From positions 1,952,001 to 2,016,000 of the forward strand of contig OZ242326.1 in NCBI GenBank assembly GCA_965208325.1: DNA of 64,000 bases, read 5' to 3'. A program made the position numbers and the translations under genes. The notes beneath the pieces were generated by a model. The model made no database searches. It was not told the origin of the DNA and was given only the letters and a program-made list of their open reading frames with translations. The DNA is from Candidatus Poribacteria bacterium. Lineage in GTDB: Bacteria > Poribacteria > WGA-4E > PCPOR2b. This document shows, piece by piece, positions 1 through 64,000 of this stretch (within the stretch, counting starts at the first letter, position 1; each line of letters begins with the position of its first letter).

Positions 1-833
1 GAAAACGTCGGGAGTTCCGGAAAACGCTCCAACCCGGCACGGGTGGCGCGATCTAGGAGGGAGCTGGAGATGACGGCGTGGCTTTGCATTATGCCGCTTC
101 GGGCTGCCGGCAGGTAATACGCTTCTGTCCGTTTGCCAGCGGCGGCGTACAAGAGCGCATCATAAAACTCCACAGCCATTGATTCGTGCTCGCGTGGGGA
201 GTAGGGGCTCCATCGTCTTGTGATTACCTCTTGTAAACGTTCATTCGCCGCAGATTCCGGCGGAAAAAGCACCATTTCCTGGATTCGTCCATCTACGGTG
301 ATACCCGATTTTGAGATTCCCATGTTGAAATGCCAGAGATTTTGACCTTCCTCACGGACATGCAGCGAAAGTTTCATGTCATCGGTGCCCCCAGCCAAAC
401 GAACCAGGCCGGAAACAGACTCGAGATCGAAGCAACGTTTGAGTTCGGTCTTGAGAAGTCCGCTCAAACCGTCGGGCTCCATGAGGCAAGCCTGCCACAC
501 GTTACGGACTCCTTCCGGCAAATCCGATAACCTCAAGGCTCGTGCGTCGGTTTGTAATTTTTTGAGAACATCTTGGAAGCCGTCCCTATCGCTGTGGATT
601 CGCCAATTTATGATAGGAAGCCTTGCGAATCCAAACACGAGCTGGCGAGACAACGCGTAAATCAGCGTGGCGAAATAGGTTTTTCCAGTGTTGCTCGGGC
701 CGACGAATACGGTCAACGGCCGGAGATCGACGGTGCCACTTGCGATCGGCCCGAAATTACTTACCGAAATCTGGACGTTAGGGCGTGTCGAAATCTGATT
801 ATCCGCGGCATCGGGGCCGGTCTGTTTATTCAT
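1..833 (-). CDS. AAA_15/AAA_21-type P-loop ATPase, 5' part (runs off window start)
   Basis: Missing from the ORF track. Manual translation from ATG at 833 (GGAG upstream) gives MNKQ...NVQISVSNFGPIASGTVDLRPLTVFVGPSNTGKTYFATLIYAL with Walker A GPSNTGKT. The same frame near the window start reads YYLPAARSGIMQSH...LERFPELPTF. Confidence 0.85.
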   Translation of the reverse strand, partial: MNKQTGPDAADNQISTRPNVQISVSNFGPIASGTVDLRPLTVFVGPSNTGKTYFATLIYALSRQLVFGFARLPIINWRIHSDRDGFQDVLKKLQTDARALRLSDLPEGVRNVWQACLMEPDGLSGLLKTELKRCFDLESVSGLVRLAGGTDDMKLSLHVREEGQNLWHFNMGISKSGITVDGRIQEMVLFPPESAANERLQEVITRRWSPYSPREHESMAVEFYDALLYAAAGKRTEAYYLPAARSGIMQSHAVISSSLLDRATRAGLERFPELPTF

Positions 834-902
834 AGCGAGTCTCCAATTTTCGGCCAAAATCTCAGTTGTAACACGTTCAATTGATGCCAGTAATATTCTG
901 TC

Positions 903-968
903 GCCCCGCTGGGGCTAAATGTTGATATGTTACTATGAATTCTATATACCTGCCGCCCCTCCGGGGCT
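903..968. repeat. Pair of GCCCC-N3-GGGGC hairpins (repeat family G)
   Basis: gccccgctggggc at 903 and gcccctccggggc at 955. Related motifs near 15397, 15937, 20636 and 60551. Confidence 0.65.
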
Positions 969-1128
969 TTTGATGTAAAGTGAATTGAGGAGTCCATGTG
1001 CTTCCCCCGGTTTGCGGATTCAGGTGCCGGGCGGCCGTGGAAGCCTAGGTTGTAAGCCGATAGCTTGTTTTTCAGGTTCGCGACGTACAGTCATGTGGAT
1101 TGTGCCACGCAATTAACACGATTGGAAG

Positions 1129-1153
1129 GTCGTGATTCGGAGATCGCTCTTAC
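1129..1153 (-). repeat. REP family B copy (consensus on minus strand GTAGGAGCGATCTCCGAATCGCGAC)
   Basis: gtcgtgattcggagatcgctcttac. The family recurs near 15681, 18677, 19021, 19285, 21126, 21577, 27197, 27686, 28174 and 57013. Confidence 0.7.
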
Positions 1154-1208
1154 AGTGCAGAGGGACGTGTGACGTAACCTGTGTCCAGAGGACAGTGGTC
1201 GTTCGATA

Positions 1209-2606
1209 TTATTTTGCGACGATTACGGTGCCGGTTTTGAAGCTTTCGCCGACCTGCATTTGGTAAACGTAAACGCCGCTTTCGACGAGATTGCCATCCT
1301 CGTCTTCGCCGTTCCATTCTAGCTCGCGCGCGCCCGCATCTCCTATCAACTCTTTGACAAGCACGCCGTTGATGTTGAAAATCAGGACCGTGAATTCTCC
1401 TTCAGCATCTTCAATTGCGCGCGCGGGAAACACAACACGGTTGTAGTCGGCATTGCTCGAAAGCGGGGTAAAAGGATTGGGAAAGGGTTCGCCGAGAATT
1501 CTAAGCGTTTGAGCGGTTTGTTCTGACCTGTTACCGGCTTCGTCAATTGCTTCGACAGCGTAGATAAAAACGCCCACGCCGAGTGCGCGCCGGTCGATAA
1601 ATTCCAACGGCTGATCGGCGGGGATTTTTCCACCACTACCGGTCTCGTCCATCATAGGGGTCAACGGTTCGCCTAACCGCCCAAAAAAGAGTCCGTATTC
1701 CGCAACATCGCGAGTGGGACTACTCTCCCACGTCACCTCAATCCTGCCGCCGACTGTATTAATTGCGACGCCCGCGGGCGGTCGCGGCGCGGCAGTATCC
1801 GGGTGAACGTCAACGAAGATTGGCTCAGAACGGGTGGATTGCAATAGCGGTGTCTTGTAGGCTGAAATTGAGTAACTGTGCGTTCCCGGAGGAACATTCA
1901 CATCTTGAAAAACGGTCGCAGACGGCGTTTCGACATTGATTGGCGGATCAGCGTCACGATAAATGAAATAGCCGTTGACATCCGAGTCAGCCGACTTGTG
2001 CCATTTAATGATTACGTCGTTTTCGCCAGTGGGCTCCGTCTCCACTGTAAACCCTTGTACGGGGGCCGGGGGTACGTTGGGAATAACCAGTAGGGAAAAG
2101 TCATTATTGTTTGATTTGCCGTCTACATTGCCCGGTTTGATAGCTTCGCCGATTGGGCGGTCTTCCTTATTTCTGAGCCGCACGTTAAAATTTACCGCGC
2201 CCGTGGTTTCCGGGGTTCGGCTGTCGAAAACAATTTCGTAATATGCGTTACTCAAATCCGCAATGGGATTGGTGAGAACAATTCGCAGGATATTCCCTGT
2301 GATTTCCGGCACAGCTGCAATTGGCTCGCCGTCTCGCGCCACGAATCGAAAATTCGTCTGCCAGAACATCTGCGCTTGTGCCAACCTGATTTCCATAGTT
2401 CTGATGTCTTCTGTGCCGGGTTCTGCGAGCGACCGATCGATGGTAAGGGCTACAATTAACGTCACCGTGGAACTTGCGGGTGCACGCCCTTGATTGTCTC
2501 CTTCAACGTTTATTTCGCCTCTGGAGTCTACGGCAGCGTTAGCGCTAAGCGCCGCACACAGAAGAAACAAGGTAATTATTCCGATGGTGAAATGGCGTTT
2601 TGTCAC
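1209..2606 (-). CDS. Secreted fibronectin type III repeat protein with C-terminal FlgD-Ig/T9SS-like sorting domain
   Basis: Signal peptide (ANA-AV), two FN3-like units (W..S...DV.GY/Y.I.A.D.AGN.S) and C-terminal PFPNPFTP...IFNINGVLVK...WNGEDEDGNLVESGVYVY. Confidence 0.8.
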   Translation of the reverse strand: MTKRHFTIGIITLFLLCAALSANAAVDSRGEINVEGDNQGRAPASSTVTLIVALTIDRSLAEPGTEDIRTMEIRLAQAQMFWQTNFRFVARDGEPIAAVPEITGNILRIVLTNPIADLSNAYYEIVFDSRTPETTGAVNFNVRLRNKEDRPIGEAIKPGNVDGKSNNNDFSLLVIPNVPPAPVQGFTVETEPTGENDVIIKWHKSADSDVNGYFIYRDADPPINVETPSATVFQDVNVPPGTHSYSISAYKTPLLQSTRSEPIFVDVHPDTAAPRPPAGVAINTVGGRIEVTWESSPTRDVAEYGLFFGRLGEPLTPMMDETGSGGKIPADQPLEFIDRRALGVGVFIYAVEAIDEAGNRSEQTAQTLRILGEPFPNPFTPLSSNADYNRVVFPARAIEDAEGEFTVLIFNINGVLVKELIGDAGARELEWNGEDEDGNLVESGVYVYQMQVGESFKTGTVIVAK

Positions 2607-2622
2607 GTTTTCCCCCTTTTAC

Positions 2623-3576
2623 CTAAAACATCACATTTAGTGAAATGCGCTGCGTCGTGTTGTTCTCAAGATTGCCAGTGAGAATCTGGAAAGCGTAGTC
2701 CAGTTGCAGGCTGAACTCCGAAATGGGAATTCTAGCGCTCCCGCCGACTACGACAGCGCCCGCGCTATTCACACCGCTTGACACCGCATAGCCGCCGCGA
2801 ACGCCTATGGATTGATTGAACCACACTTCCGCACCGGCGTGAATCTGACGATTTCCATCTCGAATACTAATGTCGAGGAGCCCGACGCTGGATTTTAGCG
2901 CTTCACGTAAGGATTCCTGCGCAATGGTCTCTGCAATCGCCTCAAGGCTGTACGCGAATCCGGTGCGCATATTGACAGGAATTTTATCCTCATGTGCCTC
3001 AGAGACGCTTATATCCGCCGGAAGCAGGTTTTCCACCGAAAGCCCCCAACTGAAGCCTAGCACCGGCTTTGCTAGCAAACCGACATCAAATGAAAAAGCA
3101 GAAGCATCGGTTTTCTCGGCAAAATACGGATTGGCGCGAACGGATTCATTTTCTTCATCGAAGTGAGTCCCCAGAGATTTGAAGTTTACGCCAAACGCAA
3201 ATTTCTGTAAGAACGATTTGCCGTAAGAGAGTTTTATAGTCTGTTCATCATAAACTTGAGATTCTTCGCTGAGAATACCGATGCTTAATCCTAGTGTGCC
3301 GGCGGCTGCGAGCGGCAATATGCCGCCGATGTAGTCGTAACGGACAAGTCCTTGGAACCGCTGCGCATACGTCGCACTTAACTGGTATTCATCAATATAG
3401 CCTAGTCCCGCAGCGTTATAATGTGCTGCATTGCCGTCGTCCGCCATGGCTACGAATGCGCCGCCCAACCCCAGCGGGCGTGCTCCCATGCCGATATCGT
3501 TGAATGCAGCGAACGCTAAACCGCCGGGTACAAATAAAACCGCAATTGCGGAGATGACGAGTTTCCATTTTATCAT
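2623..3576 (-). CDS. PorV/PorQ-like (FadL/UPF0164) outer-membrane beta-barrel protein
   Basis: Signal peptide, motif GARPLGLGGAFVAMADD..A.HYNAAGL, amphipathic strands, LDYAF and a terminal Phe. Confidence 0.8.
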   Translation of the reverse strand: MIKWKLVISAIAVLFVPGGLAFAAFNDIGMGARPLGLGGAFVAMADDGNAAHYNAAGLGYIDEYQLSATYAQRFQGLVRYDYIGGILPLAAAGTLGLSIGILSEESQVYDEQTIKLSYGKSFLQKFAFGVNFKSLGTHFDEENESVRANPYFAEKTDASAFSFDVGLLAKPVLGFSWGLSVENLLPADISVSEAHEDKIPVNMRTGFAYSLEAIAETIAQESLREALKSSVGLLDISIRDGNRQIHAGAEVWFNQSIGVRGGYAVSSGVNSAGAVVVGGSARIPISEFSLQLDYAFQILTGNLENNTTQRISLNVMF

Positions 3577-3782
3577 ATTTTTTCCCTTTTAATGTCTTTT
3601 GTGTAAAGCCGAATACCGATAAAACGCGTTGGAAACGTGAATGACGCGTTAAAGGTTAATGCGCATCTTTCCTGGTTAATTCAATGTTGATGTGTTGCCA
3701 TGATTTCTATACGCCCAAAAAATGTCTATTGCGCTCACAATTTGGGCGCTTATTCCCATAGTATACGTTAATCCGGTATTGG

Positions 3783-3844
3783 GCGCGGCAAGATGCCGCG
3801 CATACAAGATCTGACGTTTGTGCGCGGCAAGATGCCGCGCCTAC
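3783..3844 (-). repeat. Two REP-A copies (minus strand GTAG-GCGCGGC-ATCTT-GCCGCGC) downstream of RAYT
   Basis: Copies at 3783-3805 and 3822-3844 in the same orientation with a 16-nt linker. Confidence 0.9.
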
Positions 3845-3856
3845 AGGCCACGCGGT

Positions 3857-4342
3857 CTACTCCAGCTCAAATTTACACCACCAATACGGATAATCCTTTG
3901 CCAATTTGACTAGGCCATTCCGCACCGGGTTGTCATAACAATACCGTATAGTGTCATTCAACGCACCCTCATCCCGAACGGCATGGTCATAATACCCCTT
4001 TTGCCATACGGAACCAGCTTCATCAAGCAGCGCGTTAATCTTCTTCGCTGTGAAACTCTTGAAGGTATGCATGATGCGTGCTAGCGCTTGGTTGCACCCC
4101 AGTTGAACCACCGCATGAATATGGTCAGGCATTATTATAATACATATCCGCTTGATGCGTCCCTCGTTTTCAAGCCATTGGAACGCATCGAAAACGATTT
4201 GTGCGGCGTGGGAGCTCGAGAGTAAACGTCGTCGTTTGAATGTGACGGTTGTCAAAAAGTAATATGCGCCCGATATCGTGTGTCGGCCTTTGCGCAATTG
4301 AGGGTTTTTTCGATTTGGGATTGCGGTTATGGTAGTTGCCAT
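3857..4342 (-). mobile_element. rayT: REP-associated tyrosine transposase (RAYT/TnpA-REP, Y1 HUH family)
   Basis: LRKGR...YYFLTTVT, HUH motif MPDHIH, FKSFTA, WQKGYYDH, catalytic Tyr region YCYDNPVRNGL and DYPYW. Flanked on both sides by GTAG-hairpin REPs. Start placed at ATG 4342 because the longer ORF extends into REPs. Confidence 0.92.
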
Positions 4343-4363
4343 TGAATTATGTGTCGGGTCATT

Positions 4364-4426
4364 GCGCGGCAAGATGCCGCGCCTACGGAACGTGGTGGTG
4401 TACGCGGGGCAAGATGCCACGCCTAC
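4364..4426 (-). repeat. Two REP-A copies upstream of RAYT
   Basis: Copies at 4364-4386 and 4404-4426 with a 17-nt linker, in the same orientation as the downstream pair. Confidence 0.9.
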
Positions 4427-4538
4427 AAGGCTGAGGTTTGTGCTGATAAAACGCGTTGGAATCGTGAATGACGCGTTTAAAGTATATATTTTGTTGCACG
4501 ATTGGGACAGTCCTTTCGTTTCAGAAATCGAAAAAATG

Positions 4539-4568
4539 TTGACATGTACCGCAGGAGGTTTATAAAAT
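4539..4568 (+). promoter_or_regulatory. Putative sigma70 promoter for the 4677 gene
   Basis: TTGACA at 4539-4544 followed 16-18 nt later by TATAAA/TAAAAT. Confidence 0.5.
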
Positions 4569-4676
4569 AACGGCAGTTGTCGGTCTGGAATCCTCAGCCT
4601 TGAATTTTATACGCAAACCGATTGTTTATTCAAAGGGTCAGCATAGCAAGGTTGTTGGCGACAAAAAGGATTTCGC

Positions 4677-5642
4677 ATGATATTAATCAGCACACAAAAC
4701 GGTATCTACGGCTGGGATGAATCCAGCCAAACTCTTAGCCGCTATGCCCTAGAAGGCAAGGACATCCGCCAAGTTGCCGCTACGCTCGACGGAACGCTAA
4801 TTGCTTACGATGCCGAAGGGGCGATCTGGACTAGCAGCAACCGGGGAAAATCCTGGGATCGAATTGCGGACTCCCCTATAAACGAGGAGATTACCGTGCT
4901 CTTCGTTCACCCGATCGACGACGACATTTATTTTGGTACGGAACCGCCCAAGATCTACCGTTACAACTGTACCGATCAAGACTGGGAATTAGTAACAGAT
5001 TTACGGACGCTCGAAACCTCTAAATCTTGGTACACCCCTTGGGGCGGTCCACCCGCCGTGCGGAGCGCCGCGCCAGCGTACAGGGATGGACTCTACCTAA
5101 ATATTCACGTTGGCGGTGTTTTGCGAACTCTGGACCGCGGCGCAACGTGGCAACCGACAAATGACGGGCTCGAATTAGACGTTCATGAAGTTGCTACGTG
5201 CCGTGAACGTGAGCATGCACTATACACGGCGACTGCAGACGGCTTTTATCTGAGCGAGGATGGCGGTGCATCGTGGAAAGCACGCAATAATGGATTAGCG
5301 ATCCGCTATTCACGCGGCATTGCCATCCACCCAGACCAACCGGAGACCATCCTCATTAGCGGCTCGCCAACATCTCCGTGGGGTTGGCGCACCCATGGGA
5401 AACGGTTTTCCCTTTTCCGCAGCACTGATGACGGAGCACATTGGAAGCAAGTGTCCCACGGGTTTCCCGAAGAGAGCGATTCGGAAATCGACACGCACGG
5501 CATCGCATTCTCCCGAGAAAGTTCCGACCAGGTTCTGTGCGGTGTTCGCTCAGGCGAACTCTATGCTAGCAGCGACGCAGGTGAGTCTTGGTCAACTGTA
5601 GCTGCCAACCTGCCCTCCATACGGAGTTTATCCGCCCTTTAA
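4677..5642 (+). CDS. BNR/Asp-box beta-propeller protein (sialidase/xyloglucanase-like fold)
   Basis: Repeated S/TxDxGxS/TW Asp boxes. AAGGA RBS present and no signal peptide. Confidence 0.8.
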   Translation: MILISTQNGIYGWDESSQTLSRYALEGKDIRQVAATLDGTLIAYDAEGAIWTSSNRGKSWDRIADSPINEEITVLFVHPIDDDIYFGTEPPKIYRYNCTDQDWELVTDLRTLETSKSWYTPWGGPPAVRSAAPAYRDGLYLNIHVGGVLRTLDRGATWQPTNDGLELDVHEVATCREREHALYTATADGFYLSEDGGASWKARNNGLAIRYSRGIAIHPDQPETILISGSPTSPWGWRTHGKRFSLFRSTDDGAHWKQVSHGFPEESDSEIDTHGIAFSRESSDQVLCGVRSGELYASSDAGESWSTVAANLPSIRSLSAL

Positions 5643-6802
5643 GAAAAACCCTCATTTCCATCGCGCAATTTCAATCCTACGGCGACCATTCGCCCGGCGC
5701 GTTCGGCTGCGTCGGCAATTAGCGCGGCGGCGTTATTGATTGCATCATCCAAAGTCATTGGTTCAGGTACAATGTCAATTACCGCATCAATACCTGCGCC
5801 GTAAATCCCATGAGCGTCCGCGGAAATGCTGCCGGCAATTGCAATGACGGGAATGTTGCGCGTCTTCGCAAGGGCTGCGACGCCAACCGGTGTCTTGCCA
5901 AAAACCGTTTGAAAGTTAATCTGTCCTTCCCCGGTTATGACGAGATTAGCACCTTCGATTATTTGCTCAAGATGAGTGGCTTCCATGACTATCTCAACAC
6001 CGGATTTTAACTTACCATTAAGGAAAGCGAGCAATGCTGCGCCTAAGCCGCCGGCTGCCCCGGCGCCGGGGATGTTCCCGACGGATTTTCCAAGGCCGCG
6101 CTGCAAAATCTTATCGAAATGCGCTAGGTTTGTATCTAACAGTTCAATCATTTCATGGGTTGCACCTTTCTGGTGCCCATAAACACGAGACGCACCCTGT
6201 ACGCCCGTTAAAGGGTTGTTAACGTCACAAGCGACGATAGTTTCTGTTTCAGCGAGGCGTGGATCCAATCCAGAAATATCTATTGTTGCGAGATTGCCTA
6301 AACCGCCGCCTCCCCATTCTACTTGTTTTCCGCTAGCCGCCAGCAGTTTGGCGCCAAGTGCTTGTGCCATACCGGCACCGCCATCGTTCGTGGCGCTTCC
6401 GCCGATTCCGATAATCAACTTGCGGCATCCGCGATTCAAAGCTGCTTGGATGAGTTGTCCCGTGCCGTACGTCGTTGTAACGAGGGGATTGCGTTTATCG
6501 GGCGGTACGAGTGTTAAACCGGAGGCTGCCGCCATTTCGATGACGGCAGTTTTTCCGTCACCGAGGGCGCCGTAACCTGCGTCAATTTCTACTCCGAGCG
6601 GATTGAGCACCTGCTCAGTGATGATTTCACCTCCCGTTGCGTCAACGAGAGATTGCACCGTGCCTTCACCGCCGTCCGCCATGGGGATTTTTTCAATCTC
6701 GACGTTAGGGAAGACGCGGCGCAGTCCAATTTCCATTGCGTCCGCGGCGCGCAGCGCAGTCATGCTCCCCTTGAATGAGTCGGGCGCGATGACGATTTTC
6801 AT
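5639..6802 (-). CDS. glxK: Glycerate kinase (GlxK/GarK family)
   Basis: MKIVIAPDSFKGS, PMADGGEGT, GIGGSATNDGG, GAGAAGGLG and ITGEG motifs. Start at ATG 6802. Confidence 0.93.
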   Translation of the reverse strand: MKIVIAPDSFKGSMTALRAADAMEIGLRRVFPNVEIEKIPMADGGEGTVQSLVDATGGEIITEQVLNPLGVEIDAGYGALGDGKTAVIEMAAASGLTLVPPDKRNPLVTTTYGTGQLIQAALNRGCRKLIIGIGGSATNDGGAGMAQALGAKLLAASGKQVEWGGGGLGNLATIDISGLDPRLAETETIVACDVNNPLTGVQGASRVYGHQKGATHEMIELLDTNLAHFDKILQRGLGKSVGNIPGAGAAGGLGAALLAFLNGKLKSGVEIVMEATHLEQIIEGANLVITGEGQINFQTVFGKTPVGVAALAKTRNIPVIAIAGSISADAHGIYGAGIDAVIDIVPEPMTLDDAINNAAALIADAAERAGRMVAVGLKLRDGNEGFS

Positions 6803-6828
6803 TGATTTTCTCCAATTGACAGTCACAC

Positions 6829-7146
6829 GCGCGGCAAGATGCCGCGCCTACGAGGTGTGGGGCGGTGCCATTCGCGCGGCAGGATGCCGCGCCTACGGGG
6901 TGTGGGGCGGTGCCATTCGCGCGGCAACATGCCGGGACTACAGCGTGTGGTGTGGTAAGCAAGGCGCGATGTCACCCCGGCAACGTGTGCTGCCACACGC
7001 ACGGCAAGATGCCGCGCCTACAGGGTGTGGCGCGGTGCCAAACGCGCGGCAAGATGCCGCGCCTACGAGGTGTGGTGTGGTAAGCAAGGCGCGATGTCAC
7101 CCCCGAAACGTGTGCTGCCAAACGCGCGGCAAGATGCCGCGCCTAC
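6829..7146 (-). repeat. REP-A direct-repeat array, 6 copies
   Basis: gcgcggcaagatgccgcgcctac variants separated by related 22-nt and about 57-nt linkers. Confidence 0.9.
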
Positions 7147-7170
7147 AGAATACGGTGGTGCAATTTTTGC

Positions 7171-9030
7171 CTATTTTAGTAAGACCATCCGCCGGGTTTG
7201 TTGGAATCCCTCTGTCTTTAATTGAACGAAATAGACACCGCCAGATACGGGTTCGCCGGCTTGATTGAAACCGTCCCAGTGAACGGCGCGATTTCGTGTA
7301 CGATAAACTCCTTTCGGTTGATTAGCTAATTCTATCCGCTTGACAACGTTTCCGAGCATGTCATAGATTGTGATTGTCATTGAGGACGCCTCGCCGAGTT
7401 GGTAGGGTATCCATGTTTCCGGATTGAATGGGTTCGGGTAATTTGGGAACAGCGCCGTATTTTCAGGGGCAACGAGCGTTAGGTGACGCTCTAAAAGCGC
7501 AATTCCACGCTGAACTCCCATAGATCCGTCGTGTGCTGCCGCCGCATCAACTAACCAGTCGGCAACTGGAATTGGCTGCCGGATATCCGGCCGGCTGGGT
7601 GCGGTTGATGCTTCTGCCTGAATACGCTTTGCCACTGCCACCAGATCGAACGCATCCACCAACCGGTCACCATTCACGTCAGCGGGAATGCCTATGCCTG
7701 CCGATCCAAGGGCGTTCCCGACGAGTACGAGGTCGGATGTGTCTACGACGCCATCTCGGTTCACATCCTCCGGTGTGCCTTTCGGTGCCTCCACAACAAA
7801 CGGAGGCGTTTCTTCGACTACATTTCTGAACAGATTAGCCGTTTTTACGCAGCGGAAACCGACGTATACATCGGTGTATGTTGGGCGGGCGGCAACGCGG
7901 AGCGAAGTGCGCATGTGGCGCGTATGACCTTCGAAACTTCCACCGCGCAGCGAGCGAGGCTTTTGAATGCGTACGAAATCGTCGTCAACGAAATTGAAAA
8001 CTTCGCCAGCTAGCGGGTTATTCATTGGGCTAATGACGTAGAACAGCGCAATGAACTCATCCATGCACCAATTCCAGACGTTTCCCGCCATGTCGTACAA
8101 TCCATAGCCGTTCGGCGGGAAACTGCCCACCGGAGACGCTCCGGTCCACCGGTCTCGACCGCCTACACCGGTAAAATTCGCTTCGTCGTGTGTGATGGCG
8201 TCCCCGTTTGGGTAACGTTTGCCGACCATGCCCCCGCGTGCAGCTTTCTCCCACTCCGCTTCGGTTGGAAGCCGTTTTTTCACCCACTGCGCATACGCGG
8301 CAGCGGCGTACCAACTGACCCATGCAGCAGGATAGTCAGCTTGCCCTATCGGGTAGTTGGTTCCGTCCCAATCCTTCAGGTAGTCTCGGTCATGAAATTT
8401 GTGCGGGATTAAATCTTTGCTCCACTCCGGATTAGCATCGACGAATTTTTTGAATTGCGCATTGGTTACATCGAAAGCATCCATGTAGAAATCGTCAAGG
8501 TAGACCGTATGAACAGGGCGCTCAGGCAGGGTGTCTTCATTGAACGGGTCGCCCATCTCAAAATCGCCCGAGGGAATTAATCTCATCACGGCGCCATCAA
8601 TATCGGAAATAGTTTCTTTGGGTAGGCGGCGGCTATCGCTTACAATTAGACGGATTTTTAGCCTTGGGTTTTTCACGCCTTGAAGGTCGACTCCCACGTC
8701 CCAGACGATTCGTTTGCGTTCGCCGGGGTGAATTCCTTCGCCAACGTCGCCGCTGAGGGTACGCGGGGTTATCGAATATGAATTGCCGCCATCCTCCGAT
8801 GCAGCAAGTTTGATAGAGAGCGGTTCTTCATCAGGGTCACGGAGATCGAACGTGATGTCGACTAGGCGAGTTCCGAAGCGCTGTTGTGCGTGGACATTGC
8901 TAATTTCAGGCGGGTGACCATTGTCTAGAGCAATCGCCTTGGACGTTCCCAAAAACAGGAGAAGCGTTAAGATGGTTAGGGCGGTAATTCTGCGAGTAGG
9001 TCCGAGGTGTACCCGATAGGTTAGCGGCAT
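7171..9030 (-). CDS. Secreted FGE-sulfatase (SUMF1/CLec) domain protein with dockerin-like repeat and FlgD/T9SS-like C-terminal domain
   Basis: RLPTEAEWEKAARGG, PPNGYGLYDMAGNVW, RGGSF and GFRC. DVNRDGVVDTSDL/DVNGDRLVDAFDL. NYPNPFNPETWIPYQL...WDGFNQAGEPVSGGVYF. GGAG RBS before ATG 9030. Confidence 0.88.
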   Translation of the reverse strand: MPLTYRVHLGPTRRITALTILTLLLFLGTSKAIALDNGHPPEISNVHAQQRFGTRLVDITFDLRDPDEEPLSIKLAASEDGGNSYSITPRTLSGDVGEGIHPGERKRIVWDVGVDLQGVKNPRLKIRLIVSDSRRLPKETISDIDGAVMRLIPSGDFEMGDPFNEDTLPERPVHTVYLDDFYMDAFDVTNAQFKKFVDANPEWSKDLIPHKFHDRDYLKDWDGTNYPIGQADYPAAWVSWYAAAAYAQWVKKRLPTEAEWEKAARGGMVGKRYPNGDAITHDEANFTGVGGRDRWTGASPVGSFPPNGYGLYDMAGNVWNWCMDEFIALFYVISPMNNPLAGEVFNFVDDDFVRIQKPRSLRGGSFEGHTRHMRTSLRVAARPTYTDVYVGFRCVKTANLFRNVVEETPPFVVEAPKGTPEDVNRDGVVDTSDLVLVGNALGSAGIGIPADVNGDRLVDAFDLVAVAKRIQAEASTAPSRPDIRQPIPVADWLVDAAAAHDGSMGVQRGIALLERHLTLVAPENTALFPNYPNPFNPETWIPYQLGEASSMTITIYDMLGNVVKRIELANQPKGVYRTRNRAVHWDGFNQAGEPVSGGVYFVQLKTEGFQQTRRMVLLK

Positions 9031-9190
9031 GTGTCGCTCCCGTCTGCTAATTAGGAAACAACATCGAAGCAATGAAAGGCTCTCTAATTGAAGCGGAATA
9101 GCGGCGGAGTGAGTTGCCATACCGATTTGCTAGTGGGTTTATGTAGGTTTCTGGCAAATGATGAATATTTCGTTTAGAATTAAGCAATGC

Positions 9191-9442
9191 GCGCGGCAAG
9201 ATGCACCGCCTACAGGGCCTGAGATTTGTGCGCGGCAAGATGCCCGCTTCCAGGACGTGGTGCCGCACGCAGCGAAAGATGCCGCGCTTACAGGGCCTGA
9301 GGTTTGTGCGCGGCAAGATGCCACGCCTACAGGACGTGGTGCCGCACGCAGCGAAAGATGCCGCGCCTACGGACGTGGTGTACACGCGGCTAGATGCACC
9401 GCCTACCAAGGTGGTGTACACGCGGCTAGATGCACCGCCTAC
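9191..9442 (-). repeat. REP-A direct-repeat array, 7 degenerate copies
   Basis: Period of about 36-40 bp with alternating linkers agggcctgagrtttgt and aggacgtggtgccgcac. Confidence 0.88.
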
Positions 9443-9526
9443 AAGTATTATTTCGAAAATACCTTAGCAAACGAACGTTCAGATGTCAAGACAAATGCAT
9501 GAGTATTTCACATGGCAGCCGTTAGG

Positions 9527-11452
9527 TTAAATGACCGAATACACGGCAGATCGTAGGATGAGGCTGAGCATTGGCCAGAAACACCCCATTAGCGCTTCGC
9601 CCAGTACCAAACCGACAAAGAAGGGAATTGCGCGGCGATAGGCTCGAATGCCGCCGTGCTTAAGTATGAACCACTTGACAATCATAGCGATCATTAAGGG
9701 AAGCCAGAGGGAGTCTGTTATGCCGGGGGCGATGCCTATAACATAACCTGCGGGGTGCAGCGGACACCAGACATACCGCGCGCGAAGGACCATTATCCCG
9801 AGATTCAAAATAAACGTAAAACCGAAGACAATCATTGCCACCCAGTCTGTGGGTTTGGGATTGACTAACCATGAGTTGAGGAAATTGTAGGTATCCGCAC
9901 CACCGGCGTGAATCTGCTCTGAACCGGCGGCGACGCCCTCCTTGTAAATAGTATATGGATAGAGAATGAGACTTGATTCAATCCCAACGATGCAGGCAAT
10001 GAGCAGTACAATGAGCATTGTTCGGTTTCTAATGCCGGTTTGATCGGCTAGCTTGAAGGATTCGAGCTGATCCGCCAGAGGATGCGTTCGAAATGAGGCA
10101 TAGCTTGCCCCGCTGAGCCAGTTCATCAACGATAGCATTGTCAAATTTCCCGTCCTGAGACGCCGGGTACCAAGCATTGAGACAATCAAGTATTGGGGCG
10201 TGAGATAACCGATTGCATGCAGCGGCGGACCTAATTCGGCTCGAATGCGCGCCAAGCCTATGACGATTGCCAGATATACGCCAATGAAGAGCACATAAGC
10301 CCAGATTGACATTCCACCTTTAGTGCAGAATATTAACAACAACACAAGACAGATGCACAACGCGATCACTGCCCATCGATAGGGAACGGGTTCATCTGCT
10401 TCTTCTACTTGATTTGGCCGGACAATTCGAGCCATGACACGAGCAAAGTGCTTTCTGCTGTTCCAACACACAACGGCAAGTAATGCGAGCAGCGCACCTG
10501 CGCCTTGTTCGCCAAAGAAGGGGTAGCCGGGCAAAATTGCGACACCAGCCATGCCGCCGTACAGAAGTTGCGCCTTTTGAAGGAGATAGAAAAAAGCGCA
10601 AGAGAAGGAGAGATCTAAGGGGAGGATAAATGCGAGACCGATTAGATATGGGGTGAAATGGAGCGGTGTGTTGCCGATGGCGTTCCAAGGTTTTTGGGTA
10701 AAGAAAACCGCTAGGTTGTATTTCTTGACCGGAAAACTTGGCAGGACTGGAAAAAAGTATTCTAAGCCATTTATCAAGTCAATCGTTGCGGCAACCGAGA
10801 ACCCAATCCACAGCAAGCGGTTTCTGAATATTGCACCCGAACGCCCTGTGATTTCAAGGGGAATCTGGATAATGGGATACGCCAATTTCTCATGCGCCAC
10901 CCATTGCCGCCGGATAATTATCGTCATGCAAAGGAAAACTACCATCAATAAGAATATGACGATTGACCACGATAAAATGGGCTTTATCCAATGTTGCAGG
11001 TAGCCGCCGGTAAAAAAATTGACTTCGCCCTCAAAGAAATCTGTTACGGTTTTTGGATTGGAGATTACCAGCCAGTCGGGTAAATGGTGAAACAGCAGAG
11101 CTTCCCAGTCGTTTTCAGGTGTTGCGAACCGGGCGGCATAGGGCATCAATCCCATCAAACGCGGGATAGAATCGTGTCCGGTAAATGCGCTGCCAACGGC
11201 CAGCATGGCATAGATTATGAGCAGGTCTTGTTGACTCAGCGCGGCTTTTGGGAAAGACCGACGCACAGCCAAATTCAGCCAGGTTATCAGCAGAAGGGCA
11301 AACACGACATTGACCGACAATGCAACGATGGTCAGGTGTGCGGTATGCCATATCATCTCGACGTAGGCGAGCCAGTAACTATTGGCAATAATTAATATTG
11401 CGCCGACTACCACAGCGCGCTTGCTGATAATTGGAAAGGATTCACGCTTCAT
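9527..11452 (-). CDS. Polytopic membrane protein, DUF6785/DUF6784-like putative transporter
   Basis: About 16 hydrophobic segments with motifs RRQWVAHEKLAYP, WCPLHPAGY and PFFVGLVLGE. Confidence 0.7.
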   Translation of the reverse strand: MKRESFPIISKRAVVVGAILIIANSYWLAYVEMIWHTAHLTIVALSVNVVFALLLITWLNLAVRRSFPKAALSQQDLLIIYAMLAVGSAFTGHDSIPRLMGLMPYAARFATPENDWEALLFHHLPDWLVISNPKTVTDFFEGEVNFFTGGYLQHWIKPILSWSIVIFLLMVVFLCMTIIIRRQWVAHEKLAYPIIQIPLEITGRSGAIFRNRLLWIGFSVAATIDLINGLEYFFPVLPSFPVKKYNLAVFFTQKPWNAIGNTPLHFTPYLIGLAFILPLDLSFSCAFFYLLQKAQLLYGGMAGVAILPGYPFFGEQGAGALLALLAVVCWNSRKHFARVMARIVRPNQVEEADEPVPYRWAVIALCICLVLLLIFCTKGGMSIWAYVLFIGVYLAIVIGLARIRAELGPPLHAIGYLTPQYLIVSMLGTRRLRTGNLTMLSLMNWLSGASYASFRTHPLADQLESFKLADQTGIRNRTMLIVLLIACIVGIESSLILYPYTIYKEGVAAGSEQIHAGGADTYNFLNSWLVNPKPTDWVAMIVFGFTFILNLGIMVLRARYVWCPLHPAGYVIGIAPGITDSLWLPLMIAMIVKWFILKHGGIRAYRRAIPFFVGLVLGEALMGCFWPMLSLILRSAVYSVI

Positions 11453-11698
11453 CGGATTAAATTTATTTACGATTTACTCGAAGTGTAGATGTTGCCAACG
11501 CGGGAATGCGCTTTTGCCGCCAAGCAACTGGATTAAAAATTTGGAATTGAAACGGGGAGATACGGCGGGACCGAAAGCCGGTTTGAATAATGGGTGAAAA
11601 AGCCGTTCTTGGACGTTGGAGTTGCTAAAATTTAAGAGATTCTATCGTGCTCCCAATTCGGTCGTTTGATTCCACCAAGTACATTATTCCAGCATTGA

Positions 11699-11881
11699 GC
11701 GGGGCAAGATGCCCCGCCTACAAGATGTCATGGCGAACGCGCGGCAAGATGCCGCGCCTACAAGATGCCGCAGCGCACGCGGAGTAAGATGCCTCGCCTA
11801 CAAGATGTCATGGCAAACGCGCGGCAAGATGCCGCGCCTACAGGACGTGGTGCCGCACGCGCGGCAAGATGCCGCGCCTAC
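11699..11881 (-). repeat. REP-A direct-repeat array, 5 copies at exact 40-bp period
   Basis: 23-bp REP plus 17-nt linkers. Includes the compensatory stem variant gcggggc-aagat-gccccgc. Confidence 0.9.
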
Positions 11882-11953
11882 AAGATGGCACGGCGCACGC
11901 GGGGCGGACACGTTTAGATAACGCGACCTTCACCAAGCTTGGTGATTTAGAAT

Positions 11954-12874
11954 TCATCGATCGCCAAAGCCGAGTAGTTTGACTTCCATTTGTAAATTTA
12001 CACCTTTCTCCTTCTTGACATGGGTTTGGATGCGGTGTGCTAGAGTGAGTACATCCTGTGCCGTTGCGGCTCCAGCGTTGATGATGAAGTTTCCGTGAAT
12101 TCTGGATACCTCCGCTCCTCCAATTCGATATCCTTTCAAGCCGCATTCGTCAATTAACTTGCCTGCGGAATCGCCGGGCGGGTTTACGAACATACATCCT
12201 GCGTTATCTTCTACAAACGGCTGGCTTTCGATTTTCTGTTTGTAGAGTTCTTGCATGCGGGCAGTAATGGTTTCCGAATTGCCGGGAGTAAGGTTTAGCA
12301 CGGCGCCCGCCGCGCATAAGTAGTCTTGTAACCGGCTCTTGCGGTAACCAAATTGTGCCTCATCACGGCTGATGTCAATCAATTCTCCGTCGTATGACAT
12401 CACTTGAATCTGTTCCACAAGGTCCGCGAAGCAACTACCCCAGGCACCGGCGTTCATTATCAACGCTCCGCCGACCGAGCCGGGGATACCAAGCGCGAAT
12501 TCGGCACCGCTCAAGCCGCGGCGTGCGGTAGTTTTGGACAGTTTGGGCAATGAAACGCCCGCACCAGCGCGGACGCGGTTACCGTTAAATTCGATTTGGT
12601 CGAATTCCCCGGCCAGTCGAATGACAATCCCATCATACCCTGCATCGTTGATTAACAGATTTGAGCCGCGGCCGATGAATGCGAGGGGCATGTGACAACG
12701 TTTACTCAAGCCTGCGATGGCGGTAAGTTCTTGGACTGCGGCGACTTCAACGTAAGCAGTTGCCCGCCCGCCAATTCCAAAGTATGTGTGTTTGTTCATC
12801 GGCTCGCCGAATCGCAGTTTCGAAGCACTGGAGGGATTTTGAATTATTGAGGCGAGTTCCGATTTCCAATCCAT
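11954..12874 (-). CDS. murB: UDP-N-acetylenolpyruvoylglucosamine reductase
   Basis: HTYFGIGG, GRGSNLL, GIPGSVGGALIMNAGA, FGYRKS, AGCMFVNP, HGNFIIN and terminal EVK motifs. Confidence 0.95.
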   Translation of the reverse strand: MDWKSELASIIQNPSSASKLRFGEPMNKHTYFGIGGRATAYVEVAAVQELTAIAGLSKRCHMPLAFIGRGSNLLINDAGYDGIVIRLAGEFDQIEFNGNRVRAGAGVSLPKLSKTTARRGLSGAEFALGIPGSVGGALIMNAGAWGSCFADLVEQIQVMSYDGELIDISRDEAQFGYRKSRLQDYLCAAGAVLNLTPGNSETITARMQELYKQKIESQPFVEDNAGCMFVNPPGDSAGKLIDECGLKGYRIGGAEVSRIHGNFIINAGAATAQDVLTLAHRIQTHVKKEKGVNLQMEVKLLGFGDR

Positions 12875-13104
12875 TTCCGCCTTTATGGAATTGAACTATG
12901 CCGCGCATCGTGCATTAAGATGCGGCAACGAAATATAGCGTCCAGAGCCTTTTTGAAAAATATGCGGCAAGCCCATTTTTGGGCGTTTGAGCCACAATAA
13001 TCCGTGGAATTTCTATCGCACGGGATTTACTATCGCTTTCGATATTCGCACATTTGATTCTAAGCGGCCGCTTGATCCCGCCAAATGCCTTACTCCAGGA
13101 TGGG

Positions 13105-13127
13105 TCGGGGCAAGACGCCCCGCCTAC
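13105..13127 (-). repeat. Single REP-A variant
   Basis: tcggggcaagacgccccgcctac. Confidence 0.75.
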
Positions 13128-13206
13128 GGATGGTGGCGGCGTAATTTATGGTATTGACCTATGCCGCGCACAGTGATGGCGGCAGCCAATTGTTGGTTTC
13201 CATTTA

Positions 13207-14058
13207 TCACGCCTCATCAATGTACTTCCGCATCATCTTGAGAGATTGTGCGGCGGTTTGAATAGGGGTGACCGAGTCGAAAGGTATTGCGCTCACAAAA
13301 CCGCCGTAACCAACTTTTTTTAGCGTGCGGAAGATACTTTCAAAGTCGACTTCGCCATCGCCGGGTACGAGGTGCATATGCGCGGTTAACCCCTTGTAGT
13401 CTGGGAGCCCTACCATACTGACGTAACCCTTGGAGGCGTCGCTGACGATGATTCGCTCTTGCTTGTAGGTGTCGGCGATGTGAACCCATTTCAAGATATC
13501 GGCGGCATATTCGATCATGTCGGCAGGGTCGTCCCCCAAGATAAATGTGTGCGGGCCGCAATACATGTATCCGATGTTGTCGTGACCAATCTCCTTGAGA
13601 ATATCGACGGCTGTATTGTTGTCCTCCACGAAGTCGCCGGGATGCGCTTCGAATGCTGCGTATACACCCGCTCGTTCGAGCACCGGCGCCAATTCTTCTG
13701 CGGATACCTTGAACGCCTGAATACACTCATCTCGTTGGCCTGACGTGCCGCCGCTCATCTCGCAGGTAATCACGCCGCAATCCAACATTTGTGCGAGGTT
13801 AATCTGTCGTTTGACATTCTCCACGGCTTGGCGGCGGGTTTCTTCATTGAGAGAGGCAATCGGTCCGCCGCCGCCTATCGCGGCAGGTTTTATGCTATTT
13901 CGCTGCATTATGCGCCCATGTTCCTCAATTTCGTCCTTCGGTGCGTGCGGGTTAATGCCGGTCTCTACGTACTCATATCCGATTCTGTGAATTTCTTCCA
14001 TGCGCGCTTCAAACGAATACTTTGAGAATAGAAATCCCTCACCAAGACAGGGTTTCAT
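13207..14058 (-). CDS. Sugar phosphate isomerase/epimerase (IolE/IolH-like TIM barrel)
   Basis: FEAHPGDF, WVHIADT and HLVPGDGEVDF. Start at 14058 chosen by alignment with the adjacent paralog. Confidence 0.85.
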   Translation of the reverse strand: MKPCLGEGFLFSKYSFEARMEEIHRIGYEYVETGINPHAPKDEIEEHGRIMQRNSIKPAAIGGGGPIASLNEETRRQAVENVKRQINLAQMLDCGVITCEMSGGTSGQRDECIQAFKVSAEELAPVLERAGVYAAFEAHPGDFVEDNNTAVDILKEIGHDNIGYMYCGPHTFILGDDPADMIEYAADILKWVHIADTYKQERIIVSDASKGYVSMVGLPDYKGLTAHMHLVPGDGEVDFESIFRTLKKVGYGGFVSAIPFDSVTPIQTAAQSLKMMRKYIDEA

Positions 14059-14216
14059 ATTGCGACCTTCCTTTTCTTGTGATGTAGATGCCATCAAGTA
14101 GGCGAGCGGGGAATTAAGGACCGAGGATTTTATACAATGGCTGGCGCCCGCGGCAATTTCGGGACCAACCGCGAACGCCTTAACTTCGGCTTCAACACTA
14201 GCGCGAAGTTTCCCCG

Positions 14217-15083
14217 TTACGATTCTGAAATGTACTTTTGAATCATTTTCAGGGATTGTGTCACAGCTTCCACCGGAGTTATCGAGTCGAAAGGTATTGC
14301 ACTGACAAATCCGTCATATCCAATCTTCTTCAAGGTGCGAAAGATGGACGCGAAATCAACTTCGCCGTCTCCGGGAACGAGATGCAAATGCCCCCTTGTG
14401 TCCTTGAATTCCGGTGTTCCTCCGACAGTTGCATATCCCATGGGGGCGAAGCTAATGATGATGCGCTCCTCTCGATAGGTATCAGCGATATGGACCCAAT
14501 TCAATACATCAGCGGCATACTCAATCATGGCGGCGGGGTCCTCGCCTAAAATGAATGTGTGCGGGCCGCAATACAGGTATCCGATGCTCTTGTGCCCAAT
14601 TTCCTTGATTATATCCACACCCAGATTATTGTCTTCAACAAAATCGCCGGGATGGGCTTCAAAGGAGGCCTGTACACCTTCACCTTCGAGCACCGGAGCC
14701 ACTTCGCGCATAGACGCCTTAAACGCGTCAATACAGTCATTGAGCTGCAGCGAAGTGCCGCCGTTCATCTCGCTGGTGATATAGTCACATCCGAGAAGGC
14801 GTGCAACAACAATTTGGCGATTGAAACCCTTAACCGCCTGGCGACGGGTTTCTGAGTCGAGTGAAGCGAGAGGCCCGCCGCCCAAAACAGCCGCTGGTTT
14901 GATGCCGTAATGATCCATGACCTTCGCCTTCTCCTTAATGTGGTCGTCAGGCGCATTTGGATCTAGATGGGCGCCTCCGTTGAGAAGTTCTACATGGCCA
15001 TAACCGACTTTGCTGATGGCATCCATTGCGTCTTCAAAGGTGTATTGTCCAAATTGAAATCCTTCACCAAGACAGATTTTCAT
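14217..15083 (-). CDS. Sugar phosphate isomerase/epimerase, tandem paralog
   Basis: Same motifs as 13207-14058 with clear colinear similarity. GGAG RBS. Confidence 0.85.
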   Translation of the reverse strand: MKICLGEGFQFGQYTFEDAMDAISKVGYGHVELLNGGAHLDPNAPDDHIKEKAKVMDHYGIKPAAVLGGGPLASLDSETRRQAVKGFNRQIVVARLLGCDYITSEMNGGTSLQLNDCIDAFKASMREVAPVLEGEGVQASFEAHPGDFVEDNNLGVDIIKEIGHKSIGYLYCGPHTFILGEDPAAMIEYAADVLNWVHIADTYREERIIISFAPMGYATVGGTPEFKDTRGHLHLVPGDGEVDFASIFRTLKKIGYDGFVSAIPFDSITPVEAVTQSLKMIQKYISES

Positions 15084-15345
15084 TATTGATTTCTCCGTTG
15101 TGATGAATTGAAGACTATTACAGATTCGTTAGCGATTTTGCGATTTTCGCAGCATGGTTTCAAATATTATTTCGGCAGGACCGTAGAAAAATGTATGTCA
15201 ATATATTTTTCAAAATGCCCGACAACGTTAGGAGATTACCGCACTTAATCGGCTTAATGTTCATTATATCAAATATGCATTTGAGCGTCGAGAAAAATAT
15301 TGCGGCGAAATCGTGTTGAAACGTGGCAAGAATCTGCAGGCGCAC

Positions 15346-16615
15346 GCGGGGCAAGATGCCCCGCACACGGAGGGTAGCGACGTTCTATATGCCTGCCGCC
15401 CCGCGGGGGCTATAGGGCAGGTTTTTGATGTGTGAGGGCGGCTGGTTGTCGGGCTGAATGAAATATGCAATTGGAATGGAAAAAACAAGAGGATGGTTGG
15501 GGAATAGCGGCGGAGTTGGCGATTGGTAATGCATTGGGGATGGGTGAGGTTTTAAAAGCGTTGGGTTTCGCTACGTTCATTATATTTTGGACGTCGTTAG
15601 GCTTCCGAAGCGCAATGTAAGATTGTACGATATTTGGTGAAATCCGCTCTACCCAACCTACAAGAGCAACGAGTGCGGTGGTCGTGATTCGGAGATTGGT
15701 CCGACAGATACAGGCGATTGGAGGTTGAGGTGAAGACTATCGCCCTCCCTATTCGGTCGGTTGATCGTTGGGTTTCGCTACGTTCATTAGATTTTGGACG
15801 TCGTTAGGCTTCCGAAGCGCAATGTAAGATTGTACGATATTTGGTGAAATCCGCTCTACCCAACCTACAAGAGCTCCAGCAATGAGCGGGGCAAGATGCC
15901 CCGCCTACGGAGGGTGGCGACGTTCTATATGCCTGCCGCCCCGCGGGGGCTATAGGGCAGGTTTTTGATGTGTGAGGGCGGCTGGTTGTCGGGCTGAATG
16001 AATTATGCAATTTGGGATGCAAAAAACAAGAGGATTGTTGGGGAATAGCGGCGGAGTTGGCGATTGGTAATGCATTTGGGATGGGTGAGGTTTTAAAAGC
16101 GTTGGGTTTCGCTACGTTCAATTAGATTTTGGACGTCGTTAGGCTTCCGAAGCGCAATGTGAAATTGTACGTTATTTGGTGAAATCCGCTCTACCCAACC
16201 TACAAGAGCTGTGATTTTTGTGATTAAATGACAGGCTTTTGTGATTAAATGATGGGCTATGATTGATTTTAGTCATTTCGGTACATAATATACACAAAGA
16301 AGTGATTTACAATCGAGGCTAGGAAGCCTCTCCCACACACCGATGTGTCGATGCACAATGTTTGATAATCGAGCTTGATAGGGGCGCGGGAGGTTTTCAA
16401 GGCAGAAGACTGTAGGAAGACTATCGCCCTCCCTATTCGGTCGGTTGATCCCTCCTTATTCGGTCGGTTGATCGTTGGGTTTCGCTACATTCATTAGATT
16501 TTGGACGTCGTTAGGCTTCCGAAGCGCAATGTGAAATTGTACGTTATTTGGTGAAATCCGCTCTACCCAACCTACAAGAGCTCCAGCAATGGGCGGGGCA
16601 AGATGCCCCGCCTAC
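15346..16615. repeat. Composite multi-family REP mosaic (about 540-bp duplication; families A, G, D x4, B, F)
   Basis: A-type copies at 15346, 15886 and 16593. Split-REP D copies at 15560, 15767, 16101 and 16474. No credible CDS. Confidence 0.88.
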
Positions 16616-16738
16616 AGGATGTAGTGGCTCACTGGTGCTGTAAAACATGAATATACGAACAAGTTCTAGGATTTACGCTGCGAACCATCCCCGATGGTGA
16701 GCTTGGAATAAAATGTCCCGACAGGAAAGAATTTATGC

Positions 16739-16767
16739 TTGACAGAAATGTCAATTTTTTGTAAACT
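16739..16767 (+). promoter_or_regulatory. Putative sigma70 promoter with an inverted repeat overlapping -35
   Basis: TTGACA-17 nt-TAAACT, with a TTGACA-gaaa-TGTCAA palindrome. Confidence 0.6.
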
Positions 16768-17014
16768 AAGCAGACTGTTCAGATTTGCCGTTTTTTCAGC
16801 GCAGTGAGAAGGGCTCGGATAGCTAGGCCAGTTTGGCTAATTTACGGAACACACATCCTTGTGAACGTTGGCTCGGTCAGAATGCAAGATTCATTTTCCC
16901 ATTAGGACTTAGCGGCGAATCGGAGCTACATCTTGAATTACTTCCATTCTGTGTCACACTTGACTAAAAGTAGCAGATTATCAAAAATTTCTGAATAGGA
17001 GAGAAAAACAGAAC

Positions 17015-18235
17015 ATGAAGAGGTTATTAAAGATACTCATGATTCTTGTGTTGGTTGCCGGTGCCGGGTGTAACCAACAGGTGATTACGCAACTGGAAGT
17101 TGGTCGAGACAAGCTGCTCGACGCAGGTCTGGAAATCGAGGCTATTGAGCACCTAACATTGGCTGAAAATAAAGAAGCCAAGTCTGAAATCGAAAAAGTG
17201 GAACCGCGGGCATTATTGTTGATTGCCTATACGACAGCGCTTTCAAGCGGCGATGCTAAGACCTTGAAGGCAAATCTTGTTGATGATTATAAAGAAGAGC
17301 GGCAGAGGAGACTTGCCGCGTTGAACACGGCGGAAATGAGGAAAATCTTAGATGTGCTTAATGAACGGCACCGCGTCCAAAAAGATGCAATGCAAGTGTT
17401 AATCGATAAAGGGGCCGAGGCCGTACCTTTATTGATTGAAAGCCTTGGGCGGGCTTGGAAGTATGCGCAGATAAAGGGTGAAATTATCGATATGTTATAT
17501 GAGATTGGTTCGCAAGGCCTAGACCACGTAATCGTTGCGCTCAAATCGCCTGATACTTCGGCTGATGCGAAGTCTACGCTTGTGCAGATAGTTGGGAAGA
17601 TTAACGATACTCGCGTACTTTCAGAATTGGAATCAATTCGAGACGGGCTGAGCGCCGCGGATGCAGGGTTGATAATGGAACTTAACGTTGCGCTCTATAA
17701 GCTAGGCAAGAAATCAATTTATAAACCGAAAATTATCGCAGGCTTAAGTGATAGTGAGGTTTCCGTGCGCCGTGCCGCATCGAAGGCACTGTCGGAGTTG
17801 AACGATTCGCCCGCGGCTCAAATCGTCAGTGTTCTACAAGACTCTGACGCTGAAGTGCGTATGTATGGTGCACGAGCGCTACAAAAATTTCCGACGGAGA
17901 CTGCGGTCGTCCCGTTAATTAAAGTCCTCAAGTCGGATTCCGATGCGGACACCAAAAAAGCGGCAACGAGAGCGCTGATTGTGCACGCCAAAAAGGGGTT
18001 GGGGAAAAACATGGCGGTGCGTTTAATCAATGAATTGGATCAGTTAGATGACCCAAACGACCGTCTGCGGGTTGTCCAGATACTCAAAACCGAAGAGCTT
18101 GTAAAACAGATTAAAGCCCATCCGTCAGAGGACAATCTTGAATACAATCTCTGGAAATATTATAACGACGAAGAAAAGAATGACATGGTGAAAGAGGAGT
18201 TAAACCTTTTGTTGCTTATGTTAGAGTCGGCCTAA
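17015..18235 (+). CDS. HEAT-repeat lipoprotein
   Basis: Lipobox-like AGAGC. HEAT-like units LSDSEVSVRRAASKAL, LQDSDAEVRMYGARAL and SDSDADTKKAATRAL. Confidence 0.8.
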   Translation: MKRLLKILMILVLVAGAGCNQQVITQLEVGRDKLLDAGLEIEAIEHLTLAENKEAKSEIEKVEPRALLLIAYTTALSSGDAKTLKANLVDDYKEERQRRLAALNTAEMRKILDVLNERHRVQKDAMQVLIDKGAEAVPLLIESLGRAWKYAQIKGEIIDMLYEIGSQGLDHVIVALKSPDTSADAKSTLVQIVGKINDTRVLSELESIRDGLSAADAGLIMELNVALYKLGKKSIYKPKIIAGLSDSEVSVRRAASKALSELNDSPAAQIVSVLQDSDAEVRMYGARALQKFPTETAVVPLIKVLKSDSDADTKKAATRALIVHAKKGLGKNMAVRLINELDQLDDPNDRLRVVQILKTEELVKQIKAHPSEDNLEYNLWKYYNDEEKNDMVKEELNLLLLMLESA

Positions 18236-18637
18236 CGGTCGGGAAATACCTAAATTTCCCGGTACTGCTGCACAATCTTTCAGTATAATCTGTATCGCCA
18301 CATCCCTGCCAAAATTCTAAAGTTTATTCTGCATTCATAACTAGATAGTTGGAAAATCGCCGATTTGGAAATCGGCGCCGCAAGGCAACCTTTCCGCTAG
18401 TCCGTGTAAAACCCGTCCGCACATTGTTTATCCCCTATTGGATTTGATGTCCTGCCTGAAACGCCAACCCGATGCATTATTTAAAGATGATCTTCGCGTA
18501 TGCTTCCGGACACCGGATGTCCAATGCGCAATTTCGGAATTGCGATGTCTCTGCGTCACACCCATTTTTGGTCGTTTGATTGGGATGTAAAAAACAGGAG
18601 GGATGTTGGGGATTGAGCGGGGCGGATTGCAATTAAA

Positions 18638-19349
18638 AAACCGAGTTTTGAAGAAAAAACTCGGTTTCAAATAGGGGTCGCGATTCGGAGATTGCTCCTA
18701 CAGGGGCGATAGTTTTCTCCGGTTTTAATCTTGTCTTGATTCCCGACGCAAGCCGACCTACAAGAACTTTGCGGACGGCACACGGAGTGTGCCTGCTACT
18801 TTAGCGCGGCAAGATGCCGCGCCTACAAAGGAAATGGATGTGAGTGAAGCAAGATGCCGCGCCTACAAAGGAAATGGATGTGAGTGAAGCAAGATGCCGC
18901 GCCTACAAAGGAAATGGATGTGAGTGAAGCAAGGTGGAGCGGATACGGGGGAAGAAGACGGTTGAGATGCGGCGAATTTTGAAGAAACCGTTTGAAGAAA
19001 AAACTCGGTTTCAAATAGGGGTTGCGATTCGGAGATTGCTCCTACAGGGGCGATAGTTTTCTCCGGTTTTAATCTTGTCTTGATTCCCGACGCAAGCCGA
19101 CCTACAAGAACTTTGCGGACGGCACACGGAGTGTGCCTGCTACTTTAGCGCGGCAAGATGCCGCGCCTACAAAGGAAATGGATGTGAGTGAAGCAAGATG
19201 GAGCGGATACGGGGGAAGAAGACGGTTGAGATGCGGCGAATTTTGAAGAAACCGTTTGAAGAAAAAACTCGGTTTCAAATAGGGGTCGCGATTCGGAGAT
19301 TGCTCCTACGGCGGGTGGGTTTTGGATGAATCCGCTCTGCCCAACTTAC
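18638..19349. repeat. Composite REP mosaic (E-B-J-C-A units)
   Basis: Order: aaaccgagttttgaagaaaaaactcggttt (E), B, tcccgacgcaagccgacctac (J), acggcacacggagtgtgcctgctac (C), A. The unit is repeated about 2.5 times and contains internal 40-bp A repeats. Confidence 0.88.
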
Positions 19350-19639
19350 ACGAGCTCGCAAGTGCAGTGATTTAGATTGACGCGTACCTGCCCATTTGAT
19401 ATGCTATAATCTTATGTGAACACGTGAAAACCGGTGCATGCCGCATCATTCGCATCGCACCGTGGAAGCGGTTCAACAGTTGCAGCCGCGTCCCGGGCGA
19501 AGATGACAAACTGGGAATTTAGAACCCAAGAAAGATATTGTCCGCCAGCGGCGGCATCTCAATTACATTTGTCAATTCAGGATGCCGCGGCTAGGTTTAG
19601 AACTGAAAGGGGAAGTTCTGATTTTCAGGGGCATTGCGC

Positions 19640-20398
19640 TTAAAACTGTTCATAGACATCTTCGCGGTTATGGCCCCTACGACCGGGACACAATCGCTGC
19701 ATCTCCGGAGGCATACGTTCATACGTCTCGGGCCAGAGCGGTTGGTGGCCGCCTTCGTTCCAGTTGTTGAACCAGCGCGGGTAGTAAGCGATGTTAAGCC
19801 CGACGCGAATTTCGTCGGTAGTTGAATTGGGGCGAGCCATGTGATATAGACCGCTGTGCCACATCATAACGGAACCCGGCCTGCCCGTGACCGCCTTGAT
19901 TAACGGGCTATCGTGAGTTATGCTCGGCGGCGGCCCCTTGAGCCGGGAGCGATGGCTCATCGGTACAATTCCCGTTGCGCCATTTTCAACGGTGAAGTCA
20001 GTGAGCATCCAGATAGAATTTACCATCCACGCCACGTCCGGCACTTCAGCGAAATGTGCAGCGGAATCGACGTGCAGTCCTTGAGGGCCTGCTCCCGGCC
20101 ACGTTGGCTTGGAACAAGCCTCGGCAACACGACAGGTTTCTCCAAGAAAATGTCTGACTACGGCTACAATGTCTGGATGGCTGGCGCAGGTCCAGACCCT
20201 ATCGTCCAAGTTTAACATGCCAAACAGTGTTTGGTAGTATTTGTCGCCGGTGTTATAGCGCTGGTATTGGGGATCTGCGTGAATTTCCAAGAATCGCTCC
20301 GCCATGCTGCGAGCCATGTCTTCTGGAATGCGATCTTCTAGGACGCAGTAACCGCAATCATTCATTGAGTCAATTGCAGCTTTGATATCATCGTTCAT
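19640..20398 (-). CDS. Phytanoyl-CoA dioxygenase (PhyH) family Fe(II)/2OG enzyme
   Basis: GYCVLE, LHVD (HxD), WMLTDFTVENGATGIVPMSH, distal YH and Arg. Confidence 0.88.
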   Translation of the reverse strand: MNDDIKAAIDSMNDCGYCVLEDRIPEDMARSMAERFLEIHADPQYQRYNTGDKYYQTLFGMLNLDDRVWTCASHPDIVAVVRHFLGETCRVAEACSKPTWPGAGPQGLHVDSAAHFAEVPDVAWMVNSIWMLTDFTVENGATGIVPMSHRSRLKGPPPSITHDSPLIKAVTGRPGSVMMWHSGLYHMARPNSTTDEIRVGLNIAYYPRWFNNWNEGGHQPLWPETYERMPPEMQRLCPGRRGHNREDVYEQF

Positions 20399-20622
20399 GG
20401 AATTTGCGTTGCGCCTCCTAATGTTGTTGAAGATGTGACGTTTTTGCTAAGGTTTTGCGGAAGAAAATACTTCAAGTGGTATCATGACTTCGAGGAAATT
20501 ATAAACAATACGACAACTTCAGCAAAAACTCTTCCGTGAAATATGTTGCAATTATAGCAATTGGGTGACAATTTTGCAACAAAAAAGGATGGACGCGCGC
20601 AGAAGCTAATCGGACGGATATT

Positions 20623-21802
20623 TCTATTTACCTGCCGCCGCGTTGGGGCAATAGGGCAGGTTTTTGCCGTGTGAGGGCGGCTGGTTACCGGGCGCAATTT
20701 ATTGTGCGATTGGAATGGAAAACACAAGAGTGTTTCTGGGGATGAGCTGCGGCGTTGGTGATTGGTAATTCATTTGGGATGGGTGAGGTTTTTAAGGCAG
20801 AAGACTATCGCCCTCCCTATTCGGTCGGTTGATCGTTGGGTTTCGCTTCATTCATCGGATTTTGCACGCAGTTGGGATGGTGGTGCGGTTCGTTAAAATG
20901 GGCGTTTTTTGAATGAATCCGCTCTACCCAACCTACAAGCTGGGCTATGATTAAGCTCATGTAGGTTGGGTTAAGCGGTTTAAACGATAGTCGCGTAAAA
21001 TTTCGAATGGATAGTGTTATTTGAATATTTGCGGAAGTTGTTAAGGTGTAGCGAACCCAACGCTTTTGCGTTTAAGAAACCGAGTTTTGAAGAAAAAAAC
21101 CATAAAAAACTCGGTTTCAAAAAAAGTCGCGATTCGCAGATTGGTCCTACAGGATACAGGAGCTGTCTGAACTGTGATTTATATGATTAAATGATGGGCT
21201 ATGATTAAGGGAGGACATTATCATTCGGGATGGGTAAGGTTTTTAAGGCAGAAGACTATCGCCCTCCCTATTCGGTCGGTTGATCGTTGGGTTTCGCTTC
21301 ATTCATCGGATTTTGCACGCAGATAGGATGGTAGTGCCGTTCGTTTTGATGGGCGGTTTTTGAATGAATCCGCTCTACCCAACCTACAAGCTGGGCTATG
21401 ATTAAGCTCATGTAGGTTGGGTTAAGCGGTTTAAACGATAGTCGCGTAAAATTTCGAATGGATAGTGTTATTTGAAAATTTGCGGAAGTTGTTAAGGTGT
21501 AGCGAACCCAACGCTTTTGCGTTTAAGAAACCGAGTTTTGAAGAAAAAAACCATAAAAAACTCGGTTTCAAAAAAAGTCGCGATTCGGAGATTGGTCCTA
21601 CAGGATACAGGAGCTGTCTGAACTGTGATTTATATGATTAAATGATGGGCTATGATTAAGGGAGGACATTATCATTCGGGATGGGTAAGGTTTTAAAAGC
21701 GTTGGGTTTCGCTTCATTCATCGGATTTTGCACGCAGTTGGAATGGTGGTGCGGTTCGTTAAAATGGGCGTTTTTTGAATGAATCCGCTCTACCCAACCT
21801 AC
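20623..21802. repeat. Composite REP mosaic, 451-bp tandem unit containing inverted pairs of split-REP D
   Basis: D at 20835, 21286 and 21701, inverted D at 20961 and 21412, plus E and B modules. The first about 170 bp are homologous to 15386-15555. Confidence 0.88.
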
Positions 21803-21850
21803 AAGAGCTATCGCCCGTTCTGGGTTTTGGCTGTATGAGGGATTTGAATT

Positions 21851-22690
21851 ATGACTTATTCTATGACTGACGAGCAGCGATTTACCTTCGATTTGAAGGG
21901 TTGGCTGATGATTCCGTCCGTGTTGCAACCGGACGAAATTAGAGAGATTAAGGAATTTCTGGATGCCTTAGAGTTCAACCCGGAAACGCTTCCTGAGCGG
22001 GATAGGCATGTTTGCGGGGGCGCATGTTCCCAACTGCTAGATCACCCCGTGGTAGTGGGTGTGTTAAACGAGATTATCCTTTCACCGGGTTCGCTGCGGG
22101 ACGGAGACGTACCCGCAGACACGGGTGACGAGGCAAAACCTTACGGTTTCCGCTGCGACGGTTGGCATCTTGCCCGCCGAACCTACGATCCGAACCGCAG
22201 CGCTTCGGATGCGCCGCCATCACCGCCGCATAACGGCGGTGTGGAGATGTATCCAACGCACAGTTTCAATGTCTTTAACGGGCGCATCTCTTCGCCGGTG
22301 ACCCGGGTGGTGTGGGAGGTGAACCCTGTGAAGAAATGGATGGGGGGCACGCTGTTTATGTCGGGGAGCCACAAGAGCAACTTCACCATCCCACCGGAAC
22401 ACCGCCAGACTGACAGCCCATTGTATGAAACCTATGGGTGCCCGGCGGGTACGGTGCTGTTCTTTTCGGAATCGGTTTGCCATGGCGGTCCACATTGGCT
22501 GGATCCGGAACATGACCGTATGGCGTTGTTTTTCCACTATATGCACGCCTCGTCAAAGTGGCATTACGGGGCGCCGCCACACGAAACCGTGATGGCGATG
22601 CCGCCGAAGCGGCGGAGCCTATTTCGCGGGGTATGGATGGGCGTCGGCCAGACGAATGACGAGTATTCGAAGGAGAACCGCGCAATTTGA
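21851..22690 (+). CDS. PhyH-family Fe(II)/2OG enzyme with HxG metal motif
   Basis: EQRFTFDLKGWL, LLDHP, PHNGG, GGTLFMSGSHKSNF, PAGTVLFFSESVCHG and DR. Confidence 0.82.
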   Translation: MTYSMTDEQRFTFDLKGWLMIPSVLQPDEIREIKEFLDALEFNPETLPERDRHVCGGACSQLLDHPVVVGVLNEIILSPGSLRDGDVPADTGDEAKPYGFRCDGWHLARRTYDPNRSASDAPPSPPHNGGVEMYPTHSFNVFNGRISSPVTRVVWEVNPVKKWMGGTLFMSGSHKSNFTIPPEHRQTDSPLYETYGCPAGTVLFFSESVCHGGPHWLDPEHDRMALFFHYMHASSKWHYGAPPHETVMAMPPKRRSLFRGVWMGVGQTNDEYSKENRAI

Positions 22691-22814
22691 CAACGCATGA
22701 ACGATTCAGCCGCGAGCACATCCAGCGTGCAGGTAGGTTGCTCGTACGTTCATTAGCACATTTTGGCCGGGATATTAATGTTTAGCATAATGCGCAGCAT
22801 TCCTTGAGGACGCG

Positions 22815-24158
22815 ATGAAAAAAGTTCGTATCGGCGGCGGTGCAGGTTTTTCAGGAGACAGAATTTCGCCCGCTGTTGAGTTGGTGGAATCCGGTGATAT
22901 TGATTACATTGTATTCGAGTGCCTCGCTGAACGAACCATAATGCTTGCCCAGCAACGTAAACGCCTTGACCCGTCGAAGGGATACGACCCTTTATTTGAA
23001 AGGCGTATGCGCGCCATACTCGAATCGTGCGCGAAGAAGAACATAAAGATTATTACGAATATGGGAGCGGCAAACCCAAGAGCAGCGGGCAATTTAGTGG
23101 TGCGTTTGATGCAAGAAATGGGGATTGGGGACCTCACGACAGCGGTTGTCAGCGGCGACGATATACTCGACGAGGTGAAACGCGGGCAGCTCCAACTTCA
23201 TGATTTGGACCTCAACCCACAGGAAATTGAAGAACATGTAGTGTCGGCAAATATCTATCTCGGATCAGCCCCCATTTTGGAGGCGTTGCGACAGGGGGCA
23301 GATGTAGTGATTACCGGACGTGTCGCGGATCCCTCGCTTTTTGTAGCCCCCCTACTGTATGAATTTGGCTGGGCGAATGATGATTGGAACCGGGTGGGGC
23401 GCGCGGTCATGTTAGGGCATCTGATGGAGTGCGGCTGCCAAATCAGCGGCGGCTACTATGCCGATCCGGGTTACAAGGATGTTGAAGATCTCGTACGCTT
23501 GGGCTATCCTATCCTTGAGGTTCATGAGGACGAACGCGCCTACATCACAAAGGTGCCCGGCAGCGGAGGAGAGGTCAGCGTAGGCACATGCAAAGAACAA
23601 CTGCTATATGAAGTCCGCGACCCTTCACGCCTAATCACACCGGACGCAGTTTCAGATCTGACCGATGTCCGGTTTGAACAGTCGGCGCCCAACCGCGTGC
23701 AGGTCTTCGGCGGAAGCGGGCGACTGCAACCGAACAAACTTCGGGTTCTGCTGTGTGTTCAAGAGGGCTACATCGGCGAAGGTGAAATCTCCTATGGAGG
23801 CCCCGGCGCTTACGAACGCGCCCAGCTCGCTGCGTCATGTGTGCGCGAATGGCTAGAATCTGAATGCGTAGAACTCAGTGAACTGCGGGTGGATTTAATT
23901 GGCGTTAATCATCTTTATCAGAGTGCTTCCCTACAGTTACAAAGTCCGCCGCCGGAAGTTCGATTACGCGTCAGCGGGCGCGCAGGCACACGGCGTCATG
24001 CGGAAAGCGTGGGGGAAGAGGTGGAAAGCTTATTTCTCAACGGACCCGCCGGCGGCGGCGGGGCGCGCAAATCTGTTCGGGAAGTTACTCCAATGTATAC
24101 GGCCTTTATCGATCGGGGCGCAGTTCAAACAAAGATTGAATTACTCACGCCGAATTAA
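22815..24158 (+). CDS. Acyclic terpene utilization AtuA family protein (DUF1446)
   Basis: RIGGGAGFSGDR, FECLAERT, TNMGAANP, ITGRVADPS, GHLMECG, EQLLYEV and NGPAGGGG. Confidence 0.88.
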   Translation: MKKVRIGGGAGFSGDRISPAVELVESGDIDYIVFECLAERTIMLAQQRKRLDPSKGYDPLFERRMRAILESCAKKNIKIITNMGAANPRAAGNLVVRLMQEMGIGDLTTAVVSGDDILDEVKRGQLQLHDLDLNPQEIEEHVVSANIYLGSAPILEALRQGADVVITGRVADPSLFVAPLLYEFGWANDDWNRVGRAVMLGHLMECGCQISGGYYADPGYKDVEDLVRLGYPILEVHEDERAYITKVPGSGGEVSVGTCKEQLLYEVRDPSRLITPDAVSDLTDVRFEQSAPNRVQVFGGSGRLQPNKLRVLLCVQEGYIGEGEISYGGPGAYERAQLAASCVREWLESECVELSELRVDLIGVNHLYQSASLQLQSPPPEVRLRVSGRAGTRRHAESVGEEVESLFLNGPAGGGGARKSVREVTPMYTAFIDRGAVQTKIELLTPN

Positions 24159-24323
24159 CTTCGCGCCGACAGACGCGGACATAGGGTAAGTTGCAATCCG
24201 CCAGAATAGGACTTTCCGGTTGCATGCGTGAAATAGGCGCGAGGCTAGCGTGGGTTGATTTCAACGACCGGGTGCGGCACATGGGCCGATGCATCGCGCG
24301 ATTAAAAGGAGGAACAAAAATAG

Positions 24324-25481
24324 ATGGAGACTCTAGGCGTAGCAATGATTGGCTATAAGTTTATGGGAAAGGTGCACTCGAGGGCGTACCGTGATGCTAT
24401 CGTGCTCTTTGAACCGAAAACCAGTCCTGAACTTCGGGTAATTTGCGGGCGCGACGAATCGGGAGTCCGGGACGCCGCCGACCGCTACGGGTGGCCGGAA
24501 TACAGCACCAACTGGGAGGAGGTTGTGGGGCGGGATGACATTCAAATCGTCGACATTTCGGTGCCGGGAGACATACACCGCCCGATCGCGCTTGCGGCGG
24601 CGCAGCAGGGAAAACATATCTTGTGCGAAAAGCCGTTGGCGAATTCACTGTCAGACGCGCGAGAAATGGCTCAAGCGGTTGAAGCGGCGGGCATAGTCAA
24701 TATGGTCAGTTTTAACTACCGCCGAGTGCCCGCGGTTGTATTGGCGCGCGAGCTGATTGAAGCGGGCGAAATTGGCGAAATCTACCACTGGCGAGCGTGC
24801 TGGTTGTCAGACTGGGCGACAAGCCCTTACATTCCCATTACTTGGCGATTCCAACGCGAACGGGCAGGCAGCGGTTCGCTCGGCGATCTCGGATCTCACC
24901 TGATAGATTTGGCGCATTACCTAATTGGGCCGATCGAAAAAGCAATTGGATTAACCGAAACTTTCATTAAGGAACGGCCCCTGCTTCCTACTGAGTGTAA
25001 ACCGGGAGTCACTACAGGTTCGGTAAACGTGGATGACGGCGCGCTATTTCTTGCGCGATTTGAGAACGGTGCAATCGGCAGCTTCGAGGCGACCCGAGTG
25101 GCGGGCGGCAGCCGCGAACGGTTCATATTCGAGATTAACGGCAGCCGCGGCAGCGTGTATTTTGACTTTGAACGGCTGAATGAGCTGCGATATTTTTCCT
25201 GGCGTGAACATGCGCGCACACAAGGCTATCGAACCATCTTCGTCGGCCAGAGCGAACACCCTTACGGGAGGCGCTGGTGGCCGCCCGGACTGGGGATAGG
25301 CTACGATGCTTCATTTGTGCACACGGTTTACGACTTCCTCAACGGCGTCGCCGAGAACAAATCTCCGTCACCCGATTTCCGCGAAGCGGTTGGGGTTCAG
25401 GCTGTGCTTGAGGCGGTCGGACACTCGATTGAAGAAGAGCGTTGGGTGAGGGTCTCAGATGTTCTCAACGGGACGCAGTAA
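24324..25481 (+). CDS. Gfo/Idh/MocA family oxidoreductase
   Basis: IGYKFMGKVH, KHILCEKPLA, FNYRRVPA and GSLGDLGSHLID. AGGAGG RBS. Confidence 0.92.
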   Translation: METLGVAMIGYKFMGKVHSRAYRDAIVLFEPKTSPELRVICGRDESGVRDAADRYGWPEYSTNWEEVVGRDDIQIVDISVPGDIHRPIALAAAQQGKHILCEKPLANSLSDAREMAQAVEAAGIVNMVSFNYRRVPAVVLARELIEAGEIGEIYHWRACWLSDWATSPYIPITWRFQRERAGSGSLGDLGSHLIDLAHYLIGPIEKAIGLTETFIKERPLLPTECKPGVTTGSVNVDDGALFLARFENGAIGSFEATRVAGGSRERFIFEINGSRGSVYFDFERLNELRYFSWREHARTQGYRTIFVGQSEHPYGRRWWPPGLGIGYDASFVHTVYDFLNGVAENKSPSPDFREAVGVQAVLEAVGHSIEEERWVRVSDVLNGTQ

Positions 25482-25685
25482 ACGACAGAAGAGTATAGAA
25501 ACGGCTGCATTATTCCATTGAACGCCGCGGGTGCGCCTACCGCAATAGACAAAGGGTAAACGGTTTTTGAGTTTTGCCGTCCTAAATAGAGGGCATTCAA
25601 AGGACGATGCCTGCGCAAATGGCGTGTTCTACGCATAGCATATTTTGCAGCGCATAAACTCAAACTCTAAACGAGGTGAAAAGCA

Positions 25686-26141
25686 ATGAAGCGATTTAGT
25701 TTCCAAACATCATGTATTGGATTCGTTCTAGTATGTATGCTGGGAATAGGAATATCCGTAATTGCAATAGGCCAACAAGATGCTTCCCCTAAGTACACTA
25801 TTCTTGTACTCGGCAGATTGCACCTGACCCCGAAAGGAGACGCGGAGATTGCCGAAAAACTCATGGTAGAGAAACTGCTGCCTGCTGCCAAAAGGATTGA
25901 GGGTTTAAAAATTACGGCGCTGAAGCGGGTGCAGATGCCGGGGCCATCAAGTCAAATGCGGACCAAACAGCCCGATTTCATAATGATGGCTGAAGTTTCG
26001 GATTTGACCGTTCTTGCCAAACTGTGGGCGGCACCGACAGATGATTTGGAAGAGTATGGGAAACAGATGAAGATACAAGCTGGCGCACCGAAATTTGAAG
26101 TGTATCAAATCTTGGAAGGGTCAGCAGACGGAGTAGAGTAA
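25686..26141 (+). CDS. Hypothetical exported protein
   Basis: GAGG RBS and N-terminal hydrophobic signal. No family recognised. Confidence 0.65.
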   Translation: MKRFSFQTSCIGFVLVCMLGIGISVIAIGQQDASPKYTILVLGRLHLTPKGDAEIAEKLMVEKLLPAAKRIEGLKITALKRVQMPGPSSQMRTKQPDFIMMAEVSDLTVLAKLWAAPTDDLEEYGKQMKIQAGAPKFEVYQILEGSADGVE

Positions 26142-26147
26142 AAGATT

Positions 26148-26762
26148 GTGACATCGAATGAGAATAAAATTGCCGCAGCGGCGCTTGATACGGAAAAGCA
26201 GATAACAGATCTTTTTATCGCTCAATGTGAGACACCTGTGGATTTAGAGGAGATAAATCTAAGTCGATTAACACCGTTTCAACGTGCGCTATTGGTCACG
26301 GACGGGACAGTTACGCGGTTTCTCGAAGCTTACACCCTTTCGCCGGTCAAGATTGTGCTGCTCAAGCAGGAGATGGAAACCCTACCTGCCAATCACGTGT
26401 GGCTCAAAGCAAAAAAAGGCACAGAGGTAATTCGACGTCAGGTTTCGCTGCAAACGCTGAATTGCACAGCCCAACCGCCGACTATCCATACCTATGCGAC
26501 GTCCCTCATTGTGCTGAGCCGTACTCCGACGATTATCAGAGAAGGTTTAGCACTTCAGAGCGATGGGTTAGGGACGCTGCTGCAGCGAAGCGGCCTGGAA
26601 ACGCGCAGAGATTTACTATGGTGCGGGGTGGAACGCCCGGAAGATCTACCGGCAGGTCTCGCTAATTTGGAGGAAACAGCGTTTCTTACCCGCACGTATC
26701 GCATTGTAGCTGATGGAAAACCGATAATATTGATAAACGAGCGGTTTCCGATGTGTTCCTAA
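26148..26762 (+). CDS. Chorismate pyruvate-lyase/UTRA-fold protein (DUF98-like)
   Basis: FQRALLVTDGTVTRFLEAY, R.V.L, LG.LL....LETRR and RTYRI....P.ILINERFP. Confidence 0.78.
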   Translation: MTSNENKIAAAALDTEKQITDLFIAQCETPVDLEEINLSRLTPFQRALLVTDGTVTRFLEAYTLSPVKIVLLKQEMETLPANHVWLKAKKGTEVIRRQVSLQTLNCTAQPPTIHTYATSLIVLSRTPTIIREGLALQSDGLGTLLQRSGLETRRDLLWCGVERPEDLPAGLANLEETAFLTRTYRIVADGKPIILINERFPMCS

Positions 26763-28573
26763 GGGTGGAAGGGTGGCGATGATGGGTTTGTGTGGTCGAG
26801 GCAATGTACAAAATTAGTCTGAAATGTGATTTGTGTGATTGAAAATCGAGGCTGGGAAGCCTCTCCCACACACCGGTGAGTCGATGCATAATTTTTTATA
26901 ATCGAGGTTGATTGGGGCGCAGGAGGTTTTTAAGGCAGAAGACTGTAGGAAAACTATCGCCCTCCCTATTCGGTCGGTTGAACGTTGGGTTTCGCTCAGT
27001 TGATCCTATTTCGCCGCGTGATTCCACCAATTACGTTACTTCAGCATTGGCGGGGCAAGATGCCCCGCCTACATGGGGTGGGGGCACACGTAGGGCAAGA
27101 TGCCCGCCTTCGGCGTGTGGTGGCGCACACGGGGCAAGGAAAATCTGTGAGTTTAAGAAACCGAGTTTTGAAGAAAAAACTCGGTTTTAAATACGGGTCG
27201 CGATTCGGAGATCGCTCCTACGGCGGGTGAAGGATTGTTGGAAGAATGGAAGGATGGAAGATTGGCGATGATGGGTTTGTGTGGTCGAGGCAATGTACAA
27301 AATTAGTCTGAAATGTGATTTGTGTGATTGAAAATCGAGGCTGGGAAGCCTCTCCCACACACCGGTGAGTTGATGCATAATTTTTGATAATTGAGCTTGA
27401 TTGGGTTGCGGAAGGTTTTTAAGGCAGAAGACTGTAGGAAAACTATCGCCCTCCCTATTCGGTCGGTTGATCGTTGGGTTTCGCTCAGTTGATCCTATTT
27501 CGCCGCGTGATTCCACCAATTACGTTACTTCAGCATTGGCGGGGCAAGATGCCCCGCCTACATGGGGTGGGGGCACACGTAGGGCAAGATGCCCGCCTTC
27601 GGCGTGTGGTGGCGCACACGGGGCAAGGAAAATCTGTGAGTTTAAGAAACCGAGTTTTGAAGAAAAAACTCGGTTTTAAATACGGGTCGCGATTCGGAGA
27701 TCGCTCCTACGGCGGGTGAAGGATTGTTGGAAGAATGGAAGGATGGAAGATTTGCGATGATGGGTTTGTGTGGTCGAGGCAACTTACAAAAATAGTCTGA
27801 ACCGTGATTTGTGTGATTGAAAATCGAGGCTGGGAAGCCTCTCCCACACACCGGTGAGTCGATGCATAATTTTTTATATTCGAGGTTGATTGGGTTGCGG
27901 GAGGTTTTCAAGGCAGAAGACCTTAGGAAAACTATCGCCCTCCCTATTCGGTCGGTTGAACGTTGGGTTTCGCTCAGTTGATCCTATTTCGCCGCGTGAT
28001 TCCACCAATTACGTTACTTCAGCATTGGCGGGGCAAGATGCCCGCCTACATGGGGTGGTGGCACACGTAGGGCAAGATGCCCGCCTTCGGCGTGTGGTGG
28101 CGCACACGGGGCAAGGAAAATCTGTGAGTTTAAGAAACCGAGTTTTGAAGAAAAAACTCGGTTTTAAATACGGGTCGCGATTCGGAGATCGCTCCTACGG
28201 CGGGTGAAGGATTGTTGGAAGAATGGAAGGATGGAAGATTGGCGATGATGGGTTTGTGTGGTCGAGGCAAGGTACAAAATAGTCTGAAATGTGATTTGTG
28301 TGATTTACAATCGAGGCTGGGAAGCCTCTCCCACACACCGGTGAGTCAATACATAATTTTTGATAATCGAGCTTGATTGGGTTGCGGGAGGTTTTTAAGG
28401 CAGAAGACTGTAGGAAAACTATCGCCCTCCCTATTCGGTCGGTTGATCCTCCGCTATTCGGTCGGTTGATCGTTGGGTTTCGCTCTGTGTATATTGACAG
28501 AAGCATCTTTAGAAATGCTGAACGTCAATCGCTGCCTGAACCGTATTGGGATTATTCGCTCTACCCAACCTAC
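26763..28573. repeat. Composite REP mosaic, 489-bp tandem unit in about 3.5 copies
   Basis: Unit order: F (tcgaggctgggaagcctctcccacac), K (actatcgccctccctattcggtcggttga), D left arm, A, A, E, B. Ends with a complete D at 28472-28573. Confidence 0.92.
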
Positions 28574-28758
28574 AAGAGCTTTCAAACAGATTCTAAATAT
28601 TGAAACTCGTTCGTGGTTCGTTATGCCTGATTATAACACGGAGAAGTTTGTAAAATGAAACAAATCGCGGCACTATAGTGAGCTAAGGTATGAGTTTCCG
28701 CTGTGTATTACGAGAATTTTAGGGTTGACTGTGTTATTTTTGCAGCAGGAGGACATTG

Positions 28759-31700
28759 ATGAAAATAGAAATTAAGCGCGCTTGGCAATTCTTGACAATC
28801 ACTTTGCTGATGCTCGCATTTTTGATTGGCTGTCAAGAGGAGGTCACCCGTAAGGCTGATTGGGAAACTCATTTTACAGATCTCCACTTTACCAGCCCCA
28901 AACACGGCTGGATTGTGGGAGAAAAGGGGTTTATCATTCACACGGGGGACGGCGGCAAGACATGGCACCGCCAGGAGGTTGGGACCTCGGAAGATTTCAA
29001 GGCTGTCTACTTTACGAACCGGAAATATGGTTGGGCGGCAGGCGACAACGGCGTGATTGCCGCGACCGATGACGGCGGCAGACACTGGCATCTCCAGAAG
29101 AGCAACACCTCCGGTATGCTGAGAGATGTCGTCTTTGCGGATTCCAATAAGGGCTGGATTGTGGGAGAAGACAATTACGTGATTGCGACAAAGAACGGCG
29201 GAAAAACATGGGAGCGCCAACAATATGTGAGCGATTTTACGCTGAATGGCGTCTGGTTTGTCGATAATCGGCGGGGATGGACAGTCGGCGAATATGAGAG
29301 CGTGCTCCGCACAGACGACGGGGGAAACACTTGGCGTGAACAAACTACGCGCGAAGGTATCGTACGAAATCGGTTGGTCAATGACAACCGGCGTGTGTTT
29401 TTCATCAGCGACAACGTCGGATGGATGGGCGGCAGCGATGGTTCAATTTACCATACACAGAACGGGGGCGCACGATGGCAAGGACAGGACAGCCGCATTC
29501 CGAGCATTAACGGCCACGTAAGAGAGACGGTTAACGGGGTTCACTTTTTGGACAAAAAGCGCGGTCTGGCGGTCGCGGATATCGGCTTTATCACGTTCAC
29601 TGAAGACGGCGGTGACAACTGGCGCCTGCTAGCGAGCGAGACGGAAAACAACCTGATGGCGGTACAGTTCTCGAGCCGGAACGAAGCGTGGGCAGTCGGA
29701 TGGCACGGGACAATCATGCACTCAAAGGACGGCGGAAGTACGTGGACGATGAAAAGCGGAACCACATCGAACGACCTTGAAAACATTCAATTTGCGTCGG
29801 AAAACCGCGCAGTTGCCGTCGGCAAGCGGGGTACGATTGCAATCACTGAAGATGGCGGTCAAACATGGGAAGAGGTCGATACCGATATCTGGGACAATAT
29901 CCGCAACATCTTCTTCATATCCGATCAAGAGGGTTGGTTGATTGGAGAACGGAACATGATTGCCCATACGACCGATGGCGGACGGACGTGGGCGCGCCAG
30001 TACGCGGGCCAGGGTCACATGCTTAACGGCGTGTACTTTGTAACACGGCAGAAGGGATGGGTCGTCGGCGAACTCGGCACAGTTCTTTACACCGCCGACG
30101 GCGGCGCGTCCTGGGTTTCCCAAACAGCGACGGAATTTCAGTCGCTCAAAGGCGTCTTCTTTCTCAATGGAAAAGAGGGTTGGGTTGTCGGGTGGCCAGG
30201 GGTTATCCAACACACGACTAACGGCGGGATGTCATGGACGCCGCAGACTTCCGGGACCTTTAACGAACTGTACGCGGTGCACTTTGCCGACAGCCAAAAC
30301 GGTTGGGTGGTGGGACAGTTCGGGGAAATTCTGCGCACCAAGGATGGCGGGCAGACTTGGAGATTTCAGCGAAGCGGCGTCAAGGTGAATCTCAACAAAA
30401 TTTACCTCGCTGACACTATGCACGGCATCATCGTCGGCGACAATGGAATCATCCTGACTACGACGGACGGCGGCGAGAATTGGATGAAGCAGGTGAGCGG
30501 TACGGAGAACGACCTTATGGGTTTCTCAATTTCGCCAGAAGGTATGGTCGTAGTCGGCCGGGGCGGTATCGCAATGCGGTATTCGATTGATCCGGCGGAA
30601 CTCCCGGTGACGCTGCCGTCTGTAGCCAAAGTTGAAGAACCACAACCTTCCGAGGATGCCGTAACAGTCGAAGAGGTGACTTACCATTGGGACATTATCC
30701 GCCGCGCCACGTGGCAGACCGATTTTACAGACACGTTCTTCCTCAATGAGCACACCGGATGGGCTGTCGGAAAAGGCGGGGTTATTGCTCACACAACTGA
30801 CAGCGGAAAAACTTGGCTGCCACAGCATAGCGGCGTTGAGGCGGAGCTTACTCAGGTGACATTTGTTGACCCCCTGCACGGATGGATTACGGGCCGCCGC
30901 ATGTTGCTGCGGACTGATGACGGCGGCGGCACTTGGCAGGTGGTCAGAGGTGTTTTGCAGAACTTACAGGGTATCAATACGATGCAATTCATTACGCCTA
31001 CAGAGGGGTGGCTTGGGGTTGATACGGCACAAATTCTGCACACAATCGACGGCGGGTTGACGTGGCTGCGCCAACATACCGGCACCTCCGACCAGCCTAT
31101 AACAGATTTGCATTTTATCAATTCAAGTGAGGGCTGGGCGGTTTTGAGAGATCGCCAAGTGGGCGGACTGGTTCTTCATACCACCGACGGCGGCGGTTAT
31201 TGGAAGATACTCGACAAGACAAATTTAGCCGGAATTGGGGTTTATTTCGCCGATTCAAATTTGGGGTGGGTTGTGCAGGCAAACGGTTCATCAATTGTCA
31301 CGCACGACGGCGGCTCCACCTGGAAACGAGTCAATTCGGAATTAGGCTCGTCAACGGGCACGCTTGAGCGGGTAACTTTCCGAAACCAAATGGAGGCCTG
31401 GGCTCTCAATAGAGACGGTATCCTCTACCTCACACGCAGCGGCGGCCAAACGTGGGAAGCGGCGAATGTTCCACAACACGAGGGTGCAGCGGGACGCCAG
31501 AATGCCGGCGGAGACGGAATTGATTGGTTTTCGCTCTGGGCTGGCGACGAGGAAGTAACTGGCGCCGCAGACGACCCGCCAAGCAATACAGACGATTCGA
31601 GATTGGATGCGGATTTTGCTGATCAGTTCCAAGCGCAAATGAGCGATCAGCGGCAACGTACGGGGCGTTTTACGCCGGAAGGCGACCTGGAAGGAGAAAG

Positions 31701-32799
31701 CGATGCGTCCGCCGACCAATCGCAGACACAGCGGATGGATTCCCAACAGGAGCGAATGCGCCGCAGTGGCACCAGAATACGCGGCAACCCTTCACTGAAC
31801 AGGGTTTATTTCTTAAATGACCAGGTAGCGTGGGCAGTCGGCGACGCCGGACATGTCTTTCACACTGCGAACGGCGGCGAAACGTGGGAACGCCAACTCG
31901 GCGAAAGACTTGATGACGCCATGGATGTCCTCTTTCTCAACGACTTTCAGGGATGGATGGCAGGCGACAACGGGCAGTTACTAGAGACGCAAGACGGCGG
32001 ACTCACATGGAAGTCCTTGAACGTCGACACACGGCAACCGCTTGTCGGCGTGCATTTTCCCAGCCTTGACCCAAAATGGGGATGGGCCATGCAACGGGAC
32101 GGCACGGTGTACTACACGACGGACGGTACGAAATGGACTGCGGGTTCAACGCCCACACGGCCGGGTTTATTCGAAGAGGATCCGCCGCAGTCGTTTGCCA
32201 TCAACGATGTTGCGTTTGGTGAATTTTCGCAAGGCTGGGCGTCTGGCAACGAAGGGCAGATAATTCACAATCAAGACGGCGGGCCCATCTGGACGCAACA
32301 ACGAACATCTACCGCGAATGACCTTTTAGGCATTAATATGAATTATGCGCCGCTTGGATGGGCGGTCGGGCGGGATGGCATCGTGCAAAGAACAATTAAC
32401 GGCGGCGGCTACTGGAAATACCATGAAACGGATACAGGCTACGATTTGCACGATGTGTCGTTCATTACCAAACGGAAAGGTTGGGCTGTCGGACGCTACG
32501 GCATGATTCTGCGAACGACCGGCGGCGGCTTTAGTTGGGAGCCCTTGTCGAGCGGTGTCACAACAGATTTATACAGTGTGATAGCGCTGACCGAGCAGCG
32601 GATTTATGCCGTGGGCGCCAAAGGGACGATCCTCCACTCGACCGACGGCGGCGACACATGGGTACAGGAGCATACCGACATCAGCAACGACCTGTACCGT
32701 ATCGCCCGATCGAAGACAGGAAACACCCTCTGGGTCGTTGGACAGTGGGGCGTCGTGCTACGGCGAACGATTGAACAGCCAAAGATGTCAATGCGGTAG
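28759..32799 (+). CDS. Large YCF48/BNR-repeat beta-propeller lipoprotein
   Basis: Lipobox LIGC and more than 25 repeats of F....GW.VG..G.I..T.DGG.TW. GGAGG RBS before ATG 28759. Confidence 0.88.
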   Translation: MKIEIKRAWQFLTITLLMLAFLIGCQEEVTRKADWETHFTDLHFTSPKHGWIVGEKGFIIHTGDGGKTWHRQEVGTSEDFKAVYFTNRKYGWAAGDNGVIAATDDGGRHWHLQKSNTSGMLRDVVFADSNKGWIVGEDNYVIATKNGGKTWERQQYVSDFTLNGVWFVDNRRGWTVGEYESVLRTDDGGNTWREQTTREGIVRNRLVNDNRRVFFISDNVGWMGGSDGSIYHTQNGGARWQGQDSRIPSINGHVRETVNGVHFLDKKRGLAVADIGFITFTEDGGDNWRLLASETENNLMAVQFSSRNEAWAVGWHGTIMHSKDGGSTWTMKSGTTSNDLENIQFASENRAVAVGKRGTIAITEDGGQTWEEVDTDIWDNIRNIFFISDQEGWLIGERNMIAHTTDGGRTWARQYAGQGHMLNGVYFVTRQKGWVVGELGTVLYTADGGASWVSQTATEFQSLKGVFFLNGKEGWVVGWPGVIQHTTNGGMSWTPQTSGTFNELYAVHFADSQNGWVVGQFGEILRTKDGGQTWRFQRSGVKVNLNKIYLADTMHGIIVGDNGIILTTTDGGENWMKQVSGTENDLMGFSISPEGMVVVGRGGIAMRYSIDPAELPVTLPSVAKVEEPQPSEDAVTVEEVTYHWDIIRRATWQTDFTDTFFLNEHTGWAVGKGGVIAHTTDSGKTWLPQHSGVEAELTQVTFVDPLHGWITGRRMLLRTDDGGGTWQVVRGVLQNLQGINTMQFITPTEGWLGVDTAQILHTIDGGLTWLRQHTGTSDQPITDLHFINSSEGWAVLRDRQVGGLVLHTTDGGGYWKILDKTNLAGIGVYFADSNLGWVVQANGSSIVTHDGGSTWKRVNSELGSSTGTLERVTFRNQMEAWALNRDGILYLTRSGGQTWEAANVPQHEGAAGRQNAGGDGIDWFSLWAGDEEVTGAADDPPSNTDDSRLDADFADQFQAQMSDQRQRTGRFTPEGDLEGESDASADQSQTQRMDSQQERMRRSGTRIRGNPSLNRVYFLNDQVAWAVGDAGHVFHTANGGETWERQLGERLDDAMDVLFLNDFQGWMAGDNGQLLETQDGGLTWKSLNVDTRQPLVGVHFPSLDPKWGWAMQRDGTVYYTTDGTKWTAGSTPTRPGLFEEDPPQSFAINDVAFGEFSQGWASGNEGQIIHNQDGGPIWTQQRTSTANDLLGINMNYAPLGWAVGRDGIVQRTINGGGYWKYHETDTGYDLHDVSFITKRKGWAVGRYGMILRTTGGGFSWEPLSSGVTTDLYSVIALTEQRIYAVGAKGTILHSTDGGDTWVQEHTDISNDLYRIARSKTGNTLWVVGQWGVVLRRTIEQPKMSMR

Positions 32800-32973
32800 T
32801 TCCATGCATATTGGCGCGTTAACGCATAAGTGTATATTTTTTCGCGGACACAGTTTTACAGAGGTTAAAAATCCGCAAAAGGGCGAACTTTATCTATGTT
32901 TGCTTGTCTAAAGGGAGAAGATGAAGCCAAAGAATTTGAATTCCCAAAACCCTAACGAAAAGGAGAGTTTTCC

Positions 32974-33480
32974 GTGTTAAACAGAATGAACACCGCAGAA
33001 TCCCGATTCTCGAAGTGGTTTTTGTTAGTTGCCATGTTAGCAGTTACGACGGTTATCGTGTTTATGACAAACCAGATTACGCAAGCCCAACGACCCGATC
33101 GGAGCGAAATGCGCGATAGACGCGGCGGCGGCATGCGGGGTGCAAGAGGCGGCGGTGGATTTTCCCCGACTTCTTTGATTGACAGTTCCTGGTCTGATTT
33201 GACATTTGTCGTCAAAGTTGACAATGAGACGCTAATCAAAGCCCGCCCGGTGTATCAGAAATCTCGAGACTCGCTTGAGAAAGCCATGAAGGAGGCGCGC
33301 AACACGGGTGACCGCGGTTCGATGCGAGCTGCCATGATGGAGGTTAGGACATCGTTTGAGTCCGATTTGAAAGAGATATTGACTGAAGAGCAGTCCGCAA
33401 AGCTTGATGAATTGCAGCAGAAGCGGATGGAGCGGATGAGAGGCGGACGGCCCGGCGGTAGGGGACGGGGTCAGCAGTAG
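32974..33480 (+). CDS. Exported helical protein with Arg/Gly-rich segments (Spy/CpxP-like LTxEQ motif)
   Basis: Signal peptide, LKEILTEEQ motif and RGG-rich N- and C-terminal segments. AAGGAG RBS. Confidence 0.65.
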   Translation: MLNRMNTAESRFSKWFLLVAMLAVTTVIVFMTNQITQAQRPDRSEMRDRRGGGMRGARGGGGFSPTSLIDSSWSDLTFVVKVDNETLIKARPVYQKSRDSLEKAMKEARNTGDRGSMRAAMMEVRTSFESDLKEILTEEQSAKLDELQQKRMERMRGGRPGGRGRGQQ

Positions 33481-33517
33481 TTAGGTATACGGCGTGTGCG
33501 GTAGGTGAAGGAAGATT

Positions 33518-33601
33518 ACGGCACACGGAGTGTGCCTACTACTATATGCGGGGCAAGTTGCCCCGCGTACGGTAAGGGGCGGGGCGCGATGCCGCGGTTA
33601 C
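33518..33601 (-). repeat. REP C-A-A cluster between operon genes
   Basis: acggcacacggagtgtgcctactac followed by two degenerate A copies. Confidence 0.8.
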
Positions 33602-33624
33602 GGTAGGTGGGGGCAGATTTTGTA

Positions 33625-35625
33625 ATGAGAAAAAAGACGGTAATAATTTGTATTGTTGTGGTGGGAATTATCGGAGTTGGCGGCTATTTGCTTTACGATA
33701 GGCTATTCTCGTCTACCAAAGAAGAGCCGAACAATTCCGGAATGCCTGAATTAAGAACCGCTACGGTTGAACGCGGCGATATTGATGTCGTGATTGATGC
33801 GACGGGAACAATTGAACCACTGAACATTGTGGAGGTGAGTTCTAAGGCGAGCGGCAAGATTCTTTCTCTGTCTGTAGAGGAAGGAGACGCCGTTGAAAAA
33901 GACGACGTGATTGCGCGTATCGAAACCACCTATGTTGCGGTTGACCTTGAGCAGGCGGAAGCTGACCTTCGCGCCTCACAGGCAAGACTGAAGCAAGCCG
34001 AAATCAATATCCAACTGCAGAAAGACCAGTCGCAAATTCAGATTAAACAGGCTGAAGAAAAACTCGCTGAATCCAAAAAGCAGCTAGAGCAGCTCAGCGA
34101 GCAGATTCGCATCGAAAAAGAGAAGACGAATAAGCGTCAGGTGGCTGATGCGGAAAACAACCTTAAGATTGCCTCCTTGCGGTTCAAATTGCTGACTTCA
34201 GAGACGGTTCGCGCGGAAGAGATAAACCGCGCAAACGCGGCGGTTCACCAGGCGGAGGCGAGCCGGGACCTGGCAAAGAAGGAATACGAACGGAAGAAAG
34301 GTCTCTTTGAAAAGAACCTCATATCCCAATCAGAGCTGGATGCCGCCGAAACCCAACTGCAATCCGCCGAGGCGCAACATCAGTCTGCTGTCGAGCAAGC
34401 GAAATTAGTCAAACAACCAGCCAGCGAAGCGGAGTTAAAGCTAGCGCAGGCAGAGATAGACAAAGCAAAGTTCGCCCTAGATGCGGCGTTAGAGCAGATT
34501 GAGAAACAGCCGTACCGCGACATGGAGATTGATATTCAAAACAACCGCGTCGAACAGGCGAAGGAATCGTTGAACCTCGCTGTTGCAAACAAAGCTCAAA
34601 TTAGCGTCAAGGAAAAGGAGCTTGAGAACGCCCAAGCGCAGGTCAAACGCAGTGAAGGGCAGTTACAACTCGCGCGGGAGCAGATGAGCGACACGGAAAT
34701 CAGAGCGCCGATTTCCGGAACCGTCCTGGAAAAAAGGGTTGAGGAGGGCCAAATTATCTTCTCCAGCTTCGGGGGCGGCAGCCGATCCTCGTTCGGCACG
34801 TCTGAAGGGCAGGTGATTGTAACCATGGCAGACCTGTCACGGGTTTACGTGGTCACGGAAGTCGACGAGACCGACATCGGCAAGGTGAGGGTTGGGCAGC
34901 CGGCGAAGATTACCGTGGAAGCCTATCCCGATCAGCCGTTTGAAGGCGAGATACTTCGGATTTCGCCGCAAGGGCAGGTAGTGCAAAATGTGACCACCTT
35001 TAACGTGATTAGTGAAATAAAAAATACCAGGGCTCAGCGGCGCGGAAGATTCGGACGCGGCGCCGGCGGATTTAATCCGGAACAGCGTGAGCAATTCCGA
35101 CAGATGCGAGGGCAGCGCGACGAAACCGATGCCGCCGAAGCTTCCCGCACCGAAAACAGAGGTGCGGATAGTTCCGATGATGTAGATCCGTGGATGGCGA
35201 TGATGGATAGTTTTATGGGCGACCAGCCTTCCCCGACAGGCGCGGCTGAACAAGATGTTCAGGTCGAAGCGCCGTTCTTGAAACCCGGCATGAACGCAAC
35301 GGTGCAAATTTCTGCGGCAAGCAGGCGAGCCGTATTGGTATTGCCCAATGAGGCTATTATTTCATTTGGCAACCGTAAGATGATACGTCCCATCAGCGAA
35401 GATGGGCAGCCGGGACGCCCGCAACCCGTTGTTACCGGTGCCGCGAGTTTTGACACGACGGAAGTCGTCTCCGGCGTGGAAGAAGGGCAGCGTGTCGCCA
35501 TCGGGGGCGGACGACCTAGCGGTAGTGACGCAGATATGCAGCGATTCCGCAGAATGATGCAGAATCCCGCGTCTACGATGCGCCGTATGGGCGGCGGATT
35601 TGGCGGCCGAGGGAGAGGGCGGTGA
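33625..35625 (+). CDS. MacA/HlyD-type efflux periplasmic adaptor subunit
   Basis: N-terminal anchor, ATGTIEP...VEVSSKASGKI..L.VEEGD.V, long coiled coil, IRAPISGTV, VDETDIGKVRVGQ and LKPGMNA. Confidence 0.9.
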   Translation: MRKKTVIICIVVVGIIGVGGYLLYDRLFSSTKEEPNNSGMPELRTATVERGDIDVVIDATGTIEPLNIVEVSSKASGKILSLSVEEGDAVEKDDVIARIETTYVAVDLEQAEADLRASQARLKQAEINIQLQKDQSQIQIKQAEEKLAESKKQLEQLSEQIRIEKEKTNKRQVADAENNLKIASLRFKLLTSETVRAEEINRANAAVHQAEASRDLAKKEYERKKGLFEKNLISQSELDAAETQLQSAEAQHQSAVEQAKLVKQPASEAELKLAQAEIDKAKFALDAALEQIEKQPYRDMEIDIQNNRVEQAKESLNLAVANKAQISVKEKELENAQAQVKRSEGQLQLAREQMSDTEIRAPISGTVLEKRVEEGQIIFSSFGGGSRSSFGTSEGQVIVTMADLSRVYVVTEVDETDIGKVRVGQPAKITVEAYPDQPFEGEILRISPQGQVVQNVTTFNVISEIKNTRAQRRGRFGRGAGGFNPEQREQFRQMRGQRDETDAAEASRTENRGADSSDDVDPWMAMMDSFMGDQPSPTGAAEQDVQVEAPFLKPGMNATVQISAASRRAVLVLPNEAIISFGNRKMIRPISEDGQPGRPQPVVTGAASFDTTEVVSGVEEGQRVAIGGGRPSGSDADMQRFRRMMQNPASTMRRMGGGFGGRGRGR

Positions 35626-35770
35626 GTGCGCCGTGCGGGACAAGGATTTTTCAAGGCCGAATGGTCTCGCGCCGAGACCTAGAACGAAAATCTTATCAGA
35701 TAACGCAAAACAGTGCGTGATGCGAATAACCGGCGAATTTCACACATGCCAACACTCATAGAGAAAAAAA

Positions 35771-36985
35771 GTGGGACTTCTTGAAGGCTTAAGCAACGCA
35801 GTGCGCAGTCTGTTCGCCAACAAACTCAGGTCTGCGCTGACCATGCTCGGGGTCATTATCGGTGTGGCTGCGATTATGACGACCACCGCGATTGGCGAGG
35901 GCGCAAAAGCCGACATCACGGAACGGATTCAAACATTGGGTGCGAATATTCTCAGCATTCGGCCCGGACAGACCCGGTTCCGCGGACGCAGCTTCGGCGA
36001 AAGCCAGCGAACGTTGACGTACAAGGATGTTGAGGTGCTGGAAGGCCGTATGACAAATGCGCTTCATGTTTCGCCCCGGTTGAACCAACGCACACAAGCG
36101 AAATACTTGAACCGCAACACGAACACAACCGTAGTCGGGTCAACACCCGCGTTTCAGTATACCGAAAATTTTCCCGTTGCGACCGGCTCGTTTTTCACCG
36201 ATAACGATGTTCGCCGGCGGCAGCGGGTGTGCGTGCTCGGAAAATCGGTCGCCGATGAACTATTTGCTGAAAACGCCGATCCGATTGGGAAAACCGTTAA
36301 AATCAAGGGGCACAACTTCTATGTGCTCGGTGTGCTGAAGGAGAAAGGTGCGTCCGGTTTCCGCAATCCGGACGACCAGATAATTATTCCCGTGAGTACG
36401 GCAATGAAACGGGTTTTCGGAACCGAATACCTGTCGAGTATCAGTGTGCAAGCCGCTAGCAGCGAAGCCATGGATCCGGCGCAGGCTGAAATCGAAAATT
36501 TGCTGCGAAAACAACATAAGCTGTCCGCCAACAAACCGCTCGACTTTCACGTGCGCAACCAAGCTATGTTCTTGGAGACGCTGGAGGAATCCGGGCAGAC
36601 CTTCACCTATATGATTCTCGGTATTGCCATAGTCTCGCTGGTTGTGGGCGGCATCGGGATTATGAACATTATGCTGGTCTCCGTAACGGAGCGTACAAAG
36701 GAAATTGGTTTGCGGAAGGCGGTGGGCGCTAAACGCCGGGACATCCTGGGCCAGTTCTTAATAGAGTCCACCGCGCTCTCGGTAATCGGCGGATTGATTG
36801 GTATTGGCGTGGGCGTGTTTTGCGCCAAGATGGTGCCATCTTTGTGGGAGTGGCGGACGATTATTTCGCCGATTTACACGGGGTTAGCGTTCTTTGTTGC
36901 GGGTTGGATCGGAATTTTTTTCGGCGCTTATCCGGCATGGAAAGCCGCCAAGCTGTCTCCGATTGATGCGTTGAGGCACGAGTGA
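35771..36985 (+). CDS. MacB-type ABC transporter permease
   Basis: NKLRSALTMLGVIIGV, VGGIGIMNIMLVSVTERTKEIGLRKAVGA and YPAWKAAKLSPIDALRHE. Confidence 0.93.
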   Translation: MGLLEGLSNAVRSLFANKLRSALTMLGVIIGVAAIMTTTAIGEGAKADITERIQTLGANILSIRPGQTRFRGRSFGESQRTLTYKDVEVLEGRMTNALHVSPRLNQRTQAKYLNRNTNTTVVGSTPAFQYTENFPVATGSFFTDNDVRRRQRVCVLGKSVADELFAENADPIGKTVKIKGHNFYVLGVLKEKGASGFRNPDDQIIIPVSTAMKRVFGTEYLSSISVQAASSEAMDPAQAEIENLLRKQHKLSANKPLDFHVRNQAMFLETLEESGQTFTYMILGIAIVSLVVGGIGIMNIMLVSVTERTKEIGLRKAVGAKRRDILGQFLIESTALSVIGGLIGIGVGVFCAKMVPSLWEWRTIISPIYTGLAFFVAGWIGIFFGAYPAWKAAKLSPIDALRHE

Positions 36986-37118
36986 GGAGAAAGGAATAAT
37001 GAGTAATGCGTAAGGAGTAAGGAGTAAGGAGAAATGTAGGGGCAGTTCTTGGGTTTGCCAGTTAATTTTTTCTGGTGGGTGGGTTAGCACGGACGCGCTC
37101 GGCTTGGAGGCAAAAAAA

Positions 37119-38249
37119 ATGGGATTGAATTTAGATGTCGAAACGCCTCACATTTTATTGGATTACGAGCGGCTGCAGGCAAACATCCGTTTGATTCAAA
37201 ACATCGCCGACGCGCGCGGTGTCAATCTCCGTCCGCATATCAAAACGCATAAGTGCCTTGAAATTGCGCAGCTTCAGACTAATGCCGGCGCGGCCGGCGT
37301 TACGGCTTCAAAGGTAGACGAGGCGCTGGTTTTTATTGAAAACGGCATTCGTTCCGTCACTGTGGCGTATCCGCTTGTCGTGGCTTCGAAGCTAGACCGC
37401 CTGATTGCCGCTGCGCACGCGCATGACGCCGATCTTCGACTCATCGTTGACAGCCCTGCAGGGGTAAATGCAATCGCTTGTGCGGCGGAGAAACACCAAA
37501 AACAGATTGATGTCTTCTTGAAAATTGATGTGGGGCTGCACCGATGCGGACTCACGGAAGGCGATCCGCATATGGTCGGGCTGGTGCAGAACATCGTGCA
37601 AGAACCCGCTCTGAATTTTGTAGGTCTTTTATCCCATGCGGGACACACTTACGGATCGGAAGACATGGAGTCAGCGCGGAAAATCGCCCAAGAAGAGTGC
37701 GAGATTATGAAGCGAGTGCGTGCGAAACTGGAATGCGCCGGTATTGATGTCGCGGAAGTGTCCGTTGGATCCACACCCGGCACGCTAGCGAGCGATAGCT
37801 ACGACGGCATCACGGAAATTCGACCCGGCAATTACGTCTTTATGGATAGGATGCCGCTGCGCCTCAAGCTCATCGAGCCAAACCAGATTGCGCTCTCCGT
37901 GCTGGCAACGGTCGTGAGCCGAAACGCCGACTACTTTATTATTGACGCCGGATCGAAAACCTTGAGTTCCGATAAAGGCGCACACGGTATGGCGGGGATG
38001 GAAGGATTCGGGCTCGCGTATCCCGCGGATCTGTTCGAAGACAAAGATTACGAAATGATTGTCGCCAAACTATCGGAAGAACATGGATTCGTAACCAGGA
38101 AGGGTTTAGATTTGGAGATTGGCGCACAACTTCGAATCGTGCCAAACCACGCATGTGTCGTAGCAAACCTACTAGACACTTATGCGGTGCTAAAAGACGG
38201 ACACATCACCGAGCAGTGGGACATCGCAGCGCGTGGTTGTGTGCATTAG
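37119..38249 (+). CDS. Fold-type III PLP enzyme, D-threonine aldolase/D-serine dehydratase (DSD1) family
   Basis: LRPHIKTHK, HRCG, SHAGH, GSTP, EIRPGNYVFMD, DAGSKTLSSD, LSEEHG and PNHAC. GGAGG RBS before ATG 37119. Confidence 0.9.
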   Translation: MGLNLDVETPHILLDYERLQANIRLIQNIADARGVNLRPHIKTHKCLEIAQLQTNAGAAGVTASKVDEALVFIENGIRSVTVAYPLVVASKLDRLIAAAHAHDADLRLIVDSPAGVNAIACAAEKHQKQIDVFLKIDVGLHRCGLTEGDPHMVGLVQNIVQEPALNFVGLLSHAGHTYGSEDMESARKIAQEECEIMKRVRAKLECAGIDVAEVSVGSTPGTLASDSYDGITEIRPGNYVFMDRMPLRLKLIEPNQIALSVLATVVSRNADYFIIDAGSKTLSSDKGAHGMAGMEGFGLAYPADLFEDKDYEMIVAKLSEEHGFVTRKGLDLEIGAQLRIVPNHACVVANLLDTYAVLKDGHITEQWDIAARGCVH

Positions 38250-38840
38250 CAAACGGTGATAGTGGACGATACACTTGTGTATGGGGGGATTCAGAGCCGT
38301 TCCAGCCCGCAATGGAATTCCGAGAAGAAACTGTGGGAATGGTGGTATTTCGGCCGGCATTTGTACTAGGCGGTCTCCGATGACGGGGAGCATTGGAAAA
38401 AGCCGGCCATGGGGTTGTACGAATTCGGCGGTTCAAGGGACAACAACATCGCATTCGACCCGGAAAATATGGGGCAGGGAATCCCTTTTCACGTTGTGCG
38501 CGACTAGACCGATCCGGATCCGCGGCGCCGTTACAAAGGACTGTTCAACGCTAACGGCCGCCGCCTCGCCGTGTCCCCGGACGGATTTGACTGGAGGCTC
38601 CACGACTCGCCGCCCATCCCCTGCCAAGACGAGTCCCAGTTTACGCATGACATCGAGTCGAGCCAGTTTCTAGCAATGGTCAAGTTGAGTACGGAATGGG
38701 GACGTTCCGTTTGGCTCTCCACCAGTTCCGATTTTAATTCCTTCACCGAACCCCAGCTAATCTTTCACACCGACGAAATTGACCAGGAGAACGGAAGCCG
38801 GCGAGTCCGGAAAATATTCGAAGACCCGGCTTCGGGGTGA
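38250..38840 (+). pseudogene. Fragment of a five-bladed beta-propeller glycoside-hydrolase-like gene with two in-frame TAG stops, truncated by a REP array
   Basis: One frame reads IQSRSSPQWNSEKKLWEWWY...LY*AVSDDGEHWKKPAMGLYEFGGSRDNNI...VVRD*TDPDPRRRYKGL...AVSPDGFDW...DES...GRSVWLSTSSDF. TAG codons at 38367 and 38505. Confidence 0.78.
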
Positions 38841-40825
38841 CGGCACTCGGCGTGGACCTGCTACTTTGAGCGCGGCAAGATGCCGCGCCTACGGTAAGGG
38901 GAAAGGGGACGCGACTACGACAGGGGGTAAAGGGGATTGACGCCGTGACTACGATGGGGGTAAAGGGTTAGAGCCGCAAATACAGTCGGTAAATGCGGGG
39001 AAGGAAGCAACGGATACGGGGTGACGGAACACGGAGTGGGCATGCTACTTTAAGCGCGGCAAGATGCCGCGCCCACGGTAAAGGTAAAGGGGAAAGAGGC
39101 CGTGACTGCAGTAGGGATATGCGGGGGAACAAGCAACGGATACGGGGTGACGGCACACGGCGTGGGCATGCTACTTTGAGCGCGGCAAGATGCCGCGCCT
39201 ACTACAGGGGGTAAAGGGGAAAGACGCCGTGACTACGATAAGGGTAATAGGGAAAGATGCCGCGGATACGACGTGACGGAACACGGAGTGGGCATGCTAC
39301 TTTGAGCGCGGCAAGATGCCGCGCCTACAATAAAGGTAAAGGGGAAAGAGGCCGTGACAACGATGGGGGTAAAGCGGATAGAGGATGCGACTACGACAGG
39401 GGGTAAAGCGGAAAAAGCCGTGACTACGAGGGGGATAAAAGGGAATAAGGCAACGGATACGGTGTGACGGCATACGGGGTGGGAATGTTACTTTGAGCGC
39501 GGCAAGATGCCGCGCCTACGGTAAGGAGAAAGACGCCGTGACTACGAGGGGGGTAAAGGGGAAAGACGCCGCGACTACGATAAGGGTAATAGGGAAAGAT
39601 GCCGCGGATACAGTAGGGATATGCGGGGAGGAAGCAACGGATACGGTGTGACGGCATACGGGGTGGGAATGTTACTTTGAGCGCGGCAAGATGCCGCGCC
39701 TACAATAAAGGTAAAGGGGAAAGACGCCGCGACTACGATAAGGGTAATAGGGAAAGATGCCGCGGATACAGTAGGGATATACGGGGAGGAAGCAACGGAT
39801 ACGACGTGACGGAACACGGAGTGGGCATGCTACTTTAAGCGCGGCAAGATGCCGCGCCTACGGTATAGGTGAAGGGGAAAGAAGCCGCGACTACGACAGG
39901 GGGTAAAGGGGGAAGAGGACGCGAATACAGTAGGAATATCCAGAGGAAAAGGCAACGGCTACGACGAGACGGCACACGGAGTGGGCATGCTACTTTAAGC
40001 GCGGCAAGATGCCGCGCCTACGAGGGGGGTAAAGGGGAAAGATGCCGTGACTACGACAGGGGGTAAAGGGGGAAGAGGACGCGAATACAGTAGGAATATC
40101 CAGGGGAAAAGGCAACGGCTGCGCCGTTGCGGCACACGGAGTGGGAATTCTATTTTGAGCGCGGCAAGATGCCGCGCCTACGGTAAGGTAAAGGGGAAAG
40201 ACGCCGTGACAACGATGGGGGTAAAGCGGATAGAGGATGCGACTACGACAGGGGGTAAAGGGGATAGAGGACGCGAATACAGTAGGTTAATGCGGGGGAA
40301 GAAGCAACGGATACGACGTGACGGCACACGGCGTGGGCATGCTACTCTGAGCGCGGCAAGATGCCGCGACTACGGTAAGGGTGAAGGGGAAGAGGACGTG
40401 ACTACGATGGGGGTAAAAGGGAATGAGGACGCGACTACGGTTAGGGTAAAGGGGAAAGACACCGTGACTACGATGGAGGTATAGGGGAAAGAGGACGCGA
40501 ATACAGTAGGTTAATGCGGGGGAAGAAGCAACGGATACGACGTGACGGCACACGGCGTGGGCATGCTACTTTAAGCGCGGCAAGATGCCGCGCCTACGGT
40601 AAGGGTAAAGGGGAAAGATGCCGCGACTACGAAGAGGGTAAATGGGAAAGAGGACGCGACTGCAGTAGGTAAATGCGGGGGAAGTGGCAACGGATACGGG
40701 GTGACGGCCCACGGAGTGTGAATTCTACTTTGAGCGCGGCAAGATGCCGCGCCTACGGTTAGGGTAAAGGGGAAAGAAGCCGCACCTACGACAGGGGTAA
40801 AGGGGAACGAGGCGCGACGACGGTA
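38839..40825. repeat. 2-kb purine-rich REP array: about 12 C-A doublets plus GGGGTAAAGGGGAAA half-REP mini-units
   Basis: gacggcacacggagtgggcatgctac-tttga-gcgcggcaagatgccgcgcctac recurs every 120-225 bp, with about 31-bp ggggtaaaggggaaagacgccgtgactacga units in between. Confidence 0.92.
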
Positions 40826-41008
40826 GAAATATGCGAGGGAAGAGGCAAGGCATAGGATAGGCATCTTGGTGTGGATTCGCCAATTCCTCAACCAAACAGA
40901 TGTTTTTGCGTCTAACACAGACTGAATGTACAAGCATATAAACAGCGTTGAGATATGATATCTTCGTAATCCCATGCATCATTTATTGACCTCCAGAGGA
41001 AACAGGTT

Positions 41009-44000
41009 TTGATTTTCAAAGAATTTAAGCGCCATATGGCTGGAAGGATGTCGACCGCAGGGCGTTTTCATATTGTTTTACTTCTATCTGTCCTCCAGCT
41101 GTTGTTTCATCTACCCTTACCGTTTTCCCCGGTACAGCCGCTAGCTTGGGGGCTGGGTTTTGACTCCGAACCGCAGGTCATTGATGACGCAGACGAAGAT
41201 GATGTTTTCAGCCCAAACGGAGACGATGTTCAGGATAAACTGCTAATCAGTTTTGTGACGGATGGCGCTCGAGGGGATTTTCGGATTATTATTGACGTGC
41301 ACGGCGGAGGTGGGATTGGCCCCCCCGACGGCGAATTCGATCCCGACGATGATTGGCTAATCATCGGTGAAATCGGTTCGGGAGCGACCGAAAATGACGC
41401 TCCCAAAGTTATTCGCCAGGAGTGGGACGGTAAAGACCGGTCTCCGGAACAAGAGGGACCGACCACGGCTCGTGCCGTGAGGGACGGAACGTACACGATT
41501 CGCGTCGATATTGATGATTTTCAAGACGGCAGGGTGGACGGGGTATTTGGCCGCCGTGAAACCGAGACCGTAACTGCCACGGTTGACACAACCTCGCCTC
41601 GGGTGACCGTACAGATATCCCTCCGTGAGTTTTCGCCCAATGATGATGGCATCAAAGATTCAACGGAGTTTATTTATTCCCTCTCCGAATCACTCCCTGA
41701 CGATTCGGCGGCGCGTGAGCCGGCACTACAGTTAGAGTTTACCCAACCCAACCGCCCCGCGATTTCTCTGACTATACGCTCAGAAGGAGACCACCCTTAC
41801 AATTGGGAAGGTAATGACGGTTCCGGCATACCGTTGGGCGACGGCACCTACAATCTGCAACTGCGGGGCGTTGACAAAGGCGGTAATATCGGTACTTTCG
41901 AAATTGGAGCGGTAACCATAGACACTGAACCGCCGTCCGTCTTGCAGGTCACTCCGGGCGGCATCACCTTTCAAAACACGCCGATTTCAGTAATTGAGGT
42001 GATAGTCAATCCGGGTGACGGATCCGCCATTGATTTCACTCCGACGGGAACAGATATTACGTTACAAAACGAAACCGGCGACCCGATCGCGGGGAGATTA
42101 AGCCGCAACGATAACCGCCTCACGCTGACTCTCGATACTCCTTTGGACGACATTGAGGAAAATGGAGAATACACGGTCACCGCCGATGTGTTGGACTTGG
42201 CGGGGAACGGCGTTCAGGAAACCGTGAATTTCACATTCGATACAAGCCCGCCGATTGTGACTAGACTTACTGCCAACGGCTTGGACCTAAAACCCGGAAC
42301 AGCGTTCAACACGCCGCTGCAGTTTGTCCAAGCCTTTCTCGCAGATAACATTGCGTTGAATCGCAACGCCTCGACCATCCGCCTGAATGGGCCTAGCGGC
42401 GCAGTCGATGGCGGACAGGGCCCCGTCGGCGAGAATGGTATCCAATTTTGGTTGAGTTTCCCCTTAGAAACCGATGGATCGGATGACGGCACTTACACAC
42501 TCACGGTTGTGCCTGTGGACAGCGCAGCCAACGAAGGTTCACAGCGGCAAATTTCTTTCATTTACGACACCCAACCACCGCAACTCCTCTCACTTAACCC
42601 GATTGAGATGTCGGAACCGCGGACGTTCCGGAACACTCTGATTTCTCAGGTAACCGCCGCCTTTGACGACGGGGATGGCAGCGGCATCAATCTTGATACG
42701 ACGACAATTGAGATGGCACGTCAAGTTGAAGTTGGTGATACCGCCCCGGTAGCAGGTGAGTTGATTCCGAATGTGAACGACAGCACCCTGGTCTTTCGGT
42801 TGAACCAACCGCTGCAAGTCCGCGATGGCAGTCAGGATGGCGCTTATAGGGTTCAGGTCAGCTTTGCTGACAAGGTGGGCAACGCTCAATCAACAGATGC
42901 TGTTCTGATTTTTGACACGCAGGCACCCGTGCTTACCGCGACAACACCGGAGGACAATGCAACGGTTTCATCTCTGTCCGAAGTCACTGTTCGCCTCGAC
43001 GATGCGACGAGCGGGATTGATTTTTCATCCACAACCGTCAGGCTGCTGCATGGGGGGAATGCGGTCAGCGCTGACGCCAGCGATAACGGACAAGATACGG
43101 TGACGCTCTCGTTGGCGAAACCGCTGGCAACCGACGGATCAGACGACGGTGAATACACTATTGAGATTTCGCCCGCCGACCGCGCCGGCAACATTGGAAC
43201 AGTGCGCCACAATCGGTTCTTCTTTGAAACGCGAATCCCGGAGATTCGGCTCAATGTACCCAGCGAGTCCCAAGTCAGCACGTTGGGGACAATCGAGGCG
43301 CAACTGTTGGATTACGTGGGTCCCGGGATTAGTTTCTCCGCTGTTCTGCAAGACGGCGTTTTGCGCCGCGAATCGACAATTCAGGTGATTGGACCGGATG
43401 GCGGCGTTGTTTTACCCAAAGAAATAACTGCCGATTCGGAACATGCACGGTTGATTTGGACGATTGGTACACCTCTTCCGCGCGACGGCTCGGCAGACGG
43501 CGATTACACGGTCAGGGTAAGATATGTAGATATAGCGGACGCTGCTTTTACGGAAGATTTTACCTTTACGTTTGATACACAGATTCCAACCGTCGCAAGT
43601 ACAACACCGGGAGCCGGCGATATCGTTACGGCGTTGAATCAAGTAGTTGTAAAATTCGAGTCGGACGTTAGCGGTGTGGATCTCGGTGCTTCCGAGGTGC
43701 GTCTAATTCAGCCCGATGGTTCGCCAATTTTGTCAAACATATCGAATGACGGGTTCGACACAATTGTATTGCAATTTAATCCGCTGCCGACAGATGGAAC
43801 CGCGGACGGTATTTTCGCGATTGAAGTCACTTCCGCGGATCGGGCAGGGAATGCGGCAGACGCGCCATTGCGGTTTGAATTTACGTACGCGACGCAAACT
43901 CCGGAGATTCGACTGAATTCCCCCAGCGAAACTCACATCAGCAACTTGACTACCGTTGAGGCGCAACTGTTGGGTTACACCGGTCCCGGCATCAATTTCT

Positions 44001-47000
44001 CACCCGTGTTGCAAGACAGCGATTTGCGCCGGAGATCGACGATTCAGGTGACAGGGCCCGATGGACAGGTGGTACCGGCAGAGGAGATAACTGCCGACGC
44101 GGAAAACGCGCGTTTAACGTGGGCGATTGACACCGTCTTGCCCCGCAACGGGACGGCAGACGGGCAATACACCGTCAGTGTGAGGTATGAAGATTCCGCG
44201 GGCAGCGCTTTCGCCGAAGAGTTTACCCTTGTTTTTGACACGCAAATTCCGACCGTTGTTAGTACAACACCAAGCGCCGGCGACAACATCTCCGAATTGA
44301 GTCAAGTTATTGTTAAATTCGAGCCGGACCTTAGCGGTGTCGACCTCGCCGCTTCCCAAGTGCTTCTAATTCAACCTGATGGCACGCCGATTTTGTCGAA
44401 CACGTCGAACGACGGGCTTGACACAATTATGCTGCAATTTAATCCGCTGCGGACAGATGGGGCTGCTGACGGGATTTACGCGATTGAAATCACGTCCGTG
44501 GATGGTGCGGGAAATGTCTCCGACGCGCCATTTCGATTTGAATTTACGTTCGCAACACAGTCACCGGAGATTGACACGCTGGTGCCGGCAGACAATGCGA
44601 TTGTCAACAGCGTGGAAGATATTACGGCGACGCTGATTGACAAAAGCGGAAGCGGGATTGATTTTTCGCAATCGACAATCATATTGAAAAATGCCCTTGG
44701 CGAGAGAATCGCGGGAGTTTTGAGAAATGACGGCGCACAGACGCTCACGCTGGAGACTACACTACCAACCGACGGCGCGGCGGACGGGGGGTACACAATC
44801 GAACTTAATTTAGTTAATGAACTCGGCACGGCAGCGGATTACACAAGCGTTTTTCTGTATGACAGCCACCCGCCGCAGATTACGCCGGAATCCCGCATGC
44901 CCGCGGACAGTGCGACGAACCGGAATCAAATTGAAGTTGAATTTGAAGTAGTAGACCCGGCGCCTTCCACGGCAAGAGACGGCGTGGAAGGGTCGGGGAT
45001 TGATTTTTCTGCGTCAGAGGTGCAATTGATGGCGCCGGACAATTCTCCAATTGACGGCGAGAAGACCTACGACGGAATAAGCCGCATCACCTTTGAATCC
45101 GCCGCGTTTTCGAGTGTCGGGACATACACCCTCGTCGTAACGCTGGTGGATATAGCGGGCAACAGCGGGATTCCGCAGACATTTACAATCGCATACGACA
45201 TGGAAAAACCCGTCATTGAGGCGTTGAACGCGATTACGCCATCGGACGCCGTTCCCCTCGACATTATTGGCGGTGCGTCCAACATCAGCAACCAGTTGAC
45301 GCGTGTCGAGGTTGTCTTGAGCGACGACAGTGCAGGGATAGATTTTAACCGCACATCGGTGCAGATTTTGAACCCTGACGGGGACGCAGTTGCCGGCACA
45401 CTTAATAACGACAGCAGCGAAACGGTTTGGCGGCTGCTTGATACCCCTCTTTCTCGTACCGGCGACGCCGACGGCGCGTATTCAATCCGCGTACAAGCCT
45501 ACGATAAAGCCGGGAATTTTGAAGACATATCGTTCATCCTGCGTTACGACACGCAAGCGCCGAACGTAGAATCTATTCGCGCTGAACAGACTGACGGTAT
45601 GAGTATTGATGTGCTTCAGGAATCTACAGTCATCATGTCCCCCATCCACCGTCTAATCGTAGCTTTCTCGGACGATGGCGGCAGCGGCATGGATTTCTCA
45701 AGGACGGCTGTGCGTCTAACCGCCCCGAACGGGGACGAGATTGGCGGAAATCAATCCGATGATGGGGCCGGTACTGCGATTTTCAGTTTTAATGCGCTGC
45801 CGGTAAACGGATTGGCTGACGGGCGTTACCGCATTCAGGTGACGCCAACAGATTTGGCGGGTAACACGTACACCAGTCCAATCGAATTTCCGTTCTTTTA
45901 TAGTACCCAGAATCCGGAGATAGTCTCGACGACACCGGCTGCGTTTTCATACGCTGCCCGGCTCACGTCTGTGAGCGCGGCGCTGCTAGATCACAGCGGC
46001 GAGGGTATTGATTTCGAGCGATCTACTATTCAGCTTACGGGGCCAGCGGGCAACCCGGCCGCGGGACGCATTCGCGCAGACAAAACGGCTTCGACACTTA
46101 CGTTGGAGTTGGATACCGCCCTGGCTCGAAACGGGGATGCAGATGGAGAATACGTCATCGGACTGACCGTCGCCGATAAAGCGGGCAACGTCGTCGAAGC
46201 ATCTAACACGTTTATATACGACACGCAGATACCACGGATTGTGTCCGTGACCGCAAATACCGATCCCCCAACGAACATCGAGGCTGACCAGTTAGAAATT
46301 ATAGATACGTCGTTGCATGAGATTGCTGTCATATTCTCAGACGCATATGATAAAATAACCGCAGTCAGCGGGGTAGACCTCGCGGGAACATCGGTTCGAT
46401 TGATTGCGCCGGGGGAAACTCAGGTCGACGTACACGCCCGGGACGACGGGGTTGACACGATGACCGTCACTTTTACGCGCTTGACCCGTTCCGGCAACTA
46501 CACGCTCGAAATCACACCGCATGACCTCGCCGGCAACGTATCGGGGCGCGCCATCCCTTACAATTTCCGCATTGAGTTGGCGCCTCCCCGCGTGGAAGCT
46601 GTCACCATTGGCGGACATTCTGCACCGGTTGAGTTTGTTAATGCGGTGGACACCATCGCCGCCTCGCTTATAGATGTCAGCGGCATCGGTTTAGACTTGA
46701 CCTCCGACGGGTCGAGAATTATTGTGGTTGGACCCGACGGAGAGGTTGACGGAATTCAGAGCACGCGCGGCACGAATGAGATTGTCTGGACGCCGTTGCA
46801 ACTGGCGACGGACGGTACAATGGACGGCACCTATACGGCGACAATCACCCCAATTGATGCTGCTGGTGAAGCCGGCATTCCGGCGCGGCATCAATTCATA
46901 CTGGATACGCAGCCGCCCGCGGTAAGTGCGGTGTCGCCAATCACTCTCACGGAACCGGTATCTTATATCGGGGAGCAGATTTCGCAAATCGCTGCATTGG

Positions 47001-49258
47001 TAGTTGACACGGGTCCGGCTGGGCTGAAAATCGATGAACAGCGAATTCACTTATTGGATTCACACGAGAACCTTATCCCAGGAGATTTAACCAATGACGG
47101 CACCGAACTGATAATCTTCACGCTTTCTCAGTCTTTGGCAACCGATGGCAGCGACGATGGAACATACACCGTAATACTTGTTCTCAGCGACAATGCTGGC
47201 AATTTGAGCGGCATTGCGCATCAGGTGGTGTATGACACGATAGCCCCAACGGTGCAAACACACCCGGCAGACGGCGAGGCGATTCGTGATGATATTCGTA
47301 CAATTTCAGCCGATTTACGGGATACGGGCGGCAGCGGCATCGATTTCGACGCGTCGACTTTGACCCTTTTGGATGCAAGCGGCGAAGAAATTACCGGTGA
47401 GCCGAACAACGATGGCCGCGGGCGGATGACACTGCAGATTCCGGGGCTTGTGACGGACGGGAACTATACTATCCGCGTCCTAGCTGTGGATCGCGCGGGA
47501 AATGGCGCCGATTCGCCTTTCACGGCGCGTTTCCTTTATTCGTCAAGTATACCGGCGGTGGTTTCGACAATCCCAGCGACTTCGCCTCCTGAAAGAGCAA
47601 CTACGAACAGACCCCTTCGCCAGGTTGAAGCTCAACTTCAGTTTGACGGAGACGACTCGGATCGTTCAACGATTACACTGCTCTCTCCCGACGGTACACC
47701 TGTGGCGGGAATACAGACTGAAGCTGGAAGCAGATTAGTGTATCGGCTGTCGCGCCCTCTTGCTTCGGATGGATCTGACGATGGCATGTATACCATTTCG
47801 GTGATACCGGTCAATCGCGCCGGACGCCAGGGGGCAACGCGGCAATTTACCTTTGCTTACGATACGATTCCACCCGAGGCCGATCCGGATACCGTATCGT
47901 TGATTGTAGCGGAACCGGGCGTTAACAATGCGCTCAACGAGATTCAGGTACTGATTACCGACGCCGAGCCGGGTTCGGGAATTAATTGGGACGATTTGGC
48001 TGAATCTTGGCTCACGCTTGAGAACATTGAGACGGGCCAGCGCATTCGCGGTACGTTGTCTAGCGATGAGCAGGAAACGCTTTCCTTGCGACTGGCGACG
48101 CCGCTTGCCAGCGACGGAAGCCAAGATGGCGCATACCGCGTAACCGTAGTTGCCGCGGACCGCGCAAAGAACACCTCGGATCCGGTGATGTACGAGTTCA
48201 CCTACGATACACGTCCGCCGCTAGTTATTACGCATTCCTTAGAAATCAATGATCAGCCTCTGCTCTACGATAGGGAGCATACCGACTATCCATCGGCAAC
48301 TAACAGAATTATCGGCGTAGTCATTCGGGCAAGACTGGAAGATATTGCCCGCGACGGCACGCGCGGGCTGGGAGTTGACCTCTCTCAATCAACAATTGCT
48401 CTGCATGATCCGGGGGGAAATCCGATAAACGGGCACATGCGCCAAAACGGCGTGGATGCGATTGAGTTCAAATCTGACGCACTATCAACCGAAGGGCTTT
48501 ATCAGGTTACCATCACGAGCGTTGGGTTAGATGAGGCGGATCTCGGTTTTCAACCGATGGATTCAATCTCTACGGAGTTTCTTTATGAAAGAACTGAACC
48601 GGTTGCCGCGCTCACGGATTTCGGCGGCGTCACGACACTTGAAAACGAACCGATTCCGTTAAGTGGCACGGCTCATGATCCGGAGACGGAAGAAGTTTCC
48701 GCATCCGGAGTTCTGCAGATTGAGATTGTTGGCGTCGGTCCCGACGGCGCCCCGATCAATCCGGTGCCGGCGCAAGATGTAAGTGAAGCGGAGGAGGAAC
48801 CGTGGAGCCGCTGGTCGGCCGATTTTCTGCCCACGCAATCCGGGGTATACAACCTTGATATTCGCGCCACTGATCAGGCGGGCAACGTTTCGGTGGTTGA
48901 CGGCGTAACGGCGACGTTCTCGGTTTCGCTCTCTTTCAAGGGATCGACGTATGTTTGGCCGAATCCCGTGAGACATTCAATCGGGGATGCGGCTAACTTC
49001 TCCTTCGATATCAACGCCCCGGTCGACGATCGGATGGACGTACTCTTAAGTATTTACGATTTTGCCGGCGATCTCGTATACTATGAGGAGTTTCAAGAAA
49101 TTTCCGCGGGCCGAACCGATCAGCTCGTGACGTGGAATCTAGAAAATCAATCGGGCGCCGACGTTGCGCGCGGTGTCTATATCTTCCGTCTTGAAGCGCA
49201 GCGTACCGGTTCAGAAGAACGTGCAAATGTAGTTGGCAAGGTTCTTGTTGTTGAATGA
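41009..49258 (+). CDS. Giant secreted Ig-like repeat protein with N- and C-terminal FlgD-Ig/T9SS-like domains
   Basis: About 20 units of DT..P...SG.D...S.I.L..P.G...PL..DGS.DG.Y......D.AGN. N-terminal FSPNGDD/WDGKD. C-terminal VWPNPV...IYDFAGDLV...WNLENQSGADVARGVYIF. Start uncertain (41009, 41036 or 41048). Confidence 0.88.
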   Translation: MIFKEFKRHMAGRMSTAGRFHIVLLLSVLQLLFHLPLPFSPVQPLAWGLGFDSEPQVIDDADEDDVFSPNGDDVQDKLLISFVTDGARGDFRIIIDVHGGGGIGPPDGEFDPDDDWLIIGEIGSGATENDAPKVIRQEWDGKDRSPEQEGPTTARAVRDGTYTIRVDIDDFQDGRVDGVFGRRETETVTATVDTTSPRVTVQISLREFSPNDDGIKDSTEFIYSLSESLPDDSAAREPALQLEFTQPNRPAISLTIRSEGDHPYNWEGNDGSGIPLGDGTYNLQLRGVDKGGNIGTFEIGAVTIDTEPPSVLQVTPGGITFQNTPISVIEVIVNPGDGSAIDFTPTGTDITLQNETGDPIAGRLSRNDNRLTLTLDTPLDDIEENGEYTVTADVLDLAGNGVQETVNFTFDTSPPIVTRLTANGLDLKPGTAFNTPLQFVQAFLADNIALNRNASTIRLNGPSGAVDGGQGPVGENGIQFWLSFPLETDGSDDGTYTLTVVPVDSAANEGSQRQISFIYDTQPPQLLSLNPIEMSEPRTFRNTLISQVTAAFDDGDGSGINLDTTTIEMARQVEVGDTAPVAGELIPNVNDSTLVFRLNQPLQVRDGSQDGAYRVQVSFADKVGNAQSTDAVLIFDTQAPVLTATTPEDNATVSSLSEVTVRLDDATSGIDFSSTTVRLLHGGNAVSADASDNGQDTVTLSLAKPLATDGSDDGEYTIEISPADRAGNIGTVRHNRFFFETRIPEIRLNVPSESQVSTLGTIEAQLLDYVGPGISFSAVLQDGVLRRESTIQVIGPDGGVVLPKEITADSEHARLIWTIGTPLPRDGSADGDYTVRVRYVDIADAAFTEDFTFTFDTQIPTVASTTPGAGDIVTALNQVVVKFESDVSGVDLGASEVRLIQPDGSPILSNISNDGFDTIVLQFNPLPTDGTADGIFAIEVTSADRAGNAADAPLRFEFTYATQTPEIRLNSPSETHISNLTTVEAQLLGYTGPGINFSPVLQDSDLRRRSTIQVTGPDGQVVPAEEITADAENARLTWAIDTVLPRNGTADGQYTVSVRYEDSAGSAFAEEFTLVFDTQIPTVVSTTPSAGDNISELSQVIVKFEPDLSGVDLAASQVLLIQPDGTPILSNTSNDGLDTIMLQFNPLRTDGAADGIYAIEITSVDGAGNVSDAPFRFEFTFATQSPEIDTLVPADNAIVNSVEDITATLIDKSGSGIDFSQSTIILKNALGERIAGVLRNDGAQTLTLETTLPTDGAADGGYTIELNLVNELGTAADYTSVFLYDSHPPQITPESRMPADSATNRNQIEVEFEVVDPAPSTARDGVEGSGIDFSASEVQLMAPDNSPIDGEKTYDGISRITFESAAFSSVGTYTLVVTLVDIAGNSGIPQTFTIAYDMEKPVIEALNAITPSDAVPLDIIGGASNISNQLTRVEVVLSDDSAGIDFNRTSVQILNPDGDAVAGTLNNDSSETVWRLLDTPLSRTGDADGAYSIRVQAYDKAGNFEDISFILRYDTQAPNVESIRAEQTDGMSIDVLQESTVIMSPIHRLIVAFSDDGGSGMDFSRTAVRLTAPNGDEIGGNQSDDGAGTAIFSFNALPVNGLADGRYRIQVTPTDLAGNTYTSPIEFPFFYSTQNPEIVSTTPAAFSYAARLTSVSAALLDHSGEGIDFERSTIQLTGPAGNPAAGRIRADKTASTLTLELDTALARNGDADGEYVIGLTVADKAGNVVEASNTFIYDTQIPRIVSVTANTDPPTNIEADQLEIIDTSLHEIAVIFSDAYDKITAVSGVDLAGTSVRLIAPGETQVDVHARDDGVDTMTVTFTRLTRSGNYTLEITPHDLAGNVSGRAIPYNFRIELAPPRVEAVTIGGHSAPVEFVNAVDTIAASLIDVSGIGLDLTSDGSRIIVVGPDGEVDGIQSTRGTNEIVWTPLQLATDGTMDGTYTATITPIDAAGEAGIPARHQFILDTQPPAVSAVSPITLTEPVSYIGEQISQIAALVVDTGPAGLKIDEQRIHLLDSHENLIPGDLTNDGTELIIFTLSQSLATDGSDDGTYTVILVLSDNAGNLSGIAHQVVYDTIAPTVQTHPADGEAIRDDIRTISADLRDTGGSGIDFDASTLTLLDASGEEITGEPNNDGRGRMTLQIPGLVTDGNYTIRVLAVDRAGNGADSPFTARFLYSSSIPAVVSTIPATSPPERATTNRPLRQVEAQLQFDGDDSDRSTITLLSPDGTPVAGIQTEAGSRLVYRLSRPLASDGSDDGMYTISVIPVNRAGRQGATRQFTFAYDTIPPEADPDTVSLIVAEPGVNNALNEIQVLITDAEPGSGINWDDLAESWLTLENIETGQRIRGTLSSDEQETLSLRLATPLASDGSQDGAYRVTVVAADRAKNTSDPVMYEFTYDTRPPLVITHSLEINDQPLLYDREHTDYPSATNRIIGVVIRARLEDIARDGTRGLGVDLSQSTIALHDPGGNPINGHMRQNGVDAIEFKSDALSTEGLYQVTITSVGLDEADLGFQPMDSISTEFLYERTEPVAALTDFGGVTTLENEPIPLSGTAHDPETEEVSASGVLQIEIVGVGPDGAPINPVPAQDVSEAEEEPWSRWSADFLPTQSGVYNLDIRATDQAGNVSVVDGVTATFSVSLSFKGSTYVWPNPVRHSIGDAANFSFDINAPVDDRMDVLLSIYDFAGDLVYYEEFQEISAGRTDQLVTWNLENQSGADVARGVYIFRLEAQRTGSEERANVVGKVLVVE

Positions 49259-49288
49259 TGGGTGACGGAACAATTCTATGCGTTTAAA

Positions 49289-50181
49289 AAACCGAGTTTT
49301 GAAGAAAAAACTCGGTTTTAAATTGAATAGGTTTTTGTAGGTTCAAAAGCGTTGGGTTTCGCTTCAATCATCGGATTTTCGTACGCGATAAAGTTTACAG
49401 GGCGGTTCGTTTTAATGGGCGATTTTTGGATGAATCCGCTCTACCCAACCTACAAAAACTTGATCCCGGGCTACCGTGTGTGGGTAGTGCGGTTGCACAA
49501 AAAGTTACGGCACACGGAGTGCGCATACTACTTTGCGCGGCAAGATGCCGCGCCTACAATGGGAATGGATGCGGCGCGAGTTTCGGCGAATACCTTGGAA
49601 ATTTGCGGGTTGAGATGGCGCCGGGTTACGACGTGCAGCGGGGGGTCCTGCGATTACGGAAATGGTTACGGCACACCGAGAATATTGAAGAAACCGAGTT
49701 TTGAAGAAAAACTCGGTTTTGAATTTAATAGTTTTTTGTAGGTTGGGTAGAGCGGATTTGGTAATTGATGTGTAGTGTTTTGTGGGCAGTACCTACGTTG
49801 GGATTGATGGGTTAATGTAATAGCGGAGCGAAACCCAACGTTTTTGGAGCGTTGGAATAATAGAACGATAGACACCAAAACGATTGGATAAAGGAAATTC
49901 ATTGAGAGGATTTGGATTCCGGAGCGGTGTGTGGTATTTAGAAGTTCATAGGGTTGCGGGAGGTTTCAAAAGCGTTGGGTTTCGCTTCAATCATCGGATT
50001 TTCGTACGCGATAAAGTTTACAGGGCGGTTCGTTTTAATGGGCGATTTTTGGATGAATCCGCTCTACCCAACCTACAAAAACTTGATCCCGGGCTACCGT
50101 GTGTGGGTAGTGCGGTTGCACAAAAAAGTTACGGCACACGGAGTGTGCCTACTACTTTGCGCGGCAAGATGCCGCGCCTAC
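49289..50181. repeat. Composite REP mosaic (E-D-C-A-E-invertedD-D-C-A)
   Basis: D at 49351 and 49974, inverted D at 49738, and C-A doublets near 49507 and 50131. Confidence 0.88.
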
Positions 50182-50259
50182 AATGGGAATGGATGTGAGC
50201 AATATTTATGCACAATTTTATCTGAAAATTTGATATAATATTTGGTTAAGCCCGATTGT

Positions 50260-50296
50260 AAGGGGCAGTCTACCGCAGATTGCCCCTTCGTTTTTG
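50260..50296 (+). terminator. Intrinsic-terminator-like hairpin in the leader of the NHL gene
   Basis: aaggggcagtct-accgc-agattgcccctt followed by cgtttttt. Confidence 0.5.
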
Positions 50297-50322
50297 ATAT
50301 CTGATGCATATTTTATGGGAGA

Positions 50323-51276
50323 ATGATAATGGACCAATCAACATCGAACCGCGGCGCCGAGATTGAAATTGAGGGTAGCGGCGGGTTTAGATACGAGGTC
50401 GCCCAAGATTGGGAACAGTTGCCGCAAGGATTACGCTTCGGCGAAGTGGCAGGGGTAGCGGTAGACTCAAACGACCGCGTTTATGTTTTCCACCGCAGCG
50501 AGACTCCGGTTGTTATCTTCGAGCGCGACGGCACTTTTGTGAACTCTTGGGGCGAGGGAGACTTCGCTCGACCACACGGCATATTTATTGGACCTGACGA
50601 TTCAGTGTATCTTACCGATGATTTCGACCACACCGTTCGGAAGTTTACGACGGACGGCGAGCTACTCCTGACGTTGGGTGTCAGCGGCGAATGCCCGGAT
50701 ACCGGCGTAATAAACATGGATCCGGGCACGGTTGTCCGCGCGGGACCGCCCTTCAATTTGCCGACCAATTTAGGTCTTTCCCAGAATGGCGACATGTATA
50801 TCTCGGATGGTTATGGCAACGCGCGCGTCCACAAATTTTCGGCGGATGGCGAGTTGCTTTTATCGTGGGGAGAACCCGGCACTGGGCCCGGGCAGTTTAT
50901 TCTCCCGCACGGCGTGGCTCTGGACCGGAATGACAAAGTGTACGTCGCGGATCGGTCGAACAACCGAATCCAAGTCTTCACGGCTGGCGGCGAGTATCTG
51001 ACCGAATGGACGGATACAGAATCTCCGTGCCAGCTATTCATTGACGCCGACGACTATGCTTACGTAGCGGAATTGCCCGGCCGAGTCAGTATTTTTGATC
51101 TCAACGGCGCACTCCAAGCACGGTGGGGTACCGGCAGCGGGGCGGACATTCCGGGCGATTTGCAGGGCGCCCACGGGATTTATGTTGATGCGCATGGAGA
51201 CTTGTACGTGGGAGAAGTCGGTCTTATGCCAGAATCGCCGAATCGACATCATTTGCAGAAGTTTATCCGAATTTGA
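50323..51276 (+). CDS. NHL-repeat protein (peptidyl-alpha-hydroxyglycine amidating lyase-like family)
   Basis: GVAVDSNDRVYVFHR, RPHGI, YISDGYGNARVHKFS, PGQFILPHG and YVADRSNNRIQVF. Confidence 0.9.
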   Translation: MIMDQSTSNRGAEIEIEGSGGFRYEVAQDWEQLPQGLRFGEVAGVAVDSNDRVYVFHRSETPVVIFERDGTFVNSWGEGDFARPHGIFIGPDDSVYLTDDFDHTVRKFTTDGELLLTLGVSGECPDTGVINMDPGTVVRAGPPFNLPTNLGLSQNGDMYISDGYGNARVHKFSADGELLLSWGEPGTGPGQFILPHGVALDRNDKVYVADRSNNRIQVFTAGGEYLTEWTDTESPCQLFIDADDYAYVAELPGRVSIFDLNGALQARWGTGSGADIPGDLQGAHGIYVDAHGDLYVGEVGLMPESPNRHHLQKFIRI

Positions 51277-51296
51277 ATCTAATTTGAATGTATTTG

Positions 51297-51325
51297 CCTT
51301 CGGAAGGACTTCAGCCTTCCGAAGG
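51297..51325. repeat. Perfect 11-bp inverted repeat (REP-like or terminator)
   Basis: ccttcggaagg-acttcag-ccttccgaagg. Confidence 0.55.
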
Positions 51326-51387
51326 TTCCACGCTCCAGCAAACCGTATCGACCACAATCAGATTTATATTGAAAGACCAGAGGCGAC

Positions 51388-52218
51388 ATGAGAACGTACG
51401 ATTGCGAACCGACGTTAAACGACTTACAAGTTCTGGAATTCTGCCATAACGGTTATTTGATGCTAGAGGGCGTTGTGCCGGACGAAATTAACAAAAGAAC
51501 TACCCAGTTTCTGGAAGAACGCACAGGAGAGACGTTCGGCAAAATTGTGGATGAAGACTGGTTTGTGGACAATGTGCTTACCAATCCACAGGCGGCGGGT
51601 GCGGTGCGGTCACTGCTCGGCAAGGATTTCTCTCTGACGATGCCTTACATGGCAAATCATCAAGCTGAGGGGCCGGGGCCAGCGCAAGGCTGGCACCGGG
51701 ACGGCGGCTCTGTATATAGCCACGAACTCGATTCGCTTCAAGTTTTCTACTATCCGCAAGATACGCCCTTAGCGATGGGGCCAACTGAAGTGGTGCCGGG
51801 CTCCCATTTTCTTTTTGCCTTACAAGGTTTTATGCATCACTACACGGGAATCCGAGAGGCGGTTTCTACCGCTGCACCGGCTGGATCCATCTTCCTTACC
51901 GTTTATTCAATATGGCACCGTCGCGGTGCGTCCACCCTCGGCGGCACCCGCAACTTGCTCAAATACTGGTACATGCGGACTTCACCGCCGGAACGGGACT
52001 GGGTAATCGACCCGGAATTTGACTTAGAGCACGCCTATCACGTCCCCGTCAAAAACACCTTCAACCGAGAAGGGCATCGAGCGCGCAATGACGCCGCGGA
52101 GATGTTTTATTGGTTGTGCGGGAAACAGAACGAATACCGCGCACGAAGCAACAATCTGCCCGTGTATTACTATGAACAGCGAAAACTCTGTAAATATTGC
52201 GGATACCGCGTGCGGTAG
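51388..52218 (+). CDS. PhyH-family Fe(II)/2OG dioxygenase
   Basis: QGWHRDG, FYYPQDTP...GPTEVVPGSH and IWHRR. C-terminal CKYC. Confidence 0.88.
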   Translation: MRTYDCEPTLNDLQVLEFCHNGYLMLEGVVPDEINKRTTQFLEERTGETFGKIVDEDWFVDNVLTNPQAAGAVRSLLGKDFSLTMPYMANHQAEGPGPAQGWHRDGGSVYSHELDSLQVFYYPQDTPLAMGPTEVVPGSHFLFALQGFMHHYTGIREAVSTAAPAGSIFLTVYSIWHRRGASTLGGTRNLLKYWYMRTSPPERDWVIDPEFDLEHAYHVPVKNTFNREGHRARNDAAEMFYWLCGKQNEYRARSNNLPVYYYEQRKLCKYCGYRVR

Positions 52219-52248
52219 ACATGCCAAATGTGGAGATAAGACACAGTT

Positions 52249-53043
52249 ATGAGAACTTACGATTGCGCGCCAACGTTGACTGACTCGCAAGTTTTGGATT
52301 TTTGCCGTGCGGGCTTTCTGATGCTTGAAGGCGTTGTTCCGGACGAGATTAACACAAGGGCGTTCGATTATTTGGACGAGCATCCCGAACATACGCCGCT
52401 CCAAATTTTGGAGGAGGACTGGTTTGTCGACAATGTCATCCTTAATCCAGAGGCGGCTGGTGCGATTCGGTCGGTGTTGGGCAAGAATTTTGCGTTGACC
52501 ATGCCTTACATGGCAAATCACCGCGTGCAGTGTCCGGAGACCGCACAGGGATGGCATCGGGACAAAGGCTCGGTGTTTACTCATGGGCTGGATTCGTTGC
52601 AGGTGTTTTACTATCCACAGGATACGCCTCTGGAGCTTGGCCCGACGGAAATCATACCGGGGTCGCATTTTCGGTACGCCGATGGAATCGCTATGAGCCA
52701 CTACGGCAGCATTCGAAATTCGGTGTCAACTGCGGCGCCTGCCGGCTCGATTTTCCTCACTGTCTATTCGATATGGCACCGGCGTACTGTGTCTACAGCG
52801 AGCGGGACGCGGAATCTGTTGAAGTATTGGTACATGCGGACGGTGCCGCCAGAGCGAGATTGGATTATAGAGCCGGAGTTTGAACTCGAGCACGCCTATC
52901 ATGTTTCGATTTCCGACACGGCGGAGATGTTCTATTGGCTTTGCGGGCGACACAGTGAGTACCGCGCACGGCGGAACAACCTACCGTCCTACTACTATGA
53001 GGCGAGGAAGCTGTGTAAGTATTGCGGATATCGCATTGGGTAG
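52249..53043 (+). CDS. PhyH-family Fe(II)/2OG dioxygenase, tandem paralog
   Basis: Colinear and highly similar to 51388-52218, with QGWHRDK, IWHRR and CKYC. Confidence 0.88.
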   Translation: MRTYDCAPTLTDSQVLDFCRAGFLMLEGVVPDEINTRAFDYLDEHPEHTPLQILEEDWFVDNVILNPEAAGAIRSVLGKNFALTMPYMANHRVQCPETAQGWHRDKGSVFTHGLDSLQVFYYPQDTPLELGPTEIIPGSHFRYADGIAMSHYGSIRNSVSTAAPAGSIFLTVYSIWHRRTVSTASGTRNLLKYWYMRTVPPERDWIIEPEFELEHAYHVSISDTAEMFYWLCGRHSEYRARRNNLPSYYYEARKLCKYCGYRIG

Positions 53044-53091
53044 ATAAACGGCACAATTGGGGCAATCAATTGGTTAGATTCTAATTGCGCT

Positions 53092-55461
53092 TTAACGTGC
53101 GCCGTAAGTGTTTTGTTCTGATGGAGGGCGCGCCGGCTGGTACAAGTCGAAATCAACGGTGTTGAAATCGGTGCCGGCGGGCAGTAGAAAGTAGACCGCC
53201 CCCGGCGCGGTTGGAAATTCCGCAATTGGATTAGTGAACGACTGGACGAGTTCTCCTGAAGAATCGTACAACTTCGCGGGGGTCGCATAAGGGTCCACAA
53301 TACGGCACATCCCGCCAACGGTACTCTCCACGCTCACGAATTTGACCTGACCCGCTTTCAGGCACGAGGAGACCAGAAACGCATCTTCCGTCCGCAGCCG
53401 GTAAAAAGCGGCATCCTCCCACGCTTTTGGCAGCGCCGGAAACACACGGATAGTCCCGCCCCAACTTTGGATCAGCATTTCCATAATTACCGCAGGCATT
53501 CCGAGACTCGGTTCCAACGGCACGCCTTCCGCTGCTTTGCCCCGTACATACGGCGCATTGGTGGCGAGACCAACCGGCGTAACATAGTTCTCATACGCTT
53601 TAAGCGCTTCGACACACTTATCACCTTTTCCAACCCGCGCATAAATCATCGCGAGGTACACGTAGGACCAGCACTGCCAGTCAACTACAAATCCGTGAGA
53701 TTCAACCTGTGCAAGGCTCTGATTGATGAGATTATTGTCTTCCGTTTCGCCGTCAATCGAAATCTGGTGCATCGGATACATCGGAAACAGGTGAGTCATG
53801 TGGCGGTGCGGACGGTCTAGCGGTTGCCCGCTCCAGATGTGGAGCCCATCCGTCCCTTGCGGGAAGGGTGCGAGATTCGACTGAACATCCCGCCAGCGTT
53901 CGGCATCCGGATCGTCGATTTTGAGAATACCCACCGATTCAAGAAGAGACTCCGTTAGAAAACGGATGAGCGCCAAATCTGCGGAGGCGTCAGGTCCCCA
54001 CGGAATCCCATTTTCGGGGATGAATTCCGGCGAACAGGACCACGGGAGATGCCACAGTCCATCGCCGCCTCGTTCAAGCATGCCGAGATAGGTCTTCATG
54101 AACTCGCGCATCATCGGGTAGGCGCGTTCCCGCAGAAATTTTTCGTCGAGCGAATAGCGGTAGCGCAGCCAAAAGAAATGACACACCCATGCACCGCAAC
54201 CGGGCCAATAGGTGGTGCTAGCATCGCCCATTAGGCTGATTGTCCCGTCTGCGCCAAGCGCGCCGCCGAGCCACGGACCTTCCCAGCCGAACTCCCTGCC
54301 GCGCCGGCAGAATTCCGGGAGGAGTTTCAAACTCCATTCGCAGAGCGCGTCTAACATCTCAAGCCGATTCGAGGTGAAGGTGGGCCAATAATACATTGGC
54401 AGATCAAAGTGAGGCCGCCCAGCGCCAACCACCATATCCGTATCGGGTGTCCAGGGCGCCAGAAGTCCCATGGGCCAATGCTTTTCGGGGTTTGAAGCTG
54501 AACCGAGCTGGCAGATTCCTAAATAGTAGAGGCTTTCGAGTTGGCTATCCGGGATGGAGATAAAAGAACGCGACCAAAATGCACGCCACCAAGCCGTATG
54601 TGCTTCCAAAAGCGATGCAACGCCCTCCTGTTTTGCTTCGCGGAGCACGGCTCTGGCGCGTAGATCAGGATTGGGCGCCTCCGCGGAACTCGCCAAAGTT
54701 ATGTAGAAAACGCAACGATTCGGGGCTGGACGGCCGGTTATACCGCTAACATAGAACTCCTGCCCGTTCAACATTGCCTGTTTCCAACCCCATTCCCGTC
54801 CGCCAAGGTCGAGTTCAGCGGGAGGATACGCTACGGGCTGCTCGGGACCTGCCGCCCGAACATCGCCCGGCATACCGCTGAAGCGGAACTGCCCCAATTC
54901 CACCTCAGCCGGGTGACAGGCAACTGATGGAGAGAATGTATGCGCATCCGTTTCTATAGTGATTACAATTACATTTTTTTGCGGCGGGATGAAGGCTGAC
55001 AGGTTGAGATTCTGTTTTGCTGAAACCATCTGGGCAATTGCCTGCGCGCGGCTTAACTGAAGCCGTCCTCGAAAATCCGTCGGGGGAGCGCCGAGGTTTA
55101 TTTCGATTCGACCAACGGGGGGATGGTAGACGAGCTGCCAGCTTTTGGAGAAAACTCCTTCTGTGTCCTGCCACTGTCCAGTTTCCAAGCCGGCGACAAG
55201 GGTGCTCCAATGGTAGTCCGGGTGGATAACTTTTGTCTGCGGGGCGGTTTCGAATAGGTCGAGCTTATCAAGCGAAATGTTCAGCCGTTCCGCTTCGAAC
55301 CAGAGTACGGCGCCGATGTCGCCGTTGGCGAGCAGCATTCCCTCGTCCCAGATTTCGGGTGCACGTTCATACAGGAGATCGTGCTGTTTCAACCACTGGT
55401 CCATGTCTGGCAATGCTATAGACTCAGGTTGAGAGGTTTGTGGATGAGTTGCAAATGTCAC
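53092..55461 (-). CDS. GH95-like glycoside hydrolase (alpha-L-fucosidase-like, (alpha/alpha)6 barrel)
   Basis: WDEGMLLANGDIGA, HTAWWRAFWSRS, FLRERAYP, SCSPE, HRHMTHLFPMYP and EMLIQSWGGTIRVFPALP..W. Confidence 0.82.
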   Translation of the reverse strand: MTFATHPQTSQPESIALPDMDQWLKQHDLLYERAPEIWDEGMLLANGDIGAVLWFEAERLNISLDKLDLFETAPQTKVIHPDYHWSTLVAGLETGQWQDTEGVFSKSWQLVYHPPVGRIEINLGAPPTDFRGRLQLSRAQAIAQMVSAKQNLNLSAFIPPQKNVIVITIETDAHTFSPSVACHPAEVELGQFRFSGMPGDVRAAGPEQPVAYPPAELDLGGREWGWKQAMLNGQEFYVSGITGRPAPNRCVFYITLASSAEAPNPDLRARAVLREAKQEGVASLLEAHTAWWRAFWSRSFISIPDSQLESLYYLGICQLGSASNPEKHWPMGLLAPWTPDTDMVVGAGRPHFDLPMYYWPTFTSNRLEMLDALCEWSLKLLPEFCRRGREFGWEGPWLGGALGADGTISLMGDASTTYWPGCGAWVCHFFWLRYRYSLDEKFLRERAYPMMREFMKTYLGMLERGGDGLWHLPWSCSPEFIPENGIPWGPDASADLALIRFLTESLLESVGILKIDDPDAERWRDVQSNLAPFPQGTDGLHIWSGQPLDRPHRHMTHLFPMYPMHQISIDGETEDNNLINQSLAQVESHGFVVDWQCWSYVYLAMIYARVGKGDKCVEALKAYENYVTPVGLATNAPYVRGKAAEGVPLEPSLGMPAVIMEMLIQSWGGTIRVFPALPKAWEDAAFYRLRTEDAFLVSSCLKAGQVKFVSVESTVGGMCRIVDPYATPAKLYDSSGELVQSFTNPIAEFPTAPGAVYFLLPAGTDFNTVDFDLYQPARPPSEQNTYGAR

Positions 55462-55719
55462 GGTAGGGTTCCTTCAAGCTAAGGTGTAGGGGCGCGGTGC
55501 TAACATTAAGTCTTGGCGCTCTATATGAATTGTTAATGCTTCGTTTGCTGTTTATTGCGCCAAATTGTTGTGCCAGAATATCGATCTTGACAGCGGTTAA
55601 CGGGTCGGCTATGATATTCGCGAATTGTCCGCTCATTTCTGCCTTGAAAAGAGAATAACACCCCTCCACCCAATTGTCTAGAGATTTTTGGAATACCCGA
55701 TCTTACGCTTAGCGTTAAA

Positions 55720-57037
55720 GAAGCCAAGTTTTGAAGAAAAAACTCGGCTTCAAACAAAGCCCGCGATTCGGAGATGGATGCTGCGGGATACAGCAGTTGT
55801 CTGAACTGTGATTTATTTGATTGAATGGTGGGCTATGATTGTGGGAGCACATAATGATTCGGTGTTGAAGCGTAGGCGGATTGGCTACCGCTTACAACAA
55901 CTCGGACTTCGCCAATTGGTGTTTGGGACAGTGTTCGTGTTGGGTAATCATTTGGGATGGGAGAGGTTTTAAAAGCGTTGGGTTTCGCTCCATTCATCGG
56001 AATTTGCACGCGGTGAGGTTGACGAAGCGATTCGTATTGATGGGCGGTTTTTGGCTGAATACGCTCTACCCAACCTACAAGAACTGTCTGAACTGTGATT
56101 TATTTGATTGAATGATGGGCTATGATTGTGGGAACACATAATGATTCGGTGTTGAAGCGTAGGCGGATTGGCTACCGCTTACAACAACTAGGACTTCGCC
56201 AATTGGTGTTTGGGACTTGTTCGTGTGGGGTAATCATTTGGGATGGGAGAGGTTTCAAAAGCGTTGGGTTTCGCTCCATCCATCGGAGTTTGCACGCGGT
56301 AAGGTTGACGAAGCGATTCGTGTTGATGGGCGGTTTTTGGCTGAATACGCTCTACCCAACCTACAAAAACTGTCTGAACTGTGATTTTTGTGATTGAATG
56401 GTGGGCTATGATTGTGGGAACACATAATGATTCGGTGTTGAAGCGTAGGCGGATTGGCTACCGCTTACAACAACTAGGACTTCGCCAATTGGTGTTTGGG
56501 ACTTGTTCGTGTGGGGTAATCATTTGGGATGGGAGAGGTTTTAAAAGCGTTGGGTTTCGCTCCATTCATCGGAATTTGCACGCGGTGAGGTTGACGAAGC
56601 GATTCGTGTTGATGGGCGGTTTTTGGATGAATCCGCTCTACCCAACCTACAAGAACTGTCTGAACTGTGATTTATTTGATTGAATGATGGGCTATGATTG
56701 TGGGAGCACATAATGATTCGGTGTTGAAGCGTAGGCGGATTGGCTAACGCTTACAACAAATAGGATTGCGTCAATTGGTGTTTGGGACGGTGTTCGTGTT
56801 GGGTAATCATTTGGGATGGGAGAGGTTTCAAAAGCGTTGGGTTTCGCTATATCCATCGGAATTTGCACGCGTTGAGGTTGACGGGGCGATTGGTGTTGAT
56901 GGGCGGTTTTTGGCTGAATCCGCTCTACCCAACCTACAAGAGCTAAATCGCAGAATTTTGCTGCATTTAAGAAACCGAGTTTTGAAGAAAAAAAACTCGG
57001 TTTCAAATAAGGGTCGAGATTTGGAAATCGCTCCTAC
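55720..57037. repeat. Composite REP mosaic, 286-287-bp tandem unit x4 bracketed by E-B modules
   Basis: D at 55977, 56263, 56549 and 56836. Each unit also has gaactgtgatt...gatgggctatgatt and the imperfect hairpin tgttgaagcgtaggc-ggatt-ggctaccgcttacaaca. Confidence 0.92.
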
Positions 57038-57097
57038 AGATGATAGCGGTTCGACAGATTATTGAGAGTTAGCTTGTTGATTTAGAAAGGAACGTGC

Positions 57098-60000
57098 ATG
57101 GCCAATTTGAGCCATCCTTATTTGACGTTGTTATCAACCCTCTACACCGCCGGAAACGGTAATAGAGACAGGTCCGAGACTGCTCATTTCCCATATCTGT
57201 GCCAACCGAGCGTTTCGCCGAACGGGAGCGAAATCGCGTTTTGCTATGCCGGCGACGTGTGGATAGCATCTGCAGAAGGCGGGCAGGCTAGGCGGGTTAC
57301 GACTCACCCGAGCCACGATTCACATCCCATTTTCTCACCGGATGGGAGCGAATTGGCGTTTGCCTCTCAGCGTACAGGCGATGGAAATATTTACGTTATC
57401 TCGCTCAACTCAAGCGAGCCGCCGAGGCGTTTGACACATCACAGCGCATCAGTTCCGCCTGCATGTTGGTCGCCTGACGGAAATTGGATCTATTTTGCAT
57501 CAATGTACGACGGCATCTGCGGCGCGATTTACAAGATATCGGTTGATGGCGGCACGCCAATCCGCGTTGCCGGCGACCCTATGGAATCCCACTATAACGC
57601 GGTTATTTCCCCAGATGGAAGTATGTTGGCGTTTAACAACAACGGACACGCGTGGTGGCGGCGCGGTCCTAATCCGGCGGGGCATTCCGACATCTGGACA
57701 GTGAACGTTTGCGGGACAGGTCATAAACGGTTAACGCAGTACCTTGGCAAAAATCTGAATCCGATGTGGAACGCGGACGGGGATGCACTTTATTATCTCA
57801 ACGACCGCAGCGGCCAGGAAAATATCTGGTGTATGTGCTTGGATGGCGATGGCACCGCTGAACAGATTACGCATTTTACCGACGGACGTGTGTTGCGTCC
57901 ATCAATCTCCGCGGATGGAGAATGGATTGCGTTCGAGCGCGGCTTTCAGCTCTGGCGGTTAAACCTCAGTAATCGAGAGTGCGAACCGATAGACATCGCT
58001 GTGCACACTGACGAGAAATCTAACCCTGTGACGCATCGAACTTACACGGGGGACATCGTCGAATTCCAACTTTCACCGGACGGGAAAAAGGCTGCGTTCA
58101 TTGTCCACGGAGACGTTTTTGCGGATCTCGCCGATAAGGGTGAGAAAGTAAAAAAAGGCGGGGATTCATTTAAGGTCACGGATACGCCCGCCCGTGAGAG
58201 CCAGTTGCGTTGGCACCCGGAGAGTAATCGGGTTGTTTATGTGTCGGATAGGTTGGGGAACAACCAAATCTTCGCGTACGATTTTGTAGCGCGTGAAGAG
58301 ACGCAACTCACCCATTCGCCAGAGCAGAAATTCGCGCCGAAATATTCGCCGGATGGCAAAACGCTCGCCTACATGCAGGGCAATACCGAAATTTGGTTGA
58401 TGGACACCGAAACACTCGATAGCCGCCCGTTCATTATGAATCAGGTATTCGTCAATGTGCCCATACCGGCAGATTTCGGTTGGTCCCCTGATAGCAAATG
58501 GCTTGCTTTTATCGCTCAAGACCAGAATTTTTTCAGCAACCTCTACGTCCAACATGTAGATGACAGCACGCCGAAACAGATTACTTTCTTGAGCAACGTC
58601 CGCGCTTACAACACGCTTTGGTCGCCCGACGGAAAATTCATCATATTCAATACGGGACAGTACCGGACAGAAAACCAGATTGCACGGGTAGACCTTAAGC
58701 CGATCCAGCCAATATTCAAGGAAGAGGATTTTGATAAGCTTTTTGTAGCGGAAAAGGATAACGCTAACGAAGAAGAAAGACCGGAGACTGGCGCCAAACA
58801 ATCCGAAAATGACAAGGCATCCGATAAAGAAAACGATACGGATAAAGCGCAAATAGAACCGGTGGAGATTTCTTTCGAGTCTATCAAGCACCGGCTTCGC
58901 TTCCTCACGGATGCTAAGCTAAACGCGGCGGCGTTGCGTATTCACCCTGACAATAAAACCCTAATCTTCCGGGCTGTCATGAACGGACACCCCAATCTCT
59001 GGAGTATGTTTCTTGAGGATGACAAGCGAGGCGAACTTCCGAAGCAGCTAACTTCAACTGCAACCGGTAAAGGCAATGTTCATTTTATGCCAGATGGCAA
59101 AAGAATCTTTTTCAACGACGGCGGTCGAATTCACACGCTTGGGCTTAGTGAAGACGGCGGCAAAGAAGGTGATTCAAAAATGATTGAAACTATAGCAGAG
59201 GTTAAAATTGATTTTCACCTTCAGAAAATGCAAGCTTTCAATGAGGCGTGGCGGATGATACGGGATAGTTTCTATGATTCCCGATTTCACGGCTGCGATT
59301 GGGAAGGGCTGTTGGGACAATTTCGACCGATTATTCAGAGCGTCCAAACGCAAACGGATTTCCGTGAGGTTTTGAACTTGATGGTCGGTGAACTGAACGC
59401 TTCACACCTTGGCGCACGGGGCGGTAACACGAATAGTTCTGACAGCCACCTCGGCGCGGATTTCGATCAGGTGGCATTGGAGGGGCGCGGGCATTTCAAA
59501 ATTACGCATGTTCTACCGGAATCGCCATTGGCCATGCCATCAGGACCCGCCGAGGTTGGCGAGTATCTACTGGCAGTCGATGGCGTTGAACTCAATGGGC
59601 GAGTCAACCTCTCCGAACTACTCCAGCGAAAAAGCGGTAAACGCGTCGGGGTAAAACTCAACGACAAACCGGAACTCGCGGGCGCACGCGACCTAACGGT
59701 TCAGCCGATTGACGCAAGCCGATACGCCGATCTTCGTTATAAAAATTGGGTGCGATGCAATGGCGAATATGTCAATGAAAAGAGCAACGGCCGGTTCGGA
59801 TACGTCCATATCCCCGCGATGTCCTATGACGCCTACCTCCAATTCACCGCCGATCTTGATGCCGAAACGCACAACAAAGCGGGGGTCATCATAGATGTCC
59901 GCTTCAACCCGGGCGGACACATTGCACCGTTCATCCTCGACGTATTGTACCGAAAAGCGTATACGAGTTCAAGCTATCGCGGGCGTATCGCTACACCGGA

Positions 60001-60367
60001 CACGCATTTAGCTGGGAGCCGCATCCTTGACAAGCCCCTTATACTTATTGTCAATGAGCATTCGGCAAGCAACGCAGAGATGTTCAGCGAAGGATTCCGC
60101 AAGCTAGGATTGGGAAAGGTCGTCGGGATGCCCACTGCCGGCGCCGTTATCTGGACAACGAACTTGAAATTGCTCGACGGGACATGGTTCCGATTGCCGC
60201 GGTTCAAGGTAACAACCCTTGAGGGTGAAAATACCGAAGGGGTTGGCAGACCGGTTGATGTGGAGGTCGACCGCCCGCTTGGAGAAGCCGAACAGGGTGT
60301 AGACAGCCAACTTGATGCCGCGGTCGAACAGTTGCTCGCACAAATTGATAGTGGAAATGAGGCGTAG
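57098..60367 (+). CDS. Tricorn protease homolog (peptidase S41)
   Basis: PD40-like SPDG repeats, MVGELNASHLG, PDZ region, GYVHIPAM, IIDVRFNPGG, catalytic SASNAE and GMPTAGAVI. Confidence 0.93.
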   Translation: MANLSHPYLTLLSTLYTAGNGNRDRSETAHFPYLCQPSVSPNGSEIAFCYAGDVWIASAEGGQARRVTTHPSHDSHPIFSPDGSELAFASQRTGDGNIYVISLNSSEPPRRLTHHSASVPPACWSPDGNWIYFASMYDGICGAIYKISVDGGTPIRVAGDPMESHYNAVISPDGSMLAFNNNGHAWWRRGPNPAGHSDIWTVNVCGTGHKRLTQYLGKNLNPMWNADGDALYYLNDRSGQENIWCMCLDGDGTAEQITHFTDGRVLRPSISADGEWIAFERGFQLWRLNLSNRECEPIDIAVHTDEKSNPVTHRTYTGDIVEFQLSPDGKKAAFIVHGDVFADLADKGEKVKKGGDSFKVTDTPARESQLRWHPESNRVVYVSDRLGNNQIFAYDFVAREETQLTHSPEQKFAPKYSPDGKTLAYMQGNTEIWLMDTETLDSRPFIMNQVFVNVPIPADFGWSPDSKWLAFIAQDQNFFSNLYVQHVDDSTPKQITFLSNVRAYNTLWSPDGKFIIFNTGQYRTENQIARVDLKPIQPIFKEEDFDKLFVAEKDNANEEERPETGAKQSENDKASDKENDTDKAQIEPVEISFESIKHRLRFLTDAKLNAAALRIHPDNKTLIFRAVMNGHPNLWSMFLEDDKRGELPKQLTSTATGKGNVHFMPDGKRIFFNDGGRIHTLGLSEDGGKEGDSKMIETIAEVKIDFHLQKMQAFNEAWRMIRDSFYDSRFHGCDWEGLLGQFRPIIQSVQTQTDFREVLNLMVGELNASHLGARGGNTNSSDSHLGADFDQVALEGRGHFKITHVLPESPLAMPSGPAEVGEYLLAVDGVELNGRVNLSELLQRKSGKRVGVKLNDKPELAGARDLTVQPIDASRYADLRYKNWVRCNGEYVNEKSNGRFGYVHIPAMSYDAYLQFTADLDAETHNKAGVIIDVRFNPGGHIAPFILDVLYRKAYTSSSYRGRIATPDTHLAGSRILDKPLILIVNEHSASNAEMFSEGFRKLGLGKVVGMPTAGAVIWTTNLKLLDGTWFRLPRFKVTTLEGENTEGVGRPVDVEVDRPLGEAEQGVDSQLDAAVEQLLAQIDSGNEA

Positions 60368-60620
60368 GGTACAACACCGATAAGGATTACTGGACATCTT
60401 TCCCAAATAACTCAATGTTGTGGACGGCACGTACAGGCATGAGAGTTTTGACGATTGACAGTTTCCCAAGCCAATCGGTTCGTGGGTTGATGCCATCGGA
60501 CACCGGCATTTTATTGAAAAAGTGGCTATTATTTGTTCTTTGTACCTTTCGCCCCTCTGGGGCTTAATCCGGTAATATTATGGAAAGACATCCACTGATA
60601 AAAGCGGCATTAGCAGGGAT

Positions 60621-61574
60621 CTACGGGATGCCCAGCGCTTCAATCTCCTGATGCAAATCGGACGGCAGCGGGCCGTCATAGGCCGCGATAACGTTCTCCT
60701 CTACCTCAGCGGGACTTTTTGGACCGATCAACATCGTGGTCACGTCCGGATCGCCCATGAGATACCGGACGCTTAGTGCAGCAATTGAAAGACCGCTCTC
60801 GCGCTGTAATTCGTATAGGCGTTCGAACCGCCGCCGGATATCCGGCGGGAAAGATTCAGCGACCTCCTGTTGAGATGACGCAAACATCCCGCCCCGAAGC
60901 GCGCCGCCCAACACCATGGCTACGCCCCGCTCGCGTGCGAGCGGTAGGGATTCGCGGCGAATGTCACGCCATATCAGGTCGTAGTGACCTGCAACCAGAT
61001 AAGCGTCTACATCCACATGGCGTAATGCGTGAGCCGTCTCGGTTGCGCTGTTACCGGTTACACCGGTAAACCGGCAAAGCCCCTGCGCTTTCGCCTCATT
61101 CAGCGCCTGCATGACAGGGGAATCCGCAAAATCGTAGTCTTGATCTGGATCGACGTATTCGTCGTGCGGCAATTCGTCCGTCCACCAAGCGCGCCAATCC
61201 GCCTCATGCACCTGAAACGCACCAATGCTATCCCGCTGCAGCGTACGCAGGTTTTCTCCAATTTGAACATGAATCGCCTCGACGGAACGGAAATGCCGCG
61301 TGTCGCGGAAATGACCAACTTTCGTCGCCAATACGTACCCATCAGGGCGGCTCCTCAATGCCACGCCTAAAATCATCTGCGACGGCCCATAAAGCGGGGA
61401 GGTATCGATGTAGGTTATACCCATGTCGAGCGCGCAATGCACTGTGGCTACGCCGTCGTTCAGGGAAATATCTCCGAGATGAGAGCCGCCCAATCCTACG
61501 ACGGTTACATGTTCGTCCGAGCTGCCAAAAGGCCGTTTCTCGATTGTGTTAGCCAATGGTGGTTCTCCTTTCAT
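60621..61574 (-). CDS. Aldo/keto reductase
   Basis: VGLGG, GITYIDTSPLYG, LATKVG, QVHE and IGPKSPAEVEEN. Confidence 0.88.
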   Translation of the reverse strand: MKGEPPLANTIEKRPFGSSDEHVTVVGLGGSHLGDISLNDGVATVHCALDMGITYIDTSPLYGPSQMILGVALRSRPDGYVLATKVGHFRDTRHFRSVEAIHVQIGENLRTLQRDSIGAFQVHEADWRAWWTDELPHDEYVDPDQDYDFADSPVMQALNEAKAQGLCRFTGVTGNSATETAHALRHVDVDAYLVAGHYDLIWRDIRRESLPLARERGVAMVLGGALRGGMFASSQQEVAESFPPDIRRRFERLYELQRESGLSIAALSVRYLMGDPDVTTMLIGPKSPAEVEENVIAAYDGPLPSDLHQEIEALGIP

Positions 61575-61635
61575 TCTTGAATTTTAAACCGGTTCCCCCA
61601 GTGGTTTAGCGCTTTGTTTGGGGGATGGGCGAAAT

Positions 61636-62484
61636 TCATGCCGCTTGAAAGGCATCAAGCGTCGCTTTCAATAGTCGAGAGGCGTGGAACGGGTCCGGGT
61701 GGCCCCACACATCCGCTTGCACCCACCGGTCATATCCAACGTTTCGCAGCGCACTGAGAATTGCGTCAAGATCGAGGATGCCTTCGCCCGCGCCGAGGTG
61801 GCGTGCAACATTTTGAAAGTTGCTGTCGTCCGAGTCGCAGAAGTGCACATGACCAATGTAATCCGCATACTTCGTGACAGCTTCGAGCGCGTCGCCGTCA
61901 AGCATCTGCGCATGGCCGCAGTCGTAAATCAAGCGAAAGTTGGGTGATCCCACGGCGTCCACAACCCGCGCGGCGAGCGCGTAGTTGTACGCAAGTTGGA
62001 TAGCCTCCGGCTCAATGGTTGTCATCAGATTGAGTTCCTCTGCGCGCGCAGCGACGGGCCGGAGCGCTTCCGCCATTCTGGACACGACTTCGTCCTGCGG
62101 CAGGTCTGGCTGTTTCATGGCGGGCCAAAATCCGCATTGAACGCCGCCCATGGCGTGGCAGAACTCGACCTGTTCAACTGCGCACCGCCCCCATTCCAAT
62201 CGGCTCGACTGATCTGGCGAACCGATTTCACCCCGCGTCACGCCTGCCTGAATGCCCACGACTTCCAAGCCGTGCGCAGTGACCTGCCGGGCATAAGCGG
62301 CAACAGCCGCCGCATCGTGAATGTCGGGGTAGGGCGCAATTCCAGCTCCGTCCCTGCCGTCGAGTTCTATGCCGTCATAACCCAGCTCGACTGCATGTTC
62401 AAGCACTTCTTCATACGTAACTTTGACGTTGTGGATAGGGCCTAACACGGCGAATCCATTTATTCCAAGACATATTTTCCACAT
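61636..62484 (-). CDS. Sugar phosphate isomerase/epimerase (TIM barrel)
   Basis: LGYDGIEL, IEPE, YDCGH, HVHFCD and HLGAGEGILD. AAGGAG RBS. Confidence 0.87.
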   Translation of the reverse strand: MWKICLGINGFAVLGPIHNVKVTYEEVLEHAVELGYDGIELDGRDGAGIAPYPDIHDAAAVAAYARQVTAHGLEVVGIQAGVTRGEIGSPDQSSRLEWGRCAVEQVEFCHAMGGVQCGFWPAMKQPDLPQDEVVSRMAEALRPVAARAEELNLMTTIEPEAIQLAYNYALAARVVDAVGSPNFRLIYDCGHAQMLDGDALEAVTKYADYIGHVHFCDSDDSNFQNVARHLGAGEGILDLDAILSALRNVGYDRWVQADVWGHPDPFHASRLLKATLDAFQAA

Positions 62485-62588
62485 TTGCGATACTCCTTCA
62501 TGTTGTCGGTATACTCAAACCGAGAGATTATTGACCTGTTCAAAAGTGCAGAATCAATGGGAAAAACGCCGGAATCACCTGAATTCGG

Positions 62589-63383
62589 TCATTCATTTTT
62601 GAAGCCGGCGTCCGCGTATCTTTGGGTTGCGGGTGTCCACTGGCTGTAAAAGGCACGCTGCGCCGGGTTCGGATGCTGCGCCAGGCGTTCAGGAATGAGT
62701 ACCCACTCCGTCAAAACCGGACTTGCGGCGCGGCTATAATAGGTGTGTTGCGTCCGCCTGCCTGCATCGGTTGTCCCAGCGAAACGCGCATGATAGGTGG
62801 CAATATTGTAAAGGATAGCGGTACCTGCGGCACCGCGAATCGGAATTTCGCGATAATCAGCCATCTCGGCTTTGGCATCTTCTGCCGTGGCGTAGGGGTG
62901 GCTATTCGGGACAACGGAGAAACAGGGCGTCTTTTCTGTCACATCCGTCAGGTAGAAGATGCGGCACAGATAGCGGCACTGGTAATCGTGATTTGGATCC
63001 CAGTTATCGCGGGTAAGGTAAGAGTGGTCCTGATGGAAACGCATGGGATTCTTTCCATCGCCGTCCGGCAACTCACGAAAATCGAACTGCGCGAATCGCA
63101 CATCCTCTCCGAGGATTGCTTCTATGAGCGGATACGTGGTCGGATGCTGGACGAAGGCGTCGAGCTGCGGGTGTTCGACGAGGATTTGTCCGTGGTCGTG
63201 AATATCGCGGGTGCCTATTCCCCATTCGTCCGGAATCTGCTGTTGGCTTTCCGCCACAAAACGGTTGAGAAAATCAATTTCATTGGACGTCAGTCCGTCC
63301 GAAATGACCGCATAGTTGTTCCGCTGGAAAAAGTCGAGTATGTCATCGCGTTGATTCGGTGTAAATGAAGGGTGTTCGTGCAT
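62589..63383 (-). CDS. PhyH-family Fe(II)/2OG dioxygenase
   Basis: FHQD, FYLTDV, VVPNSH, AGTAILYN...YH and RR. Confidence 0.87.
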   Translation of the reverse strand: MHEHPSFTPNQRDDILDFFQRNNYAVISDGLTSNEIDFLNRFVAESQQQIPDEWGIGTRDIHDHGQILVEHPQLDAFVQHPTTYPLIEAILGEDVRFAQFDFRELPDGDGKNPMRFHQDHSYLTRDNWDPNHDYQCRYLCRIFYLTDVTEKTPCFSVVPNSHPYATAEDAKAEMADYREIPIRGAAGTAILYNIATYHARFAGTTDAGRRTQHTYYSRAASPVLTEWVLIPERLAQHPNPAQRAFYSQWTPATQRYADAGFKNE

Positions 63384-63500
63384 AATTTATATTTGATTTC
63401 CAATCCGGGGAGGCAGCAGCCGCCAAATTTGTGATAATGTCCGGTAGTTTTAAACGAAATTTAACGATGACGTGGAGTGATTCGCTGTTTCACAGCGAAT

Positions 63501-63930
63501 GCGCGGCAAGATGCCGCGCCTACAAAGGGGGCAAATTCACGAAATATGGTGCCTGTTAGTGGGCGCCTTCTCACACCAAATCATGACAGAAGCAGTCGAT
63601 GTTGCTCATCAATTGCGCGGCAAGATGCCGCGCCTACAAAGGGGGTCAATTCACGAAATATGGTGCCTGTTAGTGGGCACAATCTTACACCAAATCATGA
63701 TAGAAGCAGTCGATGTTTCTCATCAATTGCGCGGCAAGATGCCGCGCCTACAAAGGGGGCAAATTCACGAAATATGGTGCCTGTTAGTGGGCGCATTCTC
63801 ACACCAAATCATGACAGAAGCAGTCGAGGTTGCTCATCAATTGCGCGGCAAGATGCCGCGCCTACAAAGGGGGTCAATTCACGAACTACGGTGTCCGTTA
63901 GTGAGCGAAATCCTACACCAGATTATGATG
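63501..63930 (-). repeat. REP-A tandem array, 114-bp period x4
   Basis: Perfect REP-A at 63501, 63615, 63729 and 63843 with homologous 91-nt linkers. Confidence 0.92.
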
Positions 63931-64000
63931 GAAGTCAAGAAAATTGTGATTACTTTACCGCAGGTTTTACGTACCGCCATTTGTTATTGACACAGATTTG

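Follow-up and report, generated by a model that had tools for sequence, protein, structure and literature searches.

One-way REP repeats in a Candidatus Poribacteria genome point to copying tied to one DNA strand

The closest described systems are the REP/BIME elements of E. coli and their enzyme TnpAREP, together known as a 'REPtron' (PMC3333891; PDB 4ER8). These are short GC-rich hairpins with GTAG/CTAC at one foot, present in hundreds of extragenic copies, along with a gene for a Y1 HUH enzyme that is flanked by its own REPs. Because the E. coli REPs are mostly inverted pairs, they have no net strand polarity; TnpAREP is described as binding the 5'-GTAG form and as requiring a mismatch in the stem (PMC3333891). 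In Pseudomonas fluorescens SBW25, evenly spaced head-to-tail REP arrays form a minority beside inverted doublets (REPINs), and their direction depends on chromosome position, with forward arrays at ~2 Mb and reverse arrays at ~4 Mb, each ~2 Mb from the origin (Bertels and Rainey 2011, PMC3116915). The IS200/IS605 elements (IS608, ISDra2), which have a related Y1 HUH enzyme and hairpin ends bearing a tetranucleotide that is cleaved or targeted, are reported to transpose as single strands at the lagging-strand template and to show a genome-wide orientation bias relative to replication (PMC3971601, 10.1101/279083). The GTAG-23 REPs of Thermomicrobium roseum belong to a different sequence family and a different phylum from those described here; that study (Di Nocera et al. 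2013, PMC3733652) contains neither 'leading' nor 'lagging', so strand polarity was not examined there. The way in which REPs multiply is under debate: the enzyme cuts single strands in vitro, and the papers cited here name the replication fork as one possible source of the single strand.

The DNA analysed here is a window of 64,000 nt from Candidatus Poribacteria bacterium (GCA_965208325.1 OZ242326.1:1952001-2016000), the whole genome of which is one 4.71-Mb contig (G000 below). The hairpins in the window are GTAG/CTAC-tagged REPs with their own RAYT, an HUH tyrosine transposase. REP-A consists of the core GCGCGGCAAGATGCCGCGC followed by CTAC; the stem spans 7-8 bp, GCGCGGC(A)/(T)GCCGCGC, the loop is 3-5 nt, and at least 40 hairpins in the window are perfect. 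As in E. coli, these are short (20-40 nt) GC-rich palindromes in which one foot of the hairpin carries a conserved GTAG (CTAC when read on the opposite strand), and copies are numerous and lie mainly between genes. Genome-wide, there are 252 REP-A copies at ≤3 mismatches (217 on the plus strand, 35 on the minus strand) and 82 exact 23-mers including CTAC; 81 of 102 gene contexts, as given by a crude ORF model, are intergenic. Unlike the substrate of E. coli TnpAREP, the stem is a perfect palindrome, and unlike IS200/IS605 elements, the units are 23-40 nt long and carry no gene. The enzyme is encoded near the start of the window, within a small cassette:

3857..4420, minus strand: RAYT (REP-associated tyrosine transposase) gene; PF01797 Y1_Tnp 46.7 bits, NCBIfam NF047646 REP_Tyr_transpos 129.6 bits (cut-off 80)
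3783..3844, plus strand: pair of REP-A copies, downstream of RAYT; one hairpin is followed by ATAC, the other by CTAC
4364..4429, plus strand: two REP-A copies upstream of the RAYT gene
3618..3654, plus strand: left copy of a 37-bp direct repeat bracketing the cassette
4445..4482, plus strand: right copy of the 37-bp direct repeat

The likely start of the RAYT is Met at residue 27 (window 4342), since further upstream the ORF extends into REP copies. Its best solved relative is E. coli TnpAREP itself (4ER8, E 6.4e-8), and the alignment contains both the HUH (HIH) motif (PDHIHAV versus PEHMHCI) and the Tyr...Asn motif (RYCYDNP versus DYIYINP); roles of the catalytic Tyr and of N119, the Asn four residues on, are described in 10.1101/279083. 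An IS200/IS605 TnpA identity was considered and rejected, the score of 42.9 bits with NF033573 being below the cut-off of 55. The gene is flanked by its cognate REPs, two on each side. However, all four copies read hairpin-CTAC on the plus strand, so that the flanks are direct, not inverted as in E. coli, and the locus is not a REPtron as defined by Nunvar et al. 2010 (PMC2817692). At five related RAYT loci, the flanks are inverted in four (G006, G014, G032, G005) and direct in one (G022). RAYT homologues are present in 28 of 41 related genomes, and the REP-A pattern in 26 of the 41. The 37-bp repeat occurs only twice in the genome; the syntenic site of the closest relative, G002, holds a single copy of it and lacks the cassette.

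The polarity of the repeats across the window is stronger than the initial annotation had stated. A BLAST search of the window against itself yields 336 same-strand and no opposite-strand repeat pairs at E ≤ 1e-5; at E ≤ 1e-3, 12 reciprocal opposite-strand pairs appear, all through a single copy at 49733-49759. All 42 REP-A copies in the window (≤3 mismatches) read hairpin-CTAC on the plus strand, as had been noted for more than 50 copies, a count that is reached only with the looser generic scan for a GC-rich hairpin followed by CTAC (52 on plus, 3 on minus; with CCAC, 11 and 4). The other families follow suit: GAATCCGCTCTACCCAACCTAC (the ACC family) with 15 copies on plus and one on minus, CGGCACACGGAGTGTGCC with 6 and 0, the purine-rich 15-mer GGTAAAGGGGAAAGA with 17 and 0, ACTATC with 9 and 0, GGAAGC with 5 and 0, the AT-rich hairpin CCGAGTTTTGAAGAAAAAACTCGG with 12 and 0, and GATTCGGAGATYG with 13 and 0 (0.28 expected by chance). 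A family in which 3 of 17 copies were said to be inverted could not be identified; the only inverted element in the window is the minus-strand ACC copy at 49733-49758. Inverted REP doublets of the REPIN or BIME kind are absent from the window at E ≤ 1e-5, and the arrays run head-to-tail with 40-45-nt periods, resembling the minority arrays of SBW25; here, in contrast, the one-way layout is the rule and includes other repeat families. Larger REP-carrying repeats surround the hairpins; they comprise arrays in head-to-tail order, composite modules and a family of MITEs bounded by terminal inverted repeats. The arrays and composite repeats are as follows:

6815..7150, plus strand: head-to-tail array of 6 REP-A copies, period 40-45 nt; one copy at the G002 site
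9177..9442, plus strand: array of 5 REP-A copies
11685..11881, plus strand: array of 5 REP-A copies, period 40 nt; one degenerate copy in G002
15330..16640, plus strand: composite repeats (ACC long hairpin ending in CTAC, ACTATC and GGAAGC modules, REP-A), GC skew 0.22; the G002 site is 203-341 bp
18600..19360, plus strand: composite repeats (GGCACAC hairpin, REP-A, AT-rich hairpin)
26760..28600, plus strand: tandem array of 489-bp units, one REP-A copy per unit, GC skew 0.23
38800..40860, plus strand: 2-kb purine-rich array of 160-190-bp units (GGCACAC hairpin, REP-A, ~32-nt units ending in GACTACGA); GC skew 0.35 (0.43 once REP cores are excluded), AT skew 0.38
49270..50200, plus strand: composite repeats that hold the inverted element
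55700..57080, plus strand: tandem array of 286-bp units, ACC family
63477..63940, plus strand: tandem array of 114-bp units with REP-A in each; the G002 site is empty (9-bp interval)

Many copies are tandem units (periods of 40, 45, 114, 160-190, 286 and 489 bp), so independent events are far fewer than copies. The G-rich plus-strand linkers of the initial annotation are borne out in 11 of 11 arrays, with positive GC skew of 0.05 to 0.43 after removal of the REP cores.

The direction of the repeats is independent of transcription, as had been claimed for the window and as holds elsewhere in the genome. The 16 REP-A gene contexts in the window span all four arrangements of neighbours (--, -+, +-, ++), and all copies are on the plus strand. 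Genome-wide, loci between two plus-strand genes are 20 plus and 6 minus, and those between two minus-strand genes are 22 plus and 5 minus; within 15 kb of REPs, 291 genes are co-oriented and 301 anti-oriented. Orientation is not random either. Elsewhere in the genome, repeats of the window have matches at 60 loci, 59 of which are pure in direction.

What the direction follows is strand composition, taken here as a proxy for replication history and calculated with the same crude ORF model. REP-A orientation matches the local transcription-corrected coding GC skew at 63 of 77 loci, and agreement is also seen for ACC (59/75), ACTATC (92/137) and GGCACAC (28/34; p 0.001 by circular shifts). Of the 60 loci matching window repeats, 47 agree with skew, and they form 18 runs of direction (24.5±3.0 expected). 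For strict genes (at least 250 aa and free of repeated 14-mers), the oriented skew declines from 0.031 at 0-5 kb from REPs to 0.013 at 40-100 kb. In genes on either strand near REPs, the skew moves towards G on the CTAC strand (+0.076 and -0.028; baseline ±0.054). Codon position 3 is where the signal is seated. The MITE family, whose ends are inverted repeats and which is presumably moved by an enzyme of another kind, has 13 plus and 4 minus copies, and 14 of the 17 agree with skew. The initial annotation had proposed that propagation or retention depends on the replication strand, or else that the motifs act as polar chromosome signals, and that orientation could be plotted against skew along the genome as a check; the proposal of strand dependence is borne out in part. 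With the origin at 3.12 Mb (skew minimum at dnaA) and the terminus at 0.0-0.7 Mb, orientation does switch at the origin, the loci near dnaA being mostly minus to the left and plus to the right. However, there is no clean ori/ter switch: only 42 of the 77 REP-A loci fit their position on this map, and those of the left arm outside the domain described next are 10 plus and 11 minus.

The window lies in a 0.34-Mb domain (genome ~1.80-2.14 Mb), left of the origin, with leading-strand-type skew; the domain thus combines a left-arm location with right-arm polarity. Because the whole window is inside this single polarity domain, the layout is one-way over 64 kb. In the domain, leading-strand-type composition is found on the strand that carries the G-rich, hairpin-CTAC side of the repeats. 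Skew at codon position 3 is +0.054±0.013, compared with +0.055 and +0.057 in the right arm and -0.049 in the left arm at 2.3-3.1 Mb. Skew turns from negative to positive at 1.80 Mb and back at 2.08-2.14 Mb, and both edges of the domain are synteny breakpoints. At the left edge (1,798,178-1,807,589), which contains an IS3-type element, the flanks are mutually inverted in G001 and G003; the right edge is at 2,139,030-2,139,447, with the last plus locus at 2,139,150. The block at the left end is inverted in G001 with its G-rich strand kept, which fits the left arm of G001 (skew over 7 genes: +0.109 in G000, +0.063 in G001).

G002 is ~92% identical to G000, and at ≤2 mismatches it has 11 copies versus 212 in G000. 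Exact GCGCGGC-type copies are 51 plus and 0 minus in the domain, 28 plus and 1 minus in the right arm, and 3 plus and 0 minus in the rest of the left arm; thus, the youngest copies are plus on both arms. The 10 loci for which G002 has an exactly empty site are all plus and are split evenly between the domain and the right arm (five each); the site of one, a 965-bp array, is also vacant in G001 and G003. Given that array and the collinearity of the domain between G000 and G002 (114/114 genes), the gains postdate the present place and direction of the domain. Such gains do not fit coupling to fork direction as read from today's map. The genome differs both from IS200/IS605, in that direction follows skew domains and not the present ori/ter map, and from SBW25, in that two large zones on opposite arms share absolute direction.

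The one-way pattern points to copying tied to one DNA strand, and a simple replication map does not fit it. The account we favour, at slightly less than an even chance, is strand-specific, strand-preserving REP spread whose direction was initially set by reference to replication and then carried along by later inversions. Copies would be made from, and returned into, one DNA strand through single-strand HUH chemistry and tandem array growth, and for this reason new copies would be oriented like their neighbours. Within each region, the first copies would have had their direction set relative to replication, as in IS200/IS605, with the hairpin-CTAC strand, on the G-rich strand, being the lagging-strand template. 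Later inversions would have shifted repeats and skew jointly, leaving a mosaic of domains; in this lineage, a RAYT cassette would have been gained and the GCGCGGC subtype expanded. The single-strand mechanism, the link to the fork and the identity of the substrate strand are what we infer here. Against this account, the sign is the reverse of what a naive analogy with IS608 would give, since the G-rich side carries hairpin-CTAC whereas E. coli TnpAREP binds the 5'-GTAG form; the polarity of the MITE family also counts against it. A more specific version is possible but on balance doubtful: RAYT-driven spread would be strand-specific in vivo, and the hairpin-CTAC strand, the form that E. coli TnpAREP cuts, would be laid on the lagging-strand template, yielding head-to-tail arrays and chromosome-wide polarity domains in which former replication direction is recorded and inversions can be recognised.

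Alternatively, inheritance might be local only, a reading that we consider tenable although rather unlikely. A few founder copies per zone, with direction never set by replication, would have given rise to the rest by tandem amplification, unequal crossing-over, template switching and insertion into oriented repeats; the link to skew would then reflect two large zones lying by chance in positive-skew DNA, plus co-inversion of repeats and skew. Clustering is indeed strong (up to 28 copies per locus; 37 of 77 loci are arrays), the G000 arrays grew at seeds that have the identical direction in G002, and 3 of the 10 inserts specific to G000 consist of additional units within composite repeats of the ACTATC type. 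The plus direction of the youngest copies on both arms and the failure of the simple replichore test are also expected under this reading. Of the 18 runs of direction, only 9 agree with skew; the effective sample is small, and two large plus zones dominate it. Against local inheritance, circular shifts that preserve clustering never reach the observed agreement (0/2000 for REP-A, ACC and ACTATC each), singletons agree at 29 of 40 loci, and each of the four minus runs with more than one locus falls in negative-skew DNA. Families >10 kb from REP-A agree too (GTAATG 23/26, ACTATC 53/81, GGCACAC 11/14), and some of the G000-specific gains occupy unique sites that no repeat adjoins, and still all are plus. 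ACC loci at that distance from REP-A agree at only 21/39. A second genome with dispersed single copies, G038, shows a like trend: agreement is 44/71 raw, a weak association (Fisher p 0.076, 65 pure windows), and 52/71 after 400-kb smoothing, with the observed statistic reached by 0-2 of 74 index shifts.

It is improbable that the repeats are selected polar signals, that is, G-rich CTAC-tagged repeats that direct the chromosome in an FtsK-orienting or Chi-like manner, with wrong-way copies purged. The G-rich strand shared by all arrays, the independence from genes and a polarity common to repeat types that are probably moved by different enzymes would all suit such signals. However, the domain of the window would point the wrong way for its map position, with new copies keeping that direction, and the 20-fold gap in copy number between 92%-identical genomes fits a mobile burst better than a conserved signal. 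Still more doubtful is the possibility that the domain is really replicated rightward, through frequent block flipping or a local origin, so that repeats follow present forks everywhere. The position 3 skew at full right-arm strength, the skew reversals at the edges and the plus direction of new gains agree with this. However, the 10 ORFs scanned at the left edge include no replication-initiator gene, only the IS3-type element and ordinary genes, and the G000 and G002 assemblies show one arrangement. Moreover, position 3 divergence since the G000-G002 split is only 0.14, so the skew could be a relic. Bacteria are not known to have extra origins. Transcription-linked elements (terminators or mRNA-stabilising hairpins) with direction set by genes are hardly credible: REPs are described as lying mostly downstream of genes in other bacteria (PMC3733652), but this reading is already contradicted by the context and neighbour counts above and by the single repeat direction in the window, which is common to the stretch at 1-15 kb, where genes are on the minus strand, and that at 17-50 kb, where they are on the plus strand.

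This genome, with its head-to-tail, one-way REPs, is a natural test case because it is strand composition, and not gene direction, that the REPs track. Filled and empty sites can be compared through a near-identical relative that has 20 times fewer copies and lacks a RAYT at the corresponding site. The newest copies, which run the same way on both arms, are a puzzle that separates fork-coupled models from those of strand-preserving local copying. If direction is set by the fork, REP orientation would offer an inexpensive way to trace former replication direction and inversions where the skew of a genome is scrambled, and the pattern would be genomic evidence for REP/RAYT transposition at the fork, like that of IS200/IS605, which the papers cited here put forward as a possibility.

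The genome is a single contig of 4,707,648 bases (49.4% G+C), and the public runs that contain the sequence of the window are labelled sponge metagenomes. The most frequent repeat of the window is REP-A, a perfect 19-nt hairpin (GCGCGGC-AAGAT-GCCGCGC) followed by CTAC; classical REP elements consist of a 5'-GTAG and a palindrome, and the opposite strand of REP-A reads likewise. The one-way polarity of the hairpin families described in the initial annotation is borne out both by strand counts and by comparison of the window with itself, which yields 336 same-strand repeat pairs and no opposite-strand pair (E<=1e-5).

Orientation of repeat families in the window (copies on the plus strand; copies on the minus strand)
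REP-A, <=3 mismatches: 42; 0
GC-rich hairpin followed by CTAC: 52; 3
ACC family: 15; 1
GGCACAC: 6; 0
Purine-rich 15-mer: 17; 0
ACTATC: 9; 0
GGAAGC: 5; 0
AT-rich hairpin: 12; 0
GATTCGGAGATYG: 13; 0

The sole inverted element of the window is a 26-nt ACC copy at 49733-49758, and the 'D' family that had been credited with three inversions is not found among the window repeats. Many of the copies are units of tandem arrays, so the number of events is smaller than the number of copies. The G-richness of the plus-strand linkers, likewise described before, is confirmed, with positive GC skew in all 11 arrays (0.05 to 0.43). One of the arrays is non-coding and consists of units of about 32 nt that end in GACTACGA and are interspersed with REP-A copies:

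38800-40860, plus strand, extremely purine-rich non-coding array of 2 kb, GC skew 0.43 without the REP cores, AT skew 0.38

A search of the G-rich arrays for G-quadruplexes found a single canonical motif in the whole window, and Rfam models at gathering thresholds gave no match in the window, so that a known RNA family was dropped from consideration. The genes of the window are ordinary and occupy both strands; among them are those for glycerate kinase, an FGE-sulfatase-domain protein, DUF6785, a giant Ig-repeat protein and a tricorn-like protease. In agreement with the claim that polarity disregards the direction of neighboring genes, all 16 REP-A-bearing gene contexts in the window are in the plus orientation.

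Genome-wide, exact REP-A copies number 82 on the plus strand and 1 on the minus strand (217 and 35, respectively, at <=3 mismatches), with strong clustering at 1.8-2.1 Mb and 4.0-4.7 Mb. Transcription-linked orientation is ruled out by the numbers of plus and minus loci, 20 and 6 in ++ gene contexts and 22 and 5 in -- contexts. A coding-strand effect of about +/-0.05 accounts for most of the raw GC skew, and we subtracted it gene by gene to obtain a residual skew. The cumulative residual skew has its minimum at 3.10-3.15 Mb, adjoining dnaA (3,122,083-3,122,568), where the residual skew at codon position 3 changes from -0.155 to +0.071, and a broad maximum that extends from 4.7 Mb through 0 to 0.7 Mb; this replication-type skew lies almost entirely at codon position 3. 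The comparison of REP orientation with GC skew that had been proposed as a check shows that 63 of 77 REP-A loci are concordant with the residual skew around them, a level attained in 0 of 2000 circular shifts. The values for the other families are as follows.

Agreement of repeat direction with local residual skew (concordant loci; circular shifts or p value)
ACC: 59/75; 0/2000 circular shifts
ACTATC: 92/137; 0/2000 circular shifts
GGCACAC: 28/34; p 0.001
GTAATG: 28/36
GGAAGC: 37/56; p 0.017

An artefact of repeats lying within called ORFs is ruled out: the signal is kept in 1753 ORFs of at least 250 aa that contain no repeated 14-mer, and is located at codon position 3. Genes near REPs, on both strands, show a G-shift on the CTAC strand, and the skew signal around REPs decays with distance over ~100 kb, resembling the autocorrelation of the skew. 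A clean switch of direction at the origin and terminus is not observed; simple map position fits just 42 of the 77 REP-A loci. We also considered mirror symmetry of the two REP-A-rich zones, which lie on opposite arms at distances from dnaA of about 0.9-1.6 Mb; the correlation between the arms (r 0.28) is equalled by 17% of arbitrary axes and is not significant.

The repeats of the window match 60 other genomic loci, 59 of which have a single direction; 44 share the orientation of the window and 16 oppose it. These loci form 18 runs (expected 24.5+-3.0), and 47 of the 60 are concordant with skew; at the level of runs, the concordance is 9/18, so the evidence depends on a small number of large domains. 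The main plus runs span 1.872-2.139 Mb, which includes the window and belongs to the left arm by position, and 4.045-4.513 Mb; the four multi-locus minus runs are all in negative skew. Pure local inheritance of direction has the run-level concordance of 9/18 on its side and the locus-level agreement with skew on the other; it is a strong rival explanation, though less probable than the account favored below. Polar chromosome signals kept by selection are an unlikely alternative.

The position-3 skew is +0.054+-0.013 in the polarity domain that holds the window (about 1.80-2.14 Mb), where position 1 is near zero (+0.008+-0.012); it is +0.055 and +0.057 on the right arm and -0.049 on the left arm at 2.3-3.1 Mb. 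Both edges of the domain are synteny breakpoints relative to two congeners, G001 and G003. The flanks of the left edge (1,798,178-1,807,589) are oppositely oriented relative to each other in each congener, and an insertion element, several copies of which (94-95% identical) are present in the related genome G002, falls exactly within the breakpoint interval:

1,801,743-1,802,847 of the genome (1743-2847 of sequence stretch L086), IS3-type element with HTH_Tnp_1 and rve domains

Rightward replication of the domain would fit the right-arm-like sign of its skew, but no replication-initiator gene is found among the 10 ORFs scanned at the left edge, and we consider this explanation unlikely. The right edge (2,139,030-2,139,447) is <300 bases from the last plus repeat locus; among the assembled contigs of the public runs, contigs end at a repeat there (19168-19274 of stretch L087), and no contig bridges it. 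In G001, the left-end block is inverted and located left of dnaA, with its G-rich strand retained, matching the map of that genome. G001 is collinear over the middle block (1.873-1.891 Mb), whereas G003 has it in inverted form, so the history is complex and involves more than a single inversion. Outgroup skew, employed to assess the age of the domain, is noisy, with 4-7 genes aligned per block, and is negative for the middle block (4 genes). Separately, the S10 ribosomal protein gene (4,632,802-4,633,083) is on the minus strand of the right arm and thus would be head-on to replication, a further hint of local rearrangement; the 16S gene at 4,658,802 is on the plus strand.

The G002 genome, which is about 92% identical (position-3 distance 0.14), is collinear with the present one over 1.778-2.164 Mb, with 114 of 114 genes on the same strand. 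It contains 11 REP-A copies at <=2 mismatches vs 212 in the genome studied here. Where G002 has REPs at shared sites (6 of the 26 anchored loci), they point in the same direction and are shorter or degenerate; none of these loci has a minus copy in G002. Ten REP-A loci have a G002 counterpart that is exactly empty (interval -21 to +9 bp). The domain and the right arm contribute five loci each, and all ten are in the plus orientation. The largest such insert in the domain (965 bp, 17 copies) is missing in G001 and G003 as well and hence was gained in the lineage of the present genome. The inserts specific to this genome are mixed: three have the ends of a REP-A-carrying MITE family, three are extra units in composite repeats, and one follows CTAC. 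The MITEs, 155-940 bp long with TTA/TAA flanks, have terminal inverted repeats TTAGAGCCTGTTTGAA... and ...TTCAAACAGGTTCTTA and contain 0-10 internal REP-A copies, always on the same strand; the genome has 17 paired copies (13 plus, 4 minus), 14 of them concordant with skew. Those in or near the domain, outside the window, are:

2,041,193 of the genome, MITE copy
2,101,388 of the genome, MITE copy
2,139,167 of the genome, MITE copy

The window encodes a REP-associated tyrosine transposase (RAYT; 3857-4420, minus strand) that matches Pfam Y1_Tnp and scores 129.6 bits against the NCBIfam model of this family (cut-off 80) and 42.9 bits, under the cut-off of 55, against the IS200 model. The closest solved structure is that of E. 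coli TnpAREP (4ER8, E 6.4e-8), with the HUH and Tyr...Asn motifs aligned. Two REP-A copies flank the gene on each side, in direct rather than inverted arrangement, whereas inverted flanks are found at 4 of the 5 related loci examined in relatives. The cassette (about 3655-4444, ~790 bp) is bracketed by copies of a 37-bp sequence (3618-3654 and 4445-4482), both unique to that spot genome-wide, a duplication length unexpected for a Y1 HUH transposase. In G002 (about 2700-4790 of stretch L089), a single copy of the 37-bp sequence, a small hairpin site, is interrupted by an element of 2 kb that has inverted ends, codes for two DUF1670 proteins and has a 95.5%-identical copy at 2,033,875-2,035,878 of the present genome; the sole RAYT homologue of G002 (59% identical) is at another location. 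The present genome also carries a second, divergent Y1 transposase-like gene (3,321,944-3,322,279, in stretch L002; NF047646 74.4 bits, short of the cut-off of 80), with a 324-aa and a 323-aa ORF as neighbors. Near it, the 3.3-Mb bin includes two 12-mers with 42-43 one-way copies that resemble a single long array, perhaps a CRISPR; the 4.0-Mb bin has a comparable one-way array of 42 copies.

A second genome, G038, from another family of the same order (one contig, 6.63 Mb), contains the GCGGGGC variant as dispersed single copies; we sampled the surroundings of 97 listed sites in 80 windows of 20 kb. Of the 65 pure windows, 41 have a direction concordant with the residual skew (Fisher p 0.076); among all 71 oriented windows, 44 are concordant with raw values and 52 with 400-kb smoothing, and the observed statistic is attained in 0-2 of 74 index shifts. 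There is no direction switch at dnaA in G038; the skew trend is real but weaker than in the genome of the window.

The elements are of the GTAG-REP/RAYT kind. They depart from the textbook REPs in forming head-to-tail arrays instead of inverted doublets, in the direct rather than inverted REPs that flank the RAYT gene, and in their chromosome-scale polarity domains. E. coli TnpAREP cleaves within the CTAC of the inverted copy, although it is the GTAG form that it binds (PMC3333891), and IS200/IS605 elements show an orientation bias relative to replication (PMC3971601, 10.1101/279083). The nearest precedent that we found in print is a remark in PMC3116915 on tandem REP arrays of P. fluorescens SBW25, which are forward near 2 Mb and reverse near 4 Mb; the REP-A-rich zones at similar distances from dnaA recall these arrays, but not significantly. 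A GTAG repeat survey (PMC3733652) does not mention leading or lagging strands. Apart from the SBW25 remark, literature searches outside subscription journals found no report of REP polarity vs replication, either for REP/RAYT in connection with the lagging strand, a strand bias or GC skew or for REPs in Poribacteria.

The core idea of the initial annotation, that propagation or retention of the repeats depends on the replication strand, holds in part. Repeat direction shows a clear link to one DNA strand and to replication-type composition and none to genes, with the hairpin-CTAC strand on the G-rich side. However, the newest copies have the same absolute direction on both arms, including those gained after the domain reached its present place and direction, contrary to what would be expected if direction were coupled to the present forks, given the usual reading of the map. 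We therefore tentatively favor a two-layer account. The founding direction would be biased relative to replication, in the manner of IS200/IS605; local copying that preserves the strand, along with array growth, would then spread the repeats, and inversions would relocate them together with the skew.

Follow-up and report, generated by a model that had tools for sequence, protein, structure and literature searches.

GTAG REP families, in the parts of Di Nocera et al. (2013, PMC3733652) available to us, combine an unpaired GTAG with a stem of 6–13 bp, unpaired trinucleotides, and GC-rich loop ends; their loops reach 27 bp at the longest, and most measure 2–4. TnpA-REP, in the available sections of PMC3479197, requires the GTAG and cleaves at CT dinucleotides that flank the hairpin, on either side; the same source and PMC8266576, again in the portions available, describe a monomeric enzyme and an E. 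coli REP whose upper part is non-specific. A REPIN comprises two complete REPs with a spacer that also pairs, so that one long hairpin forms, and each population is grouped around a master sequence (Bertels and Rainey 2011, PMC3116915, available sections). The window analysed here, a stretch of 64,000 nucleotides from a Candidatus Poribacteria bacterium, contains a repeat, termed REP-B, in which two conserved arms enclose a variable core. We read it, with a probability of about 65%, as a GTAG-tagged REP with an apical loop enlarged to about 84 nt, whose copies are mobilised by a RAYT (REP-associated tyrosine transposase), RAYT-B, and whose cores are not cargo. Its unusual aspect is a REP hairpin with an unstructured loop that nearly always holds a core of 71 bases and varies widely in sequence.

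The arms consist of the GTAG, a lower stem of 7–9 bp (GTTGGGT/ACCCAAC), unpaired AGA and GAA above the stem, and the first GC pairs. Among 106 distinct copies of 102 nt, GTAG, stem, and flanking bases are near-invariant; each of the four GTAG positions, which occur on one side only, is kept in 104–105 copies. Arm variants co-vary in such a way that the stem, 7 bp in its basic form, reaches 9 bp in the TTR...TAA variant. The arms are paired in the minimum-energy fold of the single strand in five of six window copies, and the lower stem is the sole pairing retained in the consensus folds of nine clusters. CT begins at position −3 in 86, at −5 in 55, and at +2 in 118 of the 186 copies in the genome; the flanks read AGYTCTT on one side and GCTTTT or a 35-nt module, D, on the other. 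In its long form, the element totals 100–104 nt with 84 nt separating the stem halves. Short forms, in which these arms enclose loops of 4–20 nt, are found in 23 of 41 related genomes and in the source genome; at 29–35 nt they fall, unlike the long form, within the 20–40 bp size range of GTAG REPs. The D module can sit in the same loop as the cores, and in one Desulfobacterales MAG the arms lie inside a nested 200-nt palindrome (z = −9).

Within what the available parts of PMC3733652 describe, REP-B resembles the E. coli-format families GTAG-3, GTAG-14, and GTAG-15 in its GTAG at one end, 7–9-bp stem, unpaired trinucleotides, and GC-rich loop ends; it also shares with GTAG REPs the head-to-head and tail-to-tail dimers, the tandem clusters, the coexistence of several families per genome, and the intergenic location. 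Its loop sets it apart from those described in these parts, being 84 nt long, fixed, and without self-complementarity. The strings GTTGGG and CCCAAC are absent from the text of that paper, its consensus figure aside, and a literature search with sequence words of the element returned only primers and unrelated matches. With the E. coli REPtron, as far as the available portions of PMC3479197 and PMC8266576 portray it, REP-B has in common the GTAG, the lower stem, a stem irregularity, an adjacent CT, and a variable apex. REPINs, in the available text of PMC3116915, likewise show inverted conserved ends around a less conserved spacer at about 100 nt, but REP-B is a single hairpin with an unpaired core, and instead of a population centred on a master sequence it has 171 different cores in its 186 copies, while dispersed pairs at a core identity of 85% or more number only 10. 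In five of these pairs the similarity ends no further than 7 nt from the 5′ arm and 1 nt from the 3′ arm, and in the other five it extends 30–92 nt past the 3′ arm. A further likeness is to integron attC sites, whose consensus core-site/inverse-core-site heptamers are GTTRRRY and RYYYAAC. The REP-B heptamers fit this consensus, and both have a variable centre, attC sites being read as folded single strands. However, attC starts with RYYYAAC, whereas REP-B starts with GTTGGGT and ends with ACCCAAC on both strands, so that the order is reversed, and no gene cassettes lie between REP-B copies.

The window holds 17 complete elements, each of which a sequence-only reading of this DNA had already placed correctly; the core is 71 nt long in 14 copies and 72 nt in three (16101, 49351, and 49974), in agreement with that reading. 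A scan for the 5′ arm with up to three mismatches gave 18 matches against 0.01 expected from shuffled sequences, the eighteenth being an orphan arm at 19332..19349 on the minus strand (two mismatches, no 3′ arm 71 nt away). The 3′ arm scan of the window gave 22 matches against 1.9 expected; the inverted copies 20961 and 21412 are absent from it because their 12-nt 3′ arms lack one A, and these arms were found by direct reading of the sequence. Elements lie on the minus strand unless noted otherwise. The first (15560..15661) has a 71-nt core of the G-poor class I, cluster 2; it is followed by 15767..15868 (71-nt core, preceded on the plus strand by the 35-nt D module), 16101..16203 (72-nt core), and 16474..16575 (71-nt core). 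The element at 20835..20936, with a 71-nt class I core, and its plus-strand neighbour at 20961..21061 face each other with their GTAG ends across 24 nt; the latter carries the arm variant TTAAGCGG, the 12-nt 3′ arm, and a 71-nt core of the C-poor class II. The element at 21286..21387 (71-nt core) belongs to unit two of a 451-bp tandem, and 21412..21512 on the plus strand is the twin of 20961 (core identity 70/71). Further elements with 71-nt cores lie at 21701..21802 and 28472..28573, the latter in cluster 6, and three orphan 3′ arms (26984, 27473, and 27962; 26984..27974, minus strand) occur in a tandem repeat of 489-bp units, one in each. The element at 49351..49453 has a 72-nt core and no counterpart in the orthologous spacer of the related genome G002; the class II core of 49738..49839, on the plus strand, differs from its G002 orthologue at 6 of 71 positions; and 49974..50076 (72-nt core) corresponds to a comparable place in G002 occupied by an element with an unrelated core. 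The elements at 55977..56078, 56263..56364, 56549..56650, and 56836..56937 form a 286-bp tandem array, of which 55977 is copy 1 of 4.

The assignment of REP-B to a RAYT comes from sister genomes. Twenty RAYT-like loci were surveyed in G001, G002, G003, G010, and G013. The two best, with 201.7 and 195.3 bits, lie in G001 and G003, represent the 180-aa RAYT-B, and have 11 and 12 REP-B heads within 1.5 kb, copies of 100–104 nt included; the locus adjoining the first of them has six heads, and the remaining 17 have none or one. Such flanking by repeats is also a feature of RAYTs with REPINs (PMC3116915, available sections). The proposal of the sequence-only reading that GTAG plus a hairpin marks a RAYT substrate is supported by the GTAG REP anatomy and by the RAYT amid REP-B in G001 and G003. 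RAYT-B was not found in the source genome or in G002, where the best match is 26–27% identical; REP-B therefore looks orphaned in the source genome. Copies matching the exact pattern number 130 in the source genome, 77 in G002, 36 in G001, and 38 in G003; the two genomes without detected RAYT-B have the most copies of the four. The source genome encodes RAYT-1 (3857..4342 of the window, minus strand), which is flanked by a different GTAG REP, REP-A, and is not the cognate of REP-B, and RAYT-2, whose flanking repeats are likewise not REP-B. Co-occurrence of RAYT-1 with REP-B is patchy, and G001 has no RAYT-1 match despite its 36 copies. None of 20 RAYT loci in G032, G037, G038, and G041 has REP-B on both sides; among them are one exact head at the far edge of a locus and heads one base off in two. 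The high copy numbers in genomes without a detected RAYT-B, the other REP around RAYT-1, and these loci count against our reading. In the mechanism that we infer, RAYT-B would read the GTAG, the stem, the unpaired bases, and the first GC pairs on single-stranded DNA and thereby mobilise REP-B. The population in the source genome would be orphaned, with tandem duplication, block deletion, and replacement as its main sources of change today.

The length of the core is constrained. The 186 genomic copies have cores of 68 (one copy), 69 (7), 70 (16), 71 (116), 72 (38), and 73 nt (8), and all other distances below 1000 nt between a 5′ arm and the 3′ arm that follows it occur once or twice each in the genome. 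The same narrow distribution recurs in at least 127 copies from other genomes, for which arm pairs spaced 55–85 nt apart were taken; it spans several Poribacteria genera and, its arms unchanged, a few Desulfobacterota MAGs. A reduced rate of indels in the cores was rejected as the cause, since gap events per site match those of neighbouring intergenic DNA (7/1503 vs 71/13765, p = 1) when the source genome, G000, is compared with G002. Small indels thus arise at the local background rate and the length is nevertheless kept narrow, so some filter acts on it, as the sequence-only reading had supposed. Wrong-length copies would fail to propagate or be selected against. It is conceivable, though unlikely, that a protein measures the length: about 70–84 nt of unstructured single-stranded loop would wrap one particle and thereby join the weak 7-bp arm halves for the RAYT. 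The loop would then comprise four units of about 18 nt, its G/C skew keeping it free of G-C pairing, and a candidate for the particle would be the SSB tetramer. SSB tetramers bind in modes of 65 nt and 35 nt. A constraint on apical length is not described for the E. coli REPtron and TnpA-REP in the available parts of PMC3479197 and PMC8266576, and the RAYT biology known from these parts offers no ruler, which likewise counts against our reading. The GI REPIN has a sharply preferred distance of 71 bp between its 16-mers (PMC3116915, available sections), and the agreement with the REP-B core is a numerical coincidence.

The cores are distant relatives that keep register, share an internal repeat unit of about 18/36 nt, and evolve by substitution; they are not cargo. 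The cores starting at 15573 and 55990 are identical at exactly 43 of 71 ungapped positions, close to the earlier estimate, and those at 20979, 28485, and 49756, correctly noted as dissimilar, agree with the other window cores at 21–29 of 71 positions, the tandem twin at 21430 excepted. Between different clusters, identity is 0.352 in register as against 0.24–0.28 when shifted. Autocorrelation peaks at lags of 17–19 and 35–37 appear in 17 of 23 clusters, and again in the at least 127 cores from other genomes. The supposition of the sequence-only reading that the content between the arms is ignored is not supported. All cores are low in GC with a strong G/C skew. Class II does not consist of inverted class I cores (reverse-complement local alignment 13.9 vs 13.5 for shuffles), deamination was rejected as the origin of the two classes because in-register C:T and A:G pairs are not enriched (1.09 and 0.87), and an origin from the D module was rejected as well, an nhmmer profile of 144 distinct D copies matching only the element that truly contains D.

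The cargo reading holds that a ruler-type HUH mechanism captures or exchanges single-stranded DNA of fixed size between the arms. It would account for the fixed length of such diverse content, for identical arms around unrelated cores at comparable places in G000 and G002, and for the D unit in the same loop. But a BLAST search of the cores against the genome located no donor: 95 of 896 matches lie outside elements, and these are degenerate core copies and the D module. A 1.2-kb stretch with five elements had no match when searched against phages and plasmids, and the apparent core replacements sit in wholly rearranged spacers. As the clusters are related in register and have one periodicity in common, descent rather than capture is indicated, and the cargo reading, proposed with the discovery of the repeat, is highly improbable.

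That the copies encode small RNAs of about 100 nt, constant at the ends and variable in between, is also very unlikely. The constant termini able to pair, the T-run (GCTTTT) after the 3′ arm in most copies, and the G-T pairs in some arm variants would suit an RNA. Against this, Rfam at gathering thresholds gave no match, the nine largest clusters have no consensus fold on either strand, and core folding energies equal those of shuffled sequences and are weaker than those of other intergenic DNA. A common promoter-like site is lacking, scattered consensus matches occurring inside some subfamilies only, and orientation relative to adjacent genes shows no preference when counted per locus (20 vs 17). 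With the same count, a per-element trend linking strand skew to transcription disappeared, and intergenic skew is independent of gene orientation. ARAGORN found a single tRNA-Phe, elsewhere in the window, and a coding function was rejected, since at most 61 of 172 distinct copies stay open in any of the six reading frames.

By crude ORF calls, most of the 186 copies lie outside ORFs, with no preference for a type of spacer, and inverted pairs as well as tandem arrays with periods of 158–489 bp occur. Orthologous spacers differ greatly in length (4227 vs 151 bp and 3954 vs 977 bp, for example), and 1064 bp of the window correspond to about 170 bp without an element in G001 and G003. No clean filled and empty site with breaks at the arm ends was seen in 24 orthologous spacers of G000 and G002, which also counts against our reading; the one clear loss of an element is a deletion between 6-nt microhomologies. 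As an intergenic, multicopy element of about 100 bp with terminal inverted repeats, REP-B might be taken for a miniature inverted-repeat element moved by a DDE transposase, its 7–9 bp arms being the termini. This is extremely improbable, given that the flanks contain no target-site duplication or direct repeat, GTAG at just one end makes the ends asymmetric, the same arms recur in short hairpin forms, and a RAYT accompanies REP-B in sister genomes. A full-length insertion sequence with REP-B termini and a DDE gene was not present in the loci read.

Another explanation places REP-B on double-stranded DNA as a host architectural site, a protein that recognises inverted half-sites (GTTGGGT/ACCCAAC) 84 bp apart wrapping or bending four units of about 18 bp, so that distance and phase would both count. 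The tolerance of about ±1 nt in core length, the cores in register with their 18/36-nt periodicity, and A/T-rich dinucleotides that recur in class I cores with a spacing of about 9 bp fit such a site. E. coli BIMEs bind IHF and gyrase, a precedent counted in its favour. Moreover, between G000 and G002 the arms differ at 27/717 sites and the cores at 222/1503, a modest deficit since the G000 copies were picked for intact arms and about half the neutral divergence is expected; because RAYT-B was detected in neither genome, a constraint apart from transposition may be at work, which would also speak against our reading. On the other side, class I shows weak A/T phasing and class II none, and the periodicity may be historical because related copies inherit such patterns. 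Copies are freely gained, lost, and replaced between genomes about 5% apart, a poor fit to a site required at every locus, and they prefer no spacer type. We know of no candidate protein, and on balance such a site seems improbable.

REPs are among the commonest bacterial repeats, but only in a few model systems, where the apex is thought unimportant, is it known what makes a copy functional. In REP-B, understood as a long-loop GTAG REP, an unstructured 84-nt loop keeps a constant length, and the sequence within it drifts until nearly random. The source genome belongs to a sponge symbiont. REP-B repeats explain much of the intergenic size variation in these genomes and break short-read assemblies, the contigs of four DNA sequencing runs ending at them. 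Sister genomes with and without the cognate transposase offer a natural comparison for the persistence of a REP population, and the repeats themselves constitute a natural substrate series with which to examine if the length of single-stranded DNA is sensed by a RAYT or a partner protein. Should this prove true, loops of the right length alone would be processed, REP-B would be a REP with a built-in molecular ruler, and a protein-measured loop would be a new way to define the substrate of an HUH enzyme.

Two arms of nearly fixed sequence enclosing a variable core of about 71 nt define the long-loop element REP-B, and its description in the sequence-only reading as 17 copies is exact in the window. 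The GTAG-bearing 18-nt 5′ arm matches 18 times versus 0.01 expected from shuffles and the 13-nt 3′ arm 22 times versus 1.9; pairing them yields the 17 copies with a core of 71 nt in 14 and 72 nt in three. The 3′ arm is 12 nt long in the inverted copies at 20961 and 21412. The quoted identity of 43/71 between the cores at 15573 and 55990 is likewise correct. On the GTAG strand the order of parts is GTAG, a stem half (7 bp, or 9 bp in a variant of the arms), an unpaired triplet and GC; after the core come GC, a second unpaired triplet and the other stem half. The complex-loop GTAG-tagged REPs in the survey of Di Nocera et al. 2013 (PMC3733652) have this layout. Short hairpins with the same arms and 4–20 nt between them are present in the source genome; 23 of the 41 related genomes also have them, and in a neighbouring genus this form is commoner than the long one. 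Conservation extends beyond the arms, with AGYTCTT ahead of GTAG and either GCTTTT or a 35-nt module, D, past the 3′ arm, thereby placing CT dinucleotides at −3 (86/186 copies), −5 (55/186) and +2 (118/186). The E. coli RAYT requires GTAG and cleaves at a CT flanking the hairpin on either side (PMC3479197). D, seen in the window at 15732–15766, 16427–16473, 20800–20834, 21251–21285 and 28426–28471, has 191 genome copies at up to 7 mismatches; in many elements it directly adjoins the 3′ arm, and elsewhere it occupies the REP loop instead of the 71-nt core. By tests of class membership, REP-B matches a GTAG REP in everything except size and a REPtron in the sister genomes only; it does not match a REPIN in the strict sense, an attC site or a DDE-type MITE. 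The literature search found no paper linking Poribacteria with REPs, and the arm sequence words occurred only as unrelated primers.

The narrow core length asserted for the window holds throughout the source genome, a single 4.71-Mb contig. It has 331 5′ arms and 215 3′ arms. In 186 cases a 5′ arm is followed by a 3′ arm at a spacing of 68–73 nt—exactly 71 in 116—and every other distance below 1 kb to the following 3′ arm occurs once or twice. A cross-species scan with one genome per species and cores of 55–85 nt allowed returned at least 118 loci and at least 127 copies. Among the matches listed, 71 nt is again modal (56 copies), with one copy at 57, two at 64, one at 66, seven at 68, seven at 69, 23 at 70, 21 at 72, seven at 73 and two at 74. 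The listed copies are mostly from Poribacteria MAGs, with cores unalignable to those of the source genome; some are from Desulfobacterota MAGs, where the same arms lie inside a nested 200-nt palindrome. In one Desulfobacterales MAG (G041, locus L056, 1–222), the arms stand 71 nt apart inside such a palindrome of about 200 nt. Its outer part is a pair of 26-nt inverted repeats, its stems are 17 bp (5′ arm paired with an inverted copy of itself) and 13 bp (likewise for the 3′ arm), and its loop has about 50 nt. As single-stranded DNA it folds with z = −9, and many near-identical copies exist in that genome. Small gaps between the source genome and its sister G002 are equally frequent in cores (7 events in 1503 aligned sites) and in neighbouring intergenic DNA (71 in 13765; p = 1). 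Between clusters of cores, 35% identity corresponds to a computed 1.5 or so substitutions per site, and at 0.03–0.05 gap events per substitution 3–5 indels are predicted per core pair, whereas the observed standard deviation of core length is only 0.8 nt. A length filter on the cores is therefore the simplest reading; the RAYT literature, in the parts available, describes no mechanism supplying one.

The cores are not cargo. It had been suggested, as one option, that the arms capture or exchange DNA of fixed size while its content is ignored, and comparison supported neither part of this idea. Searching the genome with every core by BLAST gave 896 hits, 95 of them outside elements; matches were confined to elements, some two dozen degenerate copies and the D of one odd element. 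A 1.2-kb stretch with five elements found no match among 50,697 phage or 72,556 plasmid records. Among themselves, the cores are related. The 186 comprise 171 distinct sequences in about 23 clusters at 60% identity, and in-register identity between cores of separate clusters is 35.2%, versus 23–28% when they are offset by 1–8 nt. Two compositional classes can be distinguished, G-poor (53 distinct 71-mers) and C-poor (28). They are not mutual inversions, and deamination does not explain them; in a pair of inverted neighbours both classes are usually represented, so that the same genomic strand remains G-rich.

Internally, the cores show structure at the level of sequence but not of folding. Their autocorrelation has maxima at lags 17–19 and 35–37 in 17 of 23 clusters, against 2–10 for most control lags and 14–17 at lags 46–48, with z-scores that are inflated because related copies are not independent. 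Lags 37, 18, 36 and 17 again rank highest in the 127 cores from other genomes among the matches listed. No reading frame is open through the cores. Conserved structure, bearing on the suggestion of a small-RNA family with constant ends, was not detected: neither strand gives a consensus structure, and the folding energy as RNA equals that of shuffles (−9.2 vs −9.1 kcal/mol). Folding is weaker than in random intergenic 71-mers (−12.5 kcal/mol, p = 4e-11), relative to which the cores have lower GC and a higher absolute G/C skew (0.29 vs 0.18).

REP-B has a cognate RAYT within the genus. The best-scoring RAYT genes of the sister genomes G001 and G003 (201.7 and 195.3 bits; cut-off 80) have 11 and 12 REP-B heads within 1.5 kb. 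These clusters include long copies of 100–104 nt, one beginning about 70 nt from the gene. Among the remaining 18 RAYT-like loci of the five genomes, 17 have no head or one, and the other, next to the first, has six. The protein, RAYT-B, has 180 aa; its G001 and G003 versions share 81% identity, and it has relatives at 45–47% in another Poribacteria family and a Desulfobacterales MAG. In the source genome and G002 its best match is 26–27% identical and is RAYT-1, the RAYT of the window; the source genome thus appears to have lost the cognate enzyme. RAYT-1 (3857–4342, minus strand; NF047646, 130 bits) is flanked by REP-A, a classical GTAG hairpin with a 7-bp perfect stem and a 5-nt loop, in four copies (3783–3805, 3822–3844, 4364–4386 and 4404–4426), all in the gene's orientation. 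A second, lower-scoring RAYT-like gene (74 bits, under the cut-off of 80), located in another part of the genome, is flanked by a third hairpin family, the palindrome AAACCGAGTTTT...AAAACTCGGTTT, which shares spacers with REP-B elements (window 21076–21118, 49287–49318 and 49694–49724; locus L002, 1130–1260 and 1865–1900). REP-B was found flanking neither gene, nor any of the 20 RAYT loci of four genomes that are more distant. At its far edge, one of these loci carries a single exact head; two have one-base-variant heads. REP-A-like pieces and a G-rich motif also compose a region of nested tandem repeats some 2 kb long (38884–40848; periods 33, 126 and 160–192 nt), and the overlapping ORFs 40047–40484 and 40571–40975 are probably not genes.

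Recent dispersed copies are rare: 10 pairs lie >20 kb apart with at least 85% core identity, near-identical copies being otherwise tandem-array neighbours with periods of 158–489 bp. In five of the 10 pairs similarity stops at the arms, no more than 7 nt from the 5′ arm and 0–1 nt from the 3′ arm; in the other five it extends 30–92 nt beyond the 3′ arm. The unit formerly copied is therefore the element itself. G002 is collinear with the source genome and about 93–95% identical. The comparison covered 1.6 Mb of G002, in which both flanking genes are present for 24 of 87 element-bearing spacers; these differ widely in length (e.g., 4227 vs 151 bp, 3954 vs 977 bp). Of their 64 elements, 37 have a G002 counterpart at ≥74% core identity, and the others have none or face an opposite element with an unrelated core. 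The single clean loss that can be read runs between two 6-nt microhomologies and is a deletion rather than an excision. Beyond the window, G002 wholly lacks a 4.1-kb block with six long-loop elements (G000:C1:2032278–2036079) and has 151 bp against 4227 bp between the same two genes. The spacer at 49259–50322 (1064 bp, three elements) corresponds to about 170 bp and zero elements in G001 and G003. A 2749-aa ORF (41009–49258) ends 93 nt ahead of the first element of the group at 49351. ARAGORN calls a tRNA-Phe (GAA) at 51258–51345, which at 88 nt is longer than usual and overlaps the ORF 50323–51276 at one end.

Collinear alignments with G002 differ at 27/717 arm sites (3.8%), 222/1503 core sites (14.8%) and 1379/13765 sites of other intergenic DNA (10.0%). 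Since the source-genome copies were selected by their intact arms, only the G002 branch was free to vary, and the deficit in arm divergence is overstated; it is nevertheless real, with 27 mismatches seen versus about 36–53 expected if neutral. A possible retention of the arms in genomes without RAYT-B is the chief point separating the selfish from the host-function reading of the family.

Follow-up and report, generated by a model that had tools for sequence, protein, structure and literature searches.

The window analysed here, a 64,000-nucleotide stretch of a Candidatus Poribacteria contig (OZ242326.1), raises the question of how distinct short repeat modules come to be joined in the same order in one intergenic region after another. 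The first-pass annotation of this DNA described seven or more hairpin families, designated by letters, and attributed their joining either to several RAYTs (REP-associated tyrosine transposases, which with their repeats form REP/RAYT systems, or REPtrons) or to one promiscuous GTAG-guided enzyme. The modules are a known kind of element, the small selfish hairpin repeats called REPs, in an unusual arrangement: several families, each probably served by its own transposase somewhere among these sponge symbionts, are joined head-to-tail and then locally amplified. The region is probably a BIME-like mosaic to which several RAYT lineages have contributed and which tandem amplification has enlarged.

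Module copies were counted by genome-wide mismatch scans with overlaps removed, giving 283 copies of A, 114 of B, 79 of C, 103 of E, 72 of F, 216 of K, 71 of M and 268 of the D head arm; J is rare, with 5 copies genome-wide against 71–298 for each other family. The families are mostly intergenic, as long ORFs contain only 40 of 478 oriented chains. The description of all of them as hairpins holds for A, C, E and F (z –5.8, –3.1, –10.7 and –2.1, respectively, against shuffles) and for the long D element (–11.6 kcal/mol), but folding is weak for B, and that of J, K and M is no better than for shuffled sequences. A GTAG-headed palindromic hairpin is found in A, C, D and, weakly, B. GTAG is absent from the E, K and M seeds, and the F seed begins with GTGT, its matches being mostly GTGG-headed, with some GTAG. 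The A arrays were also compared with CRISPR arrays (repeat 23 nt, spacer 13–22 nt, unit identity 78–100%), an identification that was rejected, their spacers being alike rather than unique.

The adjacencies listed by the first-pass annotation were all recovered in our own annotation of the window, and their modules occur genome-wide. E is followed by B at 18638, 21077 (where the E copy carries an 11-nt insert), 27158, 55720 and 56972; C by A at 18774, 33518, 38840–40734 (12 pairs) and 49507; and K by D at 15735, 20804, 26955 and 28419. The suggestion of a stereotyped order was borne out against shuffled nulls: with each ordered pair scored once per locus over 267 loci, directional asymmetry was 109/211 = 0.517, compared with 0.193 ± 0.030 for order shuffles and 0.170 ± 0.026 for label shuffles, and 0 of 1000 shuffles of either kind reached it. 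Chains with at least two families number 152, against 60.9 ± 6.4 under random placement, a null that assumes 3500 intergenic slots. The families preferentially follow one another as M F K D E B C A, a broadly colinear and cyclic order with some reverse transitions at the locus level (B to D, 4; A to K, 9; A to E, 5). Neither hot-spot piling nor a strand rule accounts for this order.

Recurrence at separate loci is upheld only in part. Order is non-random at the locus level, but positions 18638–28573 contain just three intergenic loci, each a tandem array of a composite block (periods of about 344 bp ×2+, 451 bp ×2.1 and 489 bp ×3.5), so many of the 'recurrences' there are tandem copies and not separate loci. 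The first of these arrays includes a 40-nt ×3.1 array of 3'-half A units with 100% identity, and the second has an additional third partial block copy without K. The arrays and the RAYT-A locus are listed in Table 1, in which array copy numbers come from one assembly, the short-read contigs of four runs breaking at array edges.

Table 1. Repeat arrays and the RAYT-A locus in the window (positions counted from the first nucleotide of the window).
Feature	Position	Strand	Remarks
Direct repeat 37/38 bp, left copy, bracketing RAYT-A REPtron	3618..3654	+	
Two A repeats just downstream of RAYT-A stop	3783..3845	-	GTAG strand is the coding strand
RAYT-A gene	3857..4345	-	NF047646 130.3 bits (cut-off 80); PF01797 46.2 bits
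Two A repeats upstream of RAYT-A	4364..4426	-	Direct orientation relative to downstream pair
Direct repeat 37/38 bp, right copy, bracketing RAYT-A REPtron	4445..4482	+	
A-only array, head-to-tail, 6 copies	6829..7148	-	Sister genome: 2 copies
A array, 6-7 copies, periods 36-40 and 79	9191..9442	-	
K then five A copies, 40-nt period	11699..11905	-	
Mixed cluster A..D-B-K-D-A..D-M-F-K-K-D-A	15343..16619	-	Sister genome: M-F..B only
Composite E-B-J-C-A(-A-A), ~2.5 repeats, unit about 344 bp	18638..19310	-	
Tandem 451-bp block K-D-(inverted D arm)-E-B-M, x2.1	20770..21810	-	Sister: single D arm
Tandem 489-bp block F-K-D(left arm)-A-E-B, x3.5, K-D at end	26761..28581	-	Sister genome: about 150 bp (M-F..D arm)
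C-A-A	33518..33600	-	Sister genome: RAYT-like gene flanked by C repeats
Twelve C-A pairs with 33-nt half-A units between them, periods 126-192	38840..40822	-	
E-D-C-A .. E-(inverted D) .. D-C-A	49284..50186	-	
E-B-M, (D-M) in 286-bp unit x4, E-B	55720..57039	-	Sister locus aligns as one 286-bp unit; annotated M-D-M-D-B
A + 91 nt locally unique sequence, x3.8, 114-bp period	63500..63928	-	Sister genome: 91-nt sequence once, no A

The genome under study (G000) was compared with three congeners (G001, G002 and G003). The syntenic sister species, whose main blocks are 87–96% identical, lacks the amplifications of 18638–28573. At each of 13 orthologous intergenic regions with repeats, the module content of the sister genome is different, and G000 is the richer in 12 of these.

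Some adjacencies are explained by joint copying: E-B, C-A and K-D spread as units with constant spacing. The gap between K and D is 1 nt in 26 of 33 cases (23 loci), that between E and B 9 nt in 20 of 23 (16 loci) and that between C and A 3–5 nt in 20 of 20 (8 loci), and linkers are likewise fixed between M and F (43–48 nt) and between F and D (64 nt). Such linkers, together with the colinear cyclic order, the block-by-block tandem amplification and the resemblance of the G002 unit at the 18-kb locus to the 489-bp unit of the 27-kb locus, would suit one or a few ancestral long composites, copied whole and then eroded by deletion, with no independent joining. Whole copying fits E-B, C-A, K-D, M-F-D and the tandem arrays, but not the junctions that lead out of D: there are 8 D-to-B junction classes at 8 loci, with unrelated spacers, 9 D-to-K classes at 11 loci, 5 D-to-E classes at 7 and 4 D-to-C classes at 7, and M-to-K has 5 spacer classes in 5 loci. 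Paralogous units also differ by exact single-module indels, namely a K block of 37 nt, flanked by AAG and CGTTGGG, and an F-like hairpin of 24 nt, flanked by TTTATCG and GGAGG. Given this variation by locus and these precise indels, the copying of whole composites, which the first-pass annotation had set against independent reshuffling, explains part of the pattern and not all of it. As a complete account it is quite improbable, for different families occupy orthologous sites in G002, solitary modules make up 359 of 511 chains, and the families have separate RAYTs and differing phyletic spreads (all four genomes have D, whereas G001 and G003 have almost no C).

A custom RAYT profile, run against 28,642 six-frame ORFs, detected three RAYT-like genes in the genome, each type single-copy and each flanked by a different family (A, E and 'G'); HuH and Y-x3-N motifs are visible in the RAYT translations. 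RAYT-A, as the first-pass annotation had it, is the only RAYT in the window, and is among the two PF01797 matches in the genome; RAYT-E and RAYT-G score 74.4 and 53.8 with NF047646, both under the cut-off of 80. RAYT-E is flanked by 4+1 E copies, and its ortholog in another family (G026), 72% identical, lies 39 nt from an E copy, while RAYT-G sits within 'G' arrays. In G002, a RAYT-like gene lies between C copies and a second RAYT, 58% identical to RAYT-A, between F copies; the RAYTs of G001 and G003 lie between D-type elements. In other Poribacteria, A-type repeats flank a RAYT on both sides at two loci and on the upstream side only at a third (L016), and B-like repeats flank RAYTs at three loci. 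RAYT-to-family pairings are established by this flanking position; no RAYT was seen with K or M as flanks. The existence of several RAYT paralogs is therefore a property of the clade, as three are present here and the C-, F-, D- and B-like RAYTs are in sister genomes. The direct flanks of RAYT-A are unlike the inverted flanks of two homologous REPtrons (L015 and L017). The 37/38-bp repeat that brackets the unit occurs once in the sister genome, where a DUF1670 two-gene element interrupts it, and a one-off move of the whole RAYT-A unit is possible.

Copy numbers follow the distribution of these genes for several families. In G000, G001, G002 and G003, respectively, there are 252, 4, 26 and 9 copies of A and 83, 4, 27 and 11 of E, and among these genomes the cognate RAYTs of A and E are intact only in G000. 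The C (63, 1, 41 and 0) and F (53, 6, 50 and 6) expansions are common to G000 and G002, and G002 keeps the C and F RAYTs. Only A and E, whose RAYTs are resident, show an expansion specific to G000. For D, the counts are 268 in G000, 250 in G002, 100 in G001 and 122 in G003, although the search pattern was taken from G000, which biases these counts across genomes; RAYT-D was not found in G000 or G002, despite D copies at least as numerous as in G001 and G003, which have one.

These data bear on the proposal that RAYT-A alone, as a promiscuous GTAG-guided enzyme, mobilises in trans every family with a GTAG head and thereby builds the mixed cassettes. It would account for the presence of just three RAYT-like ORFs for at least nine families, for the GTAG heads of orphan B, C and D (D having its 268 copies without RAYT-D) and for single-module indels of orphan families (K, F-like) within young-looking arrays, and RAYT-A, F-type and B-type RAYTs are 55–58% identical to one another. 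However, sister genomes hold, for each orphan family, a separate RAYT with copies of that family at its flanks, C and F are near their G002 counts and D is equal, and E, K and M obey the same orientation and order rules without GTAG. With a GTGT seed in F as well, and with expansions confined to resident-RAYT families, the promiscuous enzyme is left unsupported, and we consider it improbable.

Adjacent modules are mostly co-oriented (476 of 564 pairs with gaps ≤80, 564 of 702 with gaps ≤150). The minus strand holds 123 of the 126 modules in the window, and strands are mixed in 61 of 302 multi-module clusters; inverted doublets do occur (C'.50.C; D5'.71.D3'.28.D3.71.D5). Chain orientation is correlated with repeat-masked GC skew (Spearman –0.58, p = 2e-5), the GTAG heads being on the complement of the G-rich strand, and in gene-neutral contexts (convergent or divergent genes) the split is 11+/69– at skew >0 and 50+/22– at skew <0. 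Flanking-gene direction also predicts module orientation (odds ratio 3.6), with 82+/65– between '++' genes and 36+/103– between '--' genes. As GC skew is patchy and neither origin nor terminus could be placed, 'replication direction' is read here from local skew together with a modest ORF bias (1564 vs 1244).

The link with flanking genes could also reflect host selection, with the modules acting as terminators, mRNA-stabilising hairpins or nucleoid/gyrase binding sites and their order reflecting function, not mobility. E, a perfect 12-bp AT-rich stem with T runs at both sides, resembles a two-way terminator, and such roles have been reported for E. coli REP/BIME (PMC2817692). This explanation is nevertheless highly improbable, as there is complete turnover of content at orthologous sites in species that share 87–96% identity in their syntenic blocks, one to four units are found at the same site, no Rfam family matches the modules, and orientation tracks GC skew even between convergent or divergent genes.

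In the BIME-like mosaic that we favour, each module would represent a separate REP-type repeat family, and three processes would yield the recurring adjacencies. The first would be mobilisation of each family by its cognate RAYT, a single-copy Y1 HuH transposase acting on single-stranded DNA; judging from comparison, the RAYTs presumably move the modules. RAYT-A, RAYT-E and RAYT-G would be the resident enzymes, and the C-, F-, D- and B-type enzymes would survive only in sister genomes, making those families orphans here. In the second process, fixed composites (E-9 nt-B, C-3 to 5 nt-A, K-1 nt-D and M-F-(K)-D) would spread as units, with other families accumulating independently in the same intergenic hot spots. 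The strand rule probably stems from replication: co-orientation would result if the replication fork set the strand of insertion or survival, as for IS200/IS605, flanking-gene direction being a second, weaker influence. The third would be tandem amplification, local and recent, of entire composite blocks (114–489 bp), the arrays probably growing by unequal recombination or slippage.

A more tentative and rather unlikely reading is that the arrays are polarised stacks, in which individual hairpins of any family enter, and are precisely excised, on just one strand, set by the fork, beside an existing hairpin. If so, the family order of an array would record the succession of RAYT lineages gained and lost, with D, K and F early and A last, after the arrival of RAYT-A as a unit bracketed by the 38-bp duplication. 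Such stacks would constitute a readable history of transposase turnover and would be the first instance of REP insertion oriented by replication.

Neisseria intergenic mosaic elements (NIMEs) consist of dRS3 repeats bracketing RS units; they resemble the present loci as intergenic arrays of many short repeat families in recurring combinations, but they are organised by one 20-bp inverted repeat and are not known to be linked to RAYTs. The short GTAG-headed palindromes resemble E. coli REP/BIME with TnpA-REP (Nunvar 2010, PMC2817692; Quentin 2018, PMC6006769; see also Ton-Hoang 2012, as cited in the literature on the TnpA-REP REPtron), as do the single-copy Y1 transposase amid its own repeats, the recurring linker motifs in clusters and the tandem reiteration of basic units, seen here as blocks of 114–489 bp. 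BIMEs, however, contain regularly spaced, alternating REPs of one family (Y, Z1, Z2), whereas the modules here are mostly co-oriented and the arrays mix families of different RAYT lineages; with 476 of 564 adjacent pairs co-oriented, the classical basic unit was rejected. The flanks of RAYT-A are direct, versus inverted in the E. coli REPtron (PMC2817692; PMC6006769).

Several REP families with their own transposases are known from Stenotrophomonas maltophilia, Rhodopirellula baltica and Pseudomonas fluorescens (Di Nocera 2013, PMC3733652). Published work describes genomes that carry several such families, with a single RAYT for each (PMC6006769; PMC3733652), and also orphan REP families and REPtrons lost by deletion (PMC3733652). 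Ordered head-to-tail arrays of mixed families, here in the phylum Poribacteria, were not found described in the available part of PMC3733652, where 'same orientation' and 'head-to-tail' have 0 occurrences. Pseudomonas REPIN-RAYT systems (Bertels & Rainey 2011, PMC3116915) similarly have non-autonomous hairpins reliant on a vertically inherited single-copy RAYT, with copy number linked to RAYT presence, but a REPIN consists of an inverted doublet. Single co-oriented hairpins dominate here, with doublets in the minority, and the REPIN was rejected as the replicating unit, only 61 of 302 multi-module clusters being of mixed strands.

The system shares with IS200/IS605 (IS608, ISDra2; PMC3971601) an enzyme of the Y1 HuH type, directly oriented subterminal hairpins, excision and insertion that are precise and duplicate no target sequence, and a fork-related orientation bias, such replication-linked bias having been described for that family (Gomez 2014, PMC3971601). 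An IS200/IS605 insertion sequence was rejected, each RAYT type being single-copy: unlike in that family, the hairpins would move without their transposase. Relative to GC skew, the bias has the opposite sign to the one that the IS608 model predicts for the GTAG strand; in that model the active strand is the lagging-strand template (PMC3971601).

The order in which short repeat modules follow one another in this poribacterial genome (a single contig of 4.71 Mb, 49% G+C) is not random, and their recurring adjacencies are real. The window covers positions 1952001-2016000 of that contig (C1). The modules proposed in the first-pass annotation were recovered by genome-wide mismatch scans, and every adjacency listed there was found in the resulting module annotation. 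Adjacent modules (gap of no more than 80 nt) were co-oriented in 476 of 564 pairs, and the transitions were strongly directional: E was followed by B in 23 cases versus 2 reversed, C by A in 20 versus 2, D by B in 15 versus 0, D by C in 12 versus 0, D by E in 14 versus 4 and M by F in 9 versus 0. Each ordered pair was scored once per locus (267 loci), because tandem copies would otherwise inflate the asymmetry. The first-pass annotation had proposed a comparison with a shuffled null; the directional asymmetry per locus was 109/211 (0.517), against 0.193±0.030 for shuffling of order within chains and 0.170±0.026 for genome-wide shuffling of labels, and none of 1000 shuffles of either kind reached the observed value. 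Chains of at least two families numbered 152, versus 60.9±6.4 expected under random placement, assuming 3500 intergenic slots.

The modules had been described as distinct hairpin families. With DNA folding parameters, this description holds for A (z -5.8), E (-10.7), C (-3.1), F (-2.1) and D, which folds as a long stem, but the hairpin of B is weak, and J, K and M (a module added here) fold no better than shuffled sequence. J, with just five copies and no hairpin, was dropped as a family and treated as a local variant. "D" corresponds to both arms of a single element of about 103 nt, with the head arm GTAGGTTGGGTAGAGCGG, a second arm 71 nt away and a conserved tail, AAGARCT, after the element. 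The window gave no Rfam match at gathering thresholds, and the genes around its repeat loci are ordinary metabolic genes. Module A occurs genome-wide in two stem variants differing by a compensatory pair, GCGCGG...CCGCGC and GCGGGG...CCCCGC (e.g. window 4404, 11699 and 15883), the second being the form in relatives of other genera among the matches listed. Tandem units of the 3' half of A (loop, right arm, CTAC and spacer) have their duplication junction in or close to the hairpin loop. A CRISPR-like reading of the A.17.A arrays was ruled out, the spacers being too short and similar to one another.

Repeat modules, composite units and RAYT (REP-associated tyrosine transposase) genes of the source genome (G000), with family copy numbers in G000/G001/G002/G003 (G001-G003, congeners; G002, the syntenic sister species); positions are in the window unless stated, and X>Y is module X then module Y
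Feature	Position	Strand	Description
Module A	G000 genome-wide		283 copies, ≤4 mismatches
Module B	G000 genome-wide		114 copies, ≤5 mismatches
Module C	G000 genome-wide		79 copies, ≤5 mismatches
Module E	G000 genome-wide		103 copies, ≤6 mismatches
Module F	G000 genome-wide		72 copies, ≤5 mismatches
Module J	G000 genome-wide		5 copies, ≤3 mismatches
Module K	G000 genome-wide		216 copies, ≤5 mismatches
Module M	G000 genome-wide		71 copies, ≤4 mismatches
Family A	four genomes		252/4/26/9; cognate RAYT in G000 (truncated in G003)
Family C	four genomes		63/1/41/0; cognate RAYT in G002
Family E	four genomes		83/4/27/11; cognate RAYT in G000
Family F	four genomes		53/6/50/6; cognate RAYT in G002
D head arm	four genomes		268/100/250/122; cognate RAYT in G001, G003
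K>D, fixed			gap 1 in 26/33 instances, 23 loci
E>B, fixed			gap 9, spacer ~YAAATRAGG, 20/23 instances, 16 loci
C>A, fixed			gap 3-5 in 20/20 instances, 8 loci; spacer begins TTT in 17/20
M>F, fixed			43-48 nt in 9/9 instances, 4 loci
F>D, fixed			64 nt in 7/7 instances, 2 loci
D>B, variable			8 classes in 8 loci
D>K, variable			9 classes in 11 loci
D>E, variable			5 classes in 7 loci
D>C, variable			4 classes in 7 loci
M>K, variable			5 classes in 5 loci
Tandem block	18638-19310		~344 bp x2+
Tandem block	20770-21810		451 bp x2.1, 97% identity
Tandem block	26761-28581		489 bp x3.5, 96% identity
Half-A tandem units	18809-18933; 38896-40822		40 nt x3.1, 100% identity; also many of 33 nt with GCCGCGACTAC
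E variant	18980-19012		left arm replaced
E variant	21077-21117		11-nt insert in loop region; in both copies of the 451-bp block
RAYT-A	3857-4345	minus	NF047646, 130 bits (cut-off 80)
RAYT-E	G000 3.32 Mb		NF047646, 74 bits; 26% identical to RAYT-A
RAYT-G	G000 C1:3696883-3697512 (outside window)		210-aa ORF; tblastn with relatives and custom profile
37/38-bp direct repeat	3618-3654; 4445-4482		brackets the RAYT-A unit
Site of the 37/38-bp sequence in G002	L009 8959-10703		single copy, interrupted by a 2-kb element
C-flanked RAYT unit of G002	33474-33610 vs L010 15438-16282		~700 bp (A, C, RAYT-like gene, inverted C), absent from G000
WYL + WCX protein gene	L002 1946-2917 (G000 ~3.322 Mb)		domains at 73 and 81 bits; beside RAYT-E

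The modular grammar had been placed at 18638-28573, a range which comprises just three intergenic loci, at each of which a composite block is repeated in tandem. Many of the recurrences within that range are therefore not at separate loci. Copying of a single ancestral composite as a whole, the scenario that was to refute reshuffling, accounts for the fixed spacing of K>D, E>B, C>A, M>F and F>D, but not for the junctions from D to other modules and from M to K, which vary from locus to locus. Single modules are also gained or lost precisely between paralogous units of the same array: a 37-nt K block between AAG and CGTTGGG is present at window 21248 and absent at 21699, and an F-like 24-nt hairpin between TTTATCG and GGAGG is found in two units at 4.2021-4.2025 Mb and is missing from a third at 4.2028 Mb. 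Whole-composite copying and independent joining thus both occur. Such arrays are a practical hazard, as short-read assemblies break at them. Contigs from four sponge-metagenome runs (X1, X4, X5, X6) cover the unique flanks of the 489-bp array and end at 26803 and 28455, so that they neither confirm nor contradict its 3.5 copies. In contigs of four sponge-metagenome runs, word depths summed over the bins that contain the E hairpin (window 27155-27187 and 28132-28164) reach 2,000-27,500, versus 12-24 in the unique flanks, and the loose ends continue into unrelated AT-rich sequence; the hairpin, or a near copy of it, is therefore abundant elsewhere in the DNA of those samples.

The window contains a single RAYT, as had been noted, but the genome has three. 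A PF01797 search yielded RAYT-A, flanked by two A copies per side in direct orientation, and RAYT-E, with four E copies on one side and one on the other; tblastn with relatives, and a search of 28,642 six-frame ORFs of the source genome with a custom profile, added RAYT-G and no other. Between its HuH and Tyr motifs, RAYT-G has a stretch of about 40 residues that contains REP-like hairpins and leaves the frame open; the ORF sits within long arrays of GTAGGGG-type repeats that form inverted doublets. A direct repeat of a small sequence containing a hairpin brackets the RAYT-A unit (about 790 bp), and the gene and its four A copies may have come in together. The element that interrupts this sequence in the sister genome has two genes of the DUF1670 type (202 and 212 bits), and the site resembles a hot spot for insertion.

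The closest relatives of RAYT-A are found in Candidatus Poribacteria assemblies (55-69% identity). At two of these loci (L015, L017) the gene is flanked by A-type repeats in inverted orientation; at a third (L016) the repeat is upstream only, because the contig stops inside the gene. B-like repeats flank three other poribacterial RAYT loci. The sister species has a RAYT-like gene between C copies (PF01797 21 bits, under the cut-off of 23). It occupies exactly the orthologous position of window 33.5 kb, and the source genome has just C-A-A there; the alignment fits a deletion in the source genome between two direct C copies. A second RAYT of the sister species, 58% identical to RAYT-A, lies between F copies. 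The other congeners, G001 and G003, each have a RAYT between D-type elements, and G003 also has a truncated RAYT-A homolog. An ortholog of RAYT-E (72% identical), adjoining an E copy, was detected in a genome of another family (G026); none was found with the RAYT-E query in the three congeners. Four complete genomes of one genus have different RAYT subsets (A/E/G; C/F; D; D and truncated A), while the repeat families persist in them, and the source genome retains three of the family-paired RAYTs of the clade. Of the two alternatives raised in the first-pass annotation, the involvement of several RAYT paralogs holds at the level of the clade: the listing of RAYTs with their flanking repeats pairs different families (A, B-like, C, D, E, F, G) with different RAYTs, and each major hairpin family is thus a REP family for which at least one genome of the clade has a dedicated enzyme.

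Repeat copy number tracks the resident RAYT only in part. Family A occupies 74 separate loci in the source genome, and its excess there is therefore not due to tandem growth alone. It is present in 18 of 30 relatives with balanced strands, versus 35 forward and 217 reverse copies in the source genome. The expectation that D copies would peak in the genomes with RAYT-D was not borne out; these counts, which are biased by a search pattern derived from the source genome, argue against the claim that abundance always follows the enzyme. The genus offers a natural experiment on how repeat populations may grow alongside their transposase and linger in its absence.

Comparison of orthologous intergenic regions, also suggested at the outset, showed that module content differs between the source genome and the sister species, syntenic across the entire window (main blocks 87-96% identical), at all 13 repeat-bearing regions, the source genome being richer in 12. 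The 286-bp unit at 55720-57039 is present four times and its sister locus aligns as a single unit; about 150 bp of sister sequence stands in place of the 489-bp array; at 6.8 kb there are six A copies versus two; and at 63.5 kb a unit of one A copy and 91 nt of locally unique DNA is amplified 3.8-fold in the source genome.

RAYTs are relatives of the IS200/IS605 elements. The minus strand holds 123 of the 126 modules in the window, irrespective of family and of the direction of neighbouring genes. Genome-wide, chain orientation is correlated with repeat-masked local GC skew (Spearman -0.58, p = 2e-5, 46 bins), with 78 plus and 210 minus chains in positive-skew bins versus 115 and 75 in negative-skew bins. 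Transcription as the sole cause is ruled out by the A arrays, which are minus-oriented among minus-strand genes at 6.8-11.9 kb as well as among plus-strand genes at 33-50 kb, and by convergent and divergent gene contexts, in which the skew relation persists (11 plus and 69 minus versus 50 and 22). The direction of flanking genes acts separately (odds ratio 3.6; logistic coefficient +0.76, versus -0.94 for skew). The cumulative skew, with its minimum at 3.13 Mb, its maximum at 4.62 Mb and sign changes throughout, is too patchy to place an origin or terminus, so local masked skew was used instead of a replichore map; the modest co-orientation of long ORFs with skew (1564 versus 1244) supports reading skew as fork direction. 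A replication-linked orientation bias of IS200/IS605 elements is ascribed, in the available text of PMC3971601, to single-stranded DNA at the lagging-strand template. The GTAG strand is here the complement of the G-rich strand, a polarity opposite to that which the IS608 model would put on the lagging-strand template; the RAYTs may act on the opposite strand, or copies lying in the "active" orientation may be preferentially excised and lost. If it derives from replication, the head-to-tail, skew-linked orientation would couple the mobility of REPs to the fork, as in IS200/IS605; no statement of such a link for REPs was found in the literature searched on the point.

REP units in Proteobacteria are inverted doublets, and REP/RAYT systems have, to our knowledge, been studied almost only in these bacteria. 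The apparent grammar is best explained by past and present family-specific RAYT lineages, a few fixed composites spreading as units and a common strand rule, on which recent tandem amplification of whole blocks would have been superimposed; this accounts only partly for the preferred family order. In the literature searched, we found no description of co-oriented, ordered arrays in which families of different RAYT lineages are mixed, and, among the papers listed, none of REPs in Poribacteria; supplementary REPtron (RAYT plus flanking repeats) lists of the cited papers may bear on this novelty. Several REP families per genome with one RAYT each, and REPtron loss by deletion, are already described in the available text of PMC6006769 and PMC3733652. 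BIMEs, in that of PMC2817692, are REP clusters with intervening motifs whose basic modules are reiterated head-to-tail; the arrays of this genome lack the alternating orientation that defines BIMEs, and differ from REPINs, whose unit is an inverted doublet.
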